NCBI RefSeq assembly: GCF_963676685.1
Contig: NC_092353.1
Span: forward strand, 22,072,001 to 22,136,000
Direction of reading: 5' to 3'
DNA length: 64,000 bases
From: Mytilus edulis
Lineage: Eukaryota
Part shown: positions 1 to 64,000 of the stretch, piece after piece
Layout of the letters: each line of letters starts with the position of its first letter
Position numbering within the stretch: position 1 is the stretch's first letter
Notes under the pieces: generated by a model
The model's database searches: none
The model's input: the letters and a program-made list of their open reading frames with translations, nothing else
What the model was told of the DNA's origin: nothing
Position numbers and translations under genes: made by a program

Positions 1-1893
1 CCCTGCGGTTGAGTAGAAAATATTTATGAGTGTATAAAGCTATTATTTTTTTTCATATTTTAATACTGTCAGATACTACTAGCTTTACAGATTCCTGAAC
101 TGATGAAATATTTATTATGTTCATACTGAATACTATCCAACACACAACAGTAGGGATTGCTTGTAGAAGCATGATTCTGTAATCTTTGTGCCATTTTTAC
201 ATTTCTTGAACGGTTCGAGAAAAATGTCACTCCTCACTAGCTACATATCTGTTCTCAGCAAATGATTGGTCGAAATTTACATATGACGTTAAATCTTTTT
301 GATTTCTTCTGAATTTTCTATTCAAACGTCCTGACAAATACGACAATGCCTGATGACGTCTCATATAAAGATCACCACTTTCTGCAAATCTTTGAAAAAG
401 CAGGATAAAGATCCTTAGATAAACAGATCCACCACTATAAATCGTGTATTACGATATTTCTCCACTCTCAACAGTTGAATTTTAATTATTAAAAATGCTG
501 ACGCTTTGTACATTTAAAATTAACGGTCTCGAGTGTAGAAATATTGTAACACACTTGTTGCAGTGATGGAATGTATATTTTTAATTGCATAAATTTAATA
601 TAGTGGTATATTTTGTATTTGTATTTTATATCCTATACAGTAGATAGAAAACTATAAGTGTTGAAATGGATTAATTCAAACATTTACCAGCTTTTAAAAA
701 TGTTAAAAATAGAAAATAATGAACAATTACTGCAGATACCAAAATTTGAACCTACAAAGGTGGTAATATTGAGGCACGAATTACAGACAAAACCTCTACT
801 AATCTCGCAAAATCTTCTAAATGCTTGTCTTTTGGGGCGTTGGAATATAAATAGAAATGAAAGACAGGTACATGTAGTCAGAGTGTATTCATTCATCGCA
901 ACATGTATGAGTCGTATTGGCAATTTACTAGAAATGTTCTCAAGCAATATCAATATTAGTACCAGAACTTATTGAATATAAACTACGTAACGTTAATTGT
1001 ACTTTGAACTAGAAAGGAGTGAATGCATTATGTTCCTTAGATTCTATCTTTTTAAGACACCCACACCTTTACTAATTCAGTGCTACAATGTATTGTTTAC
1101 CAATGTGGCAGGTTATTAAATCAATTAAGATTATTAAGGAACCGTTATCTTAAATCGGTTTTGAACTTTAAAATATATGCAACTATTTACATTTAAAAGT
1201 GCACAATTTCTGATGAATGCATGGCGGCCAAATATAGTGTAATAGTTAAATGCATAAATACTTTATTATCATGCAGTTAATCTCATTCTATTTGAGCTCG
1301 TTAAGAGATAAGCTGTGCTACCATTAAATAGCAGACGAAAAGACTTATAAAAAATTAATGGCAACAATACAAGATGTATTTAATTTATTATTCTTCAAAA
1401 ATGAGATAGAAGACATTTGCAACCGCAACTTTTCCTTATTCAATCAATATATGTCAATAGTAAACATATTTATAATTATCATTGCATAATACCATCGTTT
1501 AGATCCCCTACTTCTTTTTCATTGCAATAAACTTCCATTTCCATCTAAAGTAAGGACTTAGTCAATTATTTGTACCCTGTTGTATGTCTGATGAGTACTT
1601 GGAGCGGAATGTTTAGTGATATCATTTCATAGTTCTTGTATATCTATGTTTTCACTGTGGTTGAGTGGTGATATCATTTCAAAGTACACGTATTTCTATG
1701 TTTGTCCCTGTGGTTGAGTTGAAAATTCTTATTAGTGTATAGAGCTATTATTATTATTCATAATGTTATACTGTCAGATATAACTACTTTTACAATAGGT
1801 ATACAGAATGAGATTCCTGAATTGGTTAAATATTTATTATGTTCATACTGAGAAATATCTAACAGTAGGGATTGCTTGTAGAAGCATGATTCT
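1..1893 (+). repeat. Diverged direct duplication: 1-178 vs 1706-1893
   Basis: Both run from CCCTG.GGTTGAGT.GAAAA to AACAGTAGGGATTGCTTGTAGAAGCATGATTCT. Confidence 0.8.
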
Positions 1894-4450
1894 ATTTGCA
1901 CGAATTTAATAAAGTGATATTTCATACCCAGACCTGTTTTATGATAATATTATGTTTTAACGAAATAAGAATACACACTTTAAATCTTTATTACTGGATT
2001 AATGAACTTGTAGATGCAGACCATAATATACAGTAAATGTTGTTAAAATACATATCTTAAATATAAAATGTATAAACTTTTTAAAAGACTTTTTTTGTAT
2101 TGATAGTGTTTCTCTAAAAGCTTTCTGACGGGTAACTATTAATCGTGCACCTTATACAAACTGGTGGCAATTATTGTATATAATTAGCCAACTAAAGAAA
2201 CGACACACGGCAATGAATCTACCGCATATTATAAAATTGGAAACAAGGCATAAATTTTAAAAAAAATGCCATGTTGGTCTAATGCTTACAGAATGATGTG
2301 TTTACATCATAGCCATTCATTTAATCGGAAAAAAAGTCGAAATTAAAAAAAACGATATAAGAACCTAGAATACGAAACATTTTGATTTAAGTGCCGATTT
2401 ACGTCATATTTTTCCTGTAAATAGATTTGCCCTTTGTGTTCAATAACACCTTATATTTTCACTGTCTATCTTGGTCAGATTTTCTGTATCATCTGCATCT
2501 ACTTTGGAAATGAATATTTCTCATTGGATGATTTCATACTTTTCTTTTCTACTAAGGGCAAAAGTCATAAAATGATTGAGAAAAAACAAATCCTAGTAAC
2601 AAACTTTTCCTAATAATGCGTACTTTTTATTTTTATTTTAATTTTTTTGTTCTTAAATCTTAAAATGTATAGTAATATGGGATGCTCTCCACTTTTCGAA
2701 AAGATTTTTTGAAAAGTCGAATGTTTATAACCCTGTCTCTTCAAGCCTTCGAGCGGTTTTTCCAGTTGACTCGGTATTTGTCTTCTGTTGAAACTGTTCA
2801 ACAATTCTAAGTGATTTGAGTACAATTAGCTGGACTGCAGCTTTGGATGATATATGCATTGGTGTGTTCTAAGGGAGAACGCAACAAATCGTAATACATT
2901 CTTACATGGTTAGATTGATTGCCGTACCTATACATGTTCATAGAACGAAAAAATGTTCAATTTGAAGAGAAAATAGAATCAATATATTTTCTTGCAGACA
3001 AAGATATATCTCAGAATTTAACATTTTATTAAAAAAAAAGCACATAATCAAAAATCAAACTCATATTTTACTAGTGCAACGACAAACAGAAGGCCAAAGC
3101 ACGATGTAATAATATAAGTACAAAGAACTTTGTAAAAGTAAATTAAAATTATGAATATCTATAAAAAACCAAATGATAATTGTACTAAGTTTGATCTACA
3201 GTATAAATCAAGTATGTAAGTAAACAAAAAAAAGGTATCTTGGTAACAGTGGATTTTACATAGATCTTTGCACTTCTCTTAATTCAAACCCTTGAACCTG
3301 ATTTTGATTCCTTCACCTTGGGAAAGTAATGATTGTTGATATAAATTGTTAAAGGATTTTTCATTCCACCTCGAAACTTACAACTTGAACCAATCGACAT
3401 AAACCAGAATGTTTGGAAATATCCTTGTTTGAACGAGGTATTTGTTTTGTTATAAGAGTAAACATTCAAGGTGACCATGAAACAGTTTACAAACAACACT
3501 ATAAGGACATGATTTAGACAAATACCTCTTTGGATAGGAAACAAAGAAACTTAACTTTCAGTACGTGCTGTTAAATATTACAAACAGTGGTTGTTGTATC
3601 CTTTACGAAGCGTTAAAGGTTCCATCTTGTAAATGATAATACACAGTCTGGATGAAGTCTATAAACCACAATTTAAATATAATTAGTATTTGCGTTTTTT
3701 TTTAATTTTATATATTGCAACTCTTGGTGGACCATAAGGTTATTGCACTAGCTTTGCACTATTTTACCAGGAACAGAACTCTATATCATCATACCGTACG
3801 CCAACTTGGGAATGCAAATAGGATATAGTCTTGACATCTATAATCTATTTGTGTATTGAGTAAAAATTACATGGAAAACAAGATTATTCAATTTAAAGCC
3901 ATACTTAATGCTCAGATGAAGCTCTTTTTTAATTGTTGTAAAAGTTGTTAACTTCACTCTTCATCAGGTAATAATATATTCCATGTAAAATTTGACTCAA
4001 CTTTAGTGAAGTATTGTTATGCTATACGCGTTGCACCAAATATATCAAATCGTCTAATGTAACAGAATTGTTGTTAATAAAATAAAATTGTAAATTTTTT
4101 TCTCCATTGTAAAATTAAATATTTACGGTCGTCAATCATCTTCATGTCATAACATAAATTAACGACTAACATATATCTTTGTACTAAGTGTAACTATAAT
4201 TTTATCACCGTATGTTATTTTCGAAATGAATATGTATTTTGGAAATGGAAAGTTTATATTTGATCTGGCTAGCTGTGAAAAGTACTAATGTTACTGTTTA
4301 CAAATATAACCGCCGCTGTACTTTGCAAAACCTCTAAGCGATTTGGGCAATATGCAATGCTCTACAACTTCGTCATCTATTGTGCCTTTTTTTTCGAGCG
4401 ACCTTGAGTCTTTTGTATACAAGCCGGACGTCTCTCATGCACAATTTCTT

Positions 4451-4945
4451 CTTCATATTTAGACTTTTTTCTCGAAATGACTACTGATGGTAGGTTAAAT
4501 ACAAAAATTTATGACAAACGCGATGATTTTAATTTTCCAATAGTCAACTTTCTATTACTGTGTAGCAAAATCCCAGCGGCACCAGCATATGGAGTATATG
4601 TGTCTCAATTGATACGTCACTCTAGAGATAGCTTAAACTACGTTGATTTTGTTGAACGAGGAATACTGCTTTCTCAAAAGTTGCTAAGACAGAGTTATGA
4701 ATCAATCAAATTAAGATCATCACTCATGAAAGTTTACGGTTCCCATCATGAGCTGATTGGCCATTATGACAAAAGTGTGTCCGAAATCATATCTGATATT
4801 CTTCCTCAGTCACAATAACCTCCCATCATTACGGAACTGAACAAAGAAATAACACGACGGGTGCCGTATACGGTGGAGAAAATGCTTACCATTCCGGAGC
4901 ACCTGATTTCACGCCCGGTTTTTAGCGGAGTTCGTGTTGTTTCTT
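4451..4945 (+). mobile_element. Penelope-like element (PLE), 5'-truncated: RT thumb region and partial 3'UTR
   Basis: SYLD...TKIYDKRDDFNFPIVNF...IPAAPAYGVYVSQLIR, paralogous to the PLE RT at 41436-42110. Confidence 0.85.
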
Positions 4946-4956
4946 ATTTATTATTT

Positions 4957-5875
4957 ATAAAAGAGGGACGAAAGATACCAAAGGGACAGTCAAACTCATA
5001 AATCTAAAACAAACTGACAACGCCATAGCTAAAAATGAAAAAGACAAACAGAAAAACAATAGTACACATGACACAACATAGAAAACTAAAGAATAAACAA
5101 CACGAACCCCACCAAAAACTAGGGGTGATCTCAGGTGCTCCGGAAGGGTAAGCAGATCCTGCTTAACATGTGGCACCCATCGTGTTGCTTATGTGATTAC
5201 AAATCCGGTAAATAGTCTAATTCGGTAGGTCACATTCTTGAAAGGAAAGGGGATTGTAGTTACGATGTAAGGAACATATCCGATATCATTTGTGAAACGG
5301 TTATTCCATAACGGTCAACCAACTCGTGATGGCGTCCGTAAAATTTACGAAGGGATGATTTCAACTTCACCATTTGGAACTCTTGGTTTAATAGCTTCCT
5401 TGTGAGCAGTAAACCTCTATCAAGAAAATCATGATACGAAATGCAAGCACGGGAATATCGTATCAATTGAGAGATATATACCCCGTATGCAGGTGCTGCT
5501 GGAATGTTGCTACTTAGAAATGGAAAGTTCACAATTGGAAAGCTGAAATCATCGCTTTTGTCGTAAAGTTTTGTTTTCAACCGACCCTCATTGTCAATTT
5601 CTTGATGTAAGTCAAGATATGAATCCGACTTAACTGTATCTGTAGTATCCTTTATCTCCAATTCCATGGGATAGATGCGTTCCACATAGTCACCAAATTT
5701 TGAATTGTTTAGTGAAAGAACGTCATCTATATAGCGGAAAGTAGAGTTAAAGGATATTGCTAACTTCTTATCTTTCTTCCTAAGAGGTTCCTGCATGAAG
5801 TCAGTCTCATAATAATATAGAAACAAGTCGGCAAGTAGAGGGGCACAGTTTGTTCCCATTGGGATGCCGACAGTT
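4957..5875 (-). mobile_element. PLE family A, 5'-truncated (RT motifs B-C, thumb, 3'UTR)
   Basis: ORF 5260-5859 MGTNCAPLLADLFL...FRYIDD...PAYGVYISQLIRYSRAC. Near-identical to 41500-42407, including the 3' end CTTTCGTCCCTCTTTT. Confidence 0.92.
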
Positions 5876-5879
5876 TATG

Positions 5880-6260
5880 TAAAAAGTAAAATCACAAAAA
5901 TACTGAACTCCAAGGAAAATTCAAAATGGAAAGTCCCCAATCAAATGCCAAAATCAAAAGTTCAAACACATCAAACGAATGGATAACATTGTCATATTCC
6001 TGACTTGGGATAGGCATTTTCTTATGTGGAAAATGGTGGATTGAAACTGGTTTTATAGCTAGCTAAACCTCTCACTTGTATGACAGTCGCATCAAATTCC
6101 CTTATATTGTCACCGATGCGTGAACAAAACAATCAGACATAATAGGTAAAAATGTCAAAATAGGGGTACAGCAGTCAACATTGTGTTATCATCTTAATCA
6201 CTATAAAAACAACAAATGTAACAAAGAAGCACAAAAAGGCATACATCAAAAATCCTCATT
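5880..6260 (-). repeat. Family D interspersed repeat (PLE 3' tail); further copies at ~8730-8940, 12360-12490, 15465-15605, 24765-24960, 49831-49950, 50155-50820
   Basis: Recurrent AAAAAGTAAAATCACAAAAATACTGAACTCC...CACATCAAACGAATGGATAACAACTGTCATATTCCTGACTTGG. Confidence 0.8.
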
Positions 6261-9200
6261 ATGCTTTTATTATACAATTTTATTTATCTACGTAAAATGC
6301 ACCCATAAAGGATGGAAGGTTTTAAGTACTGTCGTAAAATTGCGCGTATTACCAAGCAAACATACGATCTTAAATTATTTCTTTATAAATATAAAAAATA
6401 AGGAGATGTGGTATAATTGTCGTTGAGACATCTATCTACCAATGTTCAAATAGAGTAAATGTAGGAATTTAAGGCAACCGTACGGTCTTCGCCAATGAGA
6501 AAAATCCATATCTATGGTCGGCTATAAAGGCACCGCCATGAAAAATATGAAACAGTTCAATTAGAAAACATACAGCATATTTGATTAAGAAACAGTTTAC
6601 GAACAAATGCATAGCACAAAGATGAAATAACGACAACCATTGAGCGACAGTCTCCTGACTAAGGACAGACACATAAAGAATTTGGCGGGGTTAATCAGTT
6701 TAATAAGGTTAGTTTAATCAACCAACTAATTTCTATCTTGTGAAATATTTGATAACATCTTATCCGTCTTCTCTGGTATTGGAAACTATAGCTGCAAAAT
6801 ATCAAGGTTTCCTTGTTGATGTTAAATTTCAATTCGATAAATGCATTCGATATATATATTACAAACACCGCAATGTCGATCATTGTAGTTATTCATAATT
6901 GTTATTGCTTTTCATGCTTAAGCTATACCTTAACAATATGAGTTTTGATCATCATTTTGAAGGCTATACGATGACATGAATAGTTATTTGCACCTTCGTC
7001 GTTTAGTAATTGGTGGATAGTTTTGTCATTGGAAGTATTTAACAGTATTTAACAGTCTCTGGGACAAGTTTACGATTCCACTGAGTGCAAAAGTTGCTAC
7101 CTTAGATATTTGGTCAAAATGAAGTGGATAACTTGGTTGGTATTGGTTCCCTGATATTTGTCCTAAAATAAATTCACTCTAGCACCACTGTTTAAAACAT
7201 TATGCCTTTTTATTACAAATTTCCTCAGAGGATAAAAAAAATCAGGGATCGAATACCAAAGAAGTAATCAAGTTTATTTTGAACTACCTCCAAAAATTCA
7301 GGTGACAACTTTTGCACTAAACTTTTCCCGGAGACTACTAATACCACATCTTATTCTTATTCTTATATGACTGTCTTTTCAGTTCTTACGTATTTTAAAA
7401 ATGTATAATCTATTGTTTTATGAAGAACCTGCGATGTCTCTTCATATTTAAAAAATGTCTTGTTGTTAATTTGCTTAAAGCTTGACATAACCATACTACA
7501 AAATGTATTTGGTTTTGATAAATGCAGTTTTTATATCTTGAAATGCATGACTCATTTAGAGCTCATAAATATCTTGGCTCAAGATGATACTGTAAGATCC
7601 TTAGAAATATTTTCTTGCAAAAACACAAACATATAATTTGTTTCATATGACAACCTTATTACACTTTAAATTGTTTTTTATCTCAATATTAGCGTGGACG
7701 GAATATTAATGTAACTGTATGAATTCATTTGATATCATTAGAATTAAACGATATATGTTGATGTTATATTTGTTTTTGTTGAAAAGAAAAAACCAAGGTT
7801 GCTCCGAGATTTGATAGCCCTCTGCAATAAATACTATATATTGGTTCGTTAACATCTGAACTAAGAATTGAAATTTTGCTATTTGATCACAAGATACCTC
7901 CCAAGTAAAATTAGTGCAGCATGCTCCAGGAGTGCACAGGAGTTCATTCATCGATATATTATCAGAGTACACAAAAACGTTGTAGTCGTTAAAACTTGAT
8001 GACATTGTAAAAAAAATACGTAACCAGTACTGTTCAAGGTTTAAGGTGGTTAATACACGTTTTATTATTAGACGAAACATGTGGTTACGTATTTTTAACA
8101 ATATCATCAAGTTTCACGACTACAATGGATAAGACAAAAATTAATTCAACGGAAATCACTGATATATGTTTTTGTTGGTAATTTCCCTTAAATTCACATT
8201 TTTGATATTGGTTTTTTATTGGTAAAACATTCACGTACAAAAAAGAAACGAAGTTATACCATAATATATTAGACATCGTCCGTGTTATTTGTAGTTTTCT
8301 TAACGCAAGTAGGCAGAAAAACAAATAAAATCGACGAACAATTTATGGTATTCTCCAAAAAAAAACCACAAACGTGAATGATATTTTCAAACTAATTGTT
8401 ATTATGTTAACGTCTATGATATTTCAAAAGTTAGCCATGTTTCTTAAATTGCGACCTGTGAGCTAGCATTTCATAAACTCAGTCAGTTTCAGTGGAGTGC
8501 AAATGATGGTTTATTTGAAGTTTTTTTGAAAAAATATAAAGCTGGAGAACGACCCTAAATCCATATAATACTCTGTCTATCCGACAATGAAAGGTTTTAC
8601 TGATTGAAGGCCTTAATATGGCTCCTGGTCCTATTTTATCATTTAAAATATCTAACTGAGCTGTTTGTCTTGGTGGCTGGATCCAAGTGACTTCCACATA
8701 AACATCTTATGTCTGTTTGGTTTCTCACCCAATTTTTGTCAATATAACGCAACTATAAGCAACTGACATACAAGTGGGAAGTTGAACTAGCTTCAACACT
8801 AAAACAAAATTCGAAAATTCCTGTTCTGTGTAAGGAATAAGATAGTTGTTTTTACATTCCGTTTGTTGATAACCTTTGGTTTGGTCAGGTTTTTTTTTAT
8901 TGCTTCCTCTTTCTGAATTAGAGTTTGGTATTATTGTCATAGTTTTTATGATGTGATCTAAGTCAAATTGCATTATACACATGCAGTGATTGTTAATGTT
9001 TATTAAAAAGGTTTCAAATCAAAAAATTAAATTCAGCTGCGATTTGACCTCGTTTTGCCCTCTCTCTCTATCCACATTAAGTCCATTAAAATCATAGGAA
9101 ATAGTGTTTTAGACGTATAGTAGTGAGAACAAGGAATTTATTTTAGATTTTCTGTCGTTAAGTACTGAAATTCACTCCTCAAATATGCAAAACACAGAGA

Positions 9201-10504
9201 TTATGTTGAGATTTGACAAACTTCCTGTTTTTGACCACATGTAGGTCTATATAATTTAGAGCCCGGGTTTCGACAAACTTAACATATTCAATCCAGATAG
9301 TGTATTCATTTGTTAAATTATTCACATGTTATTATACTGACCAAATTGGGTGAGCAAATCAAACAGACACAAAAGGTTAATGTTGCAATAAGTGGGATTC
9401 AGCAACCAAATTCAAAGAAACATACAAATGAATCTAGCAAAGACTAAAAGAACCCAGATTTTCGTTGATAGATAACTTGACAAAGACACCAAAAACAATG
9501 TTTGTAGTTGATATTGAATTGACAAAGAGCGATTAAAAAAATTATTTGTAATTGATTGTCAATACCGTATGTAGTATACATTTTCTTGGTAAAGTATAGA
9601 TGAAGCATCTTTAAACAACCAAGCTCTCAGAAGGTATTGAAAGAAATACGTCATACGGGATGAAGACATATATATCACTAAGACTTATGGAATTTGGAAT
9701 GTAACTTTGAAGGGAAGATTTAGATAAAACTGTTCCTATCTGTTTGTGCTAAAAGGTCCGGGTACAATTTAACAAACTTTTAATGTTTGCCTATTTGTTA
9801 GTATTTCATAATCATTTAGTGCTATTAACATAATATACGTTTGCTCTTACAAAAACAAGTCAAATCTAAAGCCTAACATTCACATATTAAAATTCTTAGG
9901 ATTCCTTCCGGATTTTTCTTAAAATTTTAATTACGCATAACTATCGGAAATGTAAAAAAAAATCATCATTTAAAAAATCTCTGCCTTCATACCAACAATC
10001 AACCAATAGGATTAAATTTGATCCTATGTTAGTTTAATTTCATTCTTGACAATACAGGAAGTTGTTTATTTATGTTTTCCTTTTTTTTTTAATTACAAAT
10101 ATATTTGTGATATTAGAATTATCCAATATCCTTTTACAAAAATATCAGCAAAACATATTTTGTAAAACAAAATATAATAAATATCAAATGGCAAGAACAA
10201 TGAACTATATAATTTGACTTTTACAAAACCACATAAAAAAATAATTGTATAATATCTAATTATAAATGACAATTGATTTGAAAATAACACAAAAATATGT
10301 ATATAATCTAATTATAAATGATTAGTAAAATCACATTATTTAAAAGGAGACAGGCTCCAAAGAGTATTTTATTTGACTCAAATTAATATGAATTATTCTT
10401 TTGTGAATAGTATTAGTTTTGATAGTAAACATTTGAGTAATGTAATTACATTTAGTGTACTGGTTTCTAGCAATTGCTATTATTAGATCGCCATCAGTCG
10501 AATA

Positions 10505-11048
10505 TAGATTAAACGCGTGTCTTGCGCTCAAGTTTATAAACCTGGTATATATTATGAGTTTTTACAACCACTTGGTCTATGTCACTGTTTGTAACTTGTG
10601 AGGTCTGACTTAAAATACCATGTTTGTGCATGTACTGTTCAATGTCATATTCGAATAATTTAGTGATCATGAACATAAAAGTCCTTTGAAATACTAACGT
10701 TTTTCTTACTCTGATAATTCCCACCCTCCCCGTGTCTGATTTCTCCTACGCGTTAATGCAGTCATCGAATATCAGCGGAATTAAACGTCTGATTTATGCG
10801 AGTTGAGGGTTTTTTTTTCTAAGGTATTACATTTGCTATTTTCTAAACAAAATATAATACCTCAGGTTAAGTCAGGTGGCTACTGTCTCGTAGGATGGAT
10901 ATATATGATACAATTAATGCTCTTCAACTTTTAATCTAAATTTGACCTTTTCACACTTTTGTTTCTCGAGCGTCACTGATCAGACTTTCTCGAAGAAGCA
11001 CGTGTCTGTCGCACATACATTTAATCACGATATCTATGAAAATGTTAT
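10505..11048 (+). repeat. Degenerate hammerhead-ribozyme-bearing (retrozyme/PLE-like) repeat unit
   Basis: AAACGCGTGTCTTGCG at 10511 and GCGTCACTGATCAGAC...GAAGCACGTGTCTG at 10970-11007. A related copy lies at 4350-4446. Confidence 0.5.
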
Positions 11049-14000
11049 TCCGATGCACACATAACTTCTCATGAGGAAAGTTGAACGTAGTATCTGCATA
11101 TATCTACTGTTGCAACAAACTAATGAAACTACACTTTCCTGTTTGGTTTAGTCAATTCATTGACGTTTCATTAGATTTGGATTGTTAAATCTTTCCGCCT
11201 CAAGCATCATTTAAGAGACTTTAATCGTAAAAATGCACATCTGTTGTTTTTAAATAGGTACCGTTTATGGTATTCTCTGGTGATGGTTTTTTATATGTGT
11301 ACTCAGGGCTCTGTGTGTTTGGCAATACATATACAAACTTACTTGAAGATTTAAATATGAAAAAGAAGATGTGGTATGATTGCCAATGAGACAACAATCC
11401 ACAAGAGACCAAAATGACACAGACATTAACAACTATAAACCACCGTACGGCCTTCAACAATGAGCAAAGCCCATACCGCATAGTCAGCAGTATGGGCTTT
11501 GTCTGATTATTGAAAACATGTAGATTCATTGCAAACATTGATTATTCTTCATCGATTCTGATATTGAAAATATACTTAGTTCCACCTTGAAATTTACCCA
11601 ATTCACCAAGAAGTGTCTATAAAATGAGGTTCACATCTGCTAAAAATGCATGAATTACAATCCTGCCGAAAATTCCTTCTGACTATTTTGAACTCTTCGA
11701 CACTGGTTCTATTTGCTATAACAGTGGGTTCCACCACAAGGAAATGCGTGTACCAAGTCATGAAATTTCAATCCTGGTATCTATGATGAGTTTATTTCCA
11801 TACTTTTGATGGGTTTGAGCGTTTGATATTGCTTGAAGTTTAATTTGTTTTTATTTTACTTTTTACTACCCTTTATTTATAAATTTCTTTTCCCCGCTTG
11901 TCAACTACAACTAAAAGATAATATGTGAATGGCACTTACGAATACATATTTATCAGTTAATATTCAGAGAGGATTCATAATATATCATTTCATTTAAAAG
12001 GCAAACATTAGAGCACATGTAAATGCATTATATGATTACTTGAAGTATACTGTATAGAGCACACATATTCATTTATATGTAGTAAGTAATTTATAAAAAA
12101 TGAAGAAAAAAAAATATATACTATTCTTTTCCAGATATATCATACCTACTTGCCCTTTAATGAGTGCATAATCATCTATATAAATATGATATGTTGTATC
12201 AGTGTGTGCTAAAAGCCATTTCACGTATTGAGCGGATCGTTTAAGTTTTGTAAATAACGAAAACCTATGCCTGTGTTTAGTCTTCATGTATGTTGATTAA
12301 CATTTCATCTACGTTTACTAAATATTAATGTCCTTTCTTTACTATTAAAACCTCAATTGCTAAGTCAGGAATAGGACCGTTGTTTTCCATTCTTTTGATG
12401 TGTTTGAGCTATAATATTGATTCTGCCATTTCATTAGAGACTTTGATTTTTGAATTTTCCATTGAGTTCAGTATTTTTGTGATTTCACTTTTAAAAGAAT
12501 GTATAGTAACATGAGAACTTCAATCGTTGTTTTGTTTGTTTGTTCGGTATTGTAATAAAGTTAGGAGGAAAATAACAAAAACACAAAGAAAAATTTCTAA
12601 CGAAAAGTACCTCAACAAATTGATCAATCGAATGCTCAAACACATCAAATAAATGAAAAACAACTGTAATTGAATACTGTTCGGTGTGATAGTGGTCAAT
12701 ACTAGACGCTAGGTATATATGAACTCATGAAATGATCCGGCAAAGAAACATTTCCTATGCAGATTTTTTCTCTCTTTTGAAAAATTATAGATAGAACGAA
12801 TGAGCGAGAAAGCACGCTCGCATTGTTCACGAATGATTATCTATAAAATAGAAAAATTATTATTAATATATTTATAAATTACCATACGAAAAGATGTGGG
12901 TGTAAAATATGCATACAAAGACAATGATTTAAACTATTTTCATAAAGTTAAATTATGCAATCAAGTAAAAAAACAGTATGAAAATGATGTATGATTTGAT
13001 CAGGTACTAGGTACAAGTTAATTGATTATATAGACATCAATCTACACAAGTCATTATCTCATCAAGTATGCACTTTAATTTATGACTAACAAATCAATCA
13101 ATCGGCATTAACACGACCATAAATAGAAACACTTTTGCCAGAACGTGGTCAATGTAATGTGATAAAATATTATTTATCGCTTTTTAATGCAGCCCAAACA
13201 ATATAATAAAAGGCTCTTTACAATATACTGTCTCGTTTTAATTTCGATCATTATCACTTAAATCGTTTTCAATAAGCCGTTCGTTGATACCTTCGTTGTG
13301 TATAAGTAAGGAGATTGCAAAGGTCTTTAGTAATTTGCGGTTACATTATTCGTGGCTCAATGGTCATATCGACATTAGACTATTAGGTCAAAGGATTATG
13401 ACTGTCGTAAAAGGGATAATTAAAAAGCAAAAACGAGAAATTCTAGTGTTCAATTTAGACAAAGAGCTTACTTGTGGAATAGAACAACCCAAATCAATGC
13501 AGAAAAGGGGTACTTTCCGTCTTTGAAGTAGATTAATTAGAGATAGGTGCTATTTAACTTGATATATTAAATATAAGTTGAAGTCTAGAAATGTTTTCCT
13601 CATTCAGTTAAACAATACGATTTCAAACTGATACAAAACTAAATATATGTTATTTATGTATTATAGAGAAAATATTGTCAAATATTTTCAAACATGTGTA
13701 GACCAAATAATTCTGACAGTCGTCTAGCAATTTGAAGAAGGATACTAAAAAAATATTTCTCTATGTAATTCAATTTTTATAGTAGTTTTGAGAATTCGAG
13801 TGAAGCTTTATAAAAAAAGTGAAAAAATAGAAAGTCATGGATATCAAACGAGCATATGAACCTTGGTTACAGACTAATGTCCAGAAGTCATAAATTTTCG
13901 TTATATATTAACAAATCAGATTTATCTCCCATGGGTTATGTTAACGATAATTGAACTTCCTAAGAATAGGAACATTCGTTAATACCAAAACATTGTAAAT

Positions 14001-14140
14001 ATATTAGACTAGGATTAATCTATAATATGTCCTTAAGAATTGTATTTTCAACAAAGAAAAAGTGGTTGTCCAGTCATTTTAATTAATCGTAGAATATTGT
14101 TTATTTTCATGGCGTATTTCTGTGTAACATTTATAACTTA

Positions 14141-14293
14141 TGGGGTTCGTGTTGCTTATTCTTTAGTTTTCTATATTGTATTATGTGTTCTACTGTTTGT
14201 CTGTTTGTCTTCTTTCAATTTTAGCAAGACGTTGTCAGTTTATTTTCGATTTATGAGTTTGACTGTCCTTCTGGTATCTTTCGTCCCTCTTTT
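14141..14293 (+). mobile_element. PLE family A 3'-terminal fragment
   Basis: Matches 42258-42407 (GGGGTTCGTGTTG...CTTTCGTCCCTCTTTT). Confidence 0.8.
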
Positions 14294-16284
14294 ATAATTA
14301 ATGTGTATCTAGTCACTTTCACAATTCAAAAATGACCCCATAAATCTTTGTTTTTATTATAATTAAAGGATATTTGTTTATTAAAAAATAAAATAAGATT
14401 TTGATTTCAATTTTGTGAATTTTTGTCATTTCGAAGTCTTTTAAACCCTGATATACTCAATGGGATTCCTTGATTTTTTTAAGGCCTTATGGTGACCTAT
14501 AGGTGTTTTTTTTTGTCTCCGATGGAGAATTGTCTCATTGGATATCAAACCACATATTCTTATTTTGAAATTGAGTAAATCAAAAGCTAAATTAACCAAT
14601 GTATTTAGCTGTTAGTATATTTTGTACCCTGTAACTATCCTTTGGTTGCTTGTGTCTATCTTTAAATCAATGTATGTCCACCAAAACCCCCCTGTATGTA
14701 CATTTAATATAGATATTCAATTAAGTGCAATTTATTAAATTGATAAGAGCTATATCAATATATTTTAAATTGCAGATATTATTTACACAAACTTAAAGTA
14801 ATATTGTTCTTTGAAAATATGATACTTGAAGAGAGATACATAATAGGTCAATACAAACATCTGTCCTGTCAAAAACCTACTTATAATGGAAATCTATAAG
14901 AGAACAGTAACATGTAATACATGTCATTAATAACTTGGTGTAAATTATTATCAAAACATAAAAGGAAGTGTTTGAAAATTGCATTTACTGTTATAATAAT
15001 GACGTAATAAGACACGTAAGGTGCACAAATCAATGCCTTGTGTCCCAGTGGAAAAAAAGAGGTGGACTTTAAAAGTGTACACCAATAGAAAACATTATAA
15101 TGAATTATGTATACATTTAACATATACTGTAAATAAATCAAAATGTTTTAATATGAATGTCTAATTAAAGGAAGTAATATGCTTGAGACAATGGTAGAAA
15201 ACTTGTTCATTGGTGCAGAAAACGTGACCTTACGCTATGAAATTTGTAAAACCTAATGGCATGCTTATAAATTCATTCAAAACTGTGTGAACGCAACTTT
15301 ATAACCAAACATAAACTTCCTATTTTTAAAGCAACTAGTGAGTTTTAATTGATTATATTTGTTCATGATTTAAAATTAATTTTACTTAAAGTATATGTAA
15401 ATTAAATACGTTTCATCCATAGTTAACCGATGTTCAAACATTGACTGAAACAGATTATTGTACGAAAAAGTAAAATCACAAAAATACCAAACTCTGAGTT
15501 ATATTCAAAACGGAAAGTCCCTAATCAAATTGCAAACTCAAAAGTTTAAACACATCAACCAAATGGATAACAACTGTCATCATTCTGACTTTGTATAGGC
15601 ATTTTTAAAATGTAGCAACTTAATTAAAATACTACAAATAATGAATGTGTTTGGATGTTTTTAATTTTTCGAACATTGATATTTCTTATCGAACGTTGCA
15701 CCTTTCTGTTGAATAGAAGCGATTGAGGAATATGACGTTTTTAGAATTTTGAAGTCTTAAATGTAAAATGTCATTAAATTCGGGACATCAGTTCCCCCAT
15801 AAAAAATGTCCGATACAAAGAAAAAATAATGGAAATATTCATTATATGGTACTCATCTTATATTTACAGATTCTGTAAGGAAGCTGCAAAATGTAATACG
15901 TGTAACATGATTATGACACGATGAAAATATCAATACTTTTGGTCATTTATAAAAACGTCAAAGATATCTATGACATGTTTACCAAAACAAAGATATCAAA
16001 TTAAAGGTTAATAATGCATCGGGGGTCTTTGATATATAAAACTGTTCAATAATAGAATGTATGAAACCTTATACATTTGCCATGTCAAAACAACATTGTT
16101 ATGAAGTATATACATATCTATGAATAGTATTGCACTACAGCCAGGTCGAATATTACATTGTCTTGTTTTCGTGTCATAAACATAATACTAGAGTTTGAAA
16201 GGACGATATTGTACGGCTAACTTTGGCACTTTAAATTTAAAAATAACAAAATATATTCAATCTAAAAGAAACAAGATATTCCGA

Positions 16285-16900
16285 AATAGTATAGATTAAA
16301 ATTTATTCTAAAACCAGTTGTTGTCATGATTACGGGTTTTTATATGTTCTTCTCAGATATTTTATGATGGTTTGATACTAAACCCCTAACTAGAGGGATT
16401 ATAAATGATTTTCATATGATGAAGACATAAACTTTCACTCAATTTAATTCAGGGATGGAGCTGGCTTGTCAGTAACTGCTATAAGTCCTTTGTTAATTTG
16501 TATATCATTGTCATTTTGCTTAGTTTCTTTTGTAACCTGTTCTGGTATTGGACTTCTTTTAAACTGAGTTTTACTGTGCGTATTGCTATGTTTTTCCTTA
16601 TTCTTCTTGGCTGGAGGTATTGGAGAAATGTTGAGATCTTCCAAAACTTTTTAAACCCGACCGCATGTTTGCGTCTGTCCCGAGTCAGGTGCCTCTGTCC
16701 TTTTTAGTCTTGTATTTTGTTTTTAATTTTTATTTCATTATATGTTTCGGAGTTTAGTTTGACGACTGAACTAGTACACCAACACTTTATCTATCTTTAT
16801 TTTATCTAGGGACCAGGCGAAGACCACCTCCTGGTGCTGGATTTCCTCACTACGTTGAAGACCCATTGGTGACCCTCGGCTATTGTCTGCTCTTTGGTTT
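16285..16900 (+). mobile_element. PLE family B 3'UTR copy (diverged)
   Basis: Colinear with 23820-24400 (ATTTATTCTAAAACCAGTTGTTG...GAAGACCCATTGGTGACC). Confidence 0.75.
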
Positions 16901-17379
16901 TTTTCTCCAATTTACATTAGTTTGTCAGATATTAGTCATACACATTAGATTTTTTGAAAGAACACATATTTTTTCATATGAAGTTTTGATGTAAGAGAAC
17001 AACGTTTGTGGTTATCTCTGTAACTCATATTTATATATAAGTTCACGTGACAGTAGTTTACCGATGTTCAAATATCGTAATGCGATGTGACCAATCAATT
17101 TAACACACACAACCGCTGAGAGAATCGCATCGAACTCCGACTCAGGCGTCCCTCACTATGCCAACTAACATAAGTCAAACTTGTCTTAAAAAGAAACATT
17201 TTGGGATGACATTTACTTGCTGTCATATATGACATTACTGATTCAAATGAGCATACTTCATTAACAAATTAATTCATGTCTAATATTTTCCTGATTTAAA
17301 AACAAAATTTCGTTTTGCGAGTTCAGAGGTCAAATAGTTTATCTTGTGGTGCTTACTCCTTTGAAACGATAGAAAGTAT

Positions 17380-17657
17380 ATAATTATAGATTATCGTTGG
17401 TTATCTCAACGAGATTGATTTTCTCGCTTGAGCCGGTCACGGCGAAACAGAGAAAAGCAATCGAGTTGAGATGACAAATGATAATTTGTTTATCGCTATT
17501 TTACCTATGACGACGTTGTCAATTTTATGTCAATTTCATTAGCACTGCCACGTGGCTCCTTAGTTTCTAGCGATAATTTTCCATCTCAAGCGAATAGCAT
17601 GATATGAAAAATTATCACAACAAAAGATCAAAGGAAAAATGCACAAAATAGCGATAA
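17380..17657. repeat. Palindromic-head small element
   Basis: Hairpin 17389-17487 around a GC-rich centre, followed by a body bounded by TTATCGCTATTTT...AAAATAGCGATAA. Confidence 0.7.
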
Positions 17658-18748
17658 TGCATTTTATTTCGTATTTGTTGAACAGTAGCAAGTTGTATAC
17701 TTAGTAAATACTTACTAATTTTCTTATGGATCATTATGTTAGTATACATTTGATATATATTATTCGATAGAACACTAAAGTGGCTTAGTACAAAATTGCA
17801 GTACATAAACCATATTGACTTTTCTGAGTTCTCTTTCTGTTTTGTTTTGATAATTTTGCCTTAAAAATTAGACTATTTCCAAATATTATTCTTTCAAATC
17901 TATTTTTATTTTGAAGTTTAATGTTATCTTAATTGACGGACAGTTGACACTATCACCCTTCTGCTTACTAGCAACCTCGAATGATAACTTATGCAAAGTG
18001 CATGTTGAACAAGATCAATTTAGATACTCCTTTTTGTGGTCACCGCCAGTTTTAGAGGGGTTCATATAGGTAAGTCTTGTTTTCTTTATATTGGTTTGTA
18101 GACTGTTGTTTATCACTTTGAAGTTTTAAATGTTATTACGTTGTCGGTCTCCCTTTTACATATGAGCTTTTGAGCTTAAATTGTTCCTTTATTATCTTCT
18201 GTTTCTGTTTTGTCCATGTAAACAACAAAACTTAAAGAAACAATTGTAATGGTCATCGCAATAATTACATTATGAACAATTTAAACTTCAGAACTTTTGG
18301 AATTACAAAGACTGTACAAAAATATGATAATGTAGCCTGACAGAGAGCAAAACCCTTTTTTTTGTTATTTTATGTATTAGATCTCTAAGCAACATATACC
18401 CTCATCTCCTTTTGTCCTATTTGCCAATAAGTCGATTGGATTGCAGAGATGTATTTTCTTACTAAAACACGAGAAAGAGAGATTTTAAATCAAATGTAAG
18501 TATCCGCCAACCATCTTTACTTTCAAGAGACTAGTATTTATTTTTAGCAATCGGAATTTCTATTCTAAAGCATTGTGGCAGTGTACCTCTGTGACTTTTG
18601 TATAAAATATCACACTGAGAATCTCATGCCGAGCAATAGACAACGGTCTACAACAACAACAATACATGTGAAACTTGATACTCCGAAGGGAAATCATTTC
18701 ATTGTTCTTGCTCACAACAAACTAATAATCAAGTAAAAGATATGTCAT

Positions 18749-18789
18749 TACCCCATGCTGACTTTGTTTATATTCCTAAATAGTATAAA
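18749..18789 (+). promoter_or_regulatory. Putative core promoter of gene 1 (TACCCCAT motif + TATA box)
   Basis: TACCCCATG at 18749 and TATAAA at 18784, about 90 bp upstream of the ATG. The same arrangement occurs at genes 3 and 4. Confidence 0.5.
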
Positions 18790-18875
18790 TAAGGACTGAA
18801 ATATAACGTATCTTCATAAATATTTTTACATTGAAAACACACGCATCAAACAGAATAGTCTTCAAAAGTCTGATA

Positions 18876-19520
18876 ATGGAATACCAATACGAAGCAGCAA
18901 CAGAAAGAGTTAGCGAGGCACTGGAAACCGTGAAATATGATCTGGTAAGATTTTCATGTAAATGTTCTTCTAATCAAATTGCTACGATAACGCTTAAACT
19001 TACTATCAGTTTCCAGTTATTATTTAAAAAAAAAACAAATATATTAAATTAAAGTTAAAAAGTAACAATTAAAAAAAATGCCTTAATATGTGTTTCTTTA
19101 TGCTGTATTCCTTATGTGCTAAAAAGCTTATTTACGGTTTATATTTAATCTTTTCAGATGAAAGTCAGAAATCAGGATGATCAACTTATGAGGCAACTCT
19201 TAAATATCAACGCAACTATAAAGAAGTTGACAACGAGGGGCGCTAAACCATCTAAAAGATGCAGTCAGCTGTTCTGCTCATGTGGTAATACAAACTGCGG
19301 AGGAAAGAGAATCATTTCTGCATCAGACATGCGTAAAATTGATACACCGATGCCACTTAAAGGAACACTTGCAGCATTCAGAGCTCTGTCTATTAATAGC
19401 ACTGGCTCAGGTTCAGACTACGGATCTTCAGATGACGAGATTAACGATTTTTCTGACAGCGATTGTGACGTGTTTGTAGACAAAACATCAAACGATGAAA
19501 ATGTATTTGACCACGTTTGA
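18876..19520 (+). CDS. Cluster gene 1: FAM167/LURAP-like coiled-coil adaptor, 143 aa; exons 18876-18944 and 19158-19520
   Basis: ATG at 18876 (MEYQYEAATERVSEALETVKYDL). Donor CTG|GTAAGA at 18945 and acceptor TTTTCAG|ATG at 19157 join in phase 0 to give ...KYDL-MKVRNQDDQLMRQLLNINATIKKL, homologous to five neighbours. TATAAA at 18784. Confidence 0.85.
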
Positions 19521-21823
19521 ACATTATTACATTTGATTAACATGGATCAAATATTAATACTACATAAGTACCAACTAACTGTTATGAAAGTATGCAGACT
19601 GCGTCGAAAATAAGATACTTTACTTCGCAGGGGAATGGTTTACGATTATAAACCTAAAATCCAGGAATATAGAAGAGAGACAAGGCACCGACATTATAAA
19701 TATGCTCTTAGTGTTTATGAAGACATAAGAGGATTAGAAATTGAATGAACTACAACAAAAAACAATGACAATGTGCAACCAGAAGCACAATTTGAACATA
19801 TGAGACATTAACTGTAAATGTCTGTTCTAAAATAATAAAATCTAAAGATGTACTTTATCGTTTGTACTTATATATAAACATATTTGTTTGATATAGTGTA
19901 AGCGATGTCTTCAATTATAAAACAAAAAAAAAAGGTTTGAACAAAGTAAGCGATTGTTATCTACACATACTTCTGTCTATAAATATGCTAAAATCAAGAT
20001 AACTGAAATGTTACGTAAAATAAAACCTACACATGGTTAAAATACCCTTGAAAATGGAGAATATGCAGTTGCTGTTCCCGACTTAAAAAATTGCGTTCTA
20101 CTAAGAAATAATTTTCACTTAAAACAGACTGTTCTAAATCCTTAGTTCTTCTAAAATATATTACTTGCATAATTCTGAATCCTTCAACAACTCTTCATCT
20201 CTAGGATTCGATTTGGGCTGTTAAGAACATTACATTTTGTGAAATTATACGAGTTTAATTCAGAGATTCAAAACTATCAGTTGTCGTATGAGCCGTTCTG
20301 GTAGTCCTTGTAATCAAGGTTTTGGTTTGTTCTCAGTTTCATTACATTTACTGAATTTCCGGGCAGTACTGTTTCTCTTCTTATAAAATAAGTAATTGTG
20401 GTATGATTGTCATTGACACTATCCATGAAAGTTCAAATAACATGAATTGAAGCAATTGAAGGTTAATTTGGTTAATATATGCTTGATTGTCCTTTTCTGA
20501 TAAGTTTATTTCATGCAAATTTAATAACTGTGTGTTTTGTTATTGGGTTGTTTTCGCAAATATCCAGCATCATCGAAAAGGTGTATGTTTTGAAATTAAC
20601 AGTTTGTTCATGAAAATGCACTAAAATCGAACATCTGCTTACAAAGATAGAATTGTCTGTAAAAAAAACCAAAATGCATATTTCGTATATCCAGAAAATC
20701 AATATCTTGCTCGATATTTTTAGAGACGGATATATTTTTTGGAAGAAAGAAATTTTTTAGTTTAAACATATTTTATTGTTCAAATATGACATACGAATTA
20801 GAGAATTATACTAAAGTTTTTTTTTAACTTAGTAACGTCTTCTCCGAAAAAAAAGAATATTGGAAACATCAACCAATTCCTTATGATGAAGGTCGGAAAA
20901 TGGAAAATGATAAAAGACAGCATTCTACAAATGAACAAGCTACAAAGAACACCAATAAATATATTAGAAATAATATTTTAATTTCGAGCGCTATTAATAC
21001 ACTATTATTATATTTATCCCATGACCCTATAATGGTTAAGTATTTACGTAACGTACATTTCGACTTTAATTTTCGACCCCTTACTTTCAATGTCTCCCAT
21101 GGTCGTATCAATTTCATCGTGGAATTTCAATGCAGGAGATATGTAAAGAAAAAGCATTTTATGGAAATCTGGCAACCTTTCATTTTACTGCCAATTTGGT
21201 TTTTTAAGATCAATATGTATATAACTAGAATTAGAATTGCAAAAAAAAACCCATTTCTGTCAAGAAAATTACAACCAAATAAAAAAAATAGGTCTATGTT
21301 TTGGTCTTGTCTATGATTTAGATGTTCCTGACTTGATTGTGTTAAAATGGGTATCATAATTAAAGAATACCTTCTTCAGATCACATTATATAAGATGTAT
21401 AAACAGAAGTTACAAAACTATTTCTTAACAACTTTGATGCGTAGTGTTTGCCTTCTGTATTTATAACAAAAACAAAACAAATAAACAAAAACAAAATCAA
21501 CAAAAATCAGTCATGTCCACTTATGAACAATCCAACATTGTTCAAATATTTAAATCACTTTTTTAAATAGAAATGCCATGTTTGATATTTCCAAAGATAG
21601 CAACTGTGTTGTCTTTTTTAACCTAAGTTATTCGTCGTGTGACTTAATTTCCCAAAGCAAATATCTGTAAAAAAAATGTAAGCAGGAGAGGTAATATTAG
21701 AAGCCCCGTTGTTTAAAGATTAAAAGTATTAAATGTTCGGCCTTTGTTTTCAGTTTGTCCACGTGACTGAAATCAATGTCATCGACATAATTGTACACTT
21801 TTTTTGTAATACAGTGTTAGACG

Positions 21824-23099
21824 ATGGAGCATAATGGTGCTGATAGAGTAAATATGGCTATTGCTACCCTACGCAATGATTTGGTAGGTTATATGTTTGA
21901 CGTTTGATATTTATGTGCTTCGTGGTATGTTTTATTATTTTTTTGTTCATTTATTGTTGATACTGTATAAAATTGAGCAGAATTGGAGAAAAAAAATTAA
22001 CGTGATGTTACTTTACTTATTGTTACTGAATTGTATTAAACGTATATCCTCACAAAACGTTACACAATTAGTACAAAACGCATCTAACGTTTGACAAAAT
22101 ACATTAAAATAATATAAATGATTTTGATATATAAAAGAAAAAACACGATTTTGATATCATTTTAGCTTGAGATGAGAAATCAAGATGTACAACTGATGAA
22201 ACAGCTATTACATATCAATGTAACGATACAGAAAATGACCAATGAACGACGTTATCAGTGGACTAAATCAAGTACCAATAATCATATACCAAAACGACAA
22301 CAAAGTGTGCCACCTTTTATGTGGCTTCACAAGGACTACATTGGATCTAGTTCAAGCTCTGAAGGTATGTTGTATGTAATGTTTTCATACACGATACTTG
22401 TAATATTAATTAATACATATAAATGTGCTTAATATTTCCAAATGAACAGTTGCATGTGTTCTAAACAATATTTGTTAATTTGCATACTCGATTTACCTAA
22501 ATTTATTGTTACCACAAATAACAAATAACAAGCAAAATTAATATTTGATATTTGATATTTTTAAGTATTAATGTAATGGAATAGATGATCCTTTATAATA
22601 AAATTTAAAAATGGAATTATTTTTCTGGAATATATATTCCACTTCAGAAACAACACTGTATTTTTGTATTGGGTTGTCTTTAAAAAAAAATACTTAAAAA
22701 AGCATCATATAAAGAATAAAGGACCAATATAAACATAATCCTACAACAATTACACTATGCTTAGAGATGCAGTATTGGAAACTTTCTTAAGTTGAGCAAA
22801 ATTATGTTAGTTTAAATGAACAAATTGTTGCAATTCTCATTCAAGCTAGCTAATATATCATGTGCACAGATTTTTTGGTAATGTAATGAATTTTTATTGC
22901 AGACACTTCAGAAGATATAAGTGATTATTCCGATACAGAAGATGAAACATTTTCCAAATCCAATGGTTTTCCGTTACGTAATAGCATAGTTTCTATTCTT
23001 CCTTTGAGTGACAATGAAGGCGATGAAAGTTCAGATGAAGAGATTCTTAAGACAAATATAAAATTATGGAAATTCTCCAGGTCTCATGATAATGATTGA
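21824..23099 (+). CDS. Cluster gene 2: FAM167/LURAP-like coiled-coil adaptor, 151 aa; exons 21824-21883, 22166-22364, 22903-23099
   Basis: MEHNGADRVNMAIATLRNDL|LEMRNQDVQLMKQLLHINVTIQKM...KRQQSVPP...SSSE|DTSED...DEEILKTNIKLWKFSRSHDND*. Canonical GT-AG introns (phase 0, then phase 1) and an open frame throughout. Confidence 0.85.
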
Positions 23100-23544
23100 A
23101 CACGTACCGTTATTAGTACAGACAACTGATCATAGACGTATCTGCTCAAGACAATTATGTACATCAAGGATATGTGTTTGAGAGATGCTACTCAAATGGT
23201 ATTTGTTACAAAGCGAAATAACAAATTCGAATGATACCAAAGTGGTCTACATGTACGTGCTGAGATATAGGACGGACTAAACGAAACGCTACCTCAATTC
23301 AACTTTCGATGAAAGCTCCAATAGCTGGATTTCTTGCAATAAAATCTAAAATAACTTCATAATGCTTTGGTTTTATTTTAGACTTCCTTTTCATCCAGGT
23401 TACTAAAACCTATATGATATCTACCTTATTTGTTCTAAACTTGTATCACTAGAAATAGCGACATTTACTAACGAATACATGTATACATTTTGTGCTGAAT
23501 TCCCTTCATTTGTTCCATGCAGTTTAGTGTTTCTTTGTATATAT

Positions 23545-24433
23545 TGTTTAAATTTTATCATCGGTATAAAGACATCATTCGTAAATATAGCTCAACATGC
23601 AGACTTCTAATACGTTCAGGTATTTCACATCCAATTTTTTATGGAAATATTCTTTATAAAGCACAAAGGTGTCAGTATTCACCTCAGAAACTTACAAAAC
23701 CTTTGAATAGACTTATTAAGAAGGGATATAATTACGATACTGTTGTCAAGTCATTAACGATTGCATATCTTGGCGTTAATATTGAGTCACTGATAAGGTC
23801 TTTGCATCGGAACTAAACACATTTATTCTAAAAACAGTTGTTGGCATGACACGGGTTATGTTCTTCTCATATATGTTATGATGGTATGATACTAAACCCC
23901 TAAGGGAAGGATTGTGCCTGATGTTCATATGATGAAATCATAATCTTTCAGTCAGTTTAATTGAAGTCTGGAGCTGGCATGTCAGTTAACTGCTAGTAGT
24001 CTGTTGTTATTTATGTATTATTGTCATTTTGTTTATTTTCTTTGGTTACATCTTCTGACATCAGACTCGGACTTCTCTTGAACTGAATTTTAATGTGCGT
24101 ATTGTTATGCGTTTACTTTTCTACATTGGTTAGAGGTATAGGGGGAGGGTTGAGATTTCACAAACATGTTTAACCCCGCCGCATTTTTGCGCCTGTCCCA
24201 AGTCAGGAGCCTCTAGCCTTTGTTAGTCTTGTATTATTTTAATTTTAGTTTCTTGTGTACAATTTGGAAATTAGTATGGCGTTCATTATCACTGGACTAG
24301 TATATATTTGTTTAGGGGCCAGCTGAGAGACGCCTCCGGATGCGGGAGTTTCTCGCTACATTGAAGACCTGTTGGGGACCCTCTTTTTTTATTTTTTATT
24401 TGGTCGGGTTGTTGTCTCTTTGACACATTCCTC
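23545..24433 (+). mobile_element. PLE family B, 5'-truncated (RT C-terminus and 3'UTR)
   Basis: KFYHRYKDII...GISHPIFYGNILYK...KKGYNY is a PLE-type RT C-terminus. The downstream ~600 bp recurs at 16285, 38425 and 48020. Confidence 0.8.
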
Positions 24434-27186
24434 ATTTCCATTCTCAATCTTATTTAGCATAGTTGGGGCATTTGTTTACAACATAATAGCACATTATATT
24501 CATATTTGTTTAGATCTTGTCACGTTTTAACCCTGAGCTTGTCTCGTCGACTGCAACAAAATACTGTTTTCTTCTTCAAGAACATGTATTCGACTTCTTG
24601 CTGTGTACTCCGGTGGTGTTTTTTTTTTCTCTTTGCTGACAAGGGTTTTCAGTTGATAAATGTTTTCGTACCATTATGGATTTAGAAATTTTATAGTAGT
24701 GAAAAAAATTAAGGATATGTGATATGATTGCAGTTGAGAAAGGTGTTTACCATAATTTTAATGAAAAAAGTAAAATGACAAAAGTACAACCTCCGCAAAA
24801 AGTTTAGAACGAACAGTCCTTGAACCAACGGCAAAATCAAAACCTCTCTAACACATTAAACGAATGGAAAAACTACTGTTATGTTCCTGACATAGATCAG
24901 GCGTTATCATATGTTAAATATGGTGGATGAAATCTGGTTTTATAGCTAACTAAACCATTATATTGAAAAAAATGTTTGAAAAGGATATAAGTAGTTGAAG
25001 GTTAATGTTCGGCCTCCATCAACGAGAAAATACAATCGGCTATAAAAGGCTCCGACATGAACAGATGTCGTGTAAAATTTCATTAAATAAACTTGCATGA
25101 AGGATGTGCCTTACATAATATAGTATAAAGAAATAGCAAGAAAAAGCGACTAACAAAACATGAATGTCAAAAAAGCATTAAAACATAGGGTATTTCGCGA
25201 CAAACAGCACAAGAAGTATATCATATAGTCAACTGTAAATGGTGCTGACAACAAGAAAAAAAATACAAAATACAAAATACAAAAATACAAAAACCAAACA
25301 AGTTTCAAACAATCATGAGAAGCGTAGCTTATCAATGACTTTCTTAAATGGAAAAAAAATCATTTATGAACTAGTATTTTTCCAGTAAGAATAAATGTTC
25401 CATTTCAAAATATGGTCATGATCTGGGTCAAGGTCAAATATTTGTATGCTACTAAACCAAAGCCAGATTTATAATTAGAAAAACGAAAATAGCAAATAGA
25501 CCACGTTTTTCAATATTACAAATATAAGTTTAAAGAGTTCTTATTAATTATAGTATTGTGAAAGGGAAGTGTATGGATCATGAACACATTAAATAGCTGG
25601 TTGTTCTATATGATAGGAATGCACACTAGGAGAGAAAATGATATAATAGTATATTATACACATGAAGACATATGGCAAATATTAGGGCCAATGTGTTCTT
25701 TGTGTTGTGTACTAGATACAATTATAGTATTTAACATCCTAGACCAGTAAGTCAGCAAGATGTATGAAATGTATTCTTATTTACAAATAATAACTAGAGT
25801 CTCATAACATGAAATCTAAATCATGCTAAATCAACTTTATACAAGTTAGTTCGCAGAGTTCATTATGCATGTGATGATCATTTCTTTTAATAATGATGTA
25901 CCAAGGTTTGGTCCTGAAAGTTATCTCTCGGTCTGTGAACTTCCGAGTTGTCATGTAAAACTGCGACTGCCAAAATTGCATCCAATGACATGTCCCCCCC
26001 TCAATATCATTCAAGGGTCTTATTTTACCTTCCATTTAAACAAAATGTAGAGATACACATCTTTTCGTGAAGTGGTTTTATTGAGTTTTGATATCAGATC
26101 GTAATTAAACATTGCAAATTTTTTAAATGACAGTATACATATAAGATATGAATGATTTCCAATGACACAACTCTCCAACAGAGACAAAAAACATTTGAAT
26201 TTCAACACAGCGAGAATATCGGACACCAGAGGCTTCTTTTGTTGATTTGTTTTCCATACGTTTGAAATGTTTCAGATTTTTATTTTTGTTGTTTTACATT
26301 GTTTTGTTTACTCTTGGTATCTTGTCTCCAGTCGTTAACTATTTCCTCTTGGTATATGTGTTCCCTTTGGTACACTACTTTTATCTTAATGTATCAGTGT
26401 ATCAAATTGAAACTAACTTCATATGTAATTTTTTTTATAAACAATAGCATGTGTGCTTAAGGTAAAATACTTGCCTGCACACAGTGTATAAAAGTCAAAA
26501 TATGATATAAATGCTTTTATTTAAAAGTTGTATAAGAGTCATACGGTCATATACATTTCAACTTGCTATTTAACTGCATATAATAAATAAAGACGCATTT
26601 GAAAAAATTAAGCAAGGAATCACTTCAGTTTGTAAAATTATAAAAAAAATCCCGATCATATTGTTTTATACATACGGATACATCATGAGCATTTATTCTT
26701 ATCAGGATGTAGAAAACTACATCGTAAACTATAATAATATACCTGCAACAAACGAAATATTAATGGGAATTTACATTGTTGTACGTGATGTCTCTATCCT
26801 TTCTACCTTCCCACAAATTAAATAAACAAATGTCATGTTACCCCTGCAGTATAAAAATATATCATAAAATCTGCATTTCGTGAGTATATATTTTATACAA
26901 ATTATTATTAAGGCGCTGTAGGGTAAAATATAAAATAATCAAGTAAAACATCACATTAAAATAAGGTGTGAAGCGATTAATTACATATCCGTAAACAGAT
27001 ATGTAATTATTAAACAAAAATGTACTAAATGTATATGTTTACTTTCAGAATCACACACTTTAACCTCTCGCCGATGGTAAGTGCTATTAGCCAAGGGGGT
27101 ATAATGACAATCGGGTTCCTGTTGGCCAACGAAATCGATAGTCTCAGAGGTGGCGAGTGAAATTTAATCATCCAAACAACTGAATA

Positions 27187-27224
27187 TACCCCATAGTGGT
27201 CTATTGTTCCTGAAAGTATAAAAG
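27187..27224 (+). promoter_or_regulatory. Putative core promoter of gene 3
   Basis: TACCCCATAG..CTATTGTT..TATAAAAG, with the TATA 88 bp upstream of the ATG. Confidence 0.6.
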
Positions 27225-27304
27225 GGGCAAATTTCTTCTAACTTGTTATTATTATATTTTACGTCTACATATACACGTCAAGAAAAAAACATTACAGAAG
27301 AACA

Positions 27305-27873
27305 ATGGCAAACGCTACAGAGAGAGTAAATACAGCTCTTGCTGCCTTGAGAACTGAGTTGAGTGACATGCGAAACCAAGATGTACAATTGATGAAACAA
27401 CTAATGAACATCAACAACAGCATTCAACAGCTGACAAAGAAACAAAAATCTACTAAAAGAAGTAAAGGATCAAAAAGTCAGAAAACAAACTTCAGAGAAA
27501 TGATCCGAACATCAACACTCAGCAAAATTGATGAAGGTAATTATCGTTCAATATCTATACTTCAATAAAATAAAAAAAAATTAAAAAAAAGATAAGAATT
27601 AAAAACATTTTATCAATCAACTTTTTAATTTACTAATATATGATAATGTAAACATTCATTTTATACTTTATATTGAAAAATAATTATGAAAAAAATATTA
27701 AAATTATATTTAAAAGAACTGTGACTTAATAGTTGTCTCTATTTCTATTTTCAGATACTACAACAAGCTCATCTGAAAGTGACTATGAAAGCGATACAAG
27801 TTCAGATGAAGAAATCTTCAGAACAAACGTTAAATTGTGGAAATATTCACAGTCATCGGAAGACAGTGATTAG
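27305..27873 (+). CDS. Cluster gene 3: FAM167/LURAP-like coiled-coil adaptor, 116 aa; exons 27305-27536 and 27755-27873
   Basis: MANATERVNTALAALRTELSDMRNQDVQLMKQLMNINNSIQQL...TLSKIDE|DTTT...DEEIFRTNVKLWKYSQSSEDSD*. Donor GAAG|GTAATT, acceptor TTTTCAG|AT. TATAAA at 27217. Confidence 0.9.
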
Positions 27874-30857
27874 ACATTTAACAAACATTATATACACTGC
27901 CAAACTAACAAGATACATAAATTAGTATCGCAAGAAGACGAGTTTTCTGATGATATTCAGACCTACTGCCTATCGCTCAAGACATTGTGCAATAAACATT
28001 AAATGGTGCTGTTACAAAAGAGAGAAATCGTATTTATAGGACATAGTGCATATTTGAAATCAAAGAACTCAAATCAGACTACTGGATAAAAACAAGAAAA
28101 TGCTTGAAATAACATTCAATATCGAAATGATGAATAGACACTATTTTCTATTCGTTACGTTATCTCTAATTGTAATTATTTTACCGACACATAGTCAAAT
28201 CGACTACTTGATTGTTAACTTTATACAATTGTTATGATGATTTTAATATATTAAAATTATTTGAAATATCAATATATTTATTTTTTTACTTTCACAATGT
28301 GCAACTAACCTTTTGCAATGATTGTTTCCCCCACCTAAAATGACATAACCACTGGTTTTGTGTTTGTTATTTGGTTTATATTTCAATATTTACTTACTGT
28401 CTAGCTGCCAAATGTTTTATTGGAGTATTCACGCCGGGGAGAAAAGAAAAAGAAAAAAAATTGACAAGGCACTTTCAGTGTTTTGGAGGTCTACTGTACA
28501 GTATGTGCAGATCATCAAAAAAGGAATATCTTATGTATACTAAATGAGACATGGGGCAACCTATCAAAACCAACTGAGATCGTTTAGATTGATGATCTAA
28601 GCTTGAGTCCACAATGCTAAAAAAAAAGTATTTTATAGTTTGCCAGTTCGTTCAAAATCGTTAATTTAATGTCCTTTCAGCTATCTTAAAATCTTATTTT
28701 ATTTTCCAACTTTCATAAATGCAAATTTACATTTGTTCAACATGGTTTTTGTACTCGTTCTAGGGATTGCATTCATAAAATATTCTTGTCATGAGGTGGT
28801 TCTGTGAAATGGTTAATATTTCTAGAGTTGTGCATAAACATGCTCCCAAAATAACAATACGGAAGATACAAATTTGTGCAACTTCACAAAACTGAATAAA
28901 TGTACTAAAAAAAAATACACTATCAAATATTTCAAAATAAAATACAAACAGAAAAAAATCAGTAAACAGAAATAAATAATGTAGATGAAACACCTTTAAA
29001 TGATATCAATTTATCGTATTTACTTAAAACAAAGAAAAATATCAAAACAAAGCAGATTGTAAACATTGAAACATAATACTCCACAAGAGACAAAATTAGA
29101 GTTCTGTCATTAAAGACCTAATGGAACGGAACAATGGAGGACTGTTCGACACAAGTAAAGAATTCGTAGCAGGGGAGAAAGTGGTTATTCAATATTGAAT
29201 AAACTCTGGCGTAATACTGAAATAGGAAAAGGAAACTTTATATTGGTTTCACGTGAAACGCATGTTAATTTTTTTTTTCAAGTTTTTTGTTAATTATTAT
29301 TGTATGTGTTGAAAAAAAAAGAGATCAGACATACATTTTTTTTTTTCTATAATTCATGAATTCTTCTTACATATAGAACACTACTATTGAAGACGGTCAT
29401 ACGTACAAATGTATGTTATTTCCAAACGCTTTATAGCTATAGTAAGTGGACGACCATTTGATATATTTTGGGGAAGAGATGACCAGGTGGAATTTTTTGC
29501 GGATTGACTATTCATTTTTACGTTTGTATTCAACTTATTCCTTCATTTTGTGTCGCATAATTTAAATTTTCAGTCTGTCAGGAGCAAGGTTTTATATTTT
29601 CAGCTCTAAGCAGATCAGGAGTTTCATTTACAAAATCATCATGCTGCAACAGCTCCCCTCTTGGAAATCAAATGATCGTCCACTAATGTCCAAAACTTCG
29701 TGGATATATGTTCTGTAAATGCAATACATGTTTTGTTAAGTTGACCATTTGGTCATATAAAACGCAACGGAAACGTCAATATAAGAAAACAAGATTTGGT
29801 ATCACTTCAAATGAGACAACTCTCCACTAGAGACCAAAATGACAAAAAAATAACAACTATAGGTCACCGTACGGCCTTCAACAATGAGCAAAGCCCATAC
29901 CGGATATTCAGCTAAAAGGCCCTGAAATGACAAATGTAAAACAATTCAAACAAGAAAACTAACGGCCAAATTTATTTACAAAAAATGAACGAAAAACAAA
30001 CATGACTTGTCACACATCAACAATCGACCACCGCTCAATGACAAGCCCTGACTTGGGAAAGGTATATACATACACAATATGGCGGGATTAAACATGTTAG
30101 CGGTCAGTTCGTCGAATACTTATTTTGTAGAGTATTCTGCTAGGGAAAATACATGCTTTAAAAATAATAAGGTGATATAAAACGAGTAAACGACTAAAGT
30201 CATCGCCCTGAACATACATGAACTATTTGCCACTGGACGTTTATCAACCAACTATCAATCAATGTTGGCAATTAAAATTCTAATTATAGTCCTATAAATC
30301 AGAATCGGAATCGTGCTTGTTAATAGGATTCTAATGGTATGTTTACCTAGAACACATAACTCTCGTTCACTCTTTTAAAATATAAGTGTTATTATATCTA
30401 CCATTATTGGTAAATTGGGTCTTATGATGTGTTCGTATATGGCAAATGTAACGTTTGTAAATTGCATGGTTTTCAAATGCACAGAACGAGTCATTTTGGT
30501 CAGATTTGAAATCATAAGGGGAGAAAGAATAAATGGAGGTGCCAACATAAGGCATACACATCCTATGGAGCTTTAATCCGCACGTTAGTAGATATAGGAA
30601 GTATGATTGTTGGATTGTAACTTGATTAACAATTAGTAACAAATGTGTCTTGAATAATAATGACGAACAATAAATAATTATAAATCTACGTGTGTTCTGT
30701 AAAGTTGGTATAACAGGACTCCAATTAAAAACATCCACAGTTGTCGAAATTGCGTTTTACTTTAATTTGCACTGTCTTCCTCTAAATATATTAAACGATG
30801 AAAATGAATAAGTATCGTTTGACATATGGAAGAGGTTTGATGTAATACACACAAGGC

Positions 30858-31075
30858 GTTTATATATGAAAAATATATAGTTTATCCTGATGTTGTTGTT
30901 AAAGGAATAAATACAGATACAGTAACCATATTTACTTTCTGTCCTATCCATAAATGATATCATTAGACGTGTATATATGAAAAATAAATAGTTTATCCCA
31001 ATGTCGTTTTTAATGAATAAATACACGTACAGTAATCATATATTTTCTGTTCTATCAATAAATGATATCATTGAC
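30858..31075. repeat. Two-copy ~110-bp tandem duplication upstream of gene 4
   Basis: TATATATGAAAAAT..TAGTTTATCC...AAATGATATCATT occurs twice. Confidence 0.85.
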
Positions 31076-31228
31076 CGGTCATACAGTGTACAGACCTACT
31101 AATTTCCTCACGGGTGTTACATTATTTCATCGATGTGGCATTTAAACAATAATCTCTCTATTGGCCTTAGAAATTAATAGTAATAGTGGTGGTCTGACAA
31201 ATAGGTGAAATTCGATCAACCAGTGATA

Positions 31229-31266
31229 TACCCCTAGCTGTAGTATTGTGTCTGTGGGTATATAAG
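31229..31266 (+). promoter_or_regulatory. Putative core promoter of gene 4
   Basis: TACCCCTAG..GTATTGTG..TATATAAG, with the same 30-bp motif-to-TATA spacing as gene 3. Confidence 0.6.
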
Positions 31267-31349
31267 GCACAGGTGAATTGATCATTTAATCATATCTACA
31301 TTTGAAAGCTAACTAACAACATTAAAAGGGAAAATATATATTAAGTAAA

Positions 31350-31965
31350 ATGGCAACAGATAGAGTAAGCAGTGCATTGGCTGTCTTGAGAACAGAACTG
31401 AATGAGGTGAGAAGTCAGGATGTCCAGTTAATGAAACAGTTACTTAACCTCAACAGCAGTATTCAACAACTGACTAAGAAACAAAAAAAGAGCAAATCTT
31501 CAAGCAGAAATCGAAAGGCTACATTAAAGGAACTCATGAGATCATCAACGATGTCAAAAATAAATGAAGGTAATTAAAACTTTGATCAACTTTTGGTTTA
31601 AAAATATTTTCTATATTTTTAAATAACTTTTTTTAAGGTAAAGTGTTGTTGAACTTTTTGTAAAATAGAATTAAGTTATAATTTGTTTTATCGTTGTCTA
31701 TTGTCAATGTCCTTCAGTAACATAAGCGTGGACAACAATTAGAAAAAAGTATACTGATCGTAGAAAGTAAAAGTAAAAATTGTAAACATTATTTTGAAAA
31801 AAAAAATTCAATATGGTTGAACTGAATTTTAATTGTTTCATTCTTTTCTTTCCAGATTCAGTAACGTCTGAGAGTGACGACGATAGCTGTTCAAGTTCAG
31901 ATGAAGACGTGTTCAAAACAAACGTGAAATTATGGAAGTATGCCAAATCAGTGGACAGTAAATAG
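31350..31965 (+). CDS. Cluster gene 4: FAM167/LURAP-like coiled-coil adaptor, 109 aa; exons 31350-31569 and 31856-31965
   Basis: MATDRVSSALAVLRTELNEVRSQDVQLMKQLLNLNSSIQQL...TMSKINE|DSVT...DEDVFKTNVKLWKYAKSVDSK*. Phase-1 GT-AG intron at the same position as in gene 3. TATATAA at 31259. Confidence 0.9.
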
Positions 31966-33755
31966 ACACACTTATTTACAATTCAGAATCTGAAAATACA
32001 AAGAATACAGGATGTATGGTACATCTGTGTTCCGGGTAAACTAAGCGGATTAGAAAAAATTCCAAAGCAACTAGGACATTTGAGTTTAGAGTGACAATAT
32101 GTTAAACCGTATGAGATCCGCGTTCACAGGAATCTAAGAGATTGTGGATATGTCAAGAACTATAAACGTGCAATATTATGACTATATATGGTGCTATTAA
32201 AAGACCTGAATCTTTTAACAGGAATTGATGAGACGGGGGTGCAGTCGTGGGCTTTCCTACCAAAGACAATTTATTATTTTACACGGCAGTCGTAGGCTTT
32301 CCTACAAAAAACATTTTTTTTCTATTTTACAGTCAATTGTACTTGACTTACGTTATTGTTTTTACAATTGTTATAATCAATTAAAGATTAAATAATTATT
32401 AATTTATAAAGATTTATTTTATCATTTAGTGTCGTCTTCCTCGTAGTCCATAATATACATAATAAAGTTATTAACACTTTTAACAACAACAAAAAATCTA
32501 TACGGGTATAATGCACCTTGAAATACAATCACTCGAAATTAGGGTATTTAATTATTTCAAATACATGTAAAAAAAAAAAAAATTCTTTCCAACTAATGTT
32601 ATCATCTTGGAATACATTAATGTTTTAATCAACATACATGTTAATCAAAATCTATAGTGTTTTGTTAATGAGACACTCTTGCGGTGAAATGGTCCTCGTG
32701 AAAGTAAATTCAAAGTTGCGAATATAGCACCGAATATTTTACATTCATAAATATACAACAAAGAACATTGGTTAACTTGTCGATCTTTTAAATGCAAAGA
32801 ATAATGAGCTTCATATTTTTACATAAATAAGGCCGTTAGTTTTCTCGTTTGAATTTTTTTACATTGTCTTTTATAGCTGACTATGCGGTATGGGCTTTGC
32901 TCATTGTTGAAGGCCGTACGGTGACCTATAGTTGTTAATGTCTGATTCATTTTGGTCTTTTGTGGATAGTTGTCTCATTGGCAATCATACCACATCTTCT
33001 TTTTTATATAACAAAGCTACTGACATGTAGGTCTTTATCCTATAAAAAAGGTGACTGTATCAAATACACTGCATATGATATCAACTAACAAGATTGGGAA
33101 AGAAAATTTTTACTAAATTGACTTTCATATAGCGAGAATATTATTTATATACTCAATGAACCAACACAAGTCAAAAACTTACTACTTTCAAAGACTTTAA
33201 CACAAAAAAAAGAAAAAAAAACAAGATACATATCGTTTCAATAATGTAGTGGTCTTTTGAAATATTTCCGATTTGGGAGTAAGCTTATGGTATTGAAAAT
33301 GTAGTGTAAAATACCAAGAATATCGTCTACATGTGAAAAAATCTAATTTCAAATTGTTCAGATTTTTATTTAATTAATTTCTGTATGGCAGATTAAATTC
33401 AATATAAAGTGTAAACACACAAAAACAGAATATGAAAAAGTCACGTATTGGATCGGTTGCAAGTATTTTTTTGGGTAGCGTCTTGTGTAAAAACAATCTA
33501 CCAAGAATTAAAACTGATGATGATGGTTTAATTTATGGCCAAAATATTTTGATAAAGGGTATTTAGTTTGATAACAATGTATAATATTACACATCTTAGT
33601 CAAAAGAATAAAATTTAATATGTTCAGAAACATTATCTAATTTTGTTCATGACCTCTCTAAGGCGTAGAGCATAAAAAAGTTTTCCATAAAATTAGAAGG
33701 CCTTTATATTCAATGTAAATTTATTGTAAACCCGTTTTAAATTGACAATTAGTAA

Positions 33756-33816
33756 GTCACGTGGTAAGATAGAATAATCAGCTAATAGCTAACTATTGTT
33801 CTGCAAGTATATAAAC
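33756..33816 (+). promoter_or_regulatory. Putative core promoter of gene 5 (E-box, CTATTGTT, TATA)
   Basis: GTCACGTGG at 33756, followed by CTATTGTTCTGCAAGTATATAAA, which resembles CTATTGTTCCTGAAAGTATAAAA of gene 3. Confidence 0.55.
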
Positions 33817-33904
33817 GGGAATCCGCTTAGTTCAGAAGAAAATCCGCTACTGATCACGAAAGACTATTTAAACTAAGACAAAGTTAGTATACTAACGACT
33901 TAAA

Positions 33905-34655
33905 ATGGCCAACGACAATGCTACAGAGAGAGTTACCAGTGCTCTGGCTGTGCTGAGAAACGAGCTGAGTGAAATGAGAAACCAGGACGTACAGCTGATG
34001 AAACAGCTGTTAAATATCAACAACAGTATACAACAACTCAGCAAGAAAAATAAAAGTACTAAACGGGTACGAGTAAGCCACAGGGGGCGCCGTCCATTAC
34101 TAACAGATGCTTTCAAGACGGCGGAGCTGACCAAAATTGACGAAGGTATCTACGCTTACATATTATAACACTCTATTGTACAAATGTACATGTACATGTA
34201 TATGTTTACTATTTAATATAACAATTATTTGTGCATTCTGTTAAAATAAATATTCGTCTTTTCAAAATCAGTTTTTATTTCAGGAAGAGGTGGAATTGAT
34301 GTTTCATTCAACTTCTCTCATCCGTGTTTAGTTGTTCATATTTTGATAGTAATAAGATTAAAAAAAAAAAGGGGGGATTCTTATTTCAACATTAATTATG
34401 ATAACACTGATAGTACCGATGTATTCACTGTATCATAGCAACATAAAAATATATGGAAGAGTTCAAATCAAAAATAGCCAAAACATCTTTTATTACACGA
34501 ATTTATTGTAAAAGTATGTATGTACTATTTCAGATGTATCTAGCAGTTCATCCGACAGCGAAGGCGATAATGATGAATGTGCAGACAAAGGACTCTTCCG
34601 GACAAATGTAAAATTGTGGAAGTATTCCCAAAGTAGTGACAGCGATAGTGATTAA
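33905..34655 (+). CDS. Cluster gene 5: FAM167/LURAP-like coiled-coil adaptor, 120 aa; exons 33905-34145 and 34534-34655
   Basis: MANDNATERVTSALAVLRNELSEMRNQDVQLMKQLLNINNSIQQL...ELTKIDE|DVSS...KGLFRTNVKLWKYSQSSDSDSD*. Phase-1 GT-AG intron. TATATAAA at 33808. Confidence 0.9.
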
Positions 34656-36795
34656 GTTTGACTTGGACGACAAAAAGCTTTATTGAAAGCTTAGCACACT
34701 TCGACAAAATACCATGTTGGTATAGCTCAATAAATTACACTCAGGACGCCGTTACTACCGATATATATATAAATGAATAGAAGACACGGCATACTTAATG
34801 TGTGCACTACATTCATCAGTGTCGCGACTTGTGGGAGAGGAACTGTTTTCAAGTGACATAGTGTTTGATATAAAATTGACAGAACTTGACACGTTTCCGT
34901 GTTGTAAGATGCTAACTTATTCTAACACAGAACTTGACACGTGTCCGTGTTGTAAAATGCTAATTTATCCTGATATACGACGCTGTCCATTGCAAAATGT
35001 GGAATGTTCAGTGTATGTGCGTTACAAGTATTTCTAATGAATTATTTATTGTTATTAATCTATAACATCGACGACGAAGAACGCTTTCTCCCTTGTATAA
35101 CATTTCCTCTAGAGTCGTTTATTCTCAATTGTTGGTCAGCATTTAATTTTTACTTGTTATTTTACAATTGTTATAAAAAATTAAACCAAAAACTCCAATT
35201 ACTGTTTTGTTCTATTACGTCTTGTGACTGTGGTATTAATTATAATTTGTTTTACTTAAATGCAAATTTTCCAAATATTCTATTTGCACATTTAAGGACA
35301 GAGTTTCTTATCCAAAAGTTAGTAGTTTTAAGTTCAAATTACACTCTTCGAGAAGCCAGATGAGACCATTAAACAGAATGGTCGTTTCATTTAATGTAAA
35401 TTAAAATGGTTACAGTTGTGTTTTCCGGTAGTCTTAAAATTTCAGGTTGTTTAGATCAACAAAATCTTTAACTTGACGCGGGACAAACGAAAGGACGTAC
35501 ATACGAACGCACGCACATACCGAAAAACATAATGCCCCACTTAGGGCATGAAAATTATTAACTAAACAGCAGACTTATTTGAATTTTTTAACGAAAAACT
35601 TAAATCTGAACAAAACACAAAAGCACATACAAAATTATTTATATCGTTGCATGGAAAAGAAATTGCATTGTGCTGTTGAGATTTTGTTTGCATTTTATTG
35701 TCATTATTAAGTCTTGCATAAAAATCCAAAGAAAAACCAAATTACACGTGGCACCCTGTATAATTTCTTCTTCTCCATGAACGAACTTAATAAGTATGAG
35801 GAATTCCTGGTTCTGTTTGGGTTTTTTATACAGTAAATTCTTTGCATGTTCAAAGACATAATGTTTATCAGGTTTTACTATCTTCTACTGTTAAGTTTTA
35901 CCGTCAAACACGCATTATTAAACTTTCTTCTAAACCAAAATGCATACAATTGATGTATTTTCTTCTATTAAGATATTATTGTACCGTGACAAAAAAAAAC
36001 TACAAAATAAACTTTTGTTCATTTAACATGTGCGTTAAAAGTTTTAAATTTATAAAAATCTTGTTTCCTGATCCACCATTTGCCTCTATTCAATTTCCGT
36101 ATGTTAAAGTTACAATACATATGCAATGAAGCTAGGTAACAAACAAGTTTTTAATAACCAATACATGTGTCAACGAATTTTAGCCTAATCCATGACTTTT
36201 AGTACTCAAACAGGTGTTTAATGAACAACTACATGTGAGACATAAATTGTTAGGTAACCGTCAATATACAAGACAGCATTGACAATAACTTTTCTCGTAA
36301 GTTTAATAAAGTACTGATATCTGACAATAAGTCACTAGTAAAACGACCATTTCAACGTAGGAGAATGTTTAAAAACACTTACTGTTTGATCCCAAACACA
36401 GCGTGAGGATACTTCAATTAATGGTGTTAGAATGATAAAGTAACAAATAACGTTGTCTAAATTAATTTCTAAAATAATATTCTTTGCAGGAGAGGTGTAA
36501 TACAGGACTAAGTTCTTTAGTGTATTGTAAGGATATTTTCTCATAAGACTGCTGTAGAACAATTCGCTGATCAATATATAACATTGCCACTTCATAATCG
36601 AAATGAAAACGAGATACAATAAAAGATCGATATGAAGGGAACTCTTTTACAGTTAAGAAAAAAAAACACATATTTTTCTACCCCATTGTGCTGTTAAAAT
36701 ACGTTAAAATGAAACGGTATCGTGGATTTGACACTACACCGGCACAAAAAAAGGACACCCTGTTTCAAATTTGCAAATCATAGATTTATAAAAAT

Positions 36796-37070
36796 ACAAG
36801 AATGTGTTCATAGTACACGGATGCCTCACTCGCACTATCATTTTATATGTTCAGTGGACCGTGCAATTTGGGTAAAAACTCTAAGTTGGCATTACAATTT
36901 GAAGGATCATATCTTAGGGAACATGTGAACTAAGTTTCAAGTTGTTTGACTCCAACTCCATTAAAAGCTATACCTTGACCAAAACCTTTAACTTGAAGCT
37001 GGACAAACGAAAGGACGTACGGACGGACGTACGCACAGACCAAAAAACATAATGCCCCACTTATGGCATG
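36796..37070 (+). mobile_element. Non-autonomous Helentron/HINE-like element; partial copy at ~35445-35550
   Basis: GGAC-type microsatellite followed by a short 3' palindrome (ATGCCCCACTTATGGCAT) and an A-rich end. The 3' part is duplicated at 35460-35587. Confidence 0.55.
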
Positions 37071-38424
37071 GAAAACTATTAACTAAACAGCAGACTTATT
37101 TGAATTTTAAACTATTTGCAACCTTTTCTACCTATTTGAATAAATTGTGTAGATTCAATAATTTCAGTTTATTTGAAGAAACAAAGTAGTCCGAAATTTC
37201 TCTGCGTATTAGGCTTGCTGGGGACTAAGCAATTAGTGAAAACAAATGCGTACAGACGTCATAGCAATCACTACAATAATCGTCCCTCGACCTCGGCAAG
37301 TCCTCAAAAAGGACGTCAGTCGTCAGAGCAATCTCAGAGAAGAACAAAATTAACTTTCAAAATTAATTAATTGTTTGTAGTATGTTAAAGTCAAAGGGCA
37401 ATATATTATGCATTGGCAGAACGAGAAGGTATTAACAATCAATCCAGTAGATATGACACGTTGTGCACAGTACTTCGACCGGGATAAAGATAGAAATGAA
37501 GACTGTAGCTGAAAAACGCGACACGAGGGTATGTTGGACAAGAGCATTGCAGCACGCCATCTACGTTTAGTTACCACAGTTATAGTAAGTGTAGCCTAGA
37601 TGTAATATCACATTACCAATTCATGATACATCACACCCGGTTGTATATGTCACACCCAGTTCCAAATGAAAAAGGGTAAAACAAATATTTCCTTGAATTT
37701 GACAGTTGTAGGAAATTATTCCTACATTTCACTACAGTAAACATTTTTTGAGTCATAAACAAATATCGTGGGTTTTATCAAATTCTATCTTTAAGTAAAA
37801 GTTTCTTTTAGAATTTCATAAGTATAAAGATAAGTCAATGTAGTCTTCTAATTAAAGTGGTCACAGATACTATCAAATGCATGAGATTTTTAGGCAATAC
37901 AATTTCGAATAAAAAACTGGTACCTTATTTGTTAAATTCACCTTGTTTTATAGTATTATTATAATCATGTCTTATTTTGAATCTATATTTTTAAATGATT
38001 AAACTTCAAAAGTAATGTACAAAATTTTTATTTCGAGGGCAGATTGTAATGTAGCCGAGAAATATAAGAAGATTATAATTATTCCATACAATACATGTAA
38101 TTATAAGACTCAATTTTATCAGATATAACTGCTAACGATAAGCTTCAAGATAGTTTGTTGTGTTTCCATGGTCGCAATATCTTAAATGTGTTTGATTTTC
38201 CAAAAACTTTTAATATTGCAGAGTCACTAATTACTTAAAAAAAATGAAGTTAACGTGGTTCTTCTTTTTTCACTTCCAAAGTCTCCAACCTAAACTTATA
38301 CTTGATTGGTATACTACTTTCACGAACAGTGTACCACTCCTAAGCACTCGAGCTGACTTTGAAGTTATTTTGAGTAGCGTGTTTTTAAACATAAGAAAGA
38401 TCGGGTATAAATGCCAATGATAAA

Positions 38425-39040
38425 ATTGGGAAAGGAAATGGGGAATGTGTCAAAGCGACAACAACCCGACCACAGAGCAGACAACAGCCGAAGGCCACCA
38501 ATGGGTCTTCAATGTGGCGAGAAACTCCCGCACCCGGAGGCGGTCTTCAGCTGGCCCATTAAAAAATATGTATACTAGTACAGTGATAATGGACGTCATA
38601 CTAAACTCCGAATTATAAACAAGAAACTAAAATTAAAAATCATACAAGACTAACAAAGGCCAGAGGCTCCTGACTTGGGACAGGCGCAAATTGCGGCGGG
38701 GTTAAACATGTTTATGAGATCTCAACCCTCCGCCTATACCTCTAGCCAATGTCGAAAAGTAAACGCATAACATTACGCACATTAAAATTCAGTTCAAGCA
38801 GAGAAGTCCGAGTCCGATGTCAGATCTAGAAGATGTAACAAAAGAAAATAAATAAAATGAAAATAATACATAAATAACAACAGACTACTAGCAGTTAACT
38901 GACATGACAGCTTCAGACCTCAATTCAACTGATTGAAAGCTTATGTCTTCAACATATGAATATCAGGCACAATCCCTCCCGTTAGAGGTTTAGTATCATA
39001 CTATCATAAAATATATAAGAAGAACATAACCCGTGTCATG
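38425..39040 (-). mobile_element. PLE family B 3'UTR copy
   Basis: Reverse complement of 23845-24430. Confidence 0.8.
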
Positions 39041-40699
39041 TGAGACACCATTCTTTCAGAGAGAAAATAACGTAAAGAAAAAAAAGAAGCAAATATAAGC
39101 CCCGGACAACCGTCAACACCCATACCACATTGCAAGATAAAACAAACACCCCAACATGACAACTAACAAAAATCCAAATGGGGAATACAAACGGCCTGAT
39201 TTCTGTACAAAACAAAAAACGAAAAGCGCATATGACACACAGCAACAAACGACAACCCCTGAATGACAACCCCTTTATACGAAATTGAAAATTTATTTCA
39301 TTTACAATGCAGTACTAGTACAGGGGAAAACATTCAATTTAATATCACAGAGTACATCTAATTAAATTTTGTACATTTTTCCTATTAAGAAAGTTTACAT
39401 TCTTCCCATAATACGCATACACCCTTGAAAACCCGCGCGTTTTGGTAATAATACAAAAATATTTGACTTAGATTTAAAAATTTGAATTCACACGGAAAAA
39501 AAATATTTTATAGAATATATCCTTGTAAAAAGTTTGTTATAAATGAGCATATACATTATTTAATGCGTGTTAGAGATTTATCTTTCTGATCTGACCATTT
39601 AAAGATTGACACAAGGTGTTGAGCTTATCTTTATTTGGTAAATAAGACTGATCCATGACCTTATATCATATTTCAAAACAAACTAATCTGTCAACAAATA
39701 TGTCTTTGTGGTCTGATAAGTATATCTTTGTAACAGATCAGTCAATGTACCAATGGACAATACACTAACAGTACATTATGTAAAGGGACCCGTTATCCAA
39801 TACACACATGGGTGAGAATAGAGTTTCTTTACTGGCTTTTTATCAAAAATGTTAAAGATAAAAAATATTTGGATGGTCTTGGGAAGATTTGTTTCGCCTA
39901 GATACCCACTAAAGTACAAATAGGATCTACAACACATTAGACTTTGTATTCATTACAGAAATAGAAATGTTTTAACACAAGAGATACACCAGACATTAAA
40001 GTGTGTGTTCACAAGAGAAACAAATTTTTTACCATCGAACAATATTTATAGGTAATCATTCAATATAAAATTTAGAGATGAGGTGTGATTATCCAACAGA
40101 GGTAAACAGTAAAAGAAAATGGATTTAAGCAACTTAAGGTCAACCTTCGATAAAGAGCAAAAAATCATACCGTTTATTCAGCTATAACAAGCCCTACATG
40201 AAACTACAGGCTGTTAAAACCGTTTTCGCTAATCTGGGTCTATATACATATTCAACAATGGACTCTCACCAACTGTGACATTGTAGACAGGAATAGAATT
40301 CATGACAAAATCTCCTTTTTGTTGATCTAGTATTGCCGATCATTTTGTCTGTTTATTTTCTCTTTTTATTCTATAGTTTTTGCTCAAAACACGAAAGAGG
40401 GCAAACAAATCCTCATTTAAGGGCATTTCACTCCTATACAGAGTGACAGTATAGTTTCATTTGGTCCAGTAATTTCAGAGGAGAAGAGTTTTTTAAAAGT
40501 TAACAGACGACGGACTGAAGGTGATGAGAAAAGCTCACATGGCCATGTGGACCAGGTGAGCTTAAAACATGAAACCATTTAAACTAGTTTGTAACTTAAC
40601 AAGAAACGGAAAGACAAATCAAATGCAACTATTATCATAACGTCTAAACTATTCTCTTACAAATGATAACACATTGGAATTAAAATTATGGTAACTGTA

Positions 40700-42407
40700 A
40701 GAAAAATCTTTAAAGACCCAAATGTTGCAAAACACCTATCCTACCTCCATGACAAATATGTTGTTGTCCCCGCAGATAAAGCCCCAAACAACACCGTTTT
40801 TGTGTGTAAAACTCATTACATTAACTGCTTGATAAACGAATTAGGTATTGACAATTCACTTGGAAACTCAACATATACCCTCATGACACTTACCAAAGAG
40901 GAAATCCTGGATAATCATAGGTTTGTTCTGCGTTCCTTTGGAATTTCAACCAAAGATGAAGAACTGGATCTGCCATCACTGTATTGGATACCTAAACTAC
41001 ATATTAAGTGTCCTTACAAACAACGGTATATTGCTGGGTCTTCCAAGTGCTCCACGAAACCTCTTTCTAAATTATTAACATCTATTTTATCAGCAATCAG
41101 ACACGGGCTTCAAAGTTATTGTGAAACTGCCTATTCTAGAGGGGGCGTGAATCAGATGTGGATACTTAAAAATTCCAAAGATCTTTAATGGAACATACAA
41201 TCCAACTCTCTTTCATCTTGTAACAGTATCAAAACATTTGACTTTTCTACTCTTTACACTAGTATTCCACATTCCAAACTAAAAGACAAATTGAAAGAGT
41301 TGTTGTTGCTTTGCTTCGTTAAAAAAGAATGGCCAACGTAGATACAAGTATCTTGTCTTAGGGAGGGATAGATCCTACTTTGTAAAGGATCACTCTGATT
41401 CGAACAAAAAATCCTCCGAAACTGATATTATCAAGATGATTGATTTCTTGATTGACAACATATTTGTTACGTTTGGAGGACGTGTTTTTCAACAGACTGT
41501 CGGCATTCCAATGGGAACAAACTGTACCCCTCTACTTGCTTACTTGTTTCTTTATTATTATGAGGCTTACTTCGTGCAGGAACTTCTTATGAAGAAAGAT
41601 AAGAAGTTAGCAATATCCTTTAACTCTACTTTTCGCTATATAGATGATGTTCTTTCACTAAATAGTTCAAAATTTGGTGACTATGTGGAACGCATCTATC
41701 CAATCGAGCTAGAGATAAAGGATACTACAGATACAGTTAAGTCGGCCTCATATCTTGACTTACATCTAGAAATTGACAATGAGGGTCGGTTGAAAACAAA
41801 AGTTTACGACAAAAGAGATGATTTCAGCTTTCCTATTGTGATCTTTCCATTTCTAAGTAGCAACATTTCAGCAGCACCTGCATACGGGGTATATATCTCC
41901 CAATTGATACGATATTCCCGTGCTTGCATTTCCTATCATGATTTTCTTGATAGAGGGTTGCTGCTCACAAGGAAGCTATTAAACCAAGAGTTCCAAATGG
42001 TGAAGTTGAAATCATCCCTTCGTAAATTTTACGGACGCCATCACGAGTTGGTTGACCGTTATGGAATAACCGTTTCAAAAATGATATCGGATATGTTCCT
42101 TACGTTGTAACTACAATCCCCTTCCCTTTCATGAATGTGACCTACCGAACTAGACTATTTACCGGATTTGTTATCACATAAGCAACACGACGGGTGCCAC
42201 ATGTGGAGTAAGATCTGCTTACCCTTCCGGAGCCCCTGAGATCACTCCTAGTTTTTGGTGGGGTTCGTGTTGTTAATTCTTTAGTTTTCTATGTTGTGTC
42301 GTGTGTGCTGTTGTTTGTTTGTCTTTTTCATTTTTAGCCATGGCGTTGTCAGTTTGTTTTAGATTTATGAGTTTGACTGTCCCTTTGATATCTTTCGTCC
42401 CTCTTTT
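40700..42407 (+). mobile_element. PLE family A, longer disabled copy (reverse transcriptase pseudogene and 3'UTR)
   Basis: PADK, YWIPKLH, TFDFSTLYT, GIPMGTNC and FRYIDD motifs. In-frame TAA at 41186 and a frameshift in the A-run near 41321. The ORF ends after the thumb with no C-terminal GIY-YIG domain. Confidence 0.93.
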
Positions 42408-43034
42408 AGAAAACACATGAACAATGCTATAACCAGGCATGCTTTCTCAATTTTGTTCGATTTCCCATTCAAATGCATTATATGTCTGATAGAACCTGGA
42501 AACATTGGAGTGCAAGTTGTTTCTTTACTTTGAATATATCTAATTAGTTCCATACCTATCACTTTGATTATGTTATCGCTCAATTTTATGAAAAAATACA
42601 CTTTAATGCAAAATATTTAAACATTTAGATGAATCAGTTATTAGTTTTGCCATGTCCAAATCTAAAATTCATTGTACTAAATTTGAACTTTGATTTCATC
42701 ATCACCAACTAACTGAACTGTATCGTAAGAATCGCGATTTCACTTGTTGAATTGTTCTGGAGACCTAAGTTGATCATCCATTATTTTAATTTGTGTAACG
42801 TAACTCATTGTTTAGTTTTCTGAGTAGTGTTTCGTTGATTTTGTTGATGGATTGCGTTTTTTATGAGTTTTAAGATATCGTTTTACTTTTTACCCTCAAT
42901 CTTTCCGACAATGAAAATGTGTGTACTAAAATAGTCAAACTAATAATAAACGATTCAATCTCCAATAGTCTCCAATCTGCCAACATGATCGTTTGTTACG
43001 TTAAGGATAAGTTGCTGCTCAATAAAATCATTTC

Positions 43035-43320
43035 GTTTTAGTTCACCTGATCAATAGGTCCAAATGAGCTTACCTCATCACTTGCCGTTATTCGTCGTCC
43101 GTCGTGCGTCGTTAACTTTTTATAAAAATCTTCTCCTCTGAAATTACTGGGCCGAAACGAACCAAACAATCAACATTGGGGTATTTAGTTAAAAATGTGT
43201 CTGACGTACCCGCCTTTCAACAAAGATGACCAACATGACTAAAACTTGAACATAGGGGTACATAAAATTGTAAATGGCAGTATTTGGATTATATCTCTGA
43301 AACTAAAGCAAATCTGACAA
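43035..43320 (-). mobile_element. HINE-like element; related copy in opposite orientation at ~40420-40566
   Basis: T-run, then palindrome GTTCACCTG..GAGCT, CGTC microsatellite and TCTTCTCCTCTGAAATTACTGG. The reverse complement is at 40466-40566. Confidence 0.5.
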
Positions 43321-44168
43321 AAAGTTAAATTTATTCTTTTGTGTTTGGAGCAGTAAAAAATCTAAATAAGATAGAGAGAAACTAAACAAACTTCAATTAT
43401 CAGCAGTACAAGATAAACAAAATATAGTATCGTCTACAATGTTGAAGAATGTCCTTTAATGAATATGCATTTAGACAAGGTGAGCGACATAGGCTATTTA
43501 GAGCCTCTATTTTTTTTCTTTGTTTATTATGAAAATAAATATGGAAATATGTTAAATATGTTAAGAAATTAATACCGAACATTGTCAATATTAATATTAT
43601 CAAGAACTCTGGTTTTAAAATTAAATCAAGAAATTCAATACCCCGCGTAAAATATGAAATTAAGAAGTTCAGTCCTTTCATAAGTTTGCTTATTAAAAGT
43701 CATTAAAAGTAATAATATGCGCCAATTAGTGTTCTGATTGTCAAACCACCGACCACCTGGGCAAATTAATTTTAAATAACCACTTCAAATTGTAAATTCT
43801 TCAGATTTTGAACAAAATACTAAAACCTTGAATCATTTATTAATAATTTTACTAGGTCAAGTAAGACAATATAATTCGAAAATCATAATACTTGTACGCA
43901 GCTATAATTTGTGTCAATATTTTACTCCTTTTATATCTCAAAGCAATTTGGGTGATTAAATTAAACGCCTAATCAAAATATTAGTCGTTCGTATTTTACA
44001 TTTTTGAAATAAAATGTTAATTTCCATGTAGTATTTAAAAATATGTAGTTATAGGTGAGAAATATTTTAAGGGTGCCTCACCAAGAACAAGAAATCTGGA
44101 CAGTAAACAATGTTCATACCGCAGACATTAAAAGTGTAAAATATATACTAGCTAGAGAATATATAACT

Positions 44169-46468
44169 ATGGATGAGTTGATGATTGCATCGGTTAGACT
44201 TGATACGACAATAGAAACTATCAAGTCGGATCTGGTAGGTTTAACATACTAATATTATGCTAATGTTTAAAAATGTAAATATATTTCTTTTATGGAGATA
44301 CCTCCTATGATAGTTTACTGCTGTTTCTTTCTTTATATCTCTTCTTTTTTGCCATGGCATTATCAGTTTATAAGTTTTCGACTTAGCGATTTGGTATCTT
44401 AAAAGTCGGTCCTTTTTATAACTCTCTATCTTTAATTATAACGAATTGCAGGTATTGTGAAAGCCATAAGAACAGAGAAAATGGATTGTAAACAATAATA
44501 GGACAATGTCGTAGACGGATAATAAGTGAAATTTTACAAGATTACTTTAAAAGGTTCTTATTTGATCATGTTGATAGCACCATGCATTTATATTAAAACA
44601 AAAATCAATACAAGCATTGTATCCTTCGAATTACTGAATTAAACCAAAAGGAGGGTCATATTCTTGTGTAACAATAAATGAAATCATATTTTAAAGTTTT
44701 AATTTTAATATTCTTTTGTTAAATCGACCAATGAGGTTCATCACTTTACACCATTGAAGCAAAGCATGTATATGTTAATAATTACACCTTTTTATTCAGG
44801 TTCAGTTACGGAATCAAGACATCAAACTTATGAAACAATTGATTCAAATAAGCGACACAATACAACAGATTTCTAAACGTCAGATACAACAGAGGCCTTT
44901 GTTTAATGCAAAAGGCTACCTCAGTCAGGTGTTGATGTTCATTAACCCAGCCTCTCTGTCGGTAAAAATAGAGACGCCATTAATCAGACAACAAAGTGTT
45001 CCTACTTACTGTAGAATGAACAAGTTGGATTCGTCATCACTATCAAGTATTGAAGGTATATTTATTTAAATCATACTTAATTTACTTTTTTTTCTAGATA
45101 ATGTTTTGTTTTTATAACACGCGTTTGTCTTTATAATATTTACTACGAATATTTGGTAATACAACAATCCAAAAACACAACACAGCGTTTCTACACATGA
45201 AGAATTAAATGTAGAAACAGTGATACGGTCTCCAACAATGTAGTAGAAGTCATAGTGCAACAACGGTCTTCATTTTTGTCTATTTTGTCGAAATGTTAAG
45301 TTTAGTTTATCTTTCACGATGGATGTTTTATTTGGAGCAGGATCTATTAACTTTGTGGAGCACCTGACATCAGTTTTTAGTGTTATTCGTGTTGCTCAGT
45401 CTTTAGTGTTCTATATGATGTTTTGTGATTTGATGTATCTCTTTGAGTTGTTTTTCATTGTTCGTCATTGTAAGTTAGTTTTCGTCTTATGAGTTTGGTT
45501 ATCTCTTTGGTACATGAATCACTCGCGTCTCTAATTATAAAAAAGAAGATGTGGTATGGTTGCCAATGAGACAACTGTCCACAAGAGGCCAAAATGACAC
45601 AGAAATTAACAACTATATGGGTCACCGTATGACCTTCAACAATGAGCAAAGCCCATACCGCATAGTCAGCTGTAAAAGGCCCCGAAATGACAATGTAAAA
45701 CAATTCAAACGAGAAAACTAACTGCCTTATTCATATAAAAAAATAACGAAAAACAATTATATAACACATAAACAAACGACAACCATTGAATTACAGGCTC
45801 CTGACTTGGGACAGACAAATACATACATAATGTGGCGGGCTTAAACATGTTAGCGGGATCCCAACCCTCCCCTAACCTGGGACAGTGGTATAACAGTACA
45901 TCATAAGAACGAACTATAAAAATCAGTTGAAAAAGGCTTAACTCATCAGATGGACAAAAGTACAAGTGGACGTGGCCGGGTAATTGAGACACACAAGGCA
46001 GCTGCTAGATACAATCTGAAGCTTTACGTTTGTTCACGAAGTCAAATTATATAGTTTACTAATGAGGTATATAAATTTCTACCTAGATAGAAGCATAAAG
46101 GTTCTATACATAAATGGAAAGAAACTACTTTGAAATATGGACTGACATCTATATACCTAACTGATTGTGGTTTTTTTTCAGATTCCGGCTCGTTGTCAAC
46201 ATGCGATGATTCAATTAGAAGCAGTAATAGCGAATATAAGTATGAAGATAACACTATAATACAAAGACAGTTGTCAGTTCCAGAGTCACAGAGACCAAAG
46301 TCTATCTCAACTATACCATCTCCCTATCTAGATCACATTACTGATTGTGATCAGCATGTTGAGGAAATACTAATGAGAAACGTTAGAATGTGGAAAAGAA
46401 CACAGCAAAATGACGATGACTCAGTTTTTCTCGAAGATTATAATCTACCAACTTTATATGAAAAATGA
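44169..46468 (+). CDS. Cluster gene 6: FAM167/LURAP-like coiled-coil adaptor, 202 aa; exons 44169-44234, 44800-45055, 46182-46468
   Basis: MDELMIASVRLDTTIETIKSDL|VQLRNQDIKLMKQLIQISDTIQQI...LIRQQSVP...LSSIE|DSGS...QRQLSVP...EEILMRNVRMWK...LPTLYEK*. Both introns match gene 2 in position and phase. Confidence 0.85.
45538..45980. repeat. Family C interspersed repeat in intron 2 of gene 6; further copies at ~6393-6695, 11358-11488, 14410-14565, 29785-30105, 32815-33010
   Basis: Recurrent AAGAAGATGTGGTATGATTGCCAATGAGACAAC...CACCGTACGGCCTTCAACAATGAGCAAAGCCCATACCG. Shares CCTGACTTGGGACAG with families B and D. Confidence 0.8.
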
Positions 46469-47177
46469 AACTATTTTTTTAGTGGAAGTAATAAAATTTG
46501 TATGAAATAGATATATTTAATATTTGCATTACTGTTAATAATTTGAACAATATACTGTTTACAAAAGGTATGGTTTCCGAAACACACAAGCAGTGATATT
46601 ATCAAATTAGATAAAGGTACTTAATCTAAGACAGTTGCCTAGATGCAGTGATATAGCCACGTGTCCGCTAGTGTCCCTATGACGTGCATTTATCAACAAC
46701 CCAGACTTTTTTTTTACTTTAATTGAATTCAAACATCCTTCAAATTAGGAACAACAATTCATGAGGATATGAACATATACAATTGCCATGCGCACACATT
46801 AATCTTAATCTAGCAAATGGACTGTTGTTGTCCTATTTAGCTTAACATATAATTCTTGTGTAAGTGGTTTGTTTTGTTTTTGTTTTATGTTCATCTTCGA
46901 CTAGTGAATATCTGTTATTGTACCCTTATAAAATAAGGAGATATGGTTTGGTAACATACATGTACATGTAGCTGTTGAGACACATAAGACAGCTGCTCGA
47001 TACAATGTGAAGCATTACGCTTGTTCGCTGCGCATAACGAAATGGTTAAAATTGTGGCTAGCGGCTGGCCTTTCACGATATCGATGGGTAGAAAACCCAT
47101 AGTCTATACAGTAGTACGTAGCCGTGCAGTTAGTATGATACTCGATGTTATTTTTTTTAAATTGCCGAAAAAAAAAG

Positions 47178-47296
47178 AATAATGGCATTTTATATTTTGA
47201 TACTGACTTCATCAGCTCGAAAATCAGCTCGCCCTAGCGGGCTCACTTAATATTTTTGCTGATAAAGTCAGTATCAAAAACAAAAATGCCATTATT
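47178..47296. repeat. Long imperfect palindrome (hairpin element)
   Basis: AATAATGGCATTTTATATTTTGATACTGACTTCATCAGC and its near-perfect reverse complement flank a GC-rich centre GCTCGCCCTAGCGGGCTC. Confidence 0.85.
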
Positions 47297-48019
47297 ACAT
47301 ATGTAAATGTTTGGTGGAGTGCTGTTTCAATGTAATATTCAATCATTCTGGATAGTTATAACTGTTCTTTTGGAAGTTATCTTGAACTGTTTTATGATAA
47401 AATATACCTTTTAGAAAATCTTTGTTTGTTATCATATCATATTGTTAGTATGACAAGAAGGACAACTCTAGCATTTTGAAATGCATTTTTAGATTGTCGG
47501 TGCCGCAACTTTTTAGAAATTACAATGTTTTTCTTACATAGTTCAAAAAATAGGTTTCAACAATGGAAAGTGTGTTAACTCGCCCTTCCGTCGTCATTCC
47601 GGACGATATGATATTTGCTTTTATTATACTTAATAATTAAATACAATGCTTAAGGTGGCTCGGGACTATTCGACTGCGCATAATTTCACGCATGCACACG
47701 AAAAGTATGTGTTGTAAATTCACTATTATTTTTTTTTAATTTTTGATTGAATTGATTAAAAATGATAAATTATAGTATTTTTGTCCCTAACAAATTATTA
47801 TCGTTATAATGTGTATCTGTGAAAGACTCAAAATGACATTTCACCCAATTTCAGCATTTTCCCGCTAAAATTTTGGGTTTAAGGCCAAATATTTGTTTTT
47901 CCTTATCGGGACCTATGTTTTTTATTTGCTCATTCTTTGAAGCAATACATTGTATTTCAACTTTTCATATTACAGTTTTAGACCAAGTGTCATAGAACTT
48001 TTTTTGATATTTCGATAAA

Positions 48020-49107
48020 ATAAAATTGAGAATGGAAATGGGGAATGTGCCAAAGAGACAACAACCCGACCATAGAAAAGTCACCAGGTCAGAAAAGTCA
48101 GAAGGTCACCAACAGGTCTTCAATGTAGCGAGAAATTTTCGCACCCGGAGGCGTCCTTCAACTGGCCCCTAAACAAATATATACTAGTTCAGTGATAATG
48201 AACGCCATACTAATTTGCAAATTGTACACAAGAAACTAAAATTAAAAAAATACAAGACTAACAAAGGCCAGAGGCTCCTGACTTGGGACAGGCGCAAAAA
48301 TGCGGCGGGGTTAAACATGTTTGTGAGATCTCAACCCTCCCACTATACCTCTAGCCAATGTAGAAAAGTAAACGCATAACAATACGCACATTAAAATTCA
48401 GTTCAAGAGAAGTCCGAGTCTGATGTCAGAAGATGTAACCAAAGAAAATAAACAAAAGGACAATAATACATAAATAACAACAGACTACTAGCAGTTAACT
48501 GACATGCCAGCTCCAGACTTCAATTAAACTGACTAAAAGATTATGATTTCATCATATGAACATCATGCACAATCCTTCCCGTTAGGGGTTTAGTATCATA
48601 CCATCATAACATATATGAGAAGAACATAACCCGTGTCATGCCAACAACTGGTTTTTTAATAAATGTGTTTAGTAAACATTGTTACATACATGAGCGAATC
48701 GTACAAGTTGAGATATATAAACACCGTAGGTGTCAGTATTCACCTCAGAAACTTACAAAACCTTTAAATAGACTTATTAAGAAGGGATATAATTACGATA
48801 CTGTTGTCAAGTCATTAAAGATTGCATATTTTGGCGTTAATATTGAGTCACTGATAAGGTCTTTGCATCGGAACTAAACACATTTATTCTAAAAACAGTT
48901 GTTGGCATGACACGGGTTATGTTCTTCTCATATATGTTGTGATAGTATGATACTAAACCCCTAACGGGAAGGATTGTGCCTGATGTTCATATGATGAAAT
49001 CATAATCTTTCAGTCAGTTTAATTGAAGTCTGGAGCTGGCATGTCAGTTAACTGCTAGTAGTCTGTTGTTATTTATGTATTATTGTCATTTTGTTTATTT
49101 TCTTTGG
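48020..49107. mobile_element. PLE family B inverted pair: minus-strand 3'UTR (48020-48673) and plus-strand RT end with partial UTR (48729-49107)
   Basis: 48439-48673 is the reverse complement of 48873-49107. The plus copy encodes RCQYSPQKLTKPLNRLIKKGYNY...SLHRN. Confidence 0.85.
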
Positions 49108-49830
49108 CAAAATCAAAAGCTCAAACACATCAAACGAATGGATAACAACTGTCATATTCCTGACTTAGTACTACATGCATTTTTTTGTGTGTATAAAATG
49201 GTGGATTAAACCATGTTTAATAGATAGCGAAACCCCTCAATTGTATGACTGTCGCATACAATTACATTATATTGATAACAATGTGTGAAAAAAAAACTTC
49301 AGACATAATAGGTTAAATTGGCAAAATAGGGGTACAGCAGTCAACATTGTGTTTCAATCTTAACAAAACAAATAACTATGTCAACACAGAAAAGATAGAC
49401 AAAGCACATGAACAAATCGAAATACAGGAATACAAAAAATACGACATCACAATATAAACACAATGAAGTGATGTATATTTACCGAGCCAAGTCAAATGGA
49501 TTTTATTTTTACCAAAAATAGACTAAACAGTAAAAGATAAAAAGAAAGAACAATATAGCGTAATTAGAATGATACATAACGTTACTAACTAGAATTTATA
49601 CATTTGTACTTCAAGATTATCGTGTATTATTTGTGAAGTTGAAACGGAATATTTAACAACAAAGTCTTGGTATCTTCCTTTAGATTTTAGAAAAAGGACG
49701 AGACGTTCTTTGAAACAACCCTTGTTCATCAACTTTCTGTGCAGACACTGGTGTGGTTTTACTAAGTTCGAGCAGCAGTTGCGAGCTCTTGTATACCGAA
49801 TGAATTAGAAAATGTATATTCCGTATGCAG
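49107..49830 (-). mobile_element. PLE family D, 5'-truncated and degenerate (RT thumb and 3'UTR)
   Basis: Minus strand 49830->49600 reads AYGIYIF*FIRYTRA...RKLMNKG...GRYQDFVVKYSVSTSQII, homologous to PAYGVYISQLIRYSRAC...RKLLNQ...GRHHELVDRYGITVSQMI. Confidence 0.75.
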
Positions 49831-50864
49831 AAAAAAGTAAAATCACGTAATTCAAAAAGGGAAGTTCCTAATCAAAAGCTCAAACACATCAAACGAATTG
49901 ATAACAACTGTCATATTCCCGACTTGGTGCTTCATGACTTGGTATAGGCATTTACAAAAAGCCCATTATGTTGATAGCATTAAAAAATGCTACTCGCGTA
50001 CAAACACCGAAACTTTTAGGTGTTGACTATATGGAAAAATTGAGGAATGAATTTGTTTTCCATTTAGATGTCTAGACCAGGATTTAAGAACAGAGATGTA
50101 AATCTGTGAGCTTTTCCTCCAGACGTGTGTATATACTGTTTTGAAAGAACATATAAAAAGTAAAATCACAAAATTACTGAACTCCGAGAAAAATACAAAA
50201 TGGAAAGTCCCTAATCAAATGGAAAAATCAAGAACTTAAACACATCAAACGAATGGATGACAACTGTCTTATTCCTGACTTGGTACGGGCATTTTCTTAA
50301 GTAGAAAATGGTGCATTAATAAAAGCCACAGTAGTATACCGCTGTTCGAAAGTAATAAATGGATAGAGAGAAAACAAATATGGGTTAAAAACTGAAACCG
50401 ACTTTTGGAGAGAAAAAACAAAAAACAACAGAAACACTAAGTGCAACAAAAAACCAAACGACAATGTAACACACAGAAACGAACTATAAGATAACAACTG
50501 CCATTTTCCTGACGTGGTACATGACATTTTAAGAAAAAAATTATGGGTTGAACCTAGTTTTACAGCTAGCCAAACCTCTAACTTGTATGAGAGTTGCTTA
50601 AATTTCCATTATATTGACAACAATGTGTACAAAAAAACCCCAGACATAATAGATAAAAATGTCAAAAATAAGCAGTCAACATATGTATCAAAGAAGCATA
50701 AACTGGAATATAGACCAAGCTTATTAGTAAAAAAAATAAAGACAAAAATACGCAAATTTAGCAAAACACAATAACACAAAGTACAGAGCCAAAAACAACA
50801 AAGTACAACTATATCTCCCAAAAGAGCAAATATTATCAAAAATCAAAACCTTTTAATCTTTTTC

Positions 50865-51400
50865 AGACTTTATATTAAAAATTAAACAATTTGTCAGTGA
50901 AAGTAGTAAAATTTGAATGAAACAGATATATTTAATATTTCTATTACTGTTCATAATTCGAATAATATACTGCTTTCAAACGGTAAACTTTAACGAAACA
51001 CCCACGCACTGATATTATCCAATTATAAACAAGTACTTGATCAGATTGTTGCATATATATATTGCTATAGCCCTGTGTACGCTACTGGGCTTATAACGTG
51101 CATTCATCCGGACTTTCTTCTTTGATAAAATTCAAACATCCATCAAAGTTGGGAACACAAATTAAAGCTTCCTCCATGTAGAATAAATTATTATGAATAT
51201 AAACAGTCGCCCTCAAATAACTTAAATTTATCTACTGAACTGTTGTTGCCCTGTTTAGCTAAACATATAATTCTTGCGTGGGTGTTTTTTTTAAATTTGT
51301 TTTGAATTCATCTGCGACTAGTGATACTATGTGATATCCTGACCATCTTCATATCGTTAGGTAGACAACCTATAACCTATATATACATTGTAGTCTTACA
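50865..51400 (+). pseudogene. Relic 3' end (last codons and 3'UTR) of a seventh, gene-6-like paralog
   Basis: ACTTTATATTAAAAATTAAACAAT...AGTGAAAGTAGTAAAATTTG aligns with the gene 6 stop region ACTTTATATGAAAAATGAAACTAT...AGTGGAAGTAATAAAATTTG. Colinear similarity to 46450-46910 continues for about 450 bp. Confidence 0.7.
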
Positions 51401-51529
51401 TTGCGTCCGTGCAATACATTACTTTTAACGTTACAGTCTGCCCGCTACTCTCTCGATAAGCGAGATGTATCATATCCCTTGGGTGTGGCTATAGATAGTG
51501 TAGTCAGTGCTGTTAGGTTATCTATTATC

Positions 51530-53570
51530 CTCAAGGACATTCTGAAATATAGAATACAGTGTTAATTACCTTATACTCCAGGACACTCTGAAATAAAGGA
51601 CGCGTCATTAATTACCTAATTATCAAGAACAAACTGAAATACAGGAAGCAGTTTTGATAACCAAATCATGGGCAACCTTAGAATATAAAAAGGACACTCT
51701 GAATTATAGGAAGCAGTGCTAATTACAAAATATTACTGGAAACTCTGAATATAGGAAGCAGTGTTAATTACCTTATCCTCCTGGAGACTCTGAAATATAG
51801 GAAGCAGTGTTAATAACCTTATTCTTCTGGAGACTCTGAAATATAGGAAGCAGTGTTAATTACCTTATCCTACTGGAGACTCTGAAATATAGGAAGCAGT
51901 GTTAATTACCTTATGCTACTGGAGACTCTGAAATATAGGAAGCAGCGTTAATTACCTTATCCTCCTGTAGACTCTGAAATATAGTAAGCAGTGTTAATTA
52001 CATATTCTTACTGGAGACTCTGAAATATAGGAAGCAGTGGTAATTATCTTATCCTACTAAAGACTCTGAAATATAGGAAGCAGTGTTAATTACCTTATCC
52101 TCCTGGAGACTCTGAAATATAGGAAGCAGTGTTAATTACCTTATCCTACTGGAGACTCTGAAATATAGGCTGCAGTGTTAATAACCTTATCCTACTGGAG
52201 ACTCTTATATATAGGAAGCAGTGTTAATTACCTTATCCTACTGGAGACTCTGAAATATAGGAAGCAGTGCTAGTTACCTTATCCTACTGGAGACTCTGAA
52301 ATATAGGAAGCAGTGTTAATTACATAGTCTTACTGGAGACTCTGAAATATGGGAAGCAGTGTTAATTACCTTATCTCACTGGAGACTCTGAAATATAGGA
52401 AGCAGCGTTAATTACCTTATCCTCCTGGAGACTCTATAATATAGGAAGCAGTGTTAATTACCTTATCCTACTGGAGACTCTGAAATATAGGAAGCAGTGT
52501 TAATAACTTATCCTCCTGGAGACTCTGAAATATAGGAAGCAGTGTTAATTACCTTATCCTACTGAAGACTCAAGACTCTGAAATATAGTAAGCAGTGTTA
52601 ATTACATAATCTTACTGGAGACTCTGAAATATAGGAAGCAGTGTTTATTACCTCATCCTACTGGAGACTCTGAAATATAGGAAGCAGTGTTAATTACATT
52701 ATCCTACTGGAGACTCTGAAATATAGGAAGCAGTGTTAATTACCTTATCCTACTGGAGACTCTGAAATATAGGAAGCAGTGTTAATTACATAGTCTTACT
52801 GGAGACTCTGAAATATGGGAAGCAGTGTTAATTACCTTATCCTACTGGAGACTCTGAAATATAGGAAGCAGCGTTAATTACCTTATCCTCCTGGAGACTC
52901 TATAATATAGGAAGCAGTGTTAATTACCTTATCCTACTGGAGACTCTGAAATATAGGAAGCAGTGTTAATAACTTATCCTCCTGGAGACTCTGAAATATA
53001 GGAAGCAGTGTTAATTACCTTATCCTACTGAAGACTCAAGACTCTGAAATATAGTAAGCAGTGTTAATTACATAATCTTACTGGAGACTCTGAAATATAG
53101 GAAGCAGTGTTTATTACCTCATCCTACTGGAGACTCTGAAATATAGGAAGCAGTGTTAATTACCTTATCCTACTGGAGACTCTGAAATATAGGAAGCAGT
53201 GTTAATTACCTTATCCTACTGGAGACTCTGAAATATAGGAAGCAGTGTTAATTACATAATTTTATTGGAGACTCTGAAATATAGGAAGCAGTGTTAATTA
53301 CATAATTTAACTGGAGACTCTGAAATATAGGAAGCAGTGCTAGTTACCTTATCCTACTGGAGACTCTGAAACATAGGAAGCAGTGTTAATTACATAATCT
53401 TACTGGAGACTCTGAAATATAGGAAGCAGTGTTAATTACCTTATCCTACTGGAGACTCTGAAATATAGGAAGCAGTGTTAATTACATAATCTTACTGGAG
53501 ACTCTGAAATATAGGAAGCAGTGTTAATTACCTTATCCTACTGGAGACTCTGAAATATAGGAAGCAGAAG
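51530..53570. repeat. 46-bp tandem satellite, about 44 units
   Basis: Unit CTGGAGACTCTGAAATATAGGAAGCAGTGTTAATTACCTTATCCTA. Register confirmed at 51781, 52011, 52241 and 52471 (5 x 46). Units on the left edge are more diverged. Confidence 0.97.
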
Positions 53571-56419
53571 CAGTACTAAAACGTATGTCCGTTCTTCCAT
53601 AATGTGTACATATGCTTTCCAACTCACATATTGTTTTAAACTTATTTATTTATAGTGGATTGGGAAACAAGTTATTGCAACTTATCGTAATCCCTTTCCA
53701 CTTTGCGGGTGCGAGTGCTGCTTATTAAACTCAATTATTTCCATGCACAAGTGAGATGTTAATATTTAGTTGACTCCTGTTTCAATGTAGTATTGTTGTC
53801 ATTATTTGAAAGTTATCGTGAACTATTAGTATGACAAGAAGGACAACTCTAGTATTTCAAGTGTATTTTCTCTTATTTATAAAAAAAACCAGATTTAAGA
53901 TCACGAGGTATTTCTAAAATAGGTTTTAAACTGACGTCAAACAACAGTATGTGAATTTGGCATACGATACAGCCACAGGGGAGCTAATTACGTGGCCAAT
54001 ATAAATTGTTATTTTTCGGGACGTCAAACTATGACATAAATAAAGGCAACAGTAGTATACATCAAATTTAAGAAAACTACACACTACATACCAGGAAAAG
54101 ATGGATTTTTTCAATTGATTTTTATCAGTCGGACTGATTTGCCTTGAAAACGATTTAATGAACCCCTCTTTTTACAAATAACATTAGGTTTAATTACATA
54201 TGGAGATAGTATTTGTACAAATGTTGATGAAAAAGTCAACGTCGAAATTTTTTGAAATAAGAAAAAAACACAATAAAAAAAAACTGTTTTTATAATATTC
54301 CAAATGTTTAAAAAAAAATGGCTTGTGTTTATCTTTTGAAAAAAAGTTTTATTCAAAGGATAGAAATGTAAAAAAAAATTGATTAGAAACCTTCAATTTT
54401 TATCCAATTTATCTTTAAACGTAGCACATGAAGTCATAATTTTAACCGGATTATCGAAGTAAAAAATAATCGGTTATTAATTTGGGGATGCAAGGCTGGT
54501 GGGCGGGCGATCGGGCAGGCGAGCTTTTTGTCAAACATTGTCCTTTCATGGACATGAAAACGCTTTGAAGATTTTTTATTAGTTTAGATATTTTGTTTCC
54601 TGTGACTAAATGAAGATCAAATTCAATTTTCACGATTTACGCTTTTGTCGCTGTTGAGTTATAGCCCTTTCCAAGCAATTCATCCATTTCTGTTCAAGGG
54701 TGTATAATTCATTTTTAAAAGATTTTTAAAAGACATCGTATTAATGATAAATGACATTTATGATGTTTTTCCCTTCACTTTGGTAAATTGTTTGAAGAAT
54801 TTTGGTCAGATTGTTTGATATTCTGTATACACAAATTTTCAGAATGCTATACATATATGAATATAAAATTATGAAGCAGAGCTCTGATTATGAAGTGTAT
54901 TCTTTTAATTATTTAGATAATAATATATTTTATTAAAGAATATATTTCATTACATTACATTGTGTAGATTAAGTCGGTGACATCTATATTAGTGTGCGAT
55001 AAAAGAAAGAAAAAATATTTGGAACTTTTATATTTGATTATAATTCGAAAATAGATATACATTGTATTACATCATATCTAATTTTAGACTATTTTTATTG
55101 ATTTTATCATATCTCATGTAAGTGTACTATGTAAAACCATATTTATGTTGAAAGGAAAAAAACTCAAACTTATCCCATGAACCAGTAATAATAACATCAA
55201 AATGTCTTAATAACCATTTTTTAAGTCATGTGTGTTAAATTGATGTAGATGTCATAGTTGCTATGTGGTATCATATTTTTGTTGCGTTTGTTAATGTTTA
55301 TTTTTTACATAATCATGTTTGTGGTTCAGATTTGCTAATATAATTTTCTTTGTTAATTAGATAATAATCTGTTTTGAATATTCATTCACAATCCAAATGC
55401 AGGGCTGTCTTAATCTTAAATGTAGTGTTCATACTTGCGCAACTGCTCGGGTTTCGACCTCTGCAGGAATACAAACCAGTTTGCTGTTACTCGACAGCCT
55501 CGTGTTTATCACATTCTTAAATTAATTAGGTGAAAAAGAGCTTGTATGCACATGTTTGTAAAATAAAATCAACGTGGGATCAAAACTGTATCGTGTGGCC
55601 TTAAGCTGTGTTTGTAATGCACTTTTCGAGATAGTCGTACTGGACCATAGGCTATTTCTTATAACATAGCAATCCACAGATGGTCTTGAGAAATTTCTTA
55701 GTATTGAAACTGTTTTGTTAGAATGGCCACATATTACCAACCAGGTTTAATCAGTGCAATTTGAAAGGATACACCAAGAGGAACTTGCACTTAAATATAA
55801 ACAAAGGCAACAGTAGTATACCGGTGTTCAGGAGTCATTTTTCGATTGAGAGAAAAACAAATCCCGGTTACAAACCAAAACCGAGGAAAACAATTCAACT
55901 TTAAGAGGAACAATGTAATAAAGCATACATGGTAAAAACAAACCTACAATTTTATAAGCAAAAGAAAAATGTACATGCAATATTGAAAACTTAACCCAAT
56001 AATTTGAAATGTATAGCGATTCTGATTTTTTTTCTCATAAAAAACGACGTAAAAGGTCAGTTGTGAGTAAAATAACTTCAGACAAACGCTGTAGCTTATG
56101 ACACAACTTCCTTGTACTGAATTTGATAAAAAAAAAATAGTACCAAATCAAGAAGGAAAACGTGAGTATTTATCTCAAATAATGGATTCATATTTCCGTT
56201 TCCATACATAAAATATAAGAGACTAAAAACCAATTTCCGTTTTTTTTTATTAAAGGTATCATTTGTTAATCTGATATTATGTACATTTACTAAAATATTT
56301 TCATTTAATGCGGAAAATTGATCTGATTGGCTAATCGAAAGTTCTTTAATAGTCTGTAACACAGTGACAATTATTCACTGTTATAGAAAATATAATAGTA
56401 TTTTATGGGTGTAAAAAAA

Positions 56420-56708
56420 ATGAAGTATCTTGAAAGTATTCATCTATTTGTTCTCAACATGTATATGTCGGAGAGTTTATTGCACTTCGCAAACTTTGAA
56501 ACTGTTGGCGACTGTGCATTGACGTCAATAAATTTGCTATCTATAAAGGAGATATCTTTGATACAGTGTCTCGACGAATGCCTTAAGAAAGATTTTTGTA
56601 GAGTTGTCGCATATAACAAAAATACTACCGAATGTATTATGGATAGTTCAGGATTGAACAGTTATACAGTTACAGCAACTAAAAGCTCTGCTACATGTTA
56701 TACAATTG
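56420..56708 (+). CDS. First coding exon of a secreted/surface PAN/Apple-domain protein (downstream exons not identified)
   Basis: Hydrophobic N-terminus, then C...SLIQCLDECLKKDFCRVVAYNKNTTEC...C (PAN-type Cx3C..C..C). Phase-1 donor G|GTAAGT at 56709. Paralog at 62172. Confidence 0.7.
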
Positions 56709-56794
56709 GTAAGTATACATAAATAATAATAATTGCGAGTGCAATATATGTTCTACGAGGGACAATATTCCCCAATATTCATGCAATACCCCTT

Positions 56795-56964
56795 TTATTG
56801 TATAGCAATATAATATTTAAAAGTAAAAATTGGTTTAAACTAAGATTTTGTCGTTGATGACGTCATGAATTTTGAAGATTTATTGCACTAGTGCAATATT
56901 AGAATTTATTGCACGCTAATTTTTGGTTACTTTCTGTGGGAAATATTATATTGCTATACAATAA
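56795..56964. repeat. Segment bounded by a perfect 24-bp inverted repeat
   Basis: TTATTGTATAGCAATATAATATTT (56795) and AAATATTATATTGCTATACAATAA (56941), with internal palindromes ATGACGTCAT and TATTGCACTAGTGCAATA. Confidence 0.8.
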
Positions 56965-57033
56965 TAATAGTTATAATTATTAGTTACCGTAACAGAAGGC
57001 TCTGTTCCATGTAATAATAATAATAATAATATT

Positions 57034-57064
<31 letters not shown>

Positions 57065-57123
57065 ATAATGATAATAATAACAATAATAATATTGATAATA
57101 GTAATAATATAGTTACCGTAACA

Positions 57124-57209
<86 letters not shown>

Positions 57210-57239
57210 TAGTTACCGTAACAGAAGGCTCTGCTACAT

Positions 57240-57277
<38 letters not shown>

Positions 57278-57315
57278 TATTATTATTATTATTATTATAA
57301 TAATTATAATTATAA
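56960..57315. repeat. Interrupted (AAT)n microsatellite
   Basis: Long AAT runs punctuated by AGTTACCGTAACAGAAGGCTCTG.. motifs. Confidence 0.95.
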
Positions 57316-57366
57316 AGTTACCGTAACAGAAGGCTTTGCTACATGTTACATAATTGGTTAGTATAG

Positions 57367-57608
57367 TTTTTATGGCCTCGCAACAAAAGTTGTCGGGCCA
57401 TATATTTATACCCTTGTCCGCCATTCTGTCATTCCGTCATTCCGTTTTCCCGTAATTCCGCAACAAAGTATTTAAGACTTTTTTTCTGAACTCTACAGAT
57501 ATGGGGCTGATTTTTGGTATATGAGTTAACCATGATGAGTTACAGATCAAGGTTCAGTTTTGTTCCGCTCCACTATTTTTTGCCAAAATTACGGGCTTTG
57601 AACTTTGA
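57367..57608 (-). mobile_element. HINE-like element (ATTCCGTC microsatellite)
   Basis: T-run, palindrome ATGGCCTCGCAAC..GTTGTCGGGCCAT, then ATTCCGTC repeats. A second fragment lies at ~58050-58125. Confidence 0.5.
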
Positions 57609-57618
57609 TCACTTGTTT

Positions 57619-58035
57619 AAATAAAGACAAAAGTAGTATACCGCTGTTCGAAATTCATAAATCAAATGAGAAAAAAACAAATCCTGGTTACAAACTAAAA
57701 CTGAGGGAAACACATCGTATATAAGAGAACTACAAAACCCCAGAAATACAATATTAAAATGTAACACACACAGAAACGAACTATAATATAACATTTTTCT
57801 GACATGGTATAGGAAATTTTAAGAAAAAAAATGGTGGGTTGAACTAGTTTTGTGGCATGCCAAACCTCCCGCTTTTATTGCAATGTTAAATATAACATTA
57901 AAATGACATTACATGACAGGACTACAATACAAATAAATGGGAGAACATATAGGCCAGAGAAACACACGAATGATAGCTAACAAAAGGTACTAGGTTTAAA
58001 ATTTAATACGCCAGAAGCGCGTTTCGTCCACACAA
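57619..58035 (-). repeat. Family E interspersed repeat abutting a half hammerhead ribozyme; partial copies at ~50320-50540 and 55800-55910
   Basis: Recurrent AAAG(G)CAACAGTAGTATACCGCTGTTCG...ACAAACTAAAACTGAGGGAAAC. Minus strand 58028-58008 reads GACGAAACGCGCTTCTGGCGT. Confidence 0.65.
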
Positions 58036-58477
58036 AATCATAGTTATACGATTGTTTTTTCCTAAATGTCTTTAGATATTTTTGGTATGCAAGTTAAACA
58101 CGATGAGTTACAGATAAAGTTTCACTCTCCAATGTGAATTTGAAAAGTATAACTATTTTCTCCAAATGTCAAGCGCTAGACATAGTAAGTGGGGATAATT
58201 AATCAAAATAAAGCATACACAATATGATGTAACGAAAACCGAGCGGTCAGGTCTTAGTGTTAAACTATAAATGTTTATCCCTTAGTGAGTTGTTATGAGA
58301 ATGTGTTTTGTTAGAACGTACGAGTATATAAGAAATAAAAGTTAGAACTGGTGACCCTTCTTTGGTAGCGTGTGACTCTGATATCGTGGCATTCTGGTAA
58401 TCTGTATACACCCTGGAAAGGTTGGATAATCTGGTAAGGTAATGACTTTGATATAAAAGGATAGATTGGAGTACAGG

Positions 58478-58999
58478 TTATGTTCTACCTCGCTATGCTC
58501 GTCCGAACATAAATTATTTCTCATTCTATATAAAGAAACAACAAAGACTAATATGGCAGGAGGTACACACCAAACAGTTTTAATATAACAATTTTTTCAA
58601 AATATATACCGTGCAATCGAATATTAAAGTTCATACATCATACGTCATTATATTATCTATATAATCATCTCAACTGTGTTCATACTAATATCTACAAAAA
58701 TAAAATACAAAGAATTAGGATTTATACAAAGCATAATATTACAATCTAAATGTAGTAAAGGTGTCGAACAAGTTTGATGTGTGAAATCTCGATGAAATGA
58801 AAAGGGCGCGTAAAACATTATATAAAGTCCGAAAACCGAATTACTCAGTATTCCGCGACAGAAATAGGAAGAAATCTCAAAACGAAAAGAAATATAATTA
58901 TGTTCTACCTCGCTATGCTCGTCCGAACATAAATTATTTCTCATTTTATATAAAGAAACAACAAAGACTAATATGGCAGAAGGTACACACCAAACAGTT
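58478..58999. repeat. 102-bp direct repeat pair (58478-58579 and 58898-58999) at the 3' end of the DIRS element
   Basis: TTATGTTCTACCTCGCTATGCTCGTCCGAAC...GGTACACACCAAACAGTT occurs twice, 420 bp apart, with two substitutions visible. Confidence 0.95.
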
Positions 59000-59047
59000 C
59001 GACAAAACAAAGGAAATATGTGTAGATTAGTATAAATAAAATACACT

Positions 59048-60059
59048 TTACAAATTCAAATTATTGGTAACAGATAACCTGTTATATAAATTTTCTTTTA
59101 TGTAACCGTCTTTTGAAAGATCTGACTTCCATCGACCGTGTGCTTTTAATAATCTTTCTGTTATTCTATTATGAGCTGCCTGAGTCACGCCTCCACTTCT
59201 CAAACTATGAAGGCCAAAATTACTTTTATCAAAACCTGCTTGACACAAAGCATCTAAAAGTAGCTCTCTTGCTCTAGTGTATGATATAGGTTTGTTAATT
59301 TTGCATAACGCATAACTGTTTTTACTTTTTAAGAATGTAATTGCTCTAAATACATATTCGCTGGAAATCACAGAAATATTTGTTAATTTTAAATATCTCT
59401 CTAACGTTGTCACTGGACACAAGTCCGTGTTGGTTTTAGCAATACAAATAGTGTTACCATGTCTATACACATCAGTTTTACTATTTTCTATCATAATTTG
59501 GAGATGAGATTTCTGAAAAGTTAAATTTGATGCTTTAATATTTGCAAGCTCGCTGAAACGCATTAAACCGGCGTATCCCAACAGCATCAAACAACATATT
59601 CTTAAATTCTTAATGTTATTCAAATCTTCATAATTATCGAAAACTTTTTGTAAAATTTCAGCTGTAATTGGTTCTTTTATATTAACGGGCTTTGATAAAA
59701 TTCTGGTTCCTCCTTCTAAAATCAACTGCAAAAATGTTTCAGAAAACACTGAATTGTACAAGTTAAGCTCATGCTCCCATTTAATTGCGTAATAAGCATT
59801 TTGTAAAACTGAAGAAGATACTTCCAGCTGAATTAAATATGATAAATAAAGTGCAATGTTAGCAACTGACGATGATAACGCACATAAGTCATTATTTGTA
59901 CACCAAATGTTATTTTTTTTAAAAGCGTAATCATAAACTTTTATAAGTGTTTTTACTTTTGCTGGACATAACAATACGGGGTAGTTTATCAGCGAGGTTG
60001 CGTAAACAGGGATTTTCAAAAGAATTCAGATCCTTCCAGTGAGAAAAATTAAACCGAAC
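59048..60059 (-). CDS. Tyrosine recombinase of the DIRS/PAT element (catalytic domain open; frameshift near 59940 separates the N-terminus)
   Basis: LMRFSEL, SKTD, HSLRSGG and HGRWKS...GY catalytic motifs. The N-terminal ...LPRIVMSSKSKNTYKS lies in the overlapping frame. Confidence 0.85.
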
Positions 60060-60490
60060 CTGAAAGGAAAAGAAAGCAATTAAAAAAAAATGACTTATAT
60101 TGCGCCAATTATCGTATCTTGTAAGGGTATCCGTCACGGAGTTGACAAATCTCATCACAGTAGATATAGTCCCATCACGGGAAAATAAACGAAAAGGAAT
60201 AATATATTCAATTATAAACACCCATAACAGGTTAAGAATATCAATACCCATCACGGGTTTTTACAATGACTGAAATAAACTCCCATTACGGGAAAATTAA
60301 TACTAGTATATAATTGCCGTCAGCATCTGAAATCTAATCTCAAGACGAGAATGTTAAATGATAATTTCTCAGCGACGAAAATATTGTTAATGTCAGAACC
60401 TTTTTGAAAAAACTTCTTGGGTTTTGCGTACTCGATTACATCTTTCACGAAGTATTTAAATCTTTGATCATTAAATGACCACAATAAAGG

Positions 60491-61207
60491 TCAAAAAGGT
60501 GACGATGTCCATTTCGGTATGACTAAAGTGCCTTGACCTTTACAGGTAAACAGGTGTGAAATTGATCTACTAATTAATTTTACAGGTGGTACAACCCAAC
60601 AGTTAAATTCTGACCAATTTTGTGCGAAAGCGTCTACTCCACTGGTCCCGGGGCACCAATAAGGAGAATAGAAATTTGCCAACTTTCGGTTATTTCTGTC
60701 TGAAAATAGGTCGCACGTGTATGGGCCCCACGCTTTATTAAAATAATTAAAATATAAATCGGATACAAACCAATCATCAAAGTCAAAAATTTTACTGTAA
60801 ATATCAGCAATTTGATTTTGATTTCTAGGTATCCATTCTACTTCTAGAGAAATGCTGAATTTTAAACAAAAATTAAAAATGTCAATTGCAATATCTTGTA
60901 ATTCAGAGTTCATGCTGCCTGCCTTTATAATTCTTACCACGTTCTGATTATCAGTGTAAACTTTAACTAAACGATTGCTGAAACATTGAACCAAAGAAGA
61001 TAAAGTAATAAAGACGACCTTTTATTCTCTATAAGTCGAACTTTTAGATACTTCTATATTAGACCACATCTTGTGGACTACTTGATGAACTGTCTCTACT
61101 ATAAAACGAGCACATGCATAACTTCTAGCGTCTGTATACACTATTCTGTCGGGTAGATAGGTTTGTTGGAATAGATTTTTTCTAGGTAAAGTATGACAAT
61201 TATCCAA
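60491..61207 (-). pseudogene. RNase H and DNA-adenine-methyltransferase-like region of the DIRS element
   Basis: Interrupted by stops. YTDNQN, WIPRNQNQIAD, WGPYTCDLFS, PGTSGVDAF, VVPP and LVIPKW motifs. Confidence 0.8.
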
Positions 61208-62171
61208 CCAAAAATTAATTTCCTGCTGTGCTTTTAATGTTAAAATTATTCTTTCCTCCCAAAAACGAGTAGCAACCTACATCATCATATTTCTACTCAT
61301 TAACTACTTAAACGCTTTTTTCTTGGTTAACGAAAAAACCTGCGGATTTAAGATCTAAGTGCAAGGTATTAGATAAAACTTTACAATATTGTGCATTAGA
61401 CATTACTCCCCAAACATCATCAAGGTATATAATATAACTCTAAGACACTGCGAACGCCAATGCTTGACGACAGGACGTAAAACTTTTGAAAACACATGTG
61501 CTGCTGTAGATAACCCAAATTGGAGAGCTGAAAATTTAAAAGGTATTTAGTTGTGTTCTGAAATTTCCAGGAAATCCTAAATATGTCTGATGGTCTTTAT
61601 GAATGCTCACGTGATGATACCCGCTAGTTAAATCGAATTTTATCATGTATCCGTCTTTAATTGTGTATTGTAAAGCCTCCGCTACACCCTCAAACTTAAA
61701 TTTCCTTTTTTTCCTATAAATTGATTGACGTGCCTTAAATCTAAGATCAACCTTTCTATACCTGAGGCGTTAACTGATACGGTAAGTGGATTGATAACAA
61801 AAGGAATGTGATCTTTGCATTCGATAGCTGCCCCGTTTCTAAAATTTCTTTGACTATAAGCTATAAACCGAATAATACTGTGCTTCTAGAACACATAGAT
61901 TCCTATTCGAATGTTGATTATCAATAATAGCAAAACCAGAAAAAAGAGTGTATTATCTCAAATATTGGACACTACCTCCGTTTTCCTATTAGCAACGCAA
62001 GTCATGATTAGAAAGAAAGTATACTAAAATAATGTAAATATTGTATACTTACAGCACAATAAATAAATATAAACAAATTATTTTATTGGCAATAGCGTTT
62101 GCTTTGAAGCTTTACGACAGCTATTGGTTATGATAAAAAAAAAGTTAAGAGTATCCATTAACTGATACAAA

Positions 62172-62460
62172 ATGAAGTATCTTGACATTATTTATCTATT
62201 TTTCCTTTATTTGTATATTTTGGAATGTGTATTAAAAGTCAATACATTCAAAAGTGCTGTAAATTGTACAATGTTTTCCTTATCATTGTCTTCTGAAAAG
62301 AAGAAATCTTTGATTCAGTGTCTCGAAGAGTGCTTAAAGAACGATTTTTGCAGAGTTGTCGCATACAACAAAAACACAACAGAATGTATAATGGATACTT
62401 CCAGATTTAACAGTTAACTAATAACAGCTACTAAAAGCTCTACTTCATGTTATATAACTG
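62172..62460 (+). pseudogene. Paralogous PAN/Apple exon with premature stop
   Basis: Same length as 56420-56708 with donor G|GTTAGT at 62461. TAA at 62415 replaces the paralog's TAT, and homology continues after it (LITATKSSTSCYIT). Confidence 0.7.
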
Positions 62461-64000
62461 GTTAGTATAAATAAATCTAAATAATAATAATAATAATAAT
62501 AATATTGATCCAACAATTTAATCTTTAGGGAGACTACACGTTTCTGTTGAAACAAACCGTATACGTATCCACAACTAAAACAAATTGATGCAAGATAAAC
62601 AATACTTCACACATAAAGCTACCAAAATACAAAGTATTTAATAATAAATGTAGCTCTATATAGATATAGAATTCAATTTAAAAAGTCGTGAATAAAGAAA
62701 ATATGTTCTATATATTAAAAATCACCAACTTACAATATGTTCCCCAATTAATGAAACAAATTTATGTGCAAAGTAACTTGCGTTTGTCAGACATAAATTT
62801 CAACATATACAATTACGGCTGCAACTAAGTAACTGAAAAGAAGGATACATGTAGGTTGCATTTATTCCGGGCTTCCATTGACAAACTAAATGCTATAGAA
62901 CAAAGTTTTGGCTGCTATTCGTTGTTTCAAAGACACAAAAAGCCTATTAACACAGATAGACAACTAACATATTGCTGTACGTCTAGTACGTCATTTGATG
63001 AACAAAATCCGTCGCGACAACACTATTACAAAAAAATTGTGCATTAAAGAACACAGCTTTTGAGTTATATCAATAAAAATGAACAAAATGGTGCACATAA
63101 ATTTTATATGTCGGGGTGCCTTTGCGCGTTGAGAAATTACAAACAAAATAAAAACAGTTCAAACCTTCCACAGCTTTGCTGTTTATAACGCAGCAATGTC
63201 TGTATCAAACCCTAGATCAAATCGAGGAGATATCAGACGCAAGTTTAGATATTACTACTACAAAAAATAGCGCGAAGTAGGTTTCTCAATTTTATTGAAG
63301 GGACACATTTGTTCGAATTGCTAAAATAAATATGTCAAATTATATACTTCTTATTATGATAAAGAAAGAATAAAGGTATAATGAATATACATGTACATTT
63401 GTAGGTATCGAACGACGCATATGAACAGATGAAAAAACAGTTTAATTAACGTTGTCCCAAATGTATGTTTTTCAACTAGTACAGGTGAAATTTGATAATT
63501 TAAACTAAATTTGCATTTTTTAGACAAATGGGCACCTATTTTGAAAGAAGTCAACCAACAGTATTTCAGAAAAAGGCATTGATTTTCAGTTGCAGTTCTA
63601 CGAGTGAAAAGTGTGTTCCAAATTTAAAGAAAAAGTGTGAAAAGCCCATTTACTGTAACTTGACCTTAAAGGTCGTAATATTTGAGGTTGTGTCGTCAAT
63701 GAATTTTTTCGCACAGTTCAACTACAAAATGTTTGAAATAGACATCATCAAGGACACGGCGTCCTCTGAAATAGCAGGTGTCTCCTTACCACCAGATAAG
63801 ACTAATATCTATACTACGTCACTATCATATCATCATACTAATGGCATTAATATGATGTTTGCGCATGGCTACATATTACATTTTGGTCTTTACCGACTCT
63901 GAACAACACTATTTTTTTTCGAAATGCAAAACCAAAAATCTGCAATATTTATAGGATTTTGATATCAGATGTTCAATAAACTTGTAGCTATAAGATAAAC

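Follow-up and report, generated by a model that had tools for sequence, protein, structure and literature searches.

Three types of vertebrate proteins, namely LURAP1 (LRAP35a), LRAP25 (FAM89B) and DIORA1 (FAM167A), share a helix binding the KIM of MRCK kinases (PMC12519202; PMC5677176), and a sequence-only reading of the locus described here had correctly named them as MRCK adaptors. Binding to the KIM region of MRCK is reported for the helix of LRAP25, whereas DIORA1 no longer binds KIM once R124A, E126A and D134A are combined in a triple mutant, and the way in which KIM binding by these helices steers MRCK is still debated (PMC12519202). Regarding molluscs, our literature search found no paper on a LURAP family, nor on five locus names, in line with the same reading, which knew of no description of such a cluster.

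In the blue mussel Mytilus edulis (G000:C10), tblastn of exon translations against the window, i.e., the whole 64 kb stretch of DNA analyzed here, located exactly six copies (c1 to c6) of a related gene. Every one of them is on the + strand and falls within 18.9-46.5 kb, the rest of the window containing no further copy. E-values were of 1e-26 among c3, c4 and c5, and of 1e-6 to 1e-9 to the remaining copies. In all six models, the exons are open, the introns are GT-AG and the frames join, and the sequence-only reading was thus right in describing six intact, co-oriented spliced genes. Its boundaries were also exact, position 18876 being the ATG of c1 and position 46468 the final base of the c6 stop codon. 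Searches were run exon by exon, and the database proteins P0170, P0177 and P0130, which equal the joined models, were used for whole proteins.

The first copy, c1, has an exon of 23 codons (18876..18944) coding for the first half of a helix and ending in KYDL before a phase-0 GT donor, followed by an exon of 120 codons and a stop (19158..19520) with the second half of the helix, a Cys-rich linker and an acidic tail. In c2, exon 1 (21824..21883; 20 codons) is 95% to residues 1-20 of P0013, exon 2 (22166..22364) encodes the second half of the helix and a KRQQSVP motif before a phase-1 donor (82% to residues 21-86), and exon 3 (22903..23099) an acidic and Ser-rich stretch, the EEILKTNIKLWK helix and the stop (92% to residues 89-151). 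Copies c3, c4 and c5 carry the whole helix in a single exon: in c3 (27305..27536; 97% to P0002) it is followed by a basic linker and LSKIDE, and exon 2 (27755..27873; 95% to residues 79-116 of P0002) holds a Ser/acidic stretch, EEIFRTNVKLWK and the stop; in c4, exon 1 (31350..31569) precedes an acidic exon 2 (31856..31965) with DVFKTNVKLWK and the stop; in c5, exon 1 (33905..34145; 68% to the spliced P0012) precedes a likewise acidic exon 2 (34534..34655; 81% to residues 88-123 of P0012) with GLFRTNVKLWK and the stop. Finally, c6 consists of an exon of 22 codons (44169..44234), an exon with the second half of the helix and a PLIRQQSVP motif (44800..45055) and a last exon (46182..46468) coding for RQLSVP and RPKSIS motifs, the EEILMRNVRMWK helix, DDSVF and the stop.

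The exon translations of three of the six copies are found exactly and in order in NCBI proteins of M. edulis: those of c1 as residues 1-23 and 24-143 of P0170 (143 aa), those of c4 as residues 1-73 and 75-109 of P0177 (109 aa), and those of c6 as residues 1-22, 23-107 and 109-202 of P0130 (202 aa, XP_071136691.1). The contig of these three proteins measures 84,842,022 bases, as does G000:C10. Spliced orthologues of c2 and c3 exist in M. trossulus, and c5 has a spliced relative. Moreover, P0004 (c3-related) and P0012 (c5-related) are spliced proteins whose contigs measure 914 and 607 nt, respectively, and the 607-nt contig is shorter than the 751-nt genomic span of c5. As judged from their sequence, the six genes of the window are genuine and intact family copies, the expression of each resting on annotation and on relatives.

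TATA boxes lie 85-97 nt before the ATG of c1 (18784..18789; 92 nt upstream), c3 (27217..27222; 88 nt), c4 (31259..31264; 91 nt) and c5 (33808..33813; 97 nt), all on the + strand. The TATA-containing architecture previously ascribed to the cluster thus holds for these four copies but not for c2 and c6, which have no such box. A search of sequencing runs for the cluster sequence returned no matching run on record as RNA; 14 runs guessed to be RNA cover a fraction of 0.20-0.28 of the words in 27200-34700, and this can count as a hint only.

At the protein level, the genes had been described as a constant helix followed by variable, divergent and disordered tails. The shared N-terminal helix (helix 1) is confirmed, but a second conserved helix, YEEILxRNIxLWK, had been overlooked together with conserved phospho-type motifs. 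This second helix is present in five of the six copies (c2 to c6) with invariant W and K, c1 having helix 1 only (alignment A3), and the tails are hence not simply divergent. Alignment A4, with 29 family members, shows no variation at the D of QD in helix 1 or at the WK of the tail. The AlphaFold2 model of c6 has a helix at residues 2-53 (for the most part with pLDDT above 90) and another at 160-184, the remainder being disordered (pTM 0.28). In c3 to c5, the exon junction carries L[ST]KI[DN]E, also found in the relatives P0002, P0004 and P0008.

These features suggest an ancestral layout, kept by c6, which would open at the N-terminus with an amphipathic helix some 50 residues long (..AATERIxxALxTL[RK]x[ED]L..[MR]xQDVxL[LM]KQLIxINxTI..), followed by PLxRQQSxP, a Ser/acidic stretch, RxRSxS, the YEEILxRNIxLWK helix and an acidic end with DSVF. 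The remaining copies would be trimmed derivatives of this layout: c2 has retained RQQSVP and the second helix, c3 to c5 would have lost the intron within helix 1 together with the two central motifs, which leaves proteins of 109-120 aa, and c1 would have lost the second helix.

Among described families, LURAP is one of the closest. With a Pfam LURAP (PF14854) cut-off of 25 bits, c3 (31.4 bits), c4 (26.7 bits) and c5 (30.9 bits) score above it in their first exon, as do the relatives P0011 (L001-type, 28.5 bits), P0015, P0018, P0028 and P0035, while c6 (P0010) and the orthologue of c2 (P0013) fall below, with 23.7 and 21.9 bits, respectively. No single-exon match is obtained for c1, c2 and c6 because an intron splits their helix. 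These matches have marginal scores and span only model positions ~9-55 of 118, i.e., the helix; by comparison, the vertebrate LURAP1L-like protein P0127 covers positions 4-117 with 170 bits. Profile-profile comparison (hhalign) aligned helix 1 to LURAP-like proteins at 98.1% (E 7.5e-14) and to FAM167-like proteins at 97.8% (E 1.1e-12), and the likeness noted earlier to the LURAP/FAM89 and FAM167 helices is thereby borne out. By these alignments, helix 1 is homologous to the LURAP/FAM89-type and to the FAM167-type helices, tied about equally to both.

Like LURAP1 and LURAP1L, the mussel proteins are small and mostly disordered, with a homologous amphipathic helix and a Ser/acidic stretch behind it. 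They nevertheless differ from LURAP1 in that the match is limited to about 45 of the 118 model positions, the helix stands at the extreme N-terminus, KW is missing behind it and no second leucine repeat is recognized; conversely, they have their own YEEILxRNIxLWK helix and their own RQQSxP and RxRSxS motifs. The C-terminal PDZ ligand of T-F-L type known from LURAP1 (PMC5677176) is absent from the six copies, which end, from c1 to c6, in DHV, DND, DSD, DSK, DSD and YEK. Hydrophobic C-termini, e.g., CVL or LFL, do occur in some relatives from gastropods and annelids. FAM89B and FAM89A are also small proteins and belong to the same Pfam family, a comparison which is indirect as none of their sequences was recovered; we know of none of the mollusc tail motifs in FAM89. 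The same genome also contains canonical LURAP-like genes (G000:C1, 101.02-101.15 Mb and 95.11 Mb), which have the same helix, are tandemly multiplied too and share with the cluster genes a phase-0 intron directly behind LRxE[LM]. What sets them apart is LMDQDLSLMKQLLTLNE..KW, together with long extensions at the N-terminus and different tails, and one of these genes, L005, ends in TEV.

A profile search retrieved 120 clusters at E <= 0.001, with both the helix and the tail stretches matched in most of the top matches; a further search with alignment A4 as query, bounded at 8000 candidates, contributed little more. The family is found in five mollusc classes and in the annelid Owenia, its members being all labeled "uncharacterized", and several paralogues also occur in oysters and pearl oysters. 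The family, proposed earlier as lineage-specific, is hence not restricted to the Mytilus lineage. We therefore assign c1 to c6, on the strength of these profile matches, to an unnamed mollusc/annelid family of small, mostly disordered proteins, of which c6 would be the ancestral-type copy. Moreover, six is the number of copies within the window but not that of the cluster, which extends upstream and comprises at least 10 loci over ~200 kb in M. edulis (G000:C10, 21.92-22.12 Mb). Adjacent to the L003 gene lies a helix exon that carries a stop and is dead. Paralogue pairs have pS of 0.69-0.90 vs pN of 0.21-0.43; only pS and pN are reported because the saturation of synonymous sites blocks the estimation of dS for most pairs. 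By these values, c1 to c6 are old tandem paralogues under long-term constraint.

The label "FAM167/LURAP-like" given initially is right for the homology of the helix to both families but not for membership in FAM167. That the cluster genes are mussel FAM167 (DIORA) orthologues rather than a separate branch could be argued from the alignment of helix 1 to FAM167-like proteins and from strings such as MRxQD, which are nearest to FAM167. However, none of the nine exon translations of the cluster matches PF11652 at E <= 10, vs 89-100 bits for true FAM167 proteins (98 bits for P0097; also P0106 and P0118), and the genome already holds five genuine FAM167 loci on C12 (53-90 bits). In addition, the mussel helix is N-terminal and followed by different motifs, whereas that of DIORA1 lies in the C-terminal half. 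Disorder and a further C-terminal module are found in FAM167A (DIORA1) and FAM167B as well as in the mussel proteins. We consider such orthology extremely improbable and have rejected the cluster genes as FAM167 members. It is also quite unlikely that some copies are decaying or silent duplicates. The most plausible candidate would be c1, which has neither the LWK helix nor the RQQS site, and the stop-bearing exon adjoining L003 also speaks for such decay. Nonetheless, frames and splice sites are intact in six of six copies, the frames having stayed open despite saturated synonymous sites, and c1 itself is annotated (P0170), is matched by relatives from other assemblies (68-92% identity) and keeps in its first exon the family start EY..AATERV.

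What these proteins might do is suggested by the residues that helix 1 has kept. In P0097, a FAM167 protein, R124, E126 and D134 of DIORA1 correspond to R, E and D within LRNELHEMRSQD, and this spacing (R, E at +2, D at +10) is that of LRxELxxMRxQD in the cluster, with R/K, E/D and D in all six copies: R/E/D in c3, c4 and c5, R/D/D in c2, and K/D/D in c1 and c6. Helix 1 may dock on MRCK, the Cdc42-binding kinase, of the mussel at its coiled-coil KIM region, as do the homologous helices of LURAP1, LRAP25 and DIORA1, while the tail, with its second helix and phospho-type motifs, would recruit or regulate further partners, and the paralogues could be small adaptors or modulators of actomyosin signaling that stand in for, or compete with, one another. 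The changes in c1, c2 and c6 (K for R, D for E) are conservative, but they weigh against this reading, as do the marginal, helix-only Pfam LURAP matches and the lack of a PDZ ligand like that of LURAP1. In the mussel genome, an exon for the MRCK coiled coil (G000:C3:6335986) is short, with ~36-51 aa of open frame, and splits the Pfam match.

Amphipathic helices can retain such patterns for dimerization alone. Helix 1 might accordingly be a general dimerization or scaffold coiled coil devoid of any MRCK link, and the proteins phospho-regulated disordered hubs, in which RQQSxP and RxRSxS would be basophilic-kinase or 14-3-3-type sites and the LxxIxE of c3 to c5 a PP2A-B56-type site. The conservation of the motifs across phyla, the retention of L[ST]KI[DN]E in c3 to c5 and three relatives, and the prediction of just two isolated helices are consistent with this possibility, which we hold doubtful but worth weighing. 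Against it stands the specific homology of helix 1, non-hydrophobic hot-spots included, to three experimentally shown KIM binders, and the motif assignments are consensus matches only. On balance, we find it reasonably probable from this analysis that the genes are old tandem paralogues of an unnamed family whose helix 1 putatively docks on the MRCK KIM, with tails serving other partners. More speculatively, and in our opinion unlikely as a whole, the family might be a third, lophotrochozoan branch of an MRCK-KIM helix superfamily, in which the invariant-WK helix would touch MRCK or a partner at a second site, comparable to the multi-site binding of DIORA1, and sets of full-length and naturally truncated proteins, multiplied in bivalves, would compete for the kinase, tuning actomyosin contractility by tissue or stimulus.

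RefSeq already lists the genes, under uncharacterized proteins, so that the gain here is in interpretation and not in new sequence. Next to the vertebrate types, the mollusc/annelid family would form a third, unnamed branch, which shares the hot-spot residues and has a conserved second helix of its own. The natural minimal versions found in mussels (109-120 aa, reduced to helix, linker and second helix) could help to establish the requirements of the helix for binding and the contribution of the tails. For mussel biology, the cluster represents a compact, TATA-driven multigene locus.

Regarding the gene models, tblastn searches of the 64-kb window with exon translations found six copies, c1 to c6 (18876-46468), all on the + strand, and no seventh copy. 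Exon ends were set by junction reading and then checked by a script, which found every exon open and every intron bounded by GT...AG. Intron A (phase 0) lies within the N-terminal helix, helix 1, directly behind ..L[RK]x[ED]L; c1, c2 and c6 have it and c3-c5 lack it. Intron B (phase 1) falls in the codon after ..E, ahead of the acidic tail, and interrupts every copy but c1. The exons themselves were left separate, database proteins serving as stand-ins for the joined forms. Exact M. edulis proteins from contig C10 were found for c1 (P0170, 143 aa), c4 (P0177, 109 aa) and, residue for residue, c6 (P0130, XP_071136691.1, 202 aa); the counterparts of c2 and c3 are M. trossulus proteins P0013 (151 aa, 82-95% to the three c2 exons) and P0002 (116 aa, 95-97%), and that of c5 is P0012 (123 aa, 68-81%). 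Spliced P0012 lies on a contig of 607 nt, shorter than the 751-nt genomic span of c5, and spliced P0004 on a contig of 914 nt, both of which would fit processed RNA in related mussels. The six co-oriented, intact and spliced genes proposed by the sequence-only reading are thus borne out by the tblastn copies, open exons, GT-AG introns and exact proteins.

Each gene has a polyadenylation signal at most ~320 nt from the stop. The TATA-containing architecture attributed to the genes holds for c1, c3, c4 and c5, which, like the upstream copy L001, carry a TATA box 85-97 nt 5' of the ATG; it fails for c2 and c6, in which no TATA box was found at that position. The c3 and c4 promoters (27105-27225 and 31150-31265) can be aligned for ~120 nt upstream of the TATA box, despite nearly saturated synonymous sites between the two genes, and share a GAGGTGG box with the L001 promoter. 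A CACGTG E-box lies ~60 nt (c2) and ~150 nt (c5) 5' of the ATG.

Besides the six genes, the window (G+C ~31% throughout, in an assembly of 1.37 Gb) contains only transposon debris. Two ORFs at 59048-60994 (-) match Pfam domains, the first a tyrosine recombinase (Phage_integrase, 31.5 bits), the second an RNase H-like domain (RVT_3, 31.9 bits) with a sub-threshold Dam-like match (23.7 bits), a combination typical of a DIRS-like retroelement fragment. One interspersed element recurs as ORFs at 40688-42110 (+), 4477-4818 (+) and 5260-5859 (-) with a reverse-transcriptase-like string, GxPxGT..PLLA.LFL, for which a Pfam search gave no match at E <= 0.001; one copy, between c5 and c6, forms part of a 9.5-kb gap.

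To which family do these genes belong? A profile of all exon pieces (A3), searched against 1.84 billion representative proteins, matched 120 clusters at E <= 0.001 (48 at <= 1e-10), the best being mostly proteins of 120-350 aa aligned in two stretches, helix and tail. All named matches are "uncharacterized" or "hypothetical", and a literature search found no paper on the family. It occurs in bivalves (Mytilus edulis, galloprovincialis, trossulus and coruscus, Crassostrea/Magallana, Saccostrea, Pinctada, Mizuhopecten, Ylistrum, Sinanodonta, Potamilus, Solemya), gastropods (Haliotis, Batillaria, Babylonia, Nucella, Littorina, Lymnaea), a cephalopod (Argonauta), a chiton (Liolophura) and an annelid (Owenia), canonical LURAP-like and FAM167 proteins appearing lower in the same list.

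In an alignment of 29 full-length members (A4), the N-terminal helix is followed by PLxRQQSxP, with nearly invariant R, S and P, then by a Ser/acidic stretch and RxRSxS, and then by the second helix YEEILxRNIxLWK, whose W and K never vary and whose L and N hardly do; often DSVF comes next, ahead of acidic residues. AlphaFold2, run on A4 with c6 as target, predicted helices at 2-53 (pLDDT >90 over most of its length) and 160-184 (pLDDT 76-90) and disorder elsewhere (mean pLDDT 65, pTM 0.28). All these elements are present in c6, which is the ancestral-type copy, c1-c5 being derived: c1 retains the family start EY..AATERV and is missing the second helix, c2 retains KRQQSVP and the second helix, and c3-c5 are short and devoid of both central motifs. 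Across their exon junction, c3-c5 have L[ST]KI[DN]E and, after it, D and a run of Ser and acidic residues (27521-27536/27755-27757, 31554-31569/31856-31858 and 34130-34145/34534-34536), which is found in none of c1, c2 and c6. This motif is kept in the relatives P0002, P0004 and P0008 and matches the LxxIxE consensus.

The suggested resemblance of helix 1 to the LURAP and FAM167 coiled coils was supported. Pfam LURAP (PF14854, cut-off 25) recognized helix 1 where one exon encodes it whole, in c3, c4 and c5 (31.4, 26.7 and 30.9 bits), none of the exon translations matching Pfam FAM167 (PF11652), and hhalign aligned A4 with ten LURAP-like proteins (98.1%, E 7.5e-14, 51 columns) and eight FAM167-like proteins (97.8%, E 1.1e-12, 52 columns). 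The canonical LURAP-like genes on contig C1 have an intron (..LRxEM / ASLMDQD..) at the place and phase of intron A, an agreement which argues for shared ancestry of the two helices rather than convergence. As true FAM167 genes occupy five separate loci on C12 (28.16, 30.31, 55.72, 77.38 and 77.68 Mb; Pfam FAM167 53-90 bits), mussels carry three separate branches, namely FAM167, canonical LURAP-like and the present unnamed family. The canonical LURAP-like genes (..LMDQDLSLMKQLLTLNE..) are tandemly multiplied too, with at least five loci (L004 and L011-L014, C1 101.02-101.15 Mb; L005, C1 95.11 Mb), and the C-terminus of L005, ..QTEV, may serve as a PDZ ligand.

Whole-genome searches and the loci examined from them revealed four three-exon family genes that share the window's contig and lie upstream of it: L001 (L001:3312-4733, + strand, C10 22.066 Mb), L002 (L002:3991-5318, +, 21.98 Mb), L009 (L009:3158-6892, -, 21.94 Mb) and L003 (L003:3464-6960, -, 21.92 Mb). 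The cluster therefore comprises at least ten loci over ~200 kb. L001 and L002 share 84-88% DNA identity, and the remaining paralogue pairs have saturated synonymous sites (pS 0.69-0.90) with lower pN (0.21-0.43); hence the duplications are old, and the copies have been under constraint. A dead helix-exon duplicate with an in-frame stop (L003:5047-5115, -) occurs within intron 1 of L003, ~110 nt upstream of live exon 2. The expansion had been regarded as lineage-specific, which did not hold: neighbouring family genes share one contig in M. coruscus, and in both C. virginica and Pinctada imbricata a single contig bears several of them, so that multiplication extends beyond Mytilus. Far from the cluster, a separate conserved paralogue, L010 (L010:4863-4946 and 7661-7753, C10 3.62 Mb), is similar to an oyster/scallop group (P0035, P0037), and there seem to be two old paralogue groups in bivalves.

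Finally, according to PMC12519202, DIORA1 (FAM167A) has a helical segment that binds the KIM region of MRCK and can be aligned with the motifs through which LURAP1 and LRAP25 bind KIM; the R124A/E126A/D134A triple mutant loses this binding. In the FAM167 protein P0097 (98 bits), positions 124, 126 and 134 correspond to R, E and D within LRNELHEMRSQD; the aligned positions are R/E/D in c3-c5, R/D/D in c2 and K/D/D in c1 and c6, the D being invariant among the 29 members of A4. In the sole MRCK-type coiled-coil exon located, which splits the Pfam domain, the reading frame stays open for only ~36-51 aa. Since the hot-spot positions are kept as R/K, E/D and D, we infer that helix 1 of the cluster proteins may bind the MRCK KIM region and, judging from homology, the cluster would encode signalling adaptors.

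Follow-up and report, generated by a model that had tools for sequence, protein, structure and literature searches.

Tandem LURAP-type genes and their products

The window, by which we mean the whole 64-kb stretch of Mytilus DNA analyzed here, contains six LURAP-type genes in tandem, and five of the six carry a shared motif in the terminal exon. Three further paralogs with the motif lie upstream of this cluster, and the tandem group in this mussel comprises at least nine genes. The gene models in the window are as follows.

18876..19520, plus strand: gene 1, two exons (18876-18944, 19158-19520), 143 aa, LURAP-type helix, motif absent
21824..23099, plus strand: gene 2, three exons (21824-21883, 22166-22364, 22903-23099), 151 aa
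27305..27873, plus strand: gene 3, two exons (27305-27536, 27755-27873), 116 aa, entire LURAP helix in exon 1
31350..31965, plus strand: gene 4, two exons (31350-31569, 31856-31965), 109 aa
33905..34655, plus strand: gene 5, two exons (33905-34145, 34534-34655), 120 aa
44169..46468, plus strand: gene 6, three exons (44169-44234, 44800-45055, 46182-46468), 202 aa, long layout with R-Q-Q-S-V-P and DSVF

The products of genes 1, 2, and 4 are identical to the database proteins P0067, P0012, and P0011, respectively. The gene 5 product differs from P0010 at one position, that of gene 6 from P0054 at two, and that of gene 3 from P0002 of M. trossulus at four. An earlier sequence-only reading had placed the motif always in the last exon, and all five copies do lie in the terminal exon of in-frame GT-AG models without an internal stop. 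Transcript support for exon joining was obtained for gene 3 alone among the six genes; its intron (27537-27754, GT..AG ends) was spliced out in one raw RNA read of run X21 and in one contig each of X1 and X7. The motif exon is thereby joined to the LURAP helix in three of four runs, the fourth, X22, having no reads.

In the general layout, a LURAP helix of approximately 45 residues is followed by a variable linker, which includes an R-x-x-S-x-P site, and then by the motif and a short tail. The PF14854 profile matched exon 1 of gene 3 (31.8 bits), gene 4 (26.8), and gene 5 (31.5) above the cut-off of 25. In genes 1, 2, and 6 an intron splits the LURAP helix, and exon 2 by itself falls below the cut-off. 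With whole proteins, 39 of 39 in alignment A3 matched at E<=0.1, those of genes 2 and 6 included. Against the FAM167 family profile, PF11652, exon 1 of gene 3 reached 13.8 bits, short of the cut-off of 25.

The Ser/Asp/Glu-rich surroundings of the motif had been described as unconserved, which holds for an otherwise variable linker but overlooks two short elements, L-x-R-Q-x-S-x-P in 30 of 50 relatives (0.14 in shuffles) and DSVF in 10 of 50 (0.15 in shuffles). The form D.DSVF stands downstream of the motif in seven of the 50. Their instances in the window are listed below.

22295..22312, plus strand: gene 2 R-Q-Q-S-V-P linker motif, likely phospho-Ser site
44986..45003, plus strand: gene 6 R-Q-Q-S-V-P linker motif, likely phospho-Ser site
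46412..46429, plus strand: gene 6 D-D-D-S-V-F, second small conserved tail motif

The C-termini of the six window proteins are -FDHV, -HDND, -EDSD, -VDSK, -DSDSD, and -LYEK, none being a C-terminal class I PDZ-binding motif ([ST]-x-hydrophobic) of the kind found in LURAP1 orthologs. PDZ-like C-termini do occur in separate paralogs on another contig (C1).

Conservation and distribution of the terminal-exon motif

The five peptides originally picked out in five of the six paralogs were all located on the plus strand of the window, at the following positions.

23034..23072, plus strand: gene 2 motif DEEILKTNIKLWK, 42.2 bits
27805..27843, plus strand: gene 3 motif DEEIFRTNVKLWK, 46.5 bits
31900..31938, plus strand: gene 4 motif DEDVFKTNVKLWK, 38.0 bits
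34584..34622, plus strand: gene 5 motif DKGLFRTNVKLWK, 38.8 bits
46358..46396, plus strand: gene 6 motif VEEILMRNVRMWK, 37.5 bits

In a scan of the window with the motif matrix, these five sites scored 37.5-46.5 bits, compared to 9.9 for the next best site, and gene 1 returned zero sites. The pattern N[VI][KR][LM]WK occurred in none of 60 simulated 64-kb sequences with the trinucleotide composition of the window, and together with the gap in scores this excludes a chance origin of the five copies. With Trp and Met left out, 35 of 68 pairwise identical residues among the window copies are encoded by different codons. The five are therefore not recent DNA copies, and recent duplication is excluded as the cause of their identity.

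A profile search beyond the mussels, which the sequence-only reading had proposed, recovered the motif from further bivalves and from gastropods, a chiton, a cephalopod, annelids, and a nemertean. The search matrix was built from 22 pteriomorph strings only (mussels, oysters, and scallops), and of the 21 other proteins tested, 14 contained the motif, with p per protein from 1e-12 to 2e-3. The positives include Solemya, Sinanodonta, Dreissena, Lottia, Physella, Lymnaea, Bradybaena, Littorina, Liolophura, Argonauta, Owenia, Capitella, and Tubulanus. The motif was not found in the remaining seven (p 0.09-0.88). Those relatives tested that are from a hemichordate or a crinoid, or that are of LURAP1L-like or FAM167-like type, gave no match, the last two in keeping with the initial impression that vertebrate FAM167 and LURAP proteins lack it. 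The motif is thus far older than the Mytilus gene cluster, as judged from these sequences. A search of the mussel's own genome with one motif exon recovered four of eight known copies, a yield at which absence elsewhere cannot be read from the search.

Across the relatives, the consensus spans 13 residues, Y-x-x-[ILM]-L-x-[RKT]-[NS]-[IV]-[KR]-[LI]-W-[KR]. The Asn first called invariant is so within the window copies but not across 85 distinct motif strings, in which it is Asn in 80 and Ser in five. Likewise, the leading Glu-Glu stands in the quoted mussel peptides and is loose among relatives. Directly ahead of it, 35 of 50 aligned relatives have Tyr, whereas each of the five window copies has Asp or Val. 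The consensus drawn from the window is a mussel-biased form of an older motif that begins with Tyr.

Conservation of the motif in orthologs is far above background. In 50 rows selected for having it, its mean top-residue fraction was 0.68, compared to 0.57 for the LURAP helix, 0.28 for the linker, and 0.21 for the tail. Between 61 and 248 residues separate the motif from the LURAP helix in 47 rows, a spread to be expected of a free-standing linear motif. Among 61 named proteins, 11 are without it; paralogs that lack it include gene 1 and six short scallop proteins. In a phylogeny of just the LURAP helix (53 columns from 92 rows, with a bootstrap that had not settled), 26 motif-less rows of FAM167, LURAP1L, and DSG type separate with support of just 91/75, and the motif label changes eight times, compared to a shuffled mean of 29. 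A single origin of the motif with repeated loss is plausible from this pattern.

No known Pfam family, PDB structure, or Atlas entry accounting for the motif was found. Pfam at E<=1 returned no family for the five motif exons or for any of 20 motif rows, and a PDB profile search gave no match at E<=10. Another PDB search gave one designed-repeat match (E 0.97), on the acidic flank, and the Atlas search yielded no usable feature match for the motif. The motif is real and previously undescribed, and neither of the outcomes that the sequence-only reading named as counting against it was seen.

A predicted docking helix and its possible partners

The AlphaFold2 (AF2) models of two proteins both show a long N-terminal helix, a disordered linker of low confidence, and, at the motif, a single isolated helix, with pLDDT of 89 and 85 over the motif block. 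In the model of P0054, the gene 6 counterpart, the helices span residues 2-52 and 164-184. One face of the predicted motif helix would present Tyr, Ile, Leu, Asn, Leu, and Trp, and the two Lys/Arg would lie opposite. The helical hydrophobic moment of the motif is 0.514, compared to 0.312 +/- 0.113 for column shuffles, and 18 of 300 shuffles reach it. Of the short amphipathic helix that had been proposed from sequence, the isolated helix thus has support from AF2, and the amphipathicity is only suggestive. A WD40-like beta-strand reading was rejected, the moment at 170 degrees (0.194) being below the shuffled mean (0.319) and AF2 drawing a helix.

We consider it about an even chance that the motif is a 13-residue docking helix on lophotrochozoan LURAP-type proteins, likely serving a second partner, with the LURAP helix likely binding the kinase MRCK. 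AF2 is prone to draw short conserved stretches as helices. That bias and a pTM of only 0.32-0.33 in both models count against a docking helix, as does the dispensability of the motif in some paralogs.

The same stretch can be read as two heptads of a coiled coil, which would self-associate or fold back on the protein's own LURAP helix and mask the kinase face until release. In this register, the a positions are Tyr and Asn/Ser, the d positions Ile and Leu, and the e positions Leu and Trp, and a buried Asn at a, a known specificity feature of leucine zippers, fits the heptad reading. A stable zipper usually takes more than two heptads, however, the low pTM of both models offers no hint of the two helices packing confidently, and the invariant Trp suggests a pocket of a folded partner. 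We regard the coiled coil as improbable.

Still less probable, in our estimate, is a function as a Tyr-based signal (an SH2 ligand of YEEI type, YxxPhi sorting, or LIR) or a degradation signal in place of a docking helix. Patterns of these signal classes do match motif rows (Y-x-x-Phi in 36 of 50, an acidic-led LIR-like core in 32, and Y[EDG][EDG][IML] in 17), but they are short, and the counts carry no shuffled control. The five window copies and three short rows of oyster or pearl-oyster type have lost the Tyr while keeping N-[IV]-[KR]-[LM]-W-K, and the Tyr is therefore not the core function. Readings as IQ (0/50), MDM2-type (0/50), LxxLL (1/50), and NES (8/50) patterns were dropped, and the PP1-docking RVxF pattern, [RK]-x(0,1)-[VIL]-x-[FW], was found in 0 of 50 motif rows.

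Probable MRCK adaptors and the core shared with PP1

By analogy with their vertebrate relatives, the window proteins are probably adaptors of MRCK. LURAP1 (LRAP35a) and LURAP1L (PF14854) have an N-terminal LURAP helix followed by a disordered Ser/acidic region, as do the window proteins. Five of the latter have in addition an internal helix motif, which the LURAP1L-like protein P0233 lacks. LURAP1 is described as binding MRCK via its leucine repeats and a second partner via its tail (PMC5677176), and FAM89B (LRAP25) as a small LURAP-domain adaptor that joins MRCK to LIMK1 (PMC9954052). The likeness to FAM89B and FAM89A is by description, FAM89 sequences being outside our alignments; Atlas feature neighbors include a FAM89B-named cluster at 0.80, which serves as a lead only.

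In the mechanism we propose, the N-terminal LURAP helix would bind MRCK via the kinase inhibitory motif (KIM), as in vertebrate relatives, and the motif helix would dock on a second protein. The tail would thereby deliver an effector or a substrate for the kinase to act with, much as vertebrate LURAP1 recruits MYO18A or Dishevelled and LRAP25 recruits LIMK1, giving a partner-binding tail precedent in the family (PMC5677176, PMC9954052). Paralogs without the motif, such as gene 1 and the short scallop proteins, might compete for the kinase without the second partner. Mytilus MRCK is present, with a near-invariant stretch in the KIM region. The KELK family search matched nowhere and is uninformative as a test.

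DIORA1 is reported to bind the KIM with residues R124, E126, and D134 (PMC12519202). At positions of the same spacing, genes 3-5 have R-E-D, gene 2 has R-D-D, and genes 1 and 6 have K-D-D. Over 43 rows the equivalent positions are K/R in 40 and E/D in 41; the equivalence is taken from spacing and two FAM167-like rows rather than from aligned human DIORA1. DIORA1/FAM167A is also described as contacting MRCK three times, through the KIM (residues 104-157), CNH (helix 157-183), and C1-PH (184-214) (PMC12519202). The regions after its KIM-binding helix thus bind MRCK itself rather than a second protein, and bridging is not the sole pattern in the family.

The motif helix might by that precedent be a second MRCK anchor, on the C1-PH or CNH module, forming a two-site clamp on one kinase without bridging; each of these modules occurs in mussel MRCK, and a flexible linker could reach from one to another. 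FAM167A (DIORA1) and FAM167B (PF11652) share with the window proteins a homologous KIM-binding helix (profile-profile probability 96.6%), R/E/D-type positions, and an arrangement with additional known or candidate binding elements C-terminal to that helix. The motif itself, however, aligned with the FAM167 C-terminal region at a probability of just 0.1% (20 motif-bearing last-exon rows, six FAM167 rows), which rules out homology to the FAM167 tail. Neither the second helix of FAM167, acidic where the motif helix is basic, nor the FAM167 tail G-V-T-x-M-N-x-x-x-R-R-F-S is related to the motif. Moreover, FAM167 genes proper are present in the genome to fill that role, with five matches over the cut-off, all on another contig (C12). 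We therefore hold a second anchor to be unlikely, if the most credible of the alternatives.

The core of the motif consensus, NIKLWK, is identical to residues 145-150 of PP1 (PMC3444507, PMC12152876), and K147A/K150A is described as an SDS22-binding mutant of PP1 (PMC11199634). The motif could accordingly be read as mimicking this helix and binding SDS22 (PPP1R7) or another reader, tying a kinase adaptor to phosphatase assembly. NIKLWK is present in two of three mussel PP1 exons found, K/R occupies the position matching K147 in 73 of 85 strings and that matching K150 in 83, and both sequences have Y-[DE]-E and R-R upstream of the core, offset by one residue. A single SDS22-like exon was found in the genome.

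A perfect core has a p of 8.6e-9 per position, however, or approximately 0.17 expected matches per proteome of 2e7 residues, and the match was spotted only after four hexamers had been searched. Over 16 columns, PP1 scored 13.9 ungapped or 22.1 with a free gap, compared to 27-51 for true members, and the corresponding E of 13, or 0.2-2.7 with the gap (2e7-residue proteome), leaves the similarity within chance. Two conserved hydrophobic residues ahead of the core are missing in PP1, and the PDB profile search at E<=10 returned zero PP1 chains. Within PP1 residues 144-152, NIKLWK and its two lysines for SDS22 binding belong to a folded enzyme, with the upstream register off by one, unlike the motif in the adaptors. 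An intron splits the stretch in two of three mussel PP1 loci, whereas the motif lies within one exon, and capture of a PP1 exon as its origin is unsupported by intron position.

Mimicry of PP1 is accordingly a long shot, the least probable of these readings, and equally so is the picture of adaptors carrying a free-standing copy of the SDS22-binding helix that would grip MRCK while sequestering SDS22 or another reader. If true, a lophotrochozoan-wide, bivalve-expanded group would couple kinase activation to PP1 holoenzyme supply through a host-encoded mimic of a phosphatase surface.

As to the wider setting of the docking helix, LURAP, FAM89, and FAM167 proteins direct MRCK, a cytoskeletal kinase, to targets set by their tails. 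A literature search found vertebrate studies of LURAP, FAM89, and FAM167 and no mollusc study. The motif marks a further group of probable adaptors, retained in molluscs, annelids, and nemerteans, in which a tail element is conserved like the kinase-binding helix. The group is of a known adaptor kind rather than a new kind of system, and its value is still that of a lead. The 13-mer with a W-to-A control would be a sharp reagent toward the lophotrochozoan branch of MRCK signaling.

Motif copies in the window

The motif described in the sequence-only reading was confirmed; its consensus was corrected, its range was widened to Lophotrochozoa, and a helix was predicted. In a six-frame scan, all five peptides quoted in that reading lay on the + strand, with their Asn codons at 23055, 27826, 31921, 34605, and 46379, and N[VI][KR][LM]WK occurred in none of 60 simulated windows. 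The six tandem LURAP-type genes were modeled with GT-AG introns and closed in frame without an internal stop, giving proteins of 143, 151, 116, 109, 120, and 202 residues (genes 1 to 6) that differ from their named Mytilus matches (P0067, P0012, P0002, P0011, P0010, and P0054) at 0, 0, 4, 0, 1, and 2 positions, respectively. The three identical records are probably from the same assembly and were not counted as independent support. The gene 3 model does have independent transcript support: three of four RNA runs show its intron skipped, one in a single raw read and the other two in assembled contigs. These models bear out the earlier claim that five of the six paralogs carry the motif in their last exon (genes 2 to 6), with gene 1 lacking it. 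When the five copies are compared in pairs, different codons encode 35 of the 68 identical residues, and therefore the conservation is of protein, not DNA. A TATA-like box lies at -88 to -97 from the ATG in genes 1, 3, 4, and 5, which is weak evidence in sequence of 32% GC.

Other features of the window
59048-61769, - strand: fragments of a DIRS-like tyrosine-recombinase retroelement, in which integrase PF00589 and RVT_3 pass their cut-offs and Dam-like and RT matches are weak
56399-56722 and 62166-62417, + strand: two exons whose PAN/apple domains score above the Pfam cut-off
4408-5874 and 40670-42110: repeated remnants of one family, one of them between genes 5 and 6, which we take to resemble reverse transcriptase; no Pfam match at E≤0.01
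51692-53567: 46-bp minisatellite (40.5 copies)
57012-57315: (TAA)n array

From 85 distinct strings, the 13 positions of the motif (core NIKLWK) read Y58/D18, E54, E27/G20/D16, I60, L75/F10, x, R36/T27/K16, N80/S5, I50/V30, K54/R19, L72, W85, and K79/R4. Asn, Trp, and Lys had been called invariant; this held for Trp, which the collecting pattern required together with N/S and the hydrophobic positions, but not for Asn, and the final Lys is Arg in four strings. The motif mostly begins with Tyr or Asp; that it acts as a Tyr-based signal seems very improbable. Across 50 aligned proteins, which were selected because they carry the motif, its conservation (0.68) exceeded that of the N-terminal LURAP helix (0.57), the linker (0.28), and the tail (0.21). 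Within the linker, the best window is itself another motif, L-x-R-Q-x-S-x-P, found in 30 of the 50, and 61 to 248 residues separate the LURAP helix from the last-exon motif (47 rows). Three proteins, P0171 (Capitella), P0185 (Owenia), and P0156, extend the motif by a second conserved C-terminal tail, G-x-V-D-x-[RK]-K-M-x-x-L-x-L-F-L. Exon 1 of genes 3 to 5 ends in L/M-x-x-I-x-E (27518-27535, 31551-31568, and 34127-34144), which we take to resemble the PP2A-B56 docking motif; in 10 of 50 relatives this element occurs in the 35 residues preceding the motif, versus 2.7 when shuffled, but one shuffle maximum reached 11.

The motif had been called unassigned, and no annotated domain was found to match it: the five motif exons hit no Pfam family at E≤1, nor did any of 20 aligned relatives, and no PDB chain, Atlas feature cluster, or FAM167 segment accounts for it. 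A literature search, which took in few subscription journals, returned no published description of the motif and nothing on LURAP1 in lophotrochozoa; the family name was absent from the mollusc matches listed, and none of the text matches of motif hexamers examined concerned the LURAP-type family.

Family membership and taxonomic range

Exon 1 of genes 3 to 5 passed the Pfam LURAP cut-off; on exon 1 of gene 3 the FAM167 profile scored 13.8, below its cut-off of 25. Judged by profile, the genes are LURAP family members, and judged by tail they are not LURAP1 or FAM167 orthologs; the motif sets them apart as a variant within a known adaptor kind. Three separate groups were found in the mussel genome: the cluster on contig C10 that holds the window, a set on C1 with four LURAP-type loci, and one on C12 with five matches to FAM167. 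Three further motif-bearing paralogs lie upstream on C10 (39-40 bits; core NIRVWK twice and NIKVWK once).

Upstream motif-bearing paralogs on contig C10
L027:3788-4727, about 6 kb before the window
L029:3492-4324, about 87 kb before the window
L031:7938-6470, about 152 kb before the window

With the six window genes, the C10 cluster therefore comprises at least nine genes. The C1 loci (L033-L036) are second exons of LURAP type, four in all, belonging to a different group, and the 10 kb read around each holds no site that scores above 12 bits for the motif; three reach their stop with a degron-like DSG-x-x-acidic element, and two of those end PDZ-like.

A search with window-derived rows gave 115 proteins, and a 39-row profile gave 202 representatives at E≤0.001, the best 150 of which were taken up. 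Of the LURAP-type proteins that carry a species name, 61 in all, 50 had the motif (27-51 bits), a set biased because the search profiles themselves contained the motif. The remaining 11 (below 0 bits) were gene 1, six short scallop proteins, one C1-type Lottia protein, two hemichordates, and a crinoid. For a more stringent test, only 22 strings from mussels, oysters, and scallops went into the matrix; of 21 other proteins, 14 then matched the motif, with p per protein from 1e-12 to 2e-3 (Capitella weakest). These were from the bivalves Solemya, Sinanodonta, and Dreissena; from Lottia, Physella, Lymnaea, Bradybaena, Littorina, the chiton Liolophura, and the cephalopod Argonauta; and from the annelids Owenia and Capitella and the nemertean Tubulanus, plus one unnamed protein. 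The other seven gave no match to this matrix (p 0.09-0.88): both hemichordate proteins, the crinoid protein, the Lottia protein of C1 type, one LURAP1L-like protein, and two FAM167-like proteins. The motif is thus conserved in orthologs beyond background, and its range, judged from these matches, extends to Lophotrochozoa; the survey covers lophotrochozoan, hemichordate, and crinoid members, with no ecdysozoan members identified among the matches listed.

On a tree of the LURAP helix only (53 columns), the motif label needs 8 changes versus 29 when shuffled, and 26 motif-less rows are set apart with a support of only 91/75. The LURAP helix of hemichordate P0235 and P0239, which lack the motif, groups with the motif-bearing forms of annelids and nemerteans (99/89 support, on long branches), a placement hinting that this group predates Lophotrochozoa. 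The short motif-less paralogs of mussel (gene 1, 18876-19520) and scallop (P0061, P0064, P0068, P0070, P0076, and P0082) are candidate helix-only competitors.

Predicted shape and candidate partners

AF2 modeled a scallop member and the gene 6 match, each with a separate helix over the motif (residues 156-175, block pLDDT 89, and residues 164-184, block pLDDT 85, respectively), along with a long N-terminal helix (pLDDT above 90) and a low-confidence linker; the pTM of the models is 0.32-0.33. The short amphipathic helix proposed earlier thus stands as a predicted helix; its amphipathicity is only suggestive, since the hydrophobic moment favoring helix over strand was equaled by 18 of 300 shuffles. 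That this separate helix is a fold-back or self-association element is rather improbable.

[quoted passage not shown] LURAP1 binds MYO18A or Dishevelled via a PDZ motif (PMC5677176, in part), and LRAP25 promotes MRCK phosphorylation of LIMK1 (PMC9954052, in part). Positions spaced like R124/E126/D134 of DIORA1 (FAM167A) are kept in these LURAP-type proteins, and the KIM region of mussel MRCK is accompanied by C1, PH, and CNH modules. The Mytilus edulis MRCK record P0250 is without 17 CNH residues that seven other lophotrochozoan MRCKs in the comparison possess, probably through an annotation error. Given the vertebrate precedents, the kept positions, and the mussel MRCK modules, we take the motif to stand in for the vertebrate tails in these proteins, as a helix that would fold on binding and dock on a second protein; this is our leading reading, at about even odds. 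DIORA1 makes its further contacts within MRCK itself, with the CNH and C1-PH modules (PMC12519202), and the motif could likewise be a second site on MRCK, which we regard as unlikely.

The docking helix has one further rival, a long-shot lead in which the motif would mimic a surface of the phosphatase PP1. The motif hexamer string equals PP1 residues 145-150 (PMC3444507 and PMC12152876), and NIKLWK is present in two of the three mussel PP1 exons found. K147A/K150A is PP1's SDS22-binding mutant (PMC11199634), and these two lysines coincide with the two conserved basic positions of the motif; the available text of PMC13737739 and PMC10776994 holds nothing further on these residues. However, the match is within chance, a perfect core being expected about 0.17 times in a 2e7-residue proteome. 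PP1 also lacks the conserved Ile-Leu pair and scores 13.9 over 16 columns (22.1 if a gap is allowed freely), versus 27-51 for motif members, and the pairwise profile match spans only 10 columns. A motif hexamer was also matched in a scorpion transcriptome paper.
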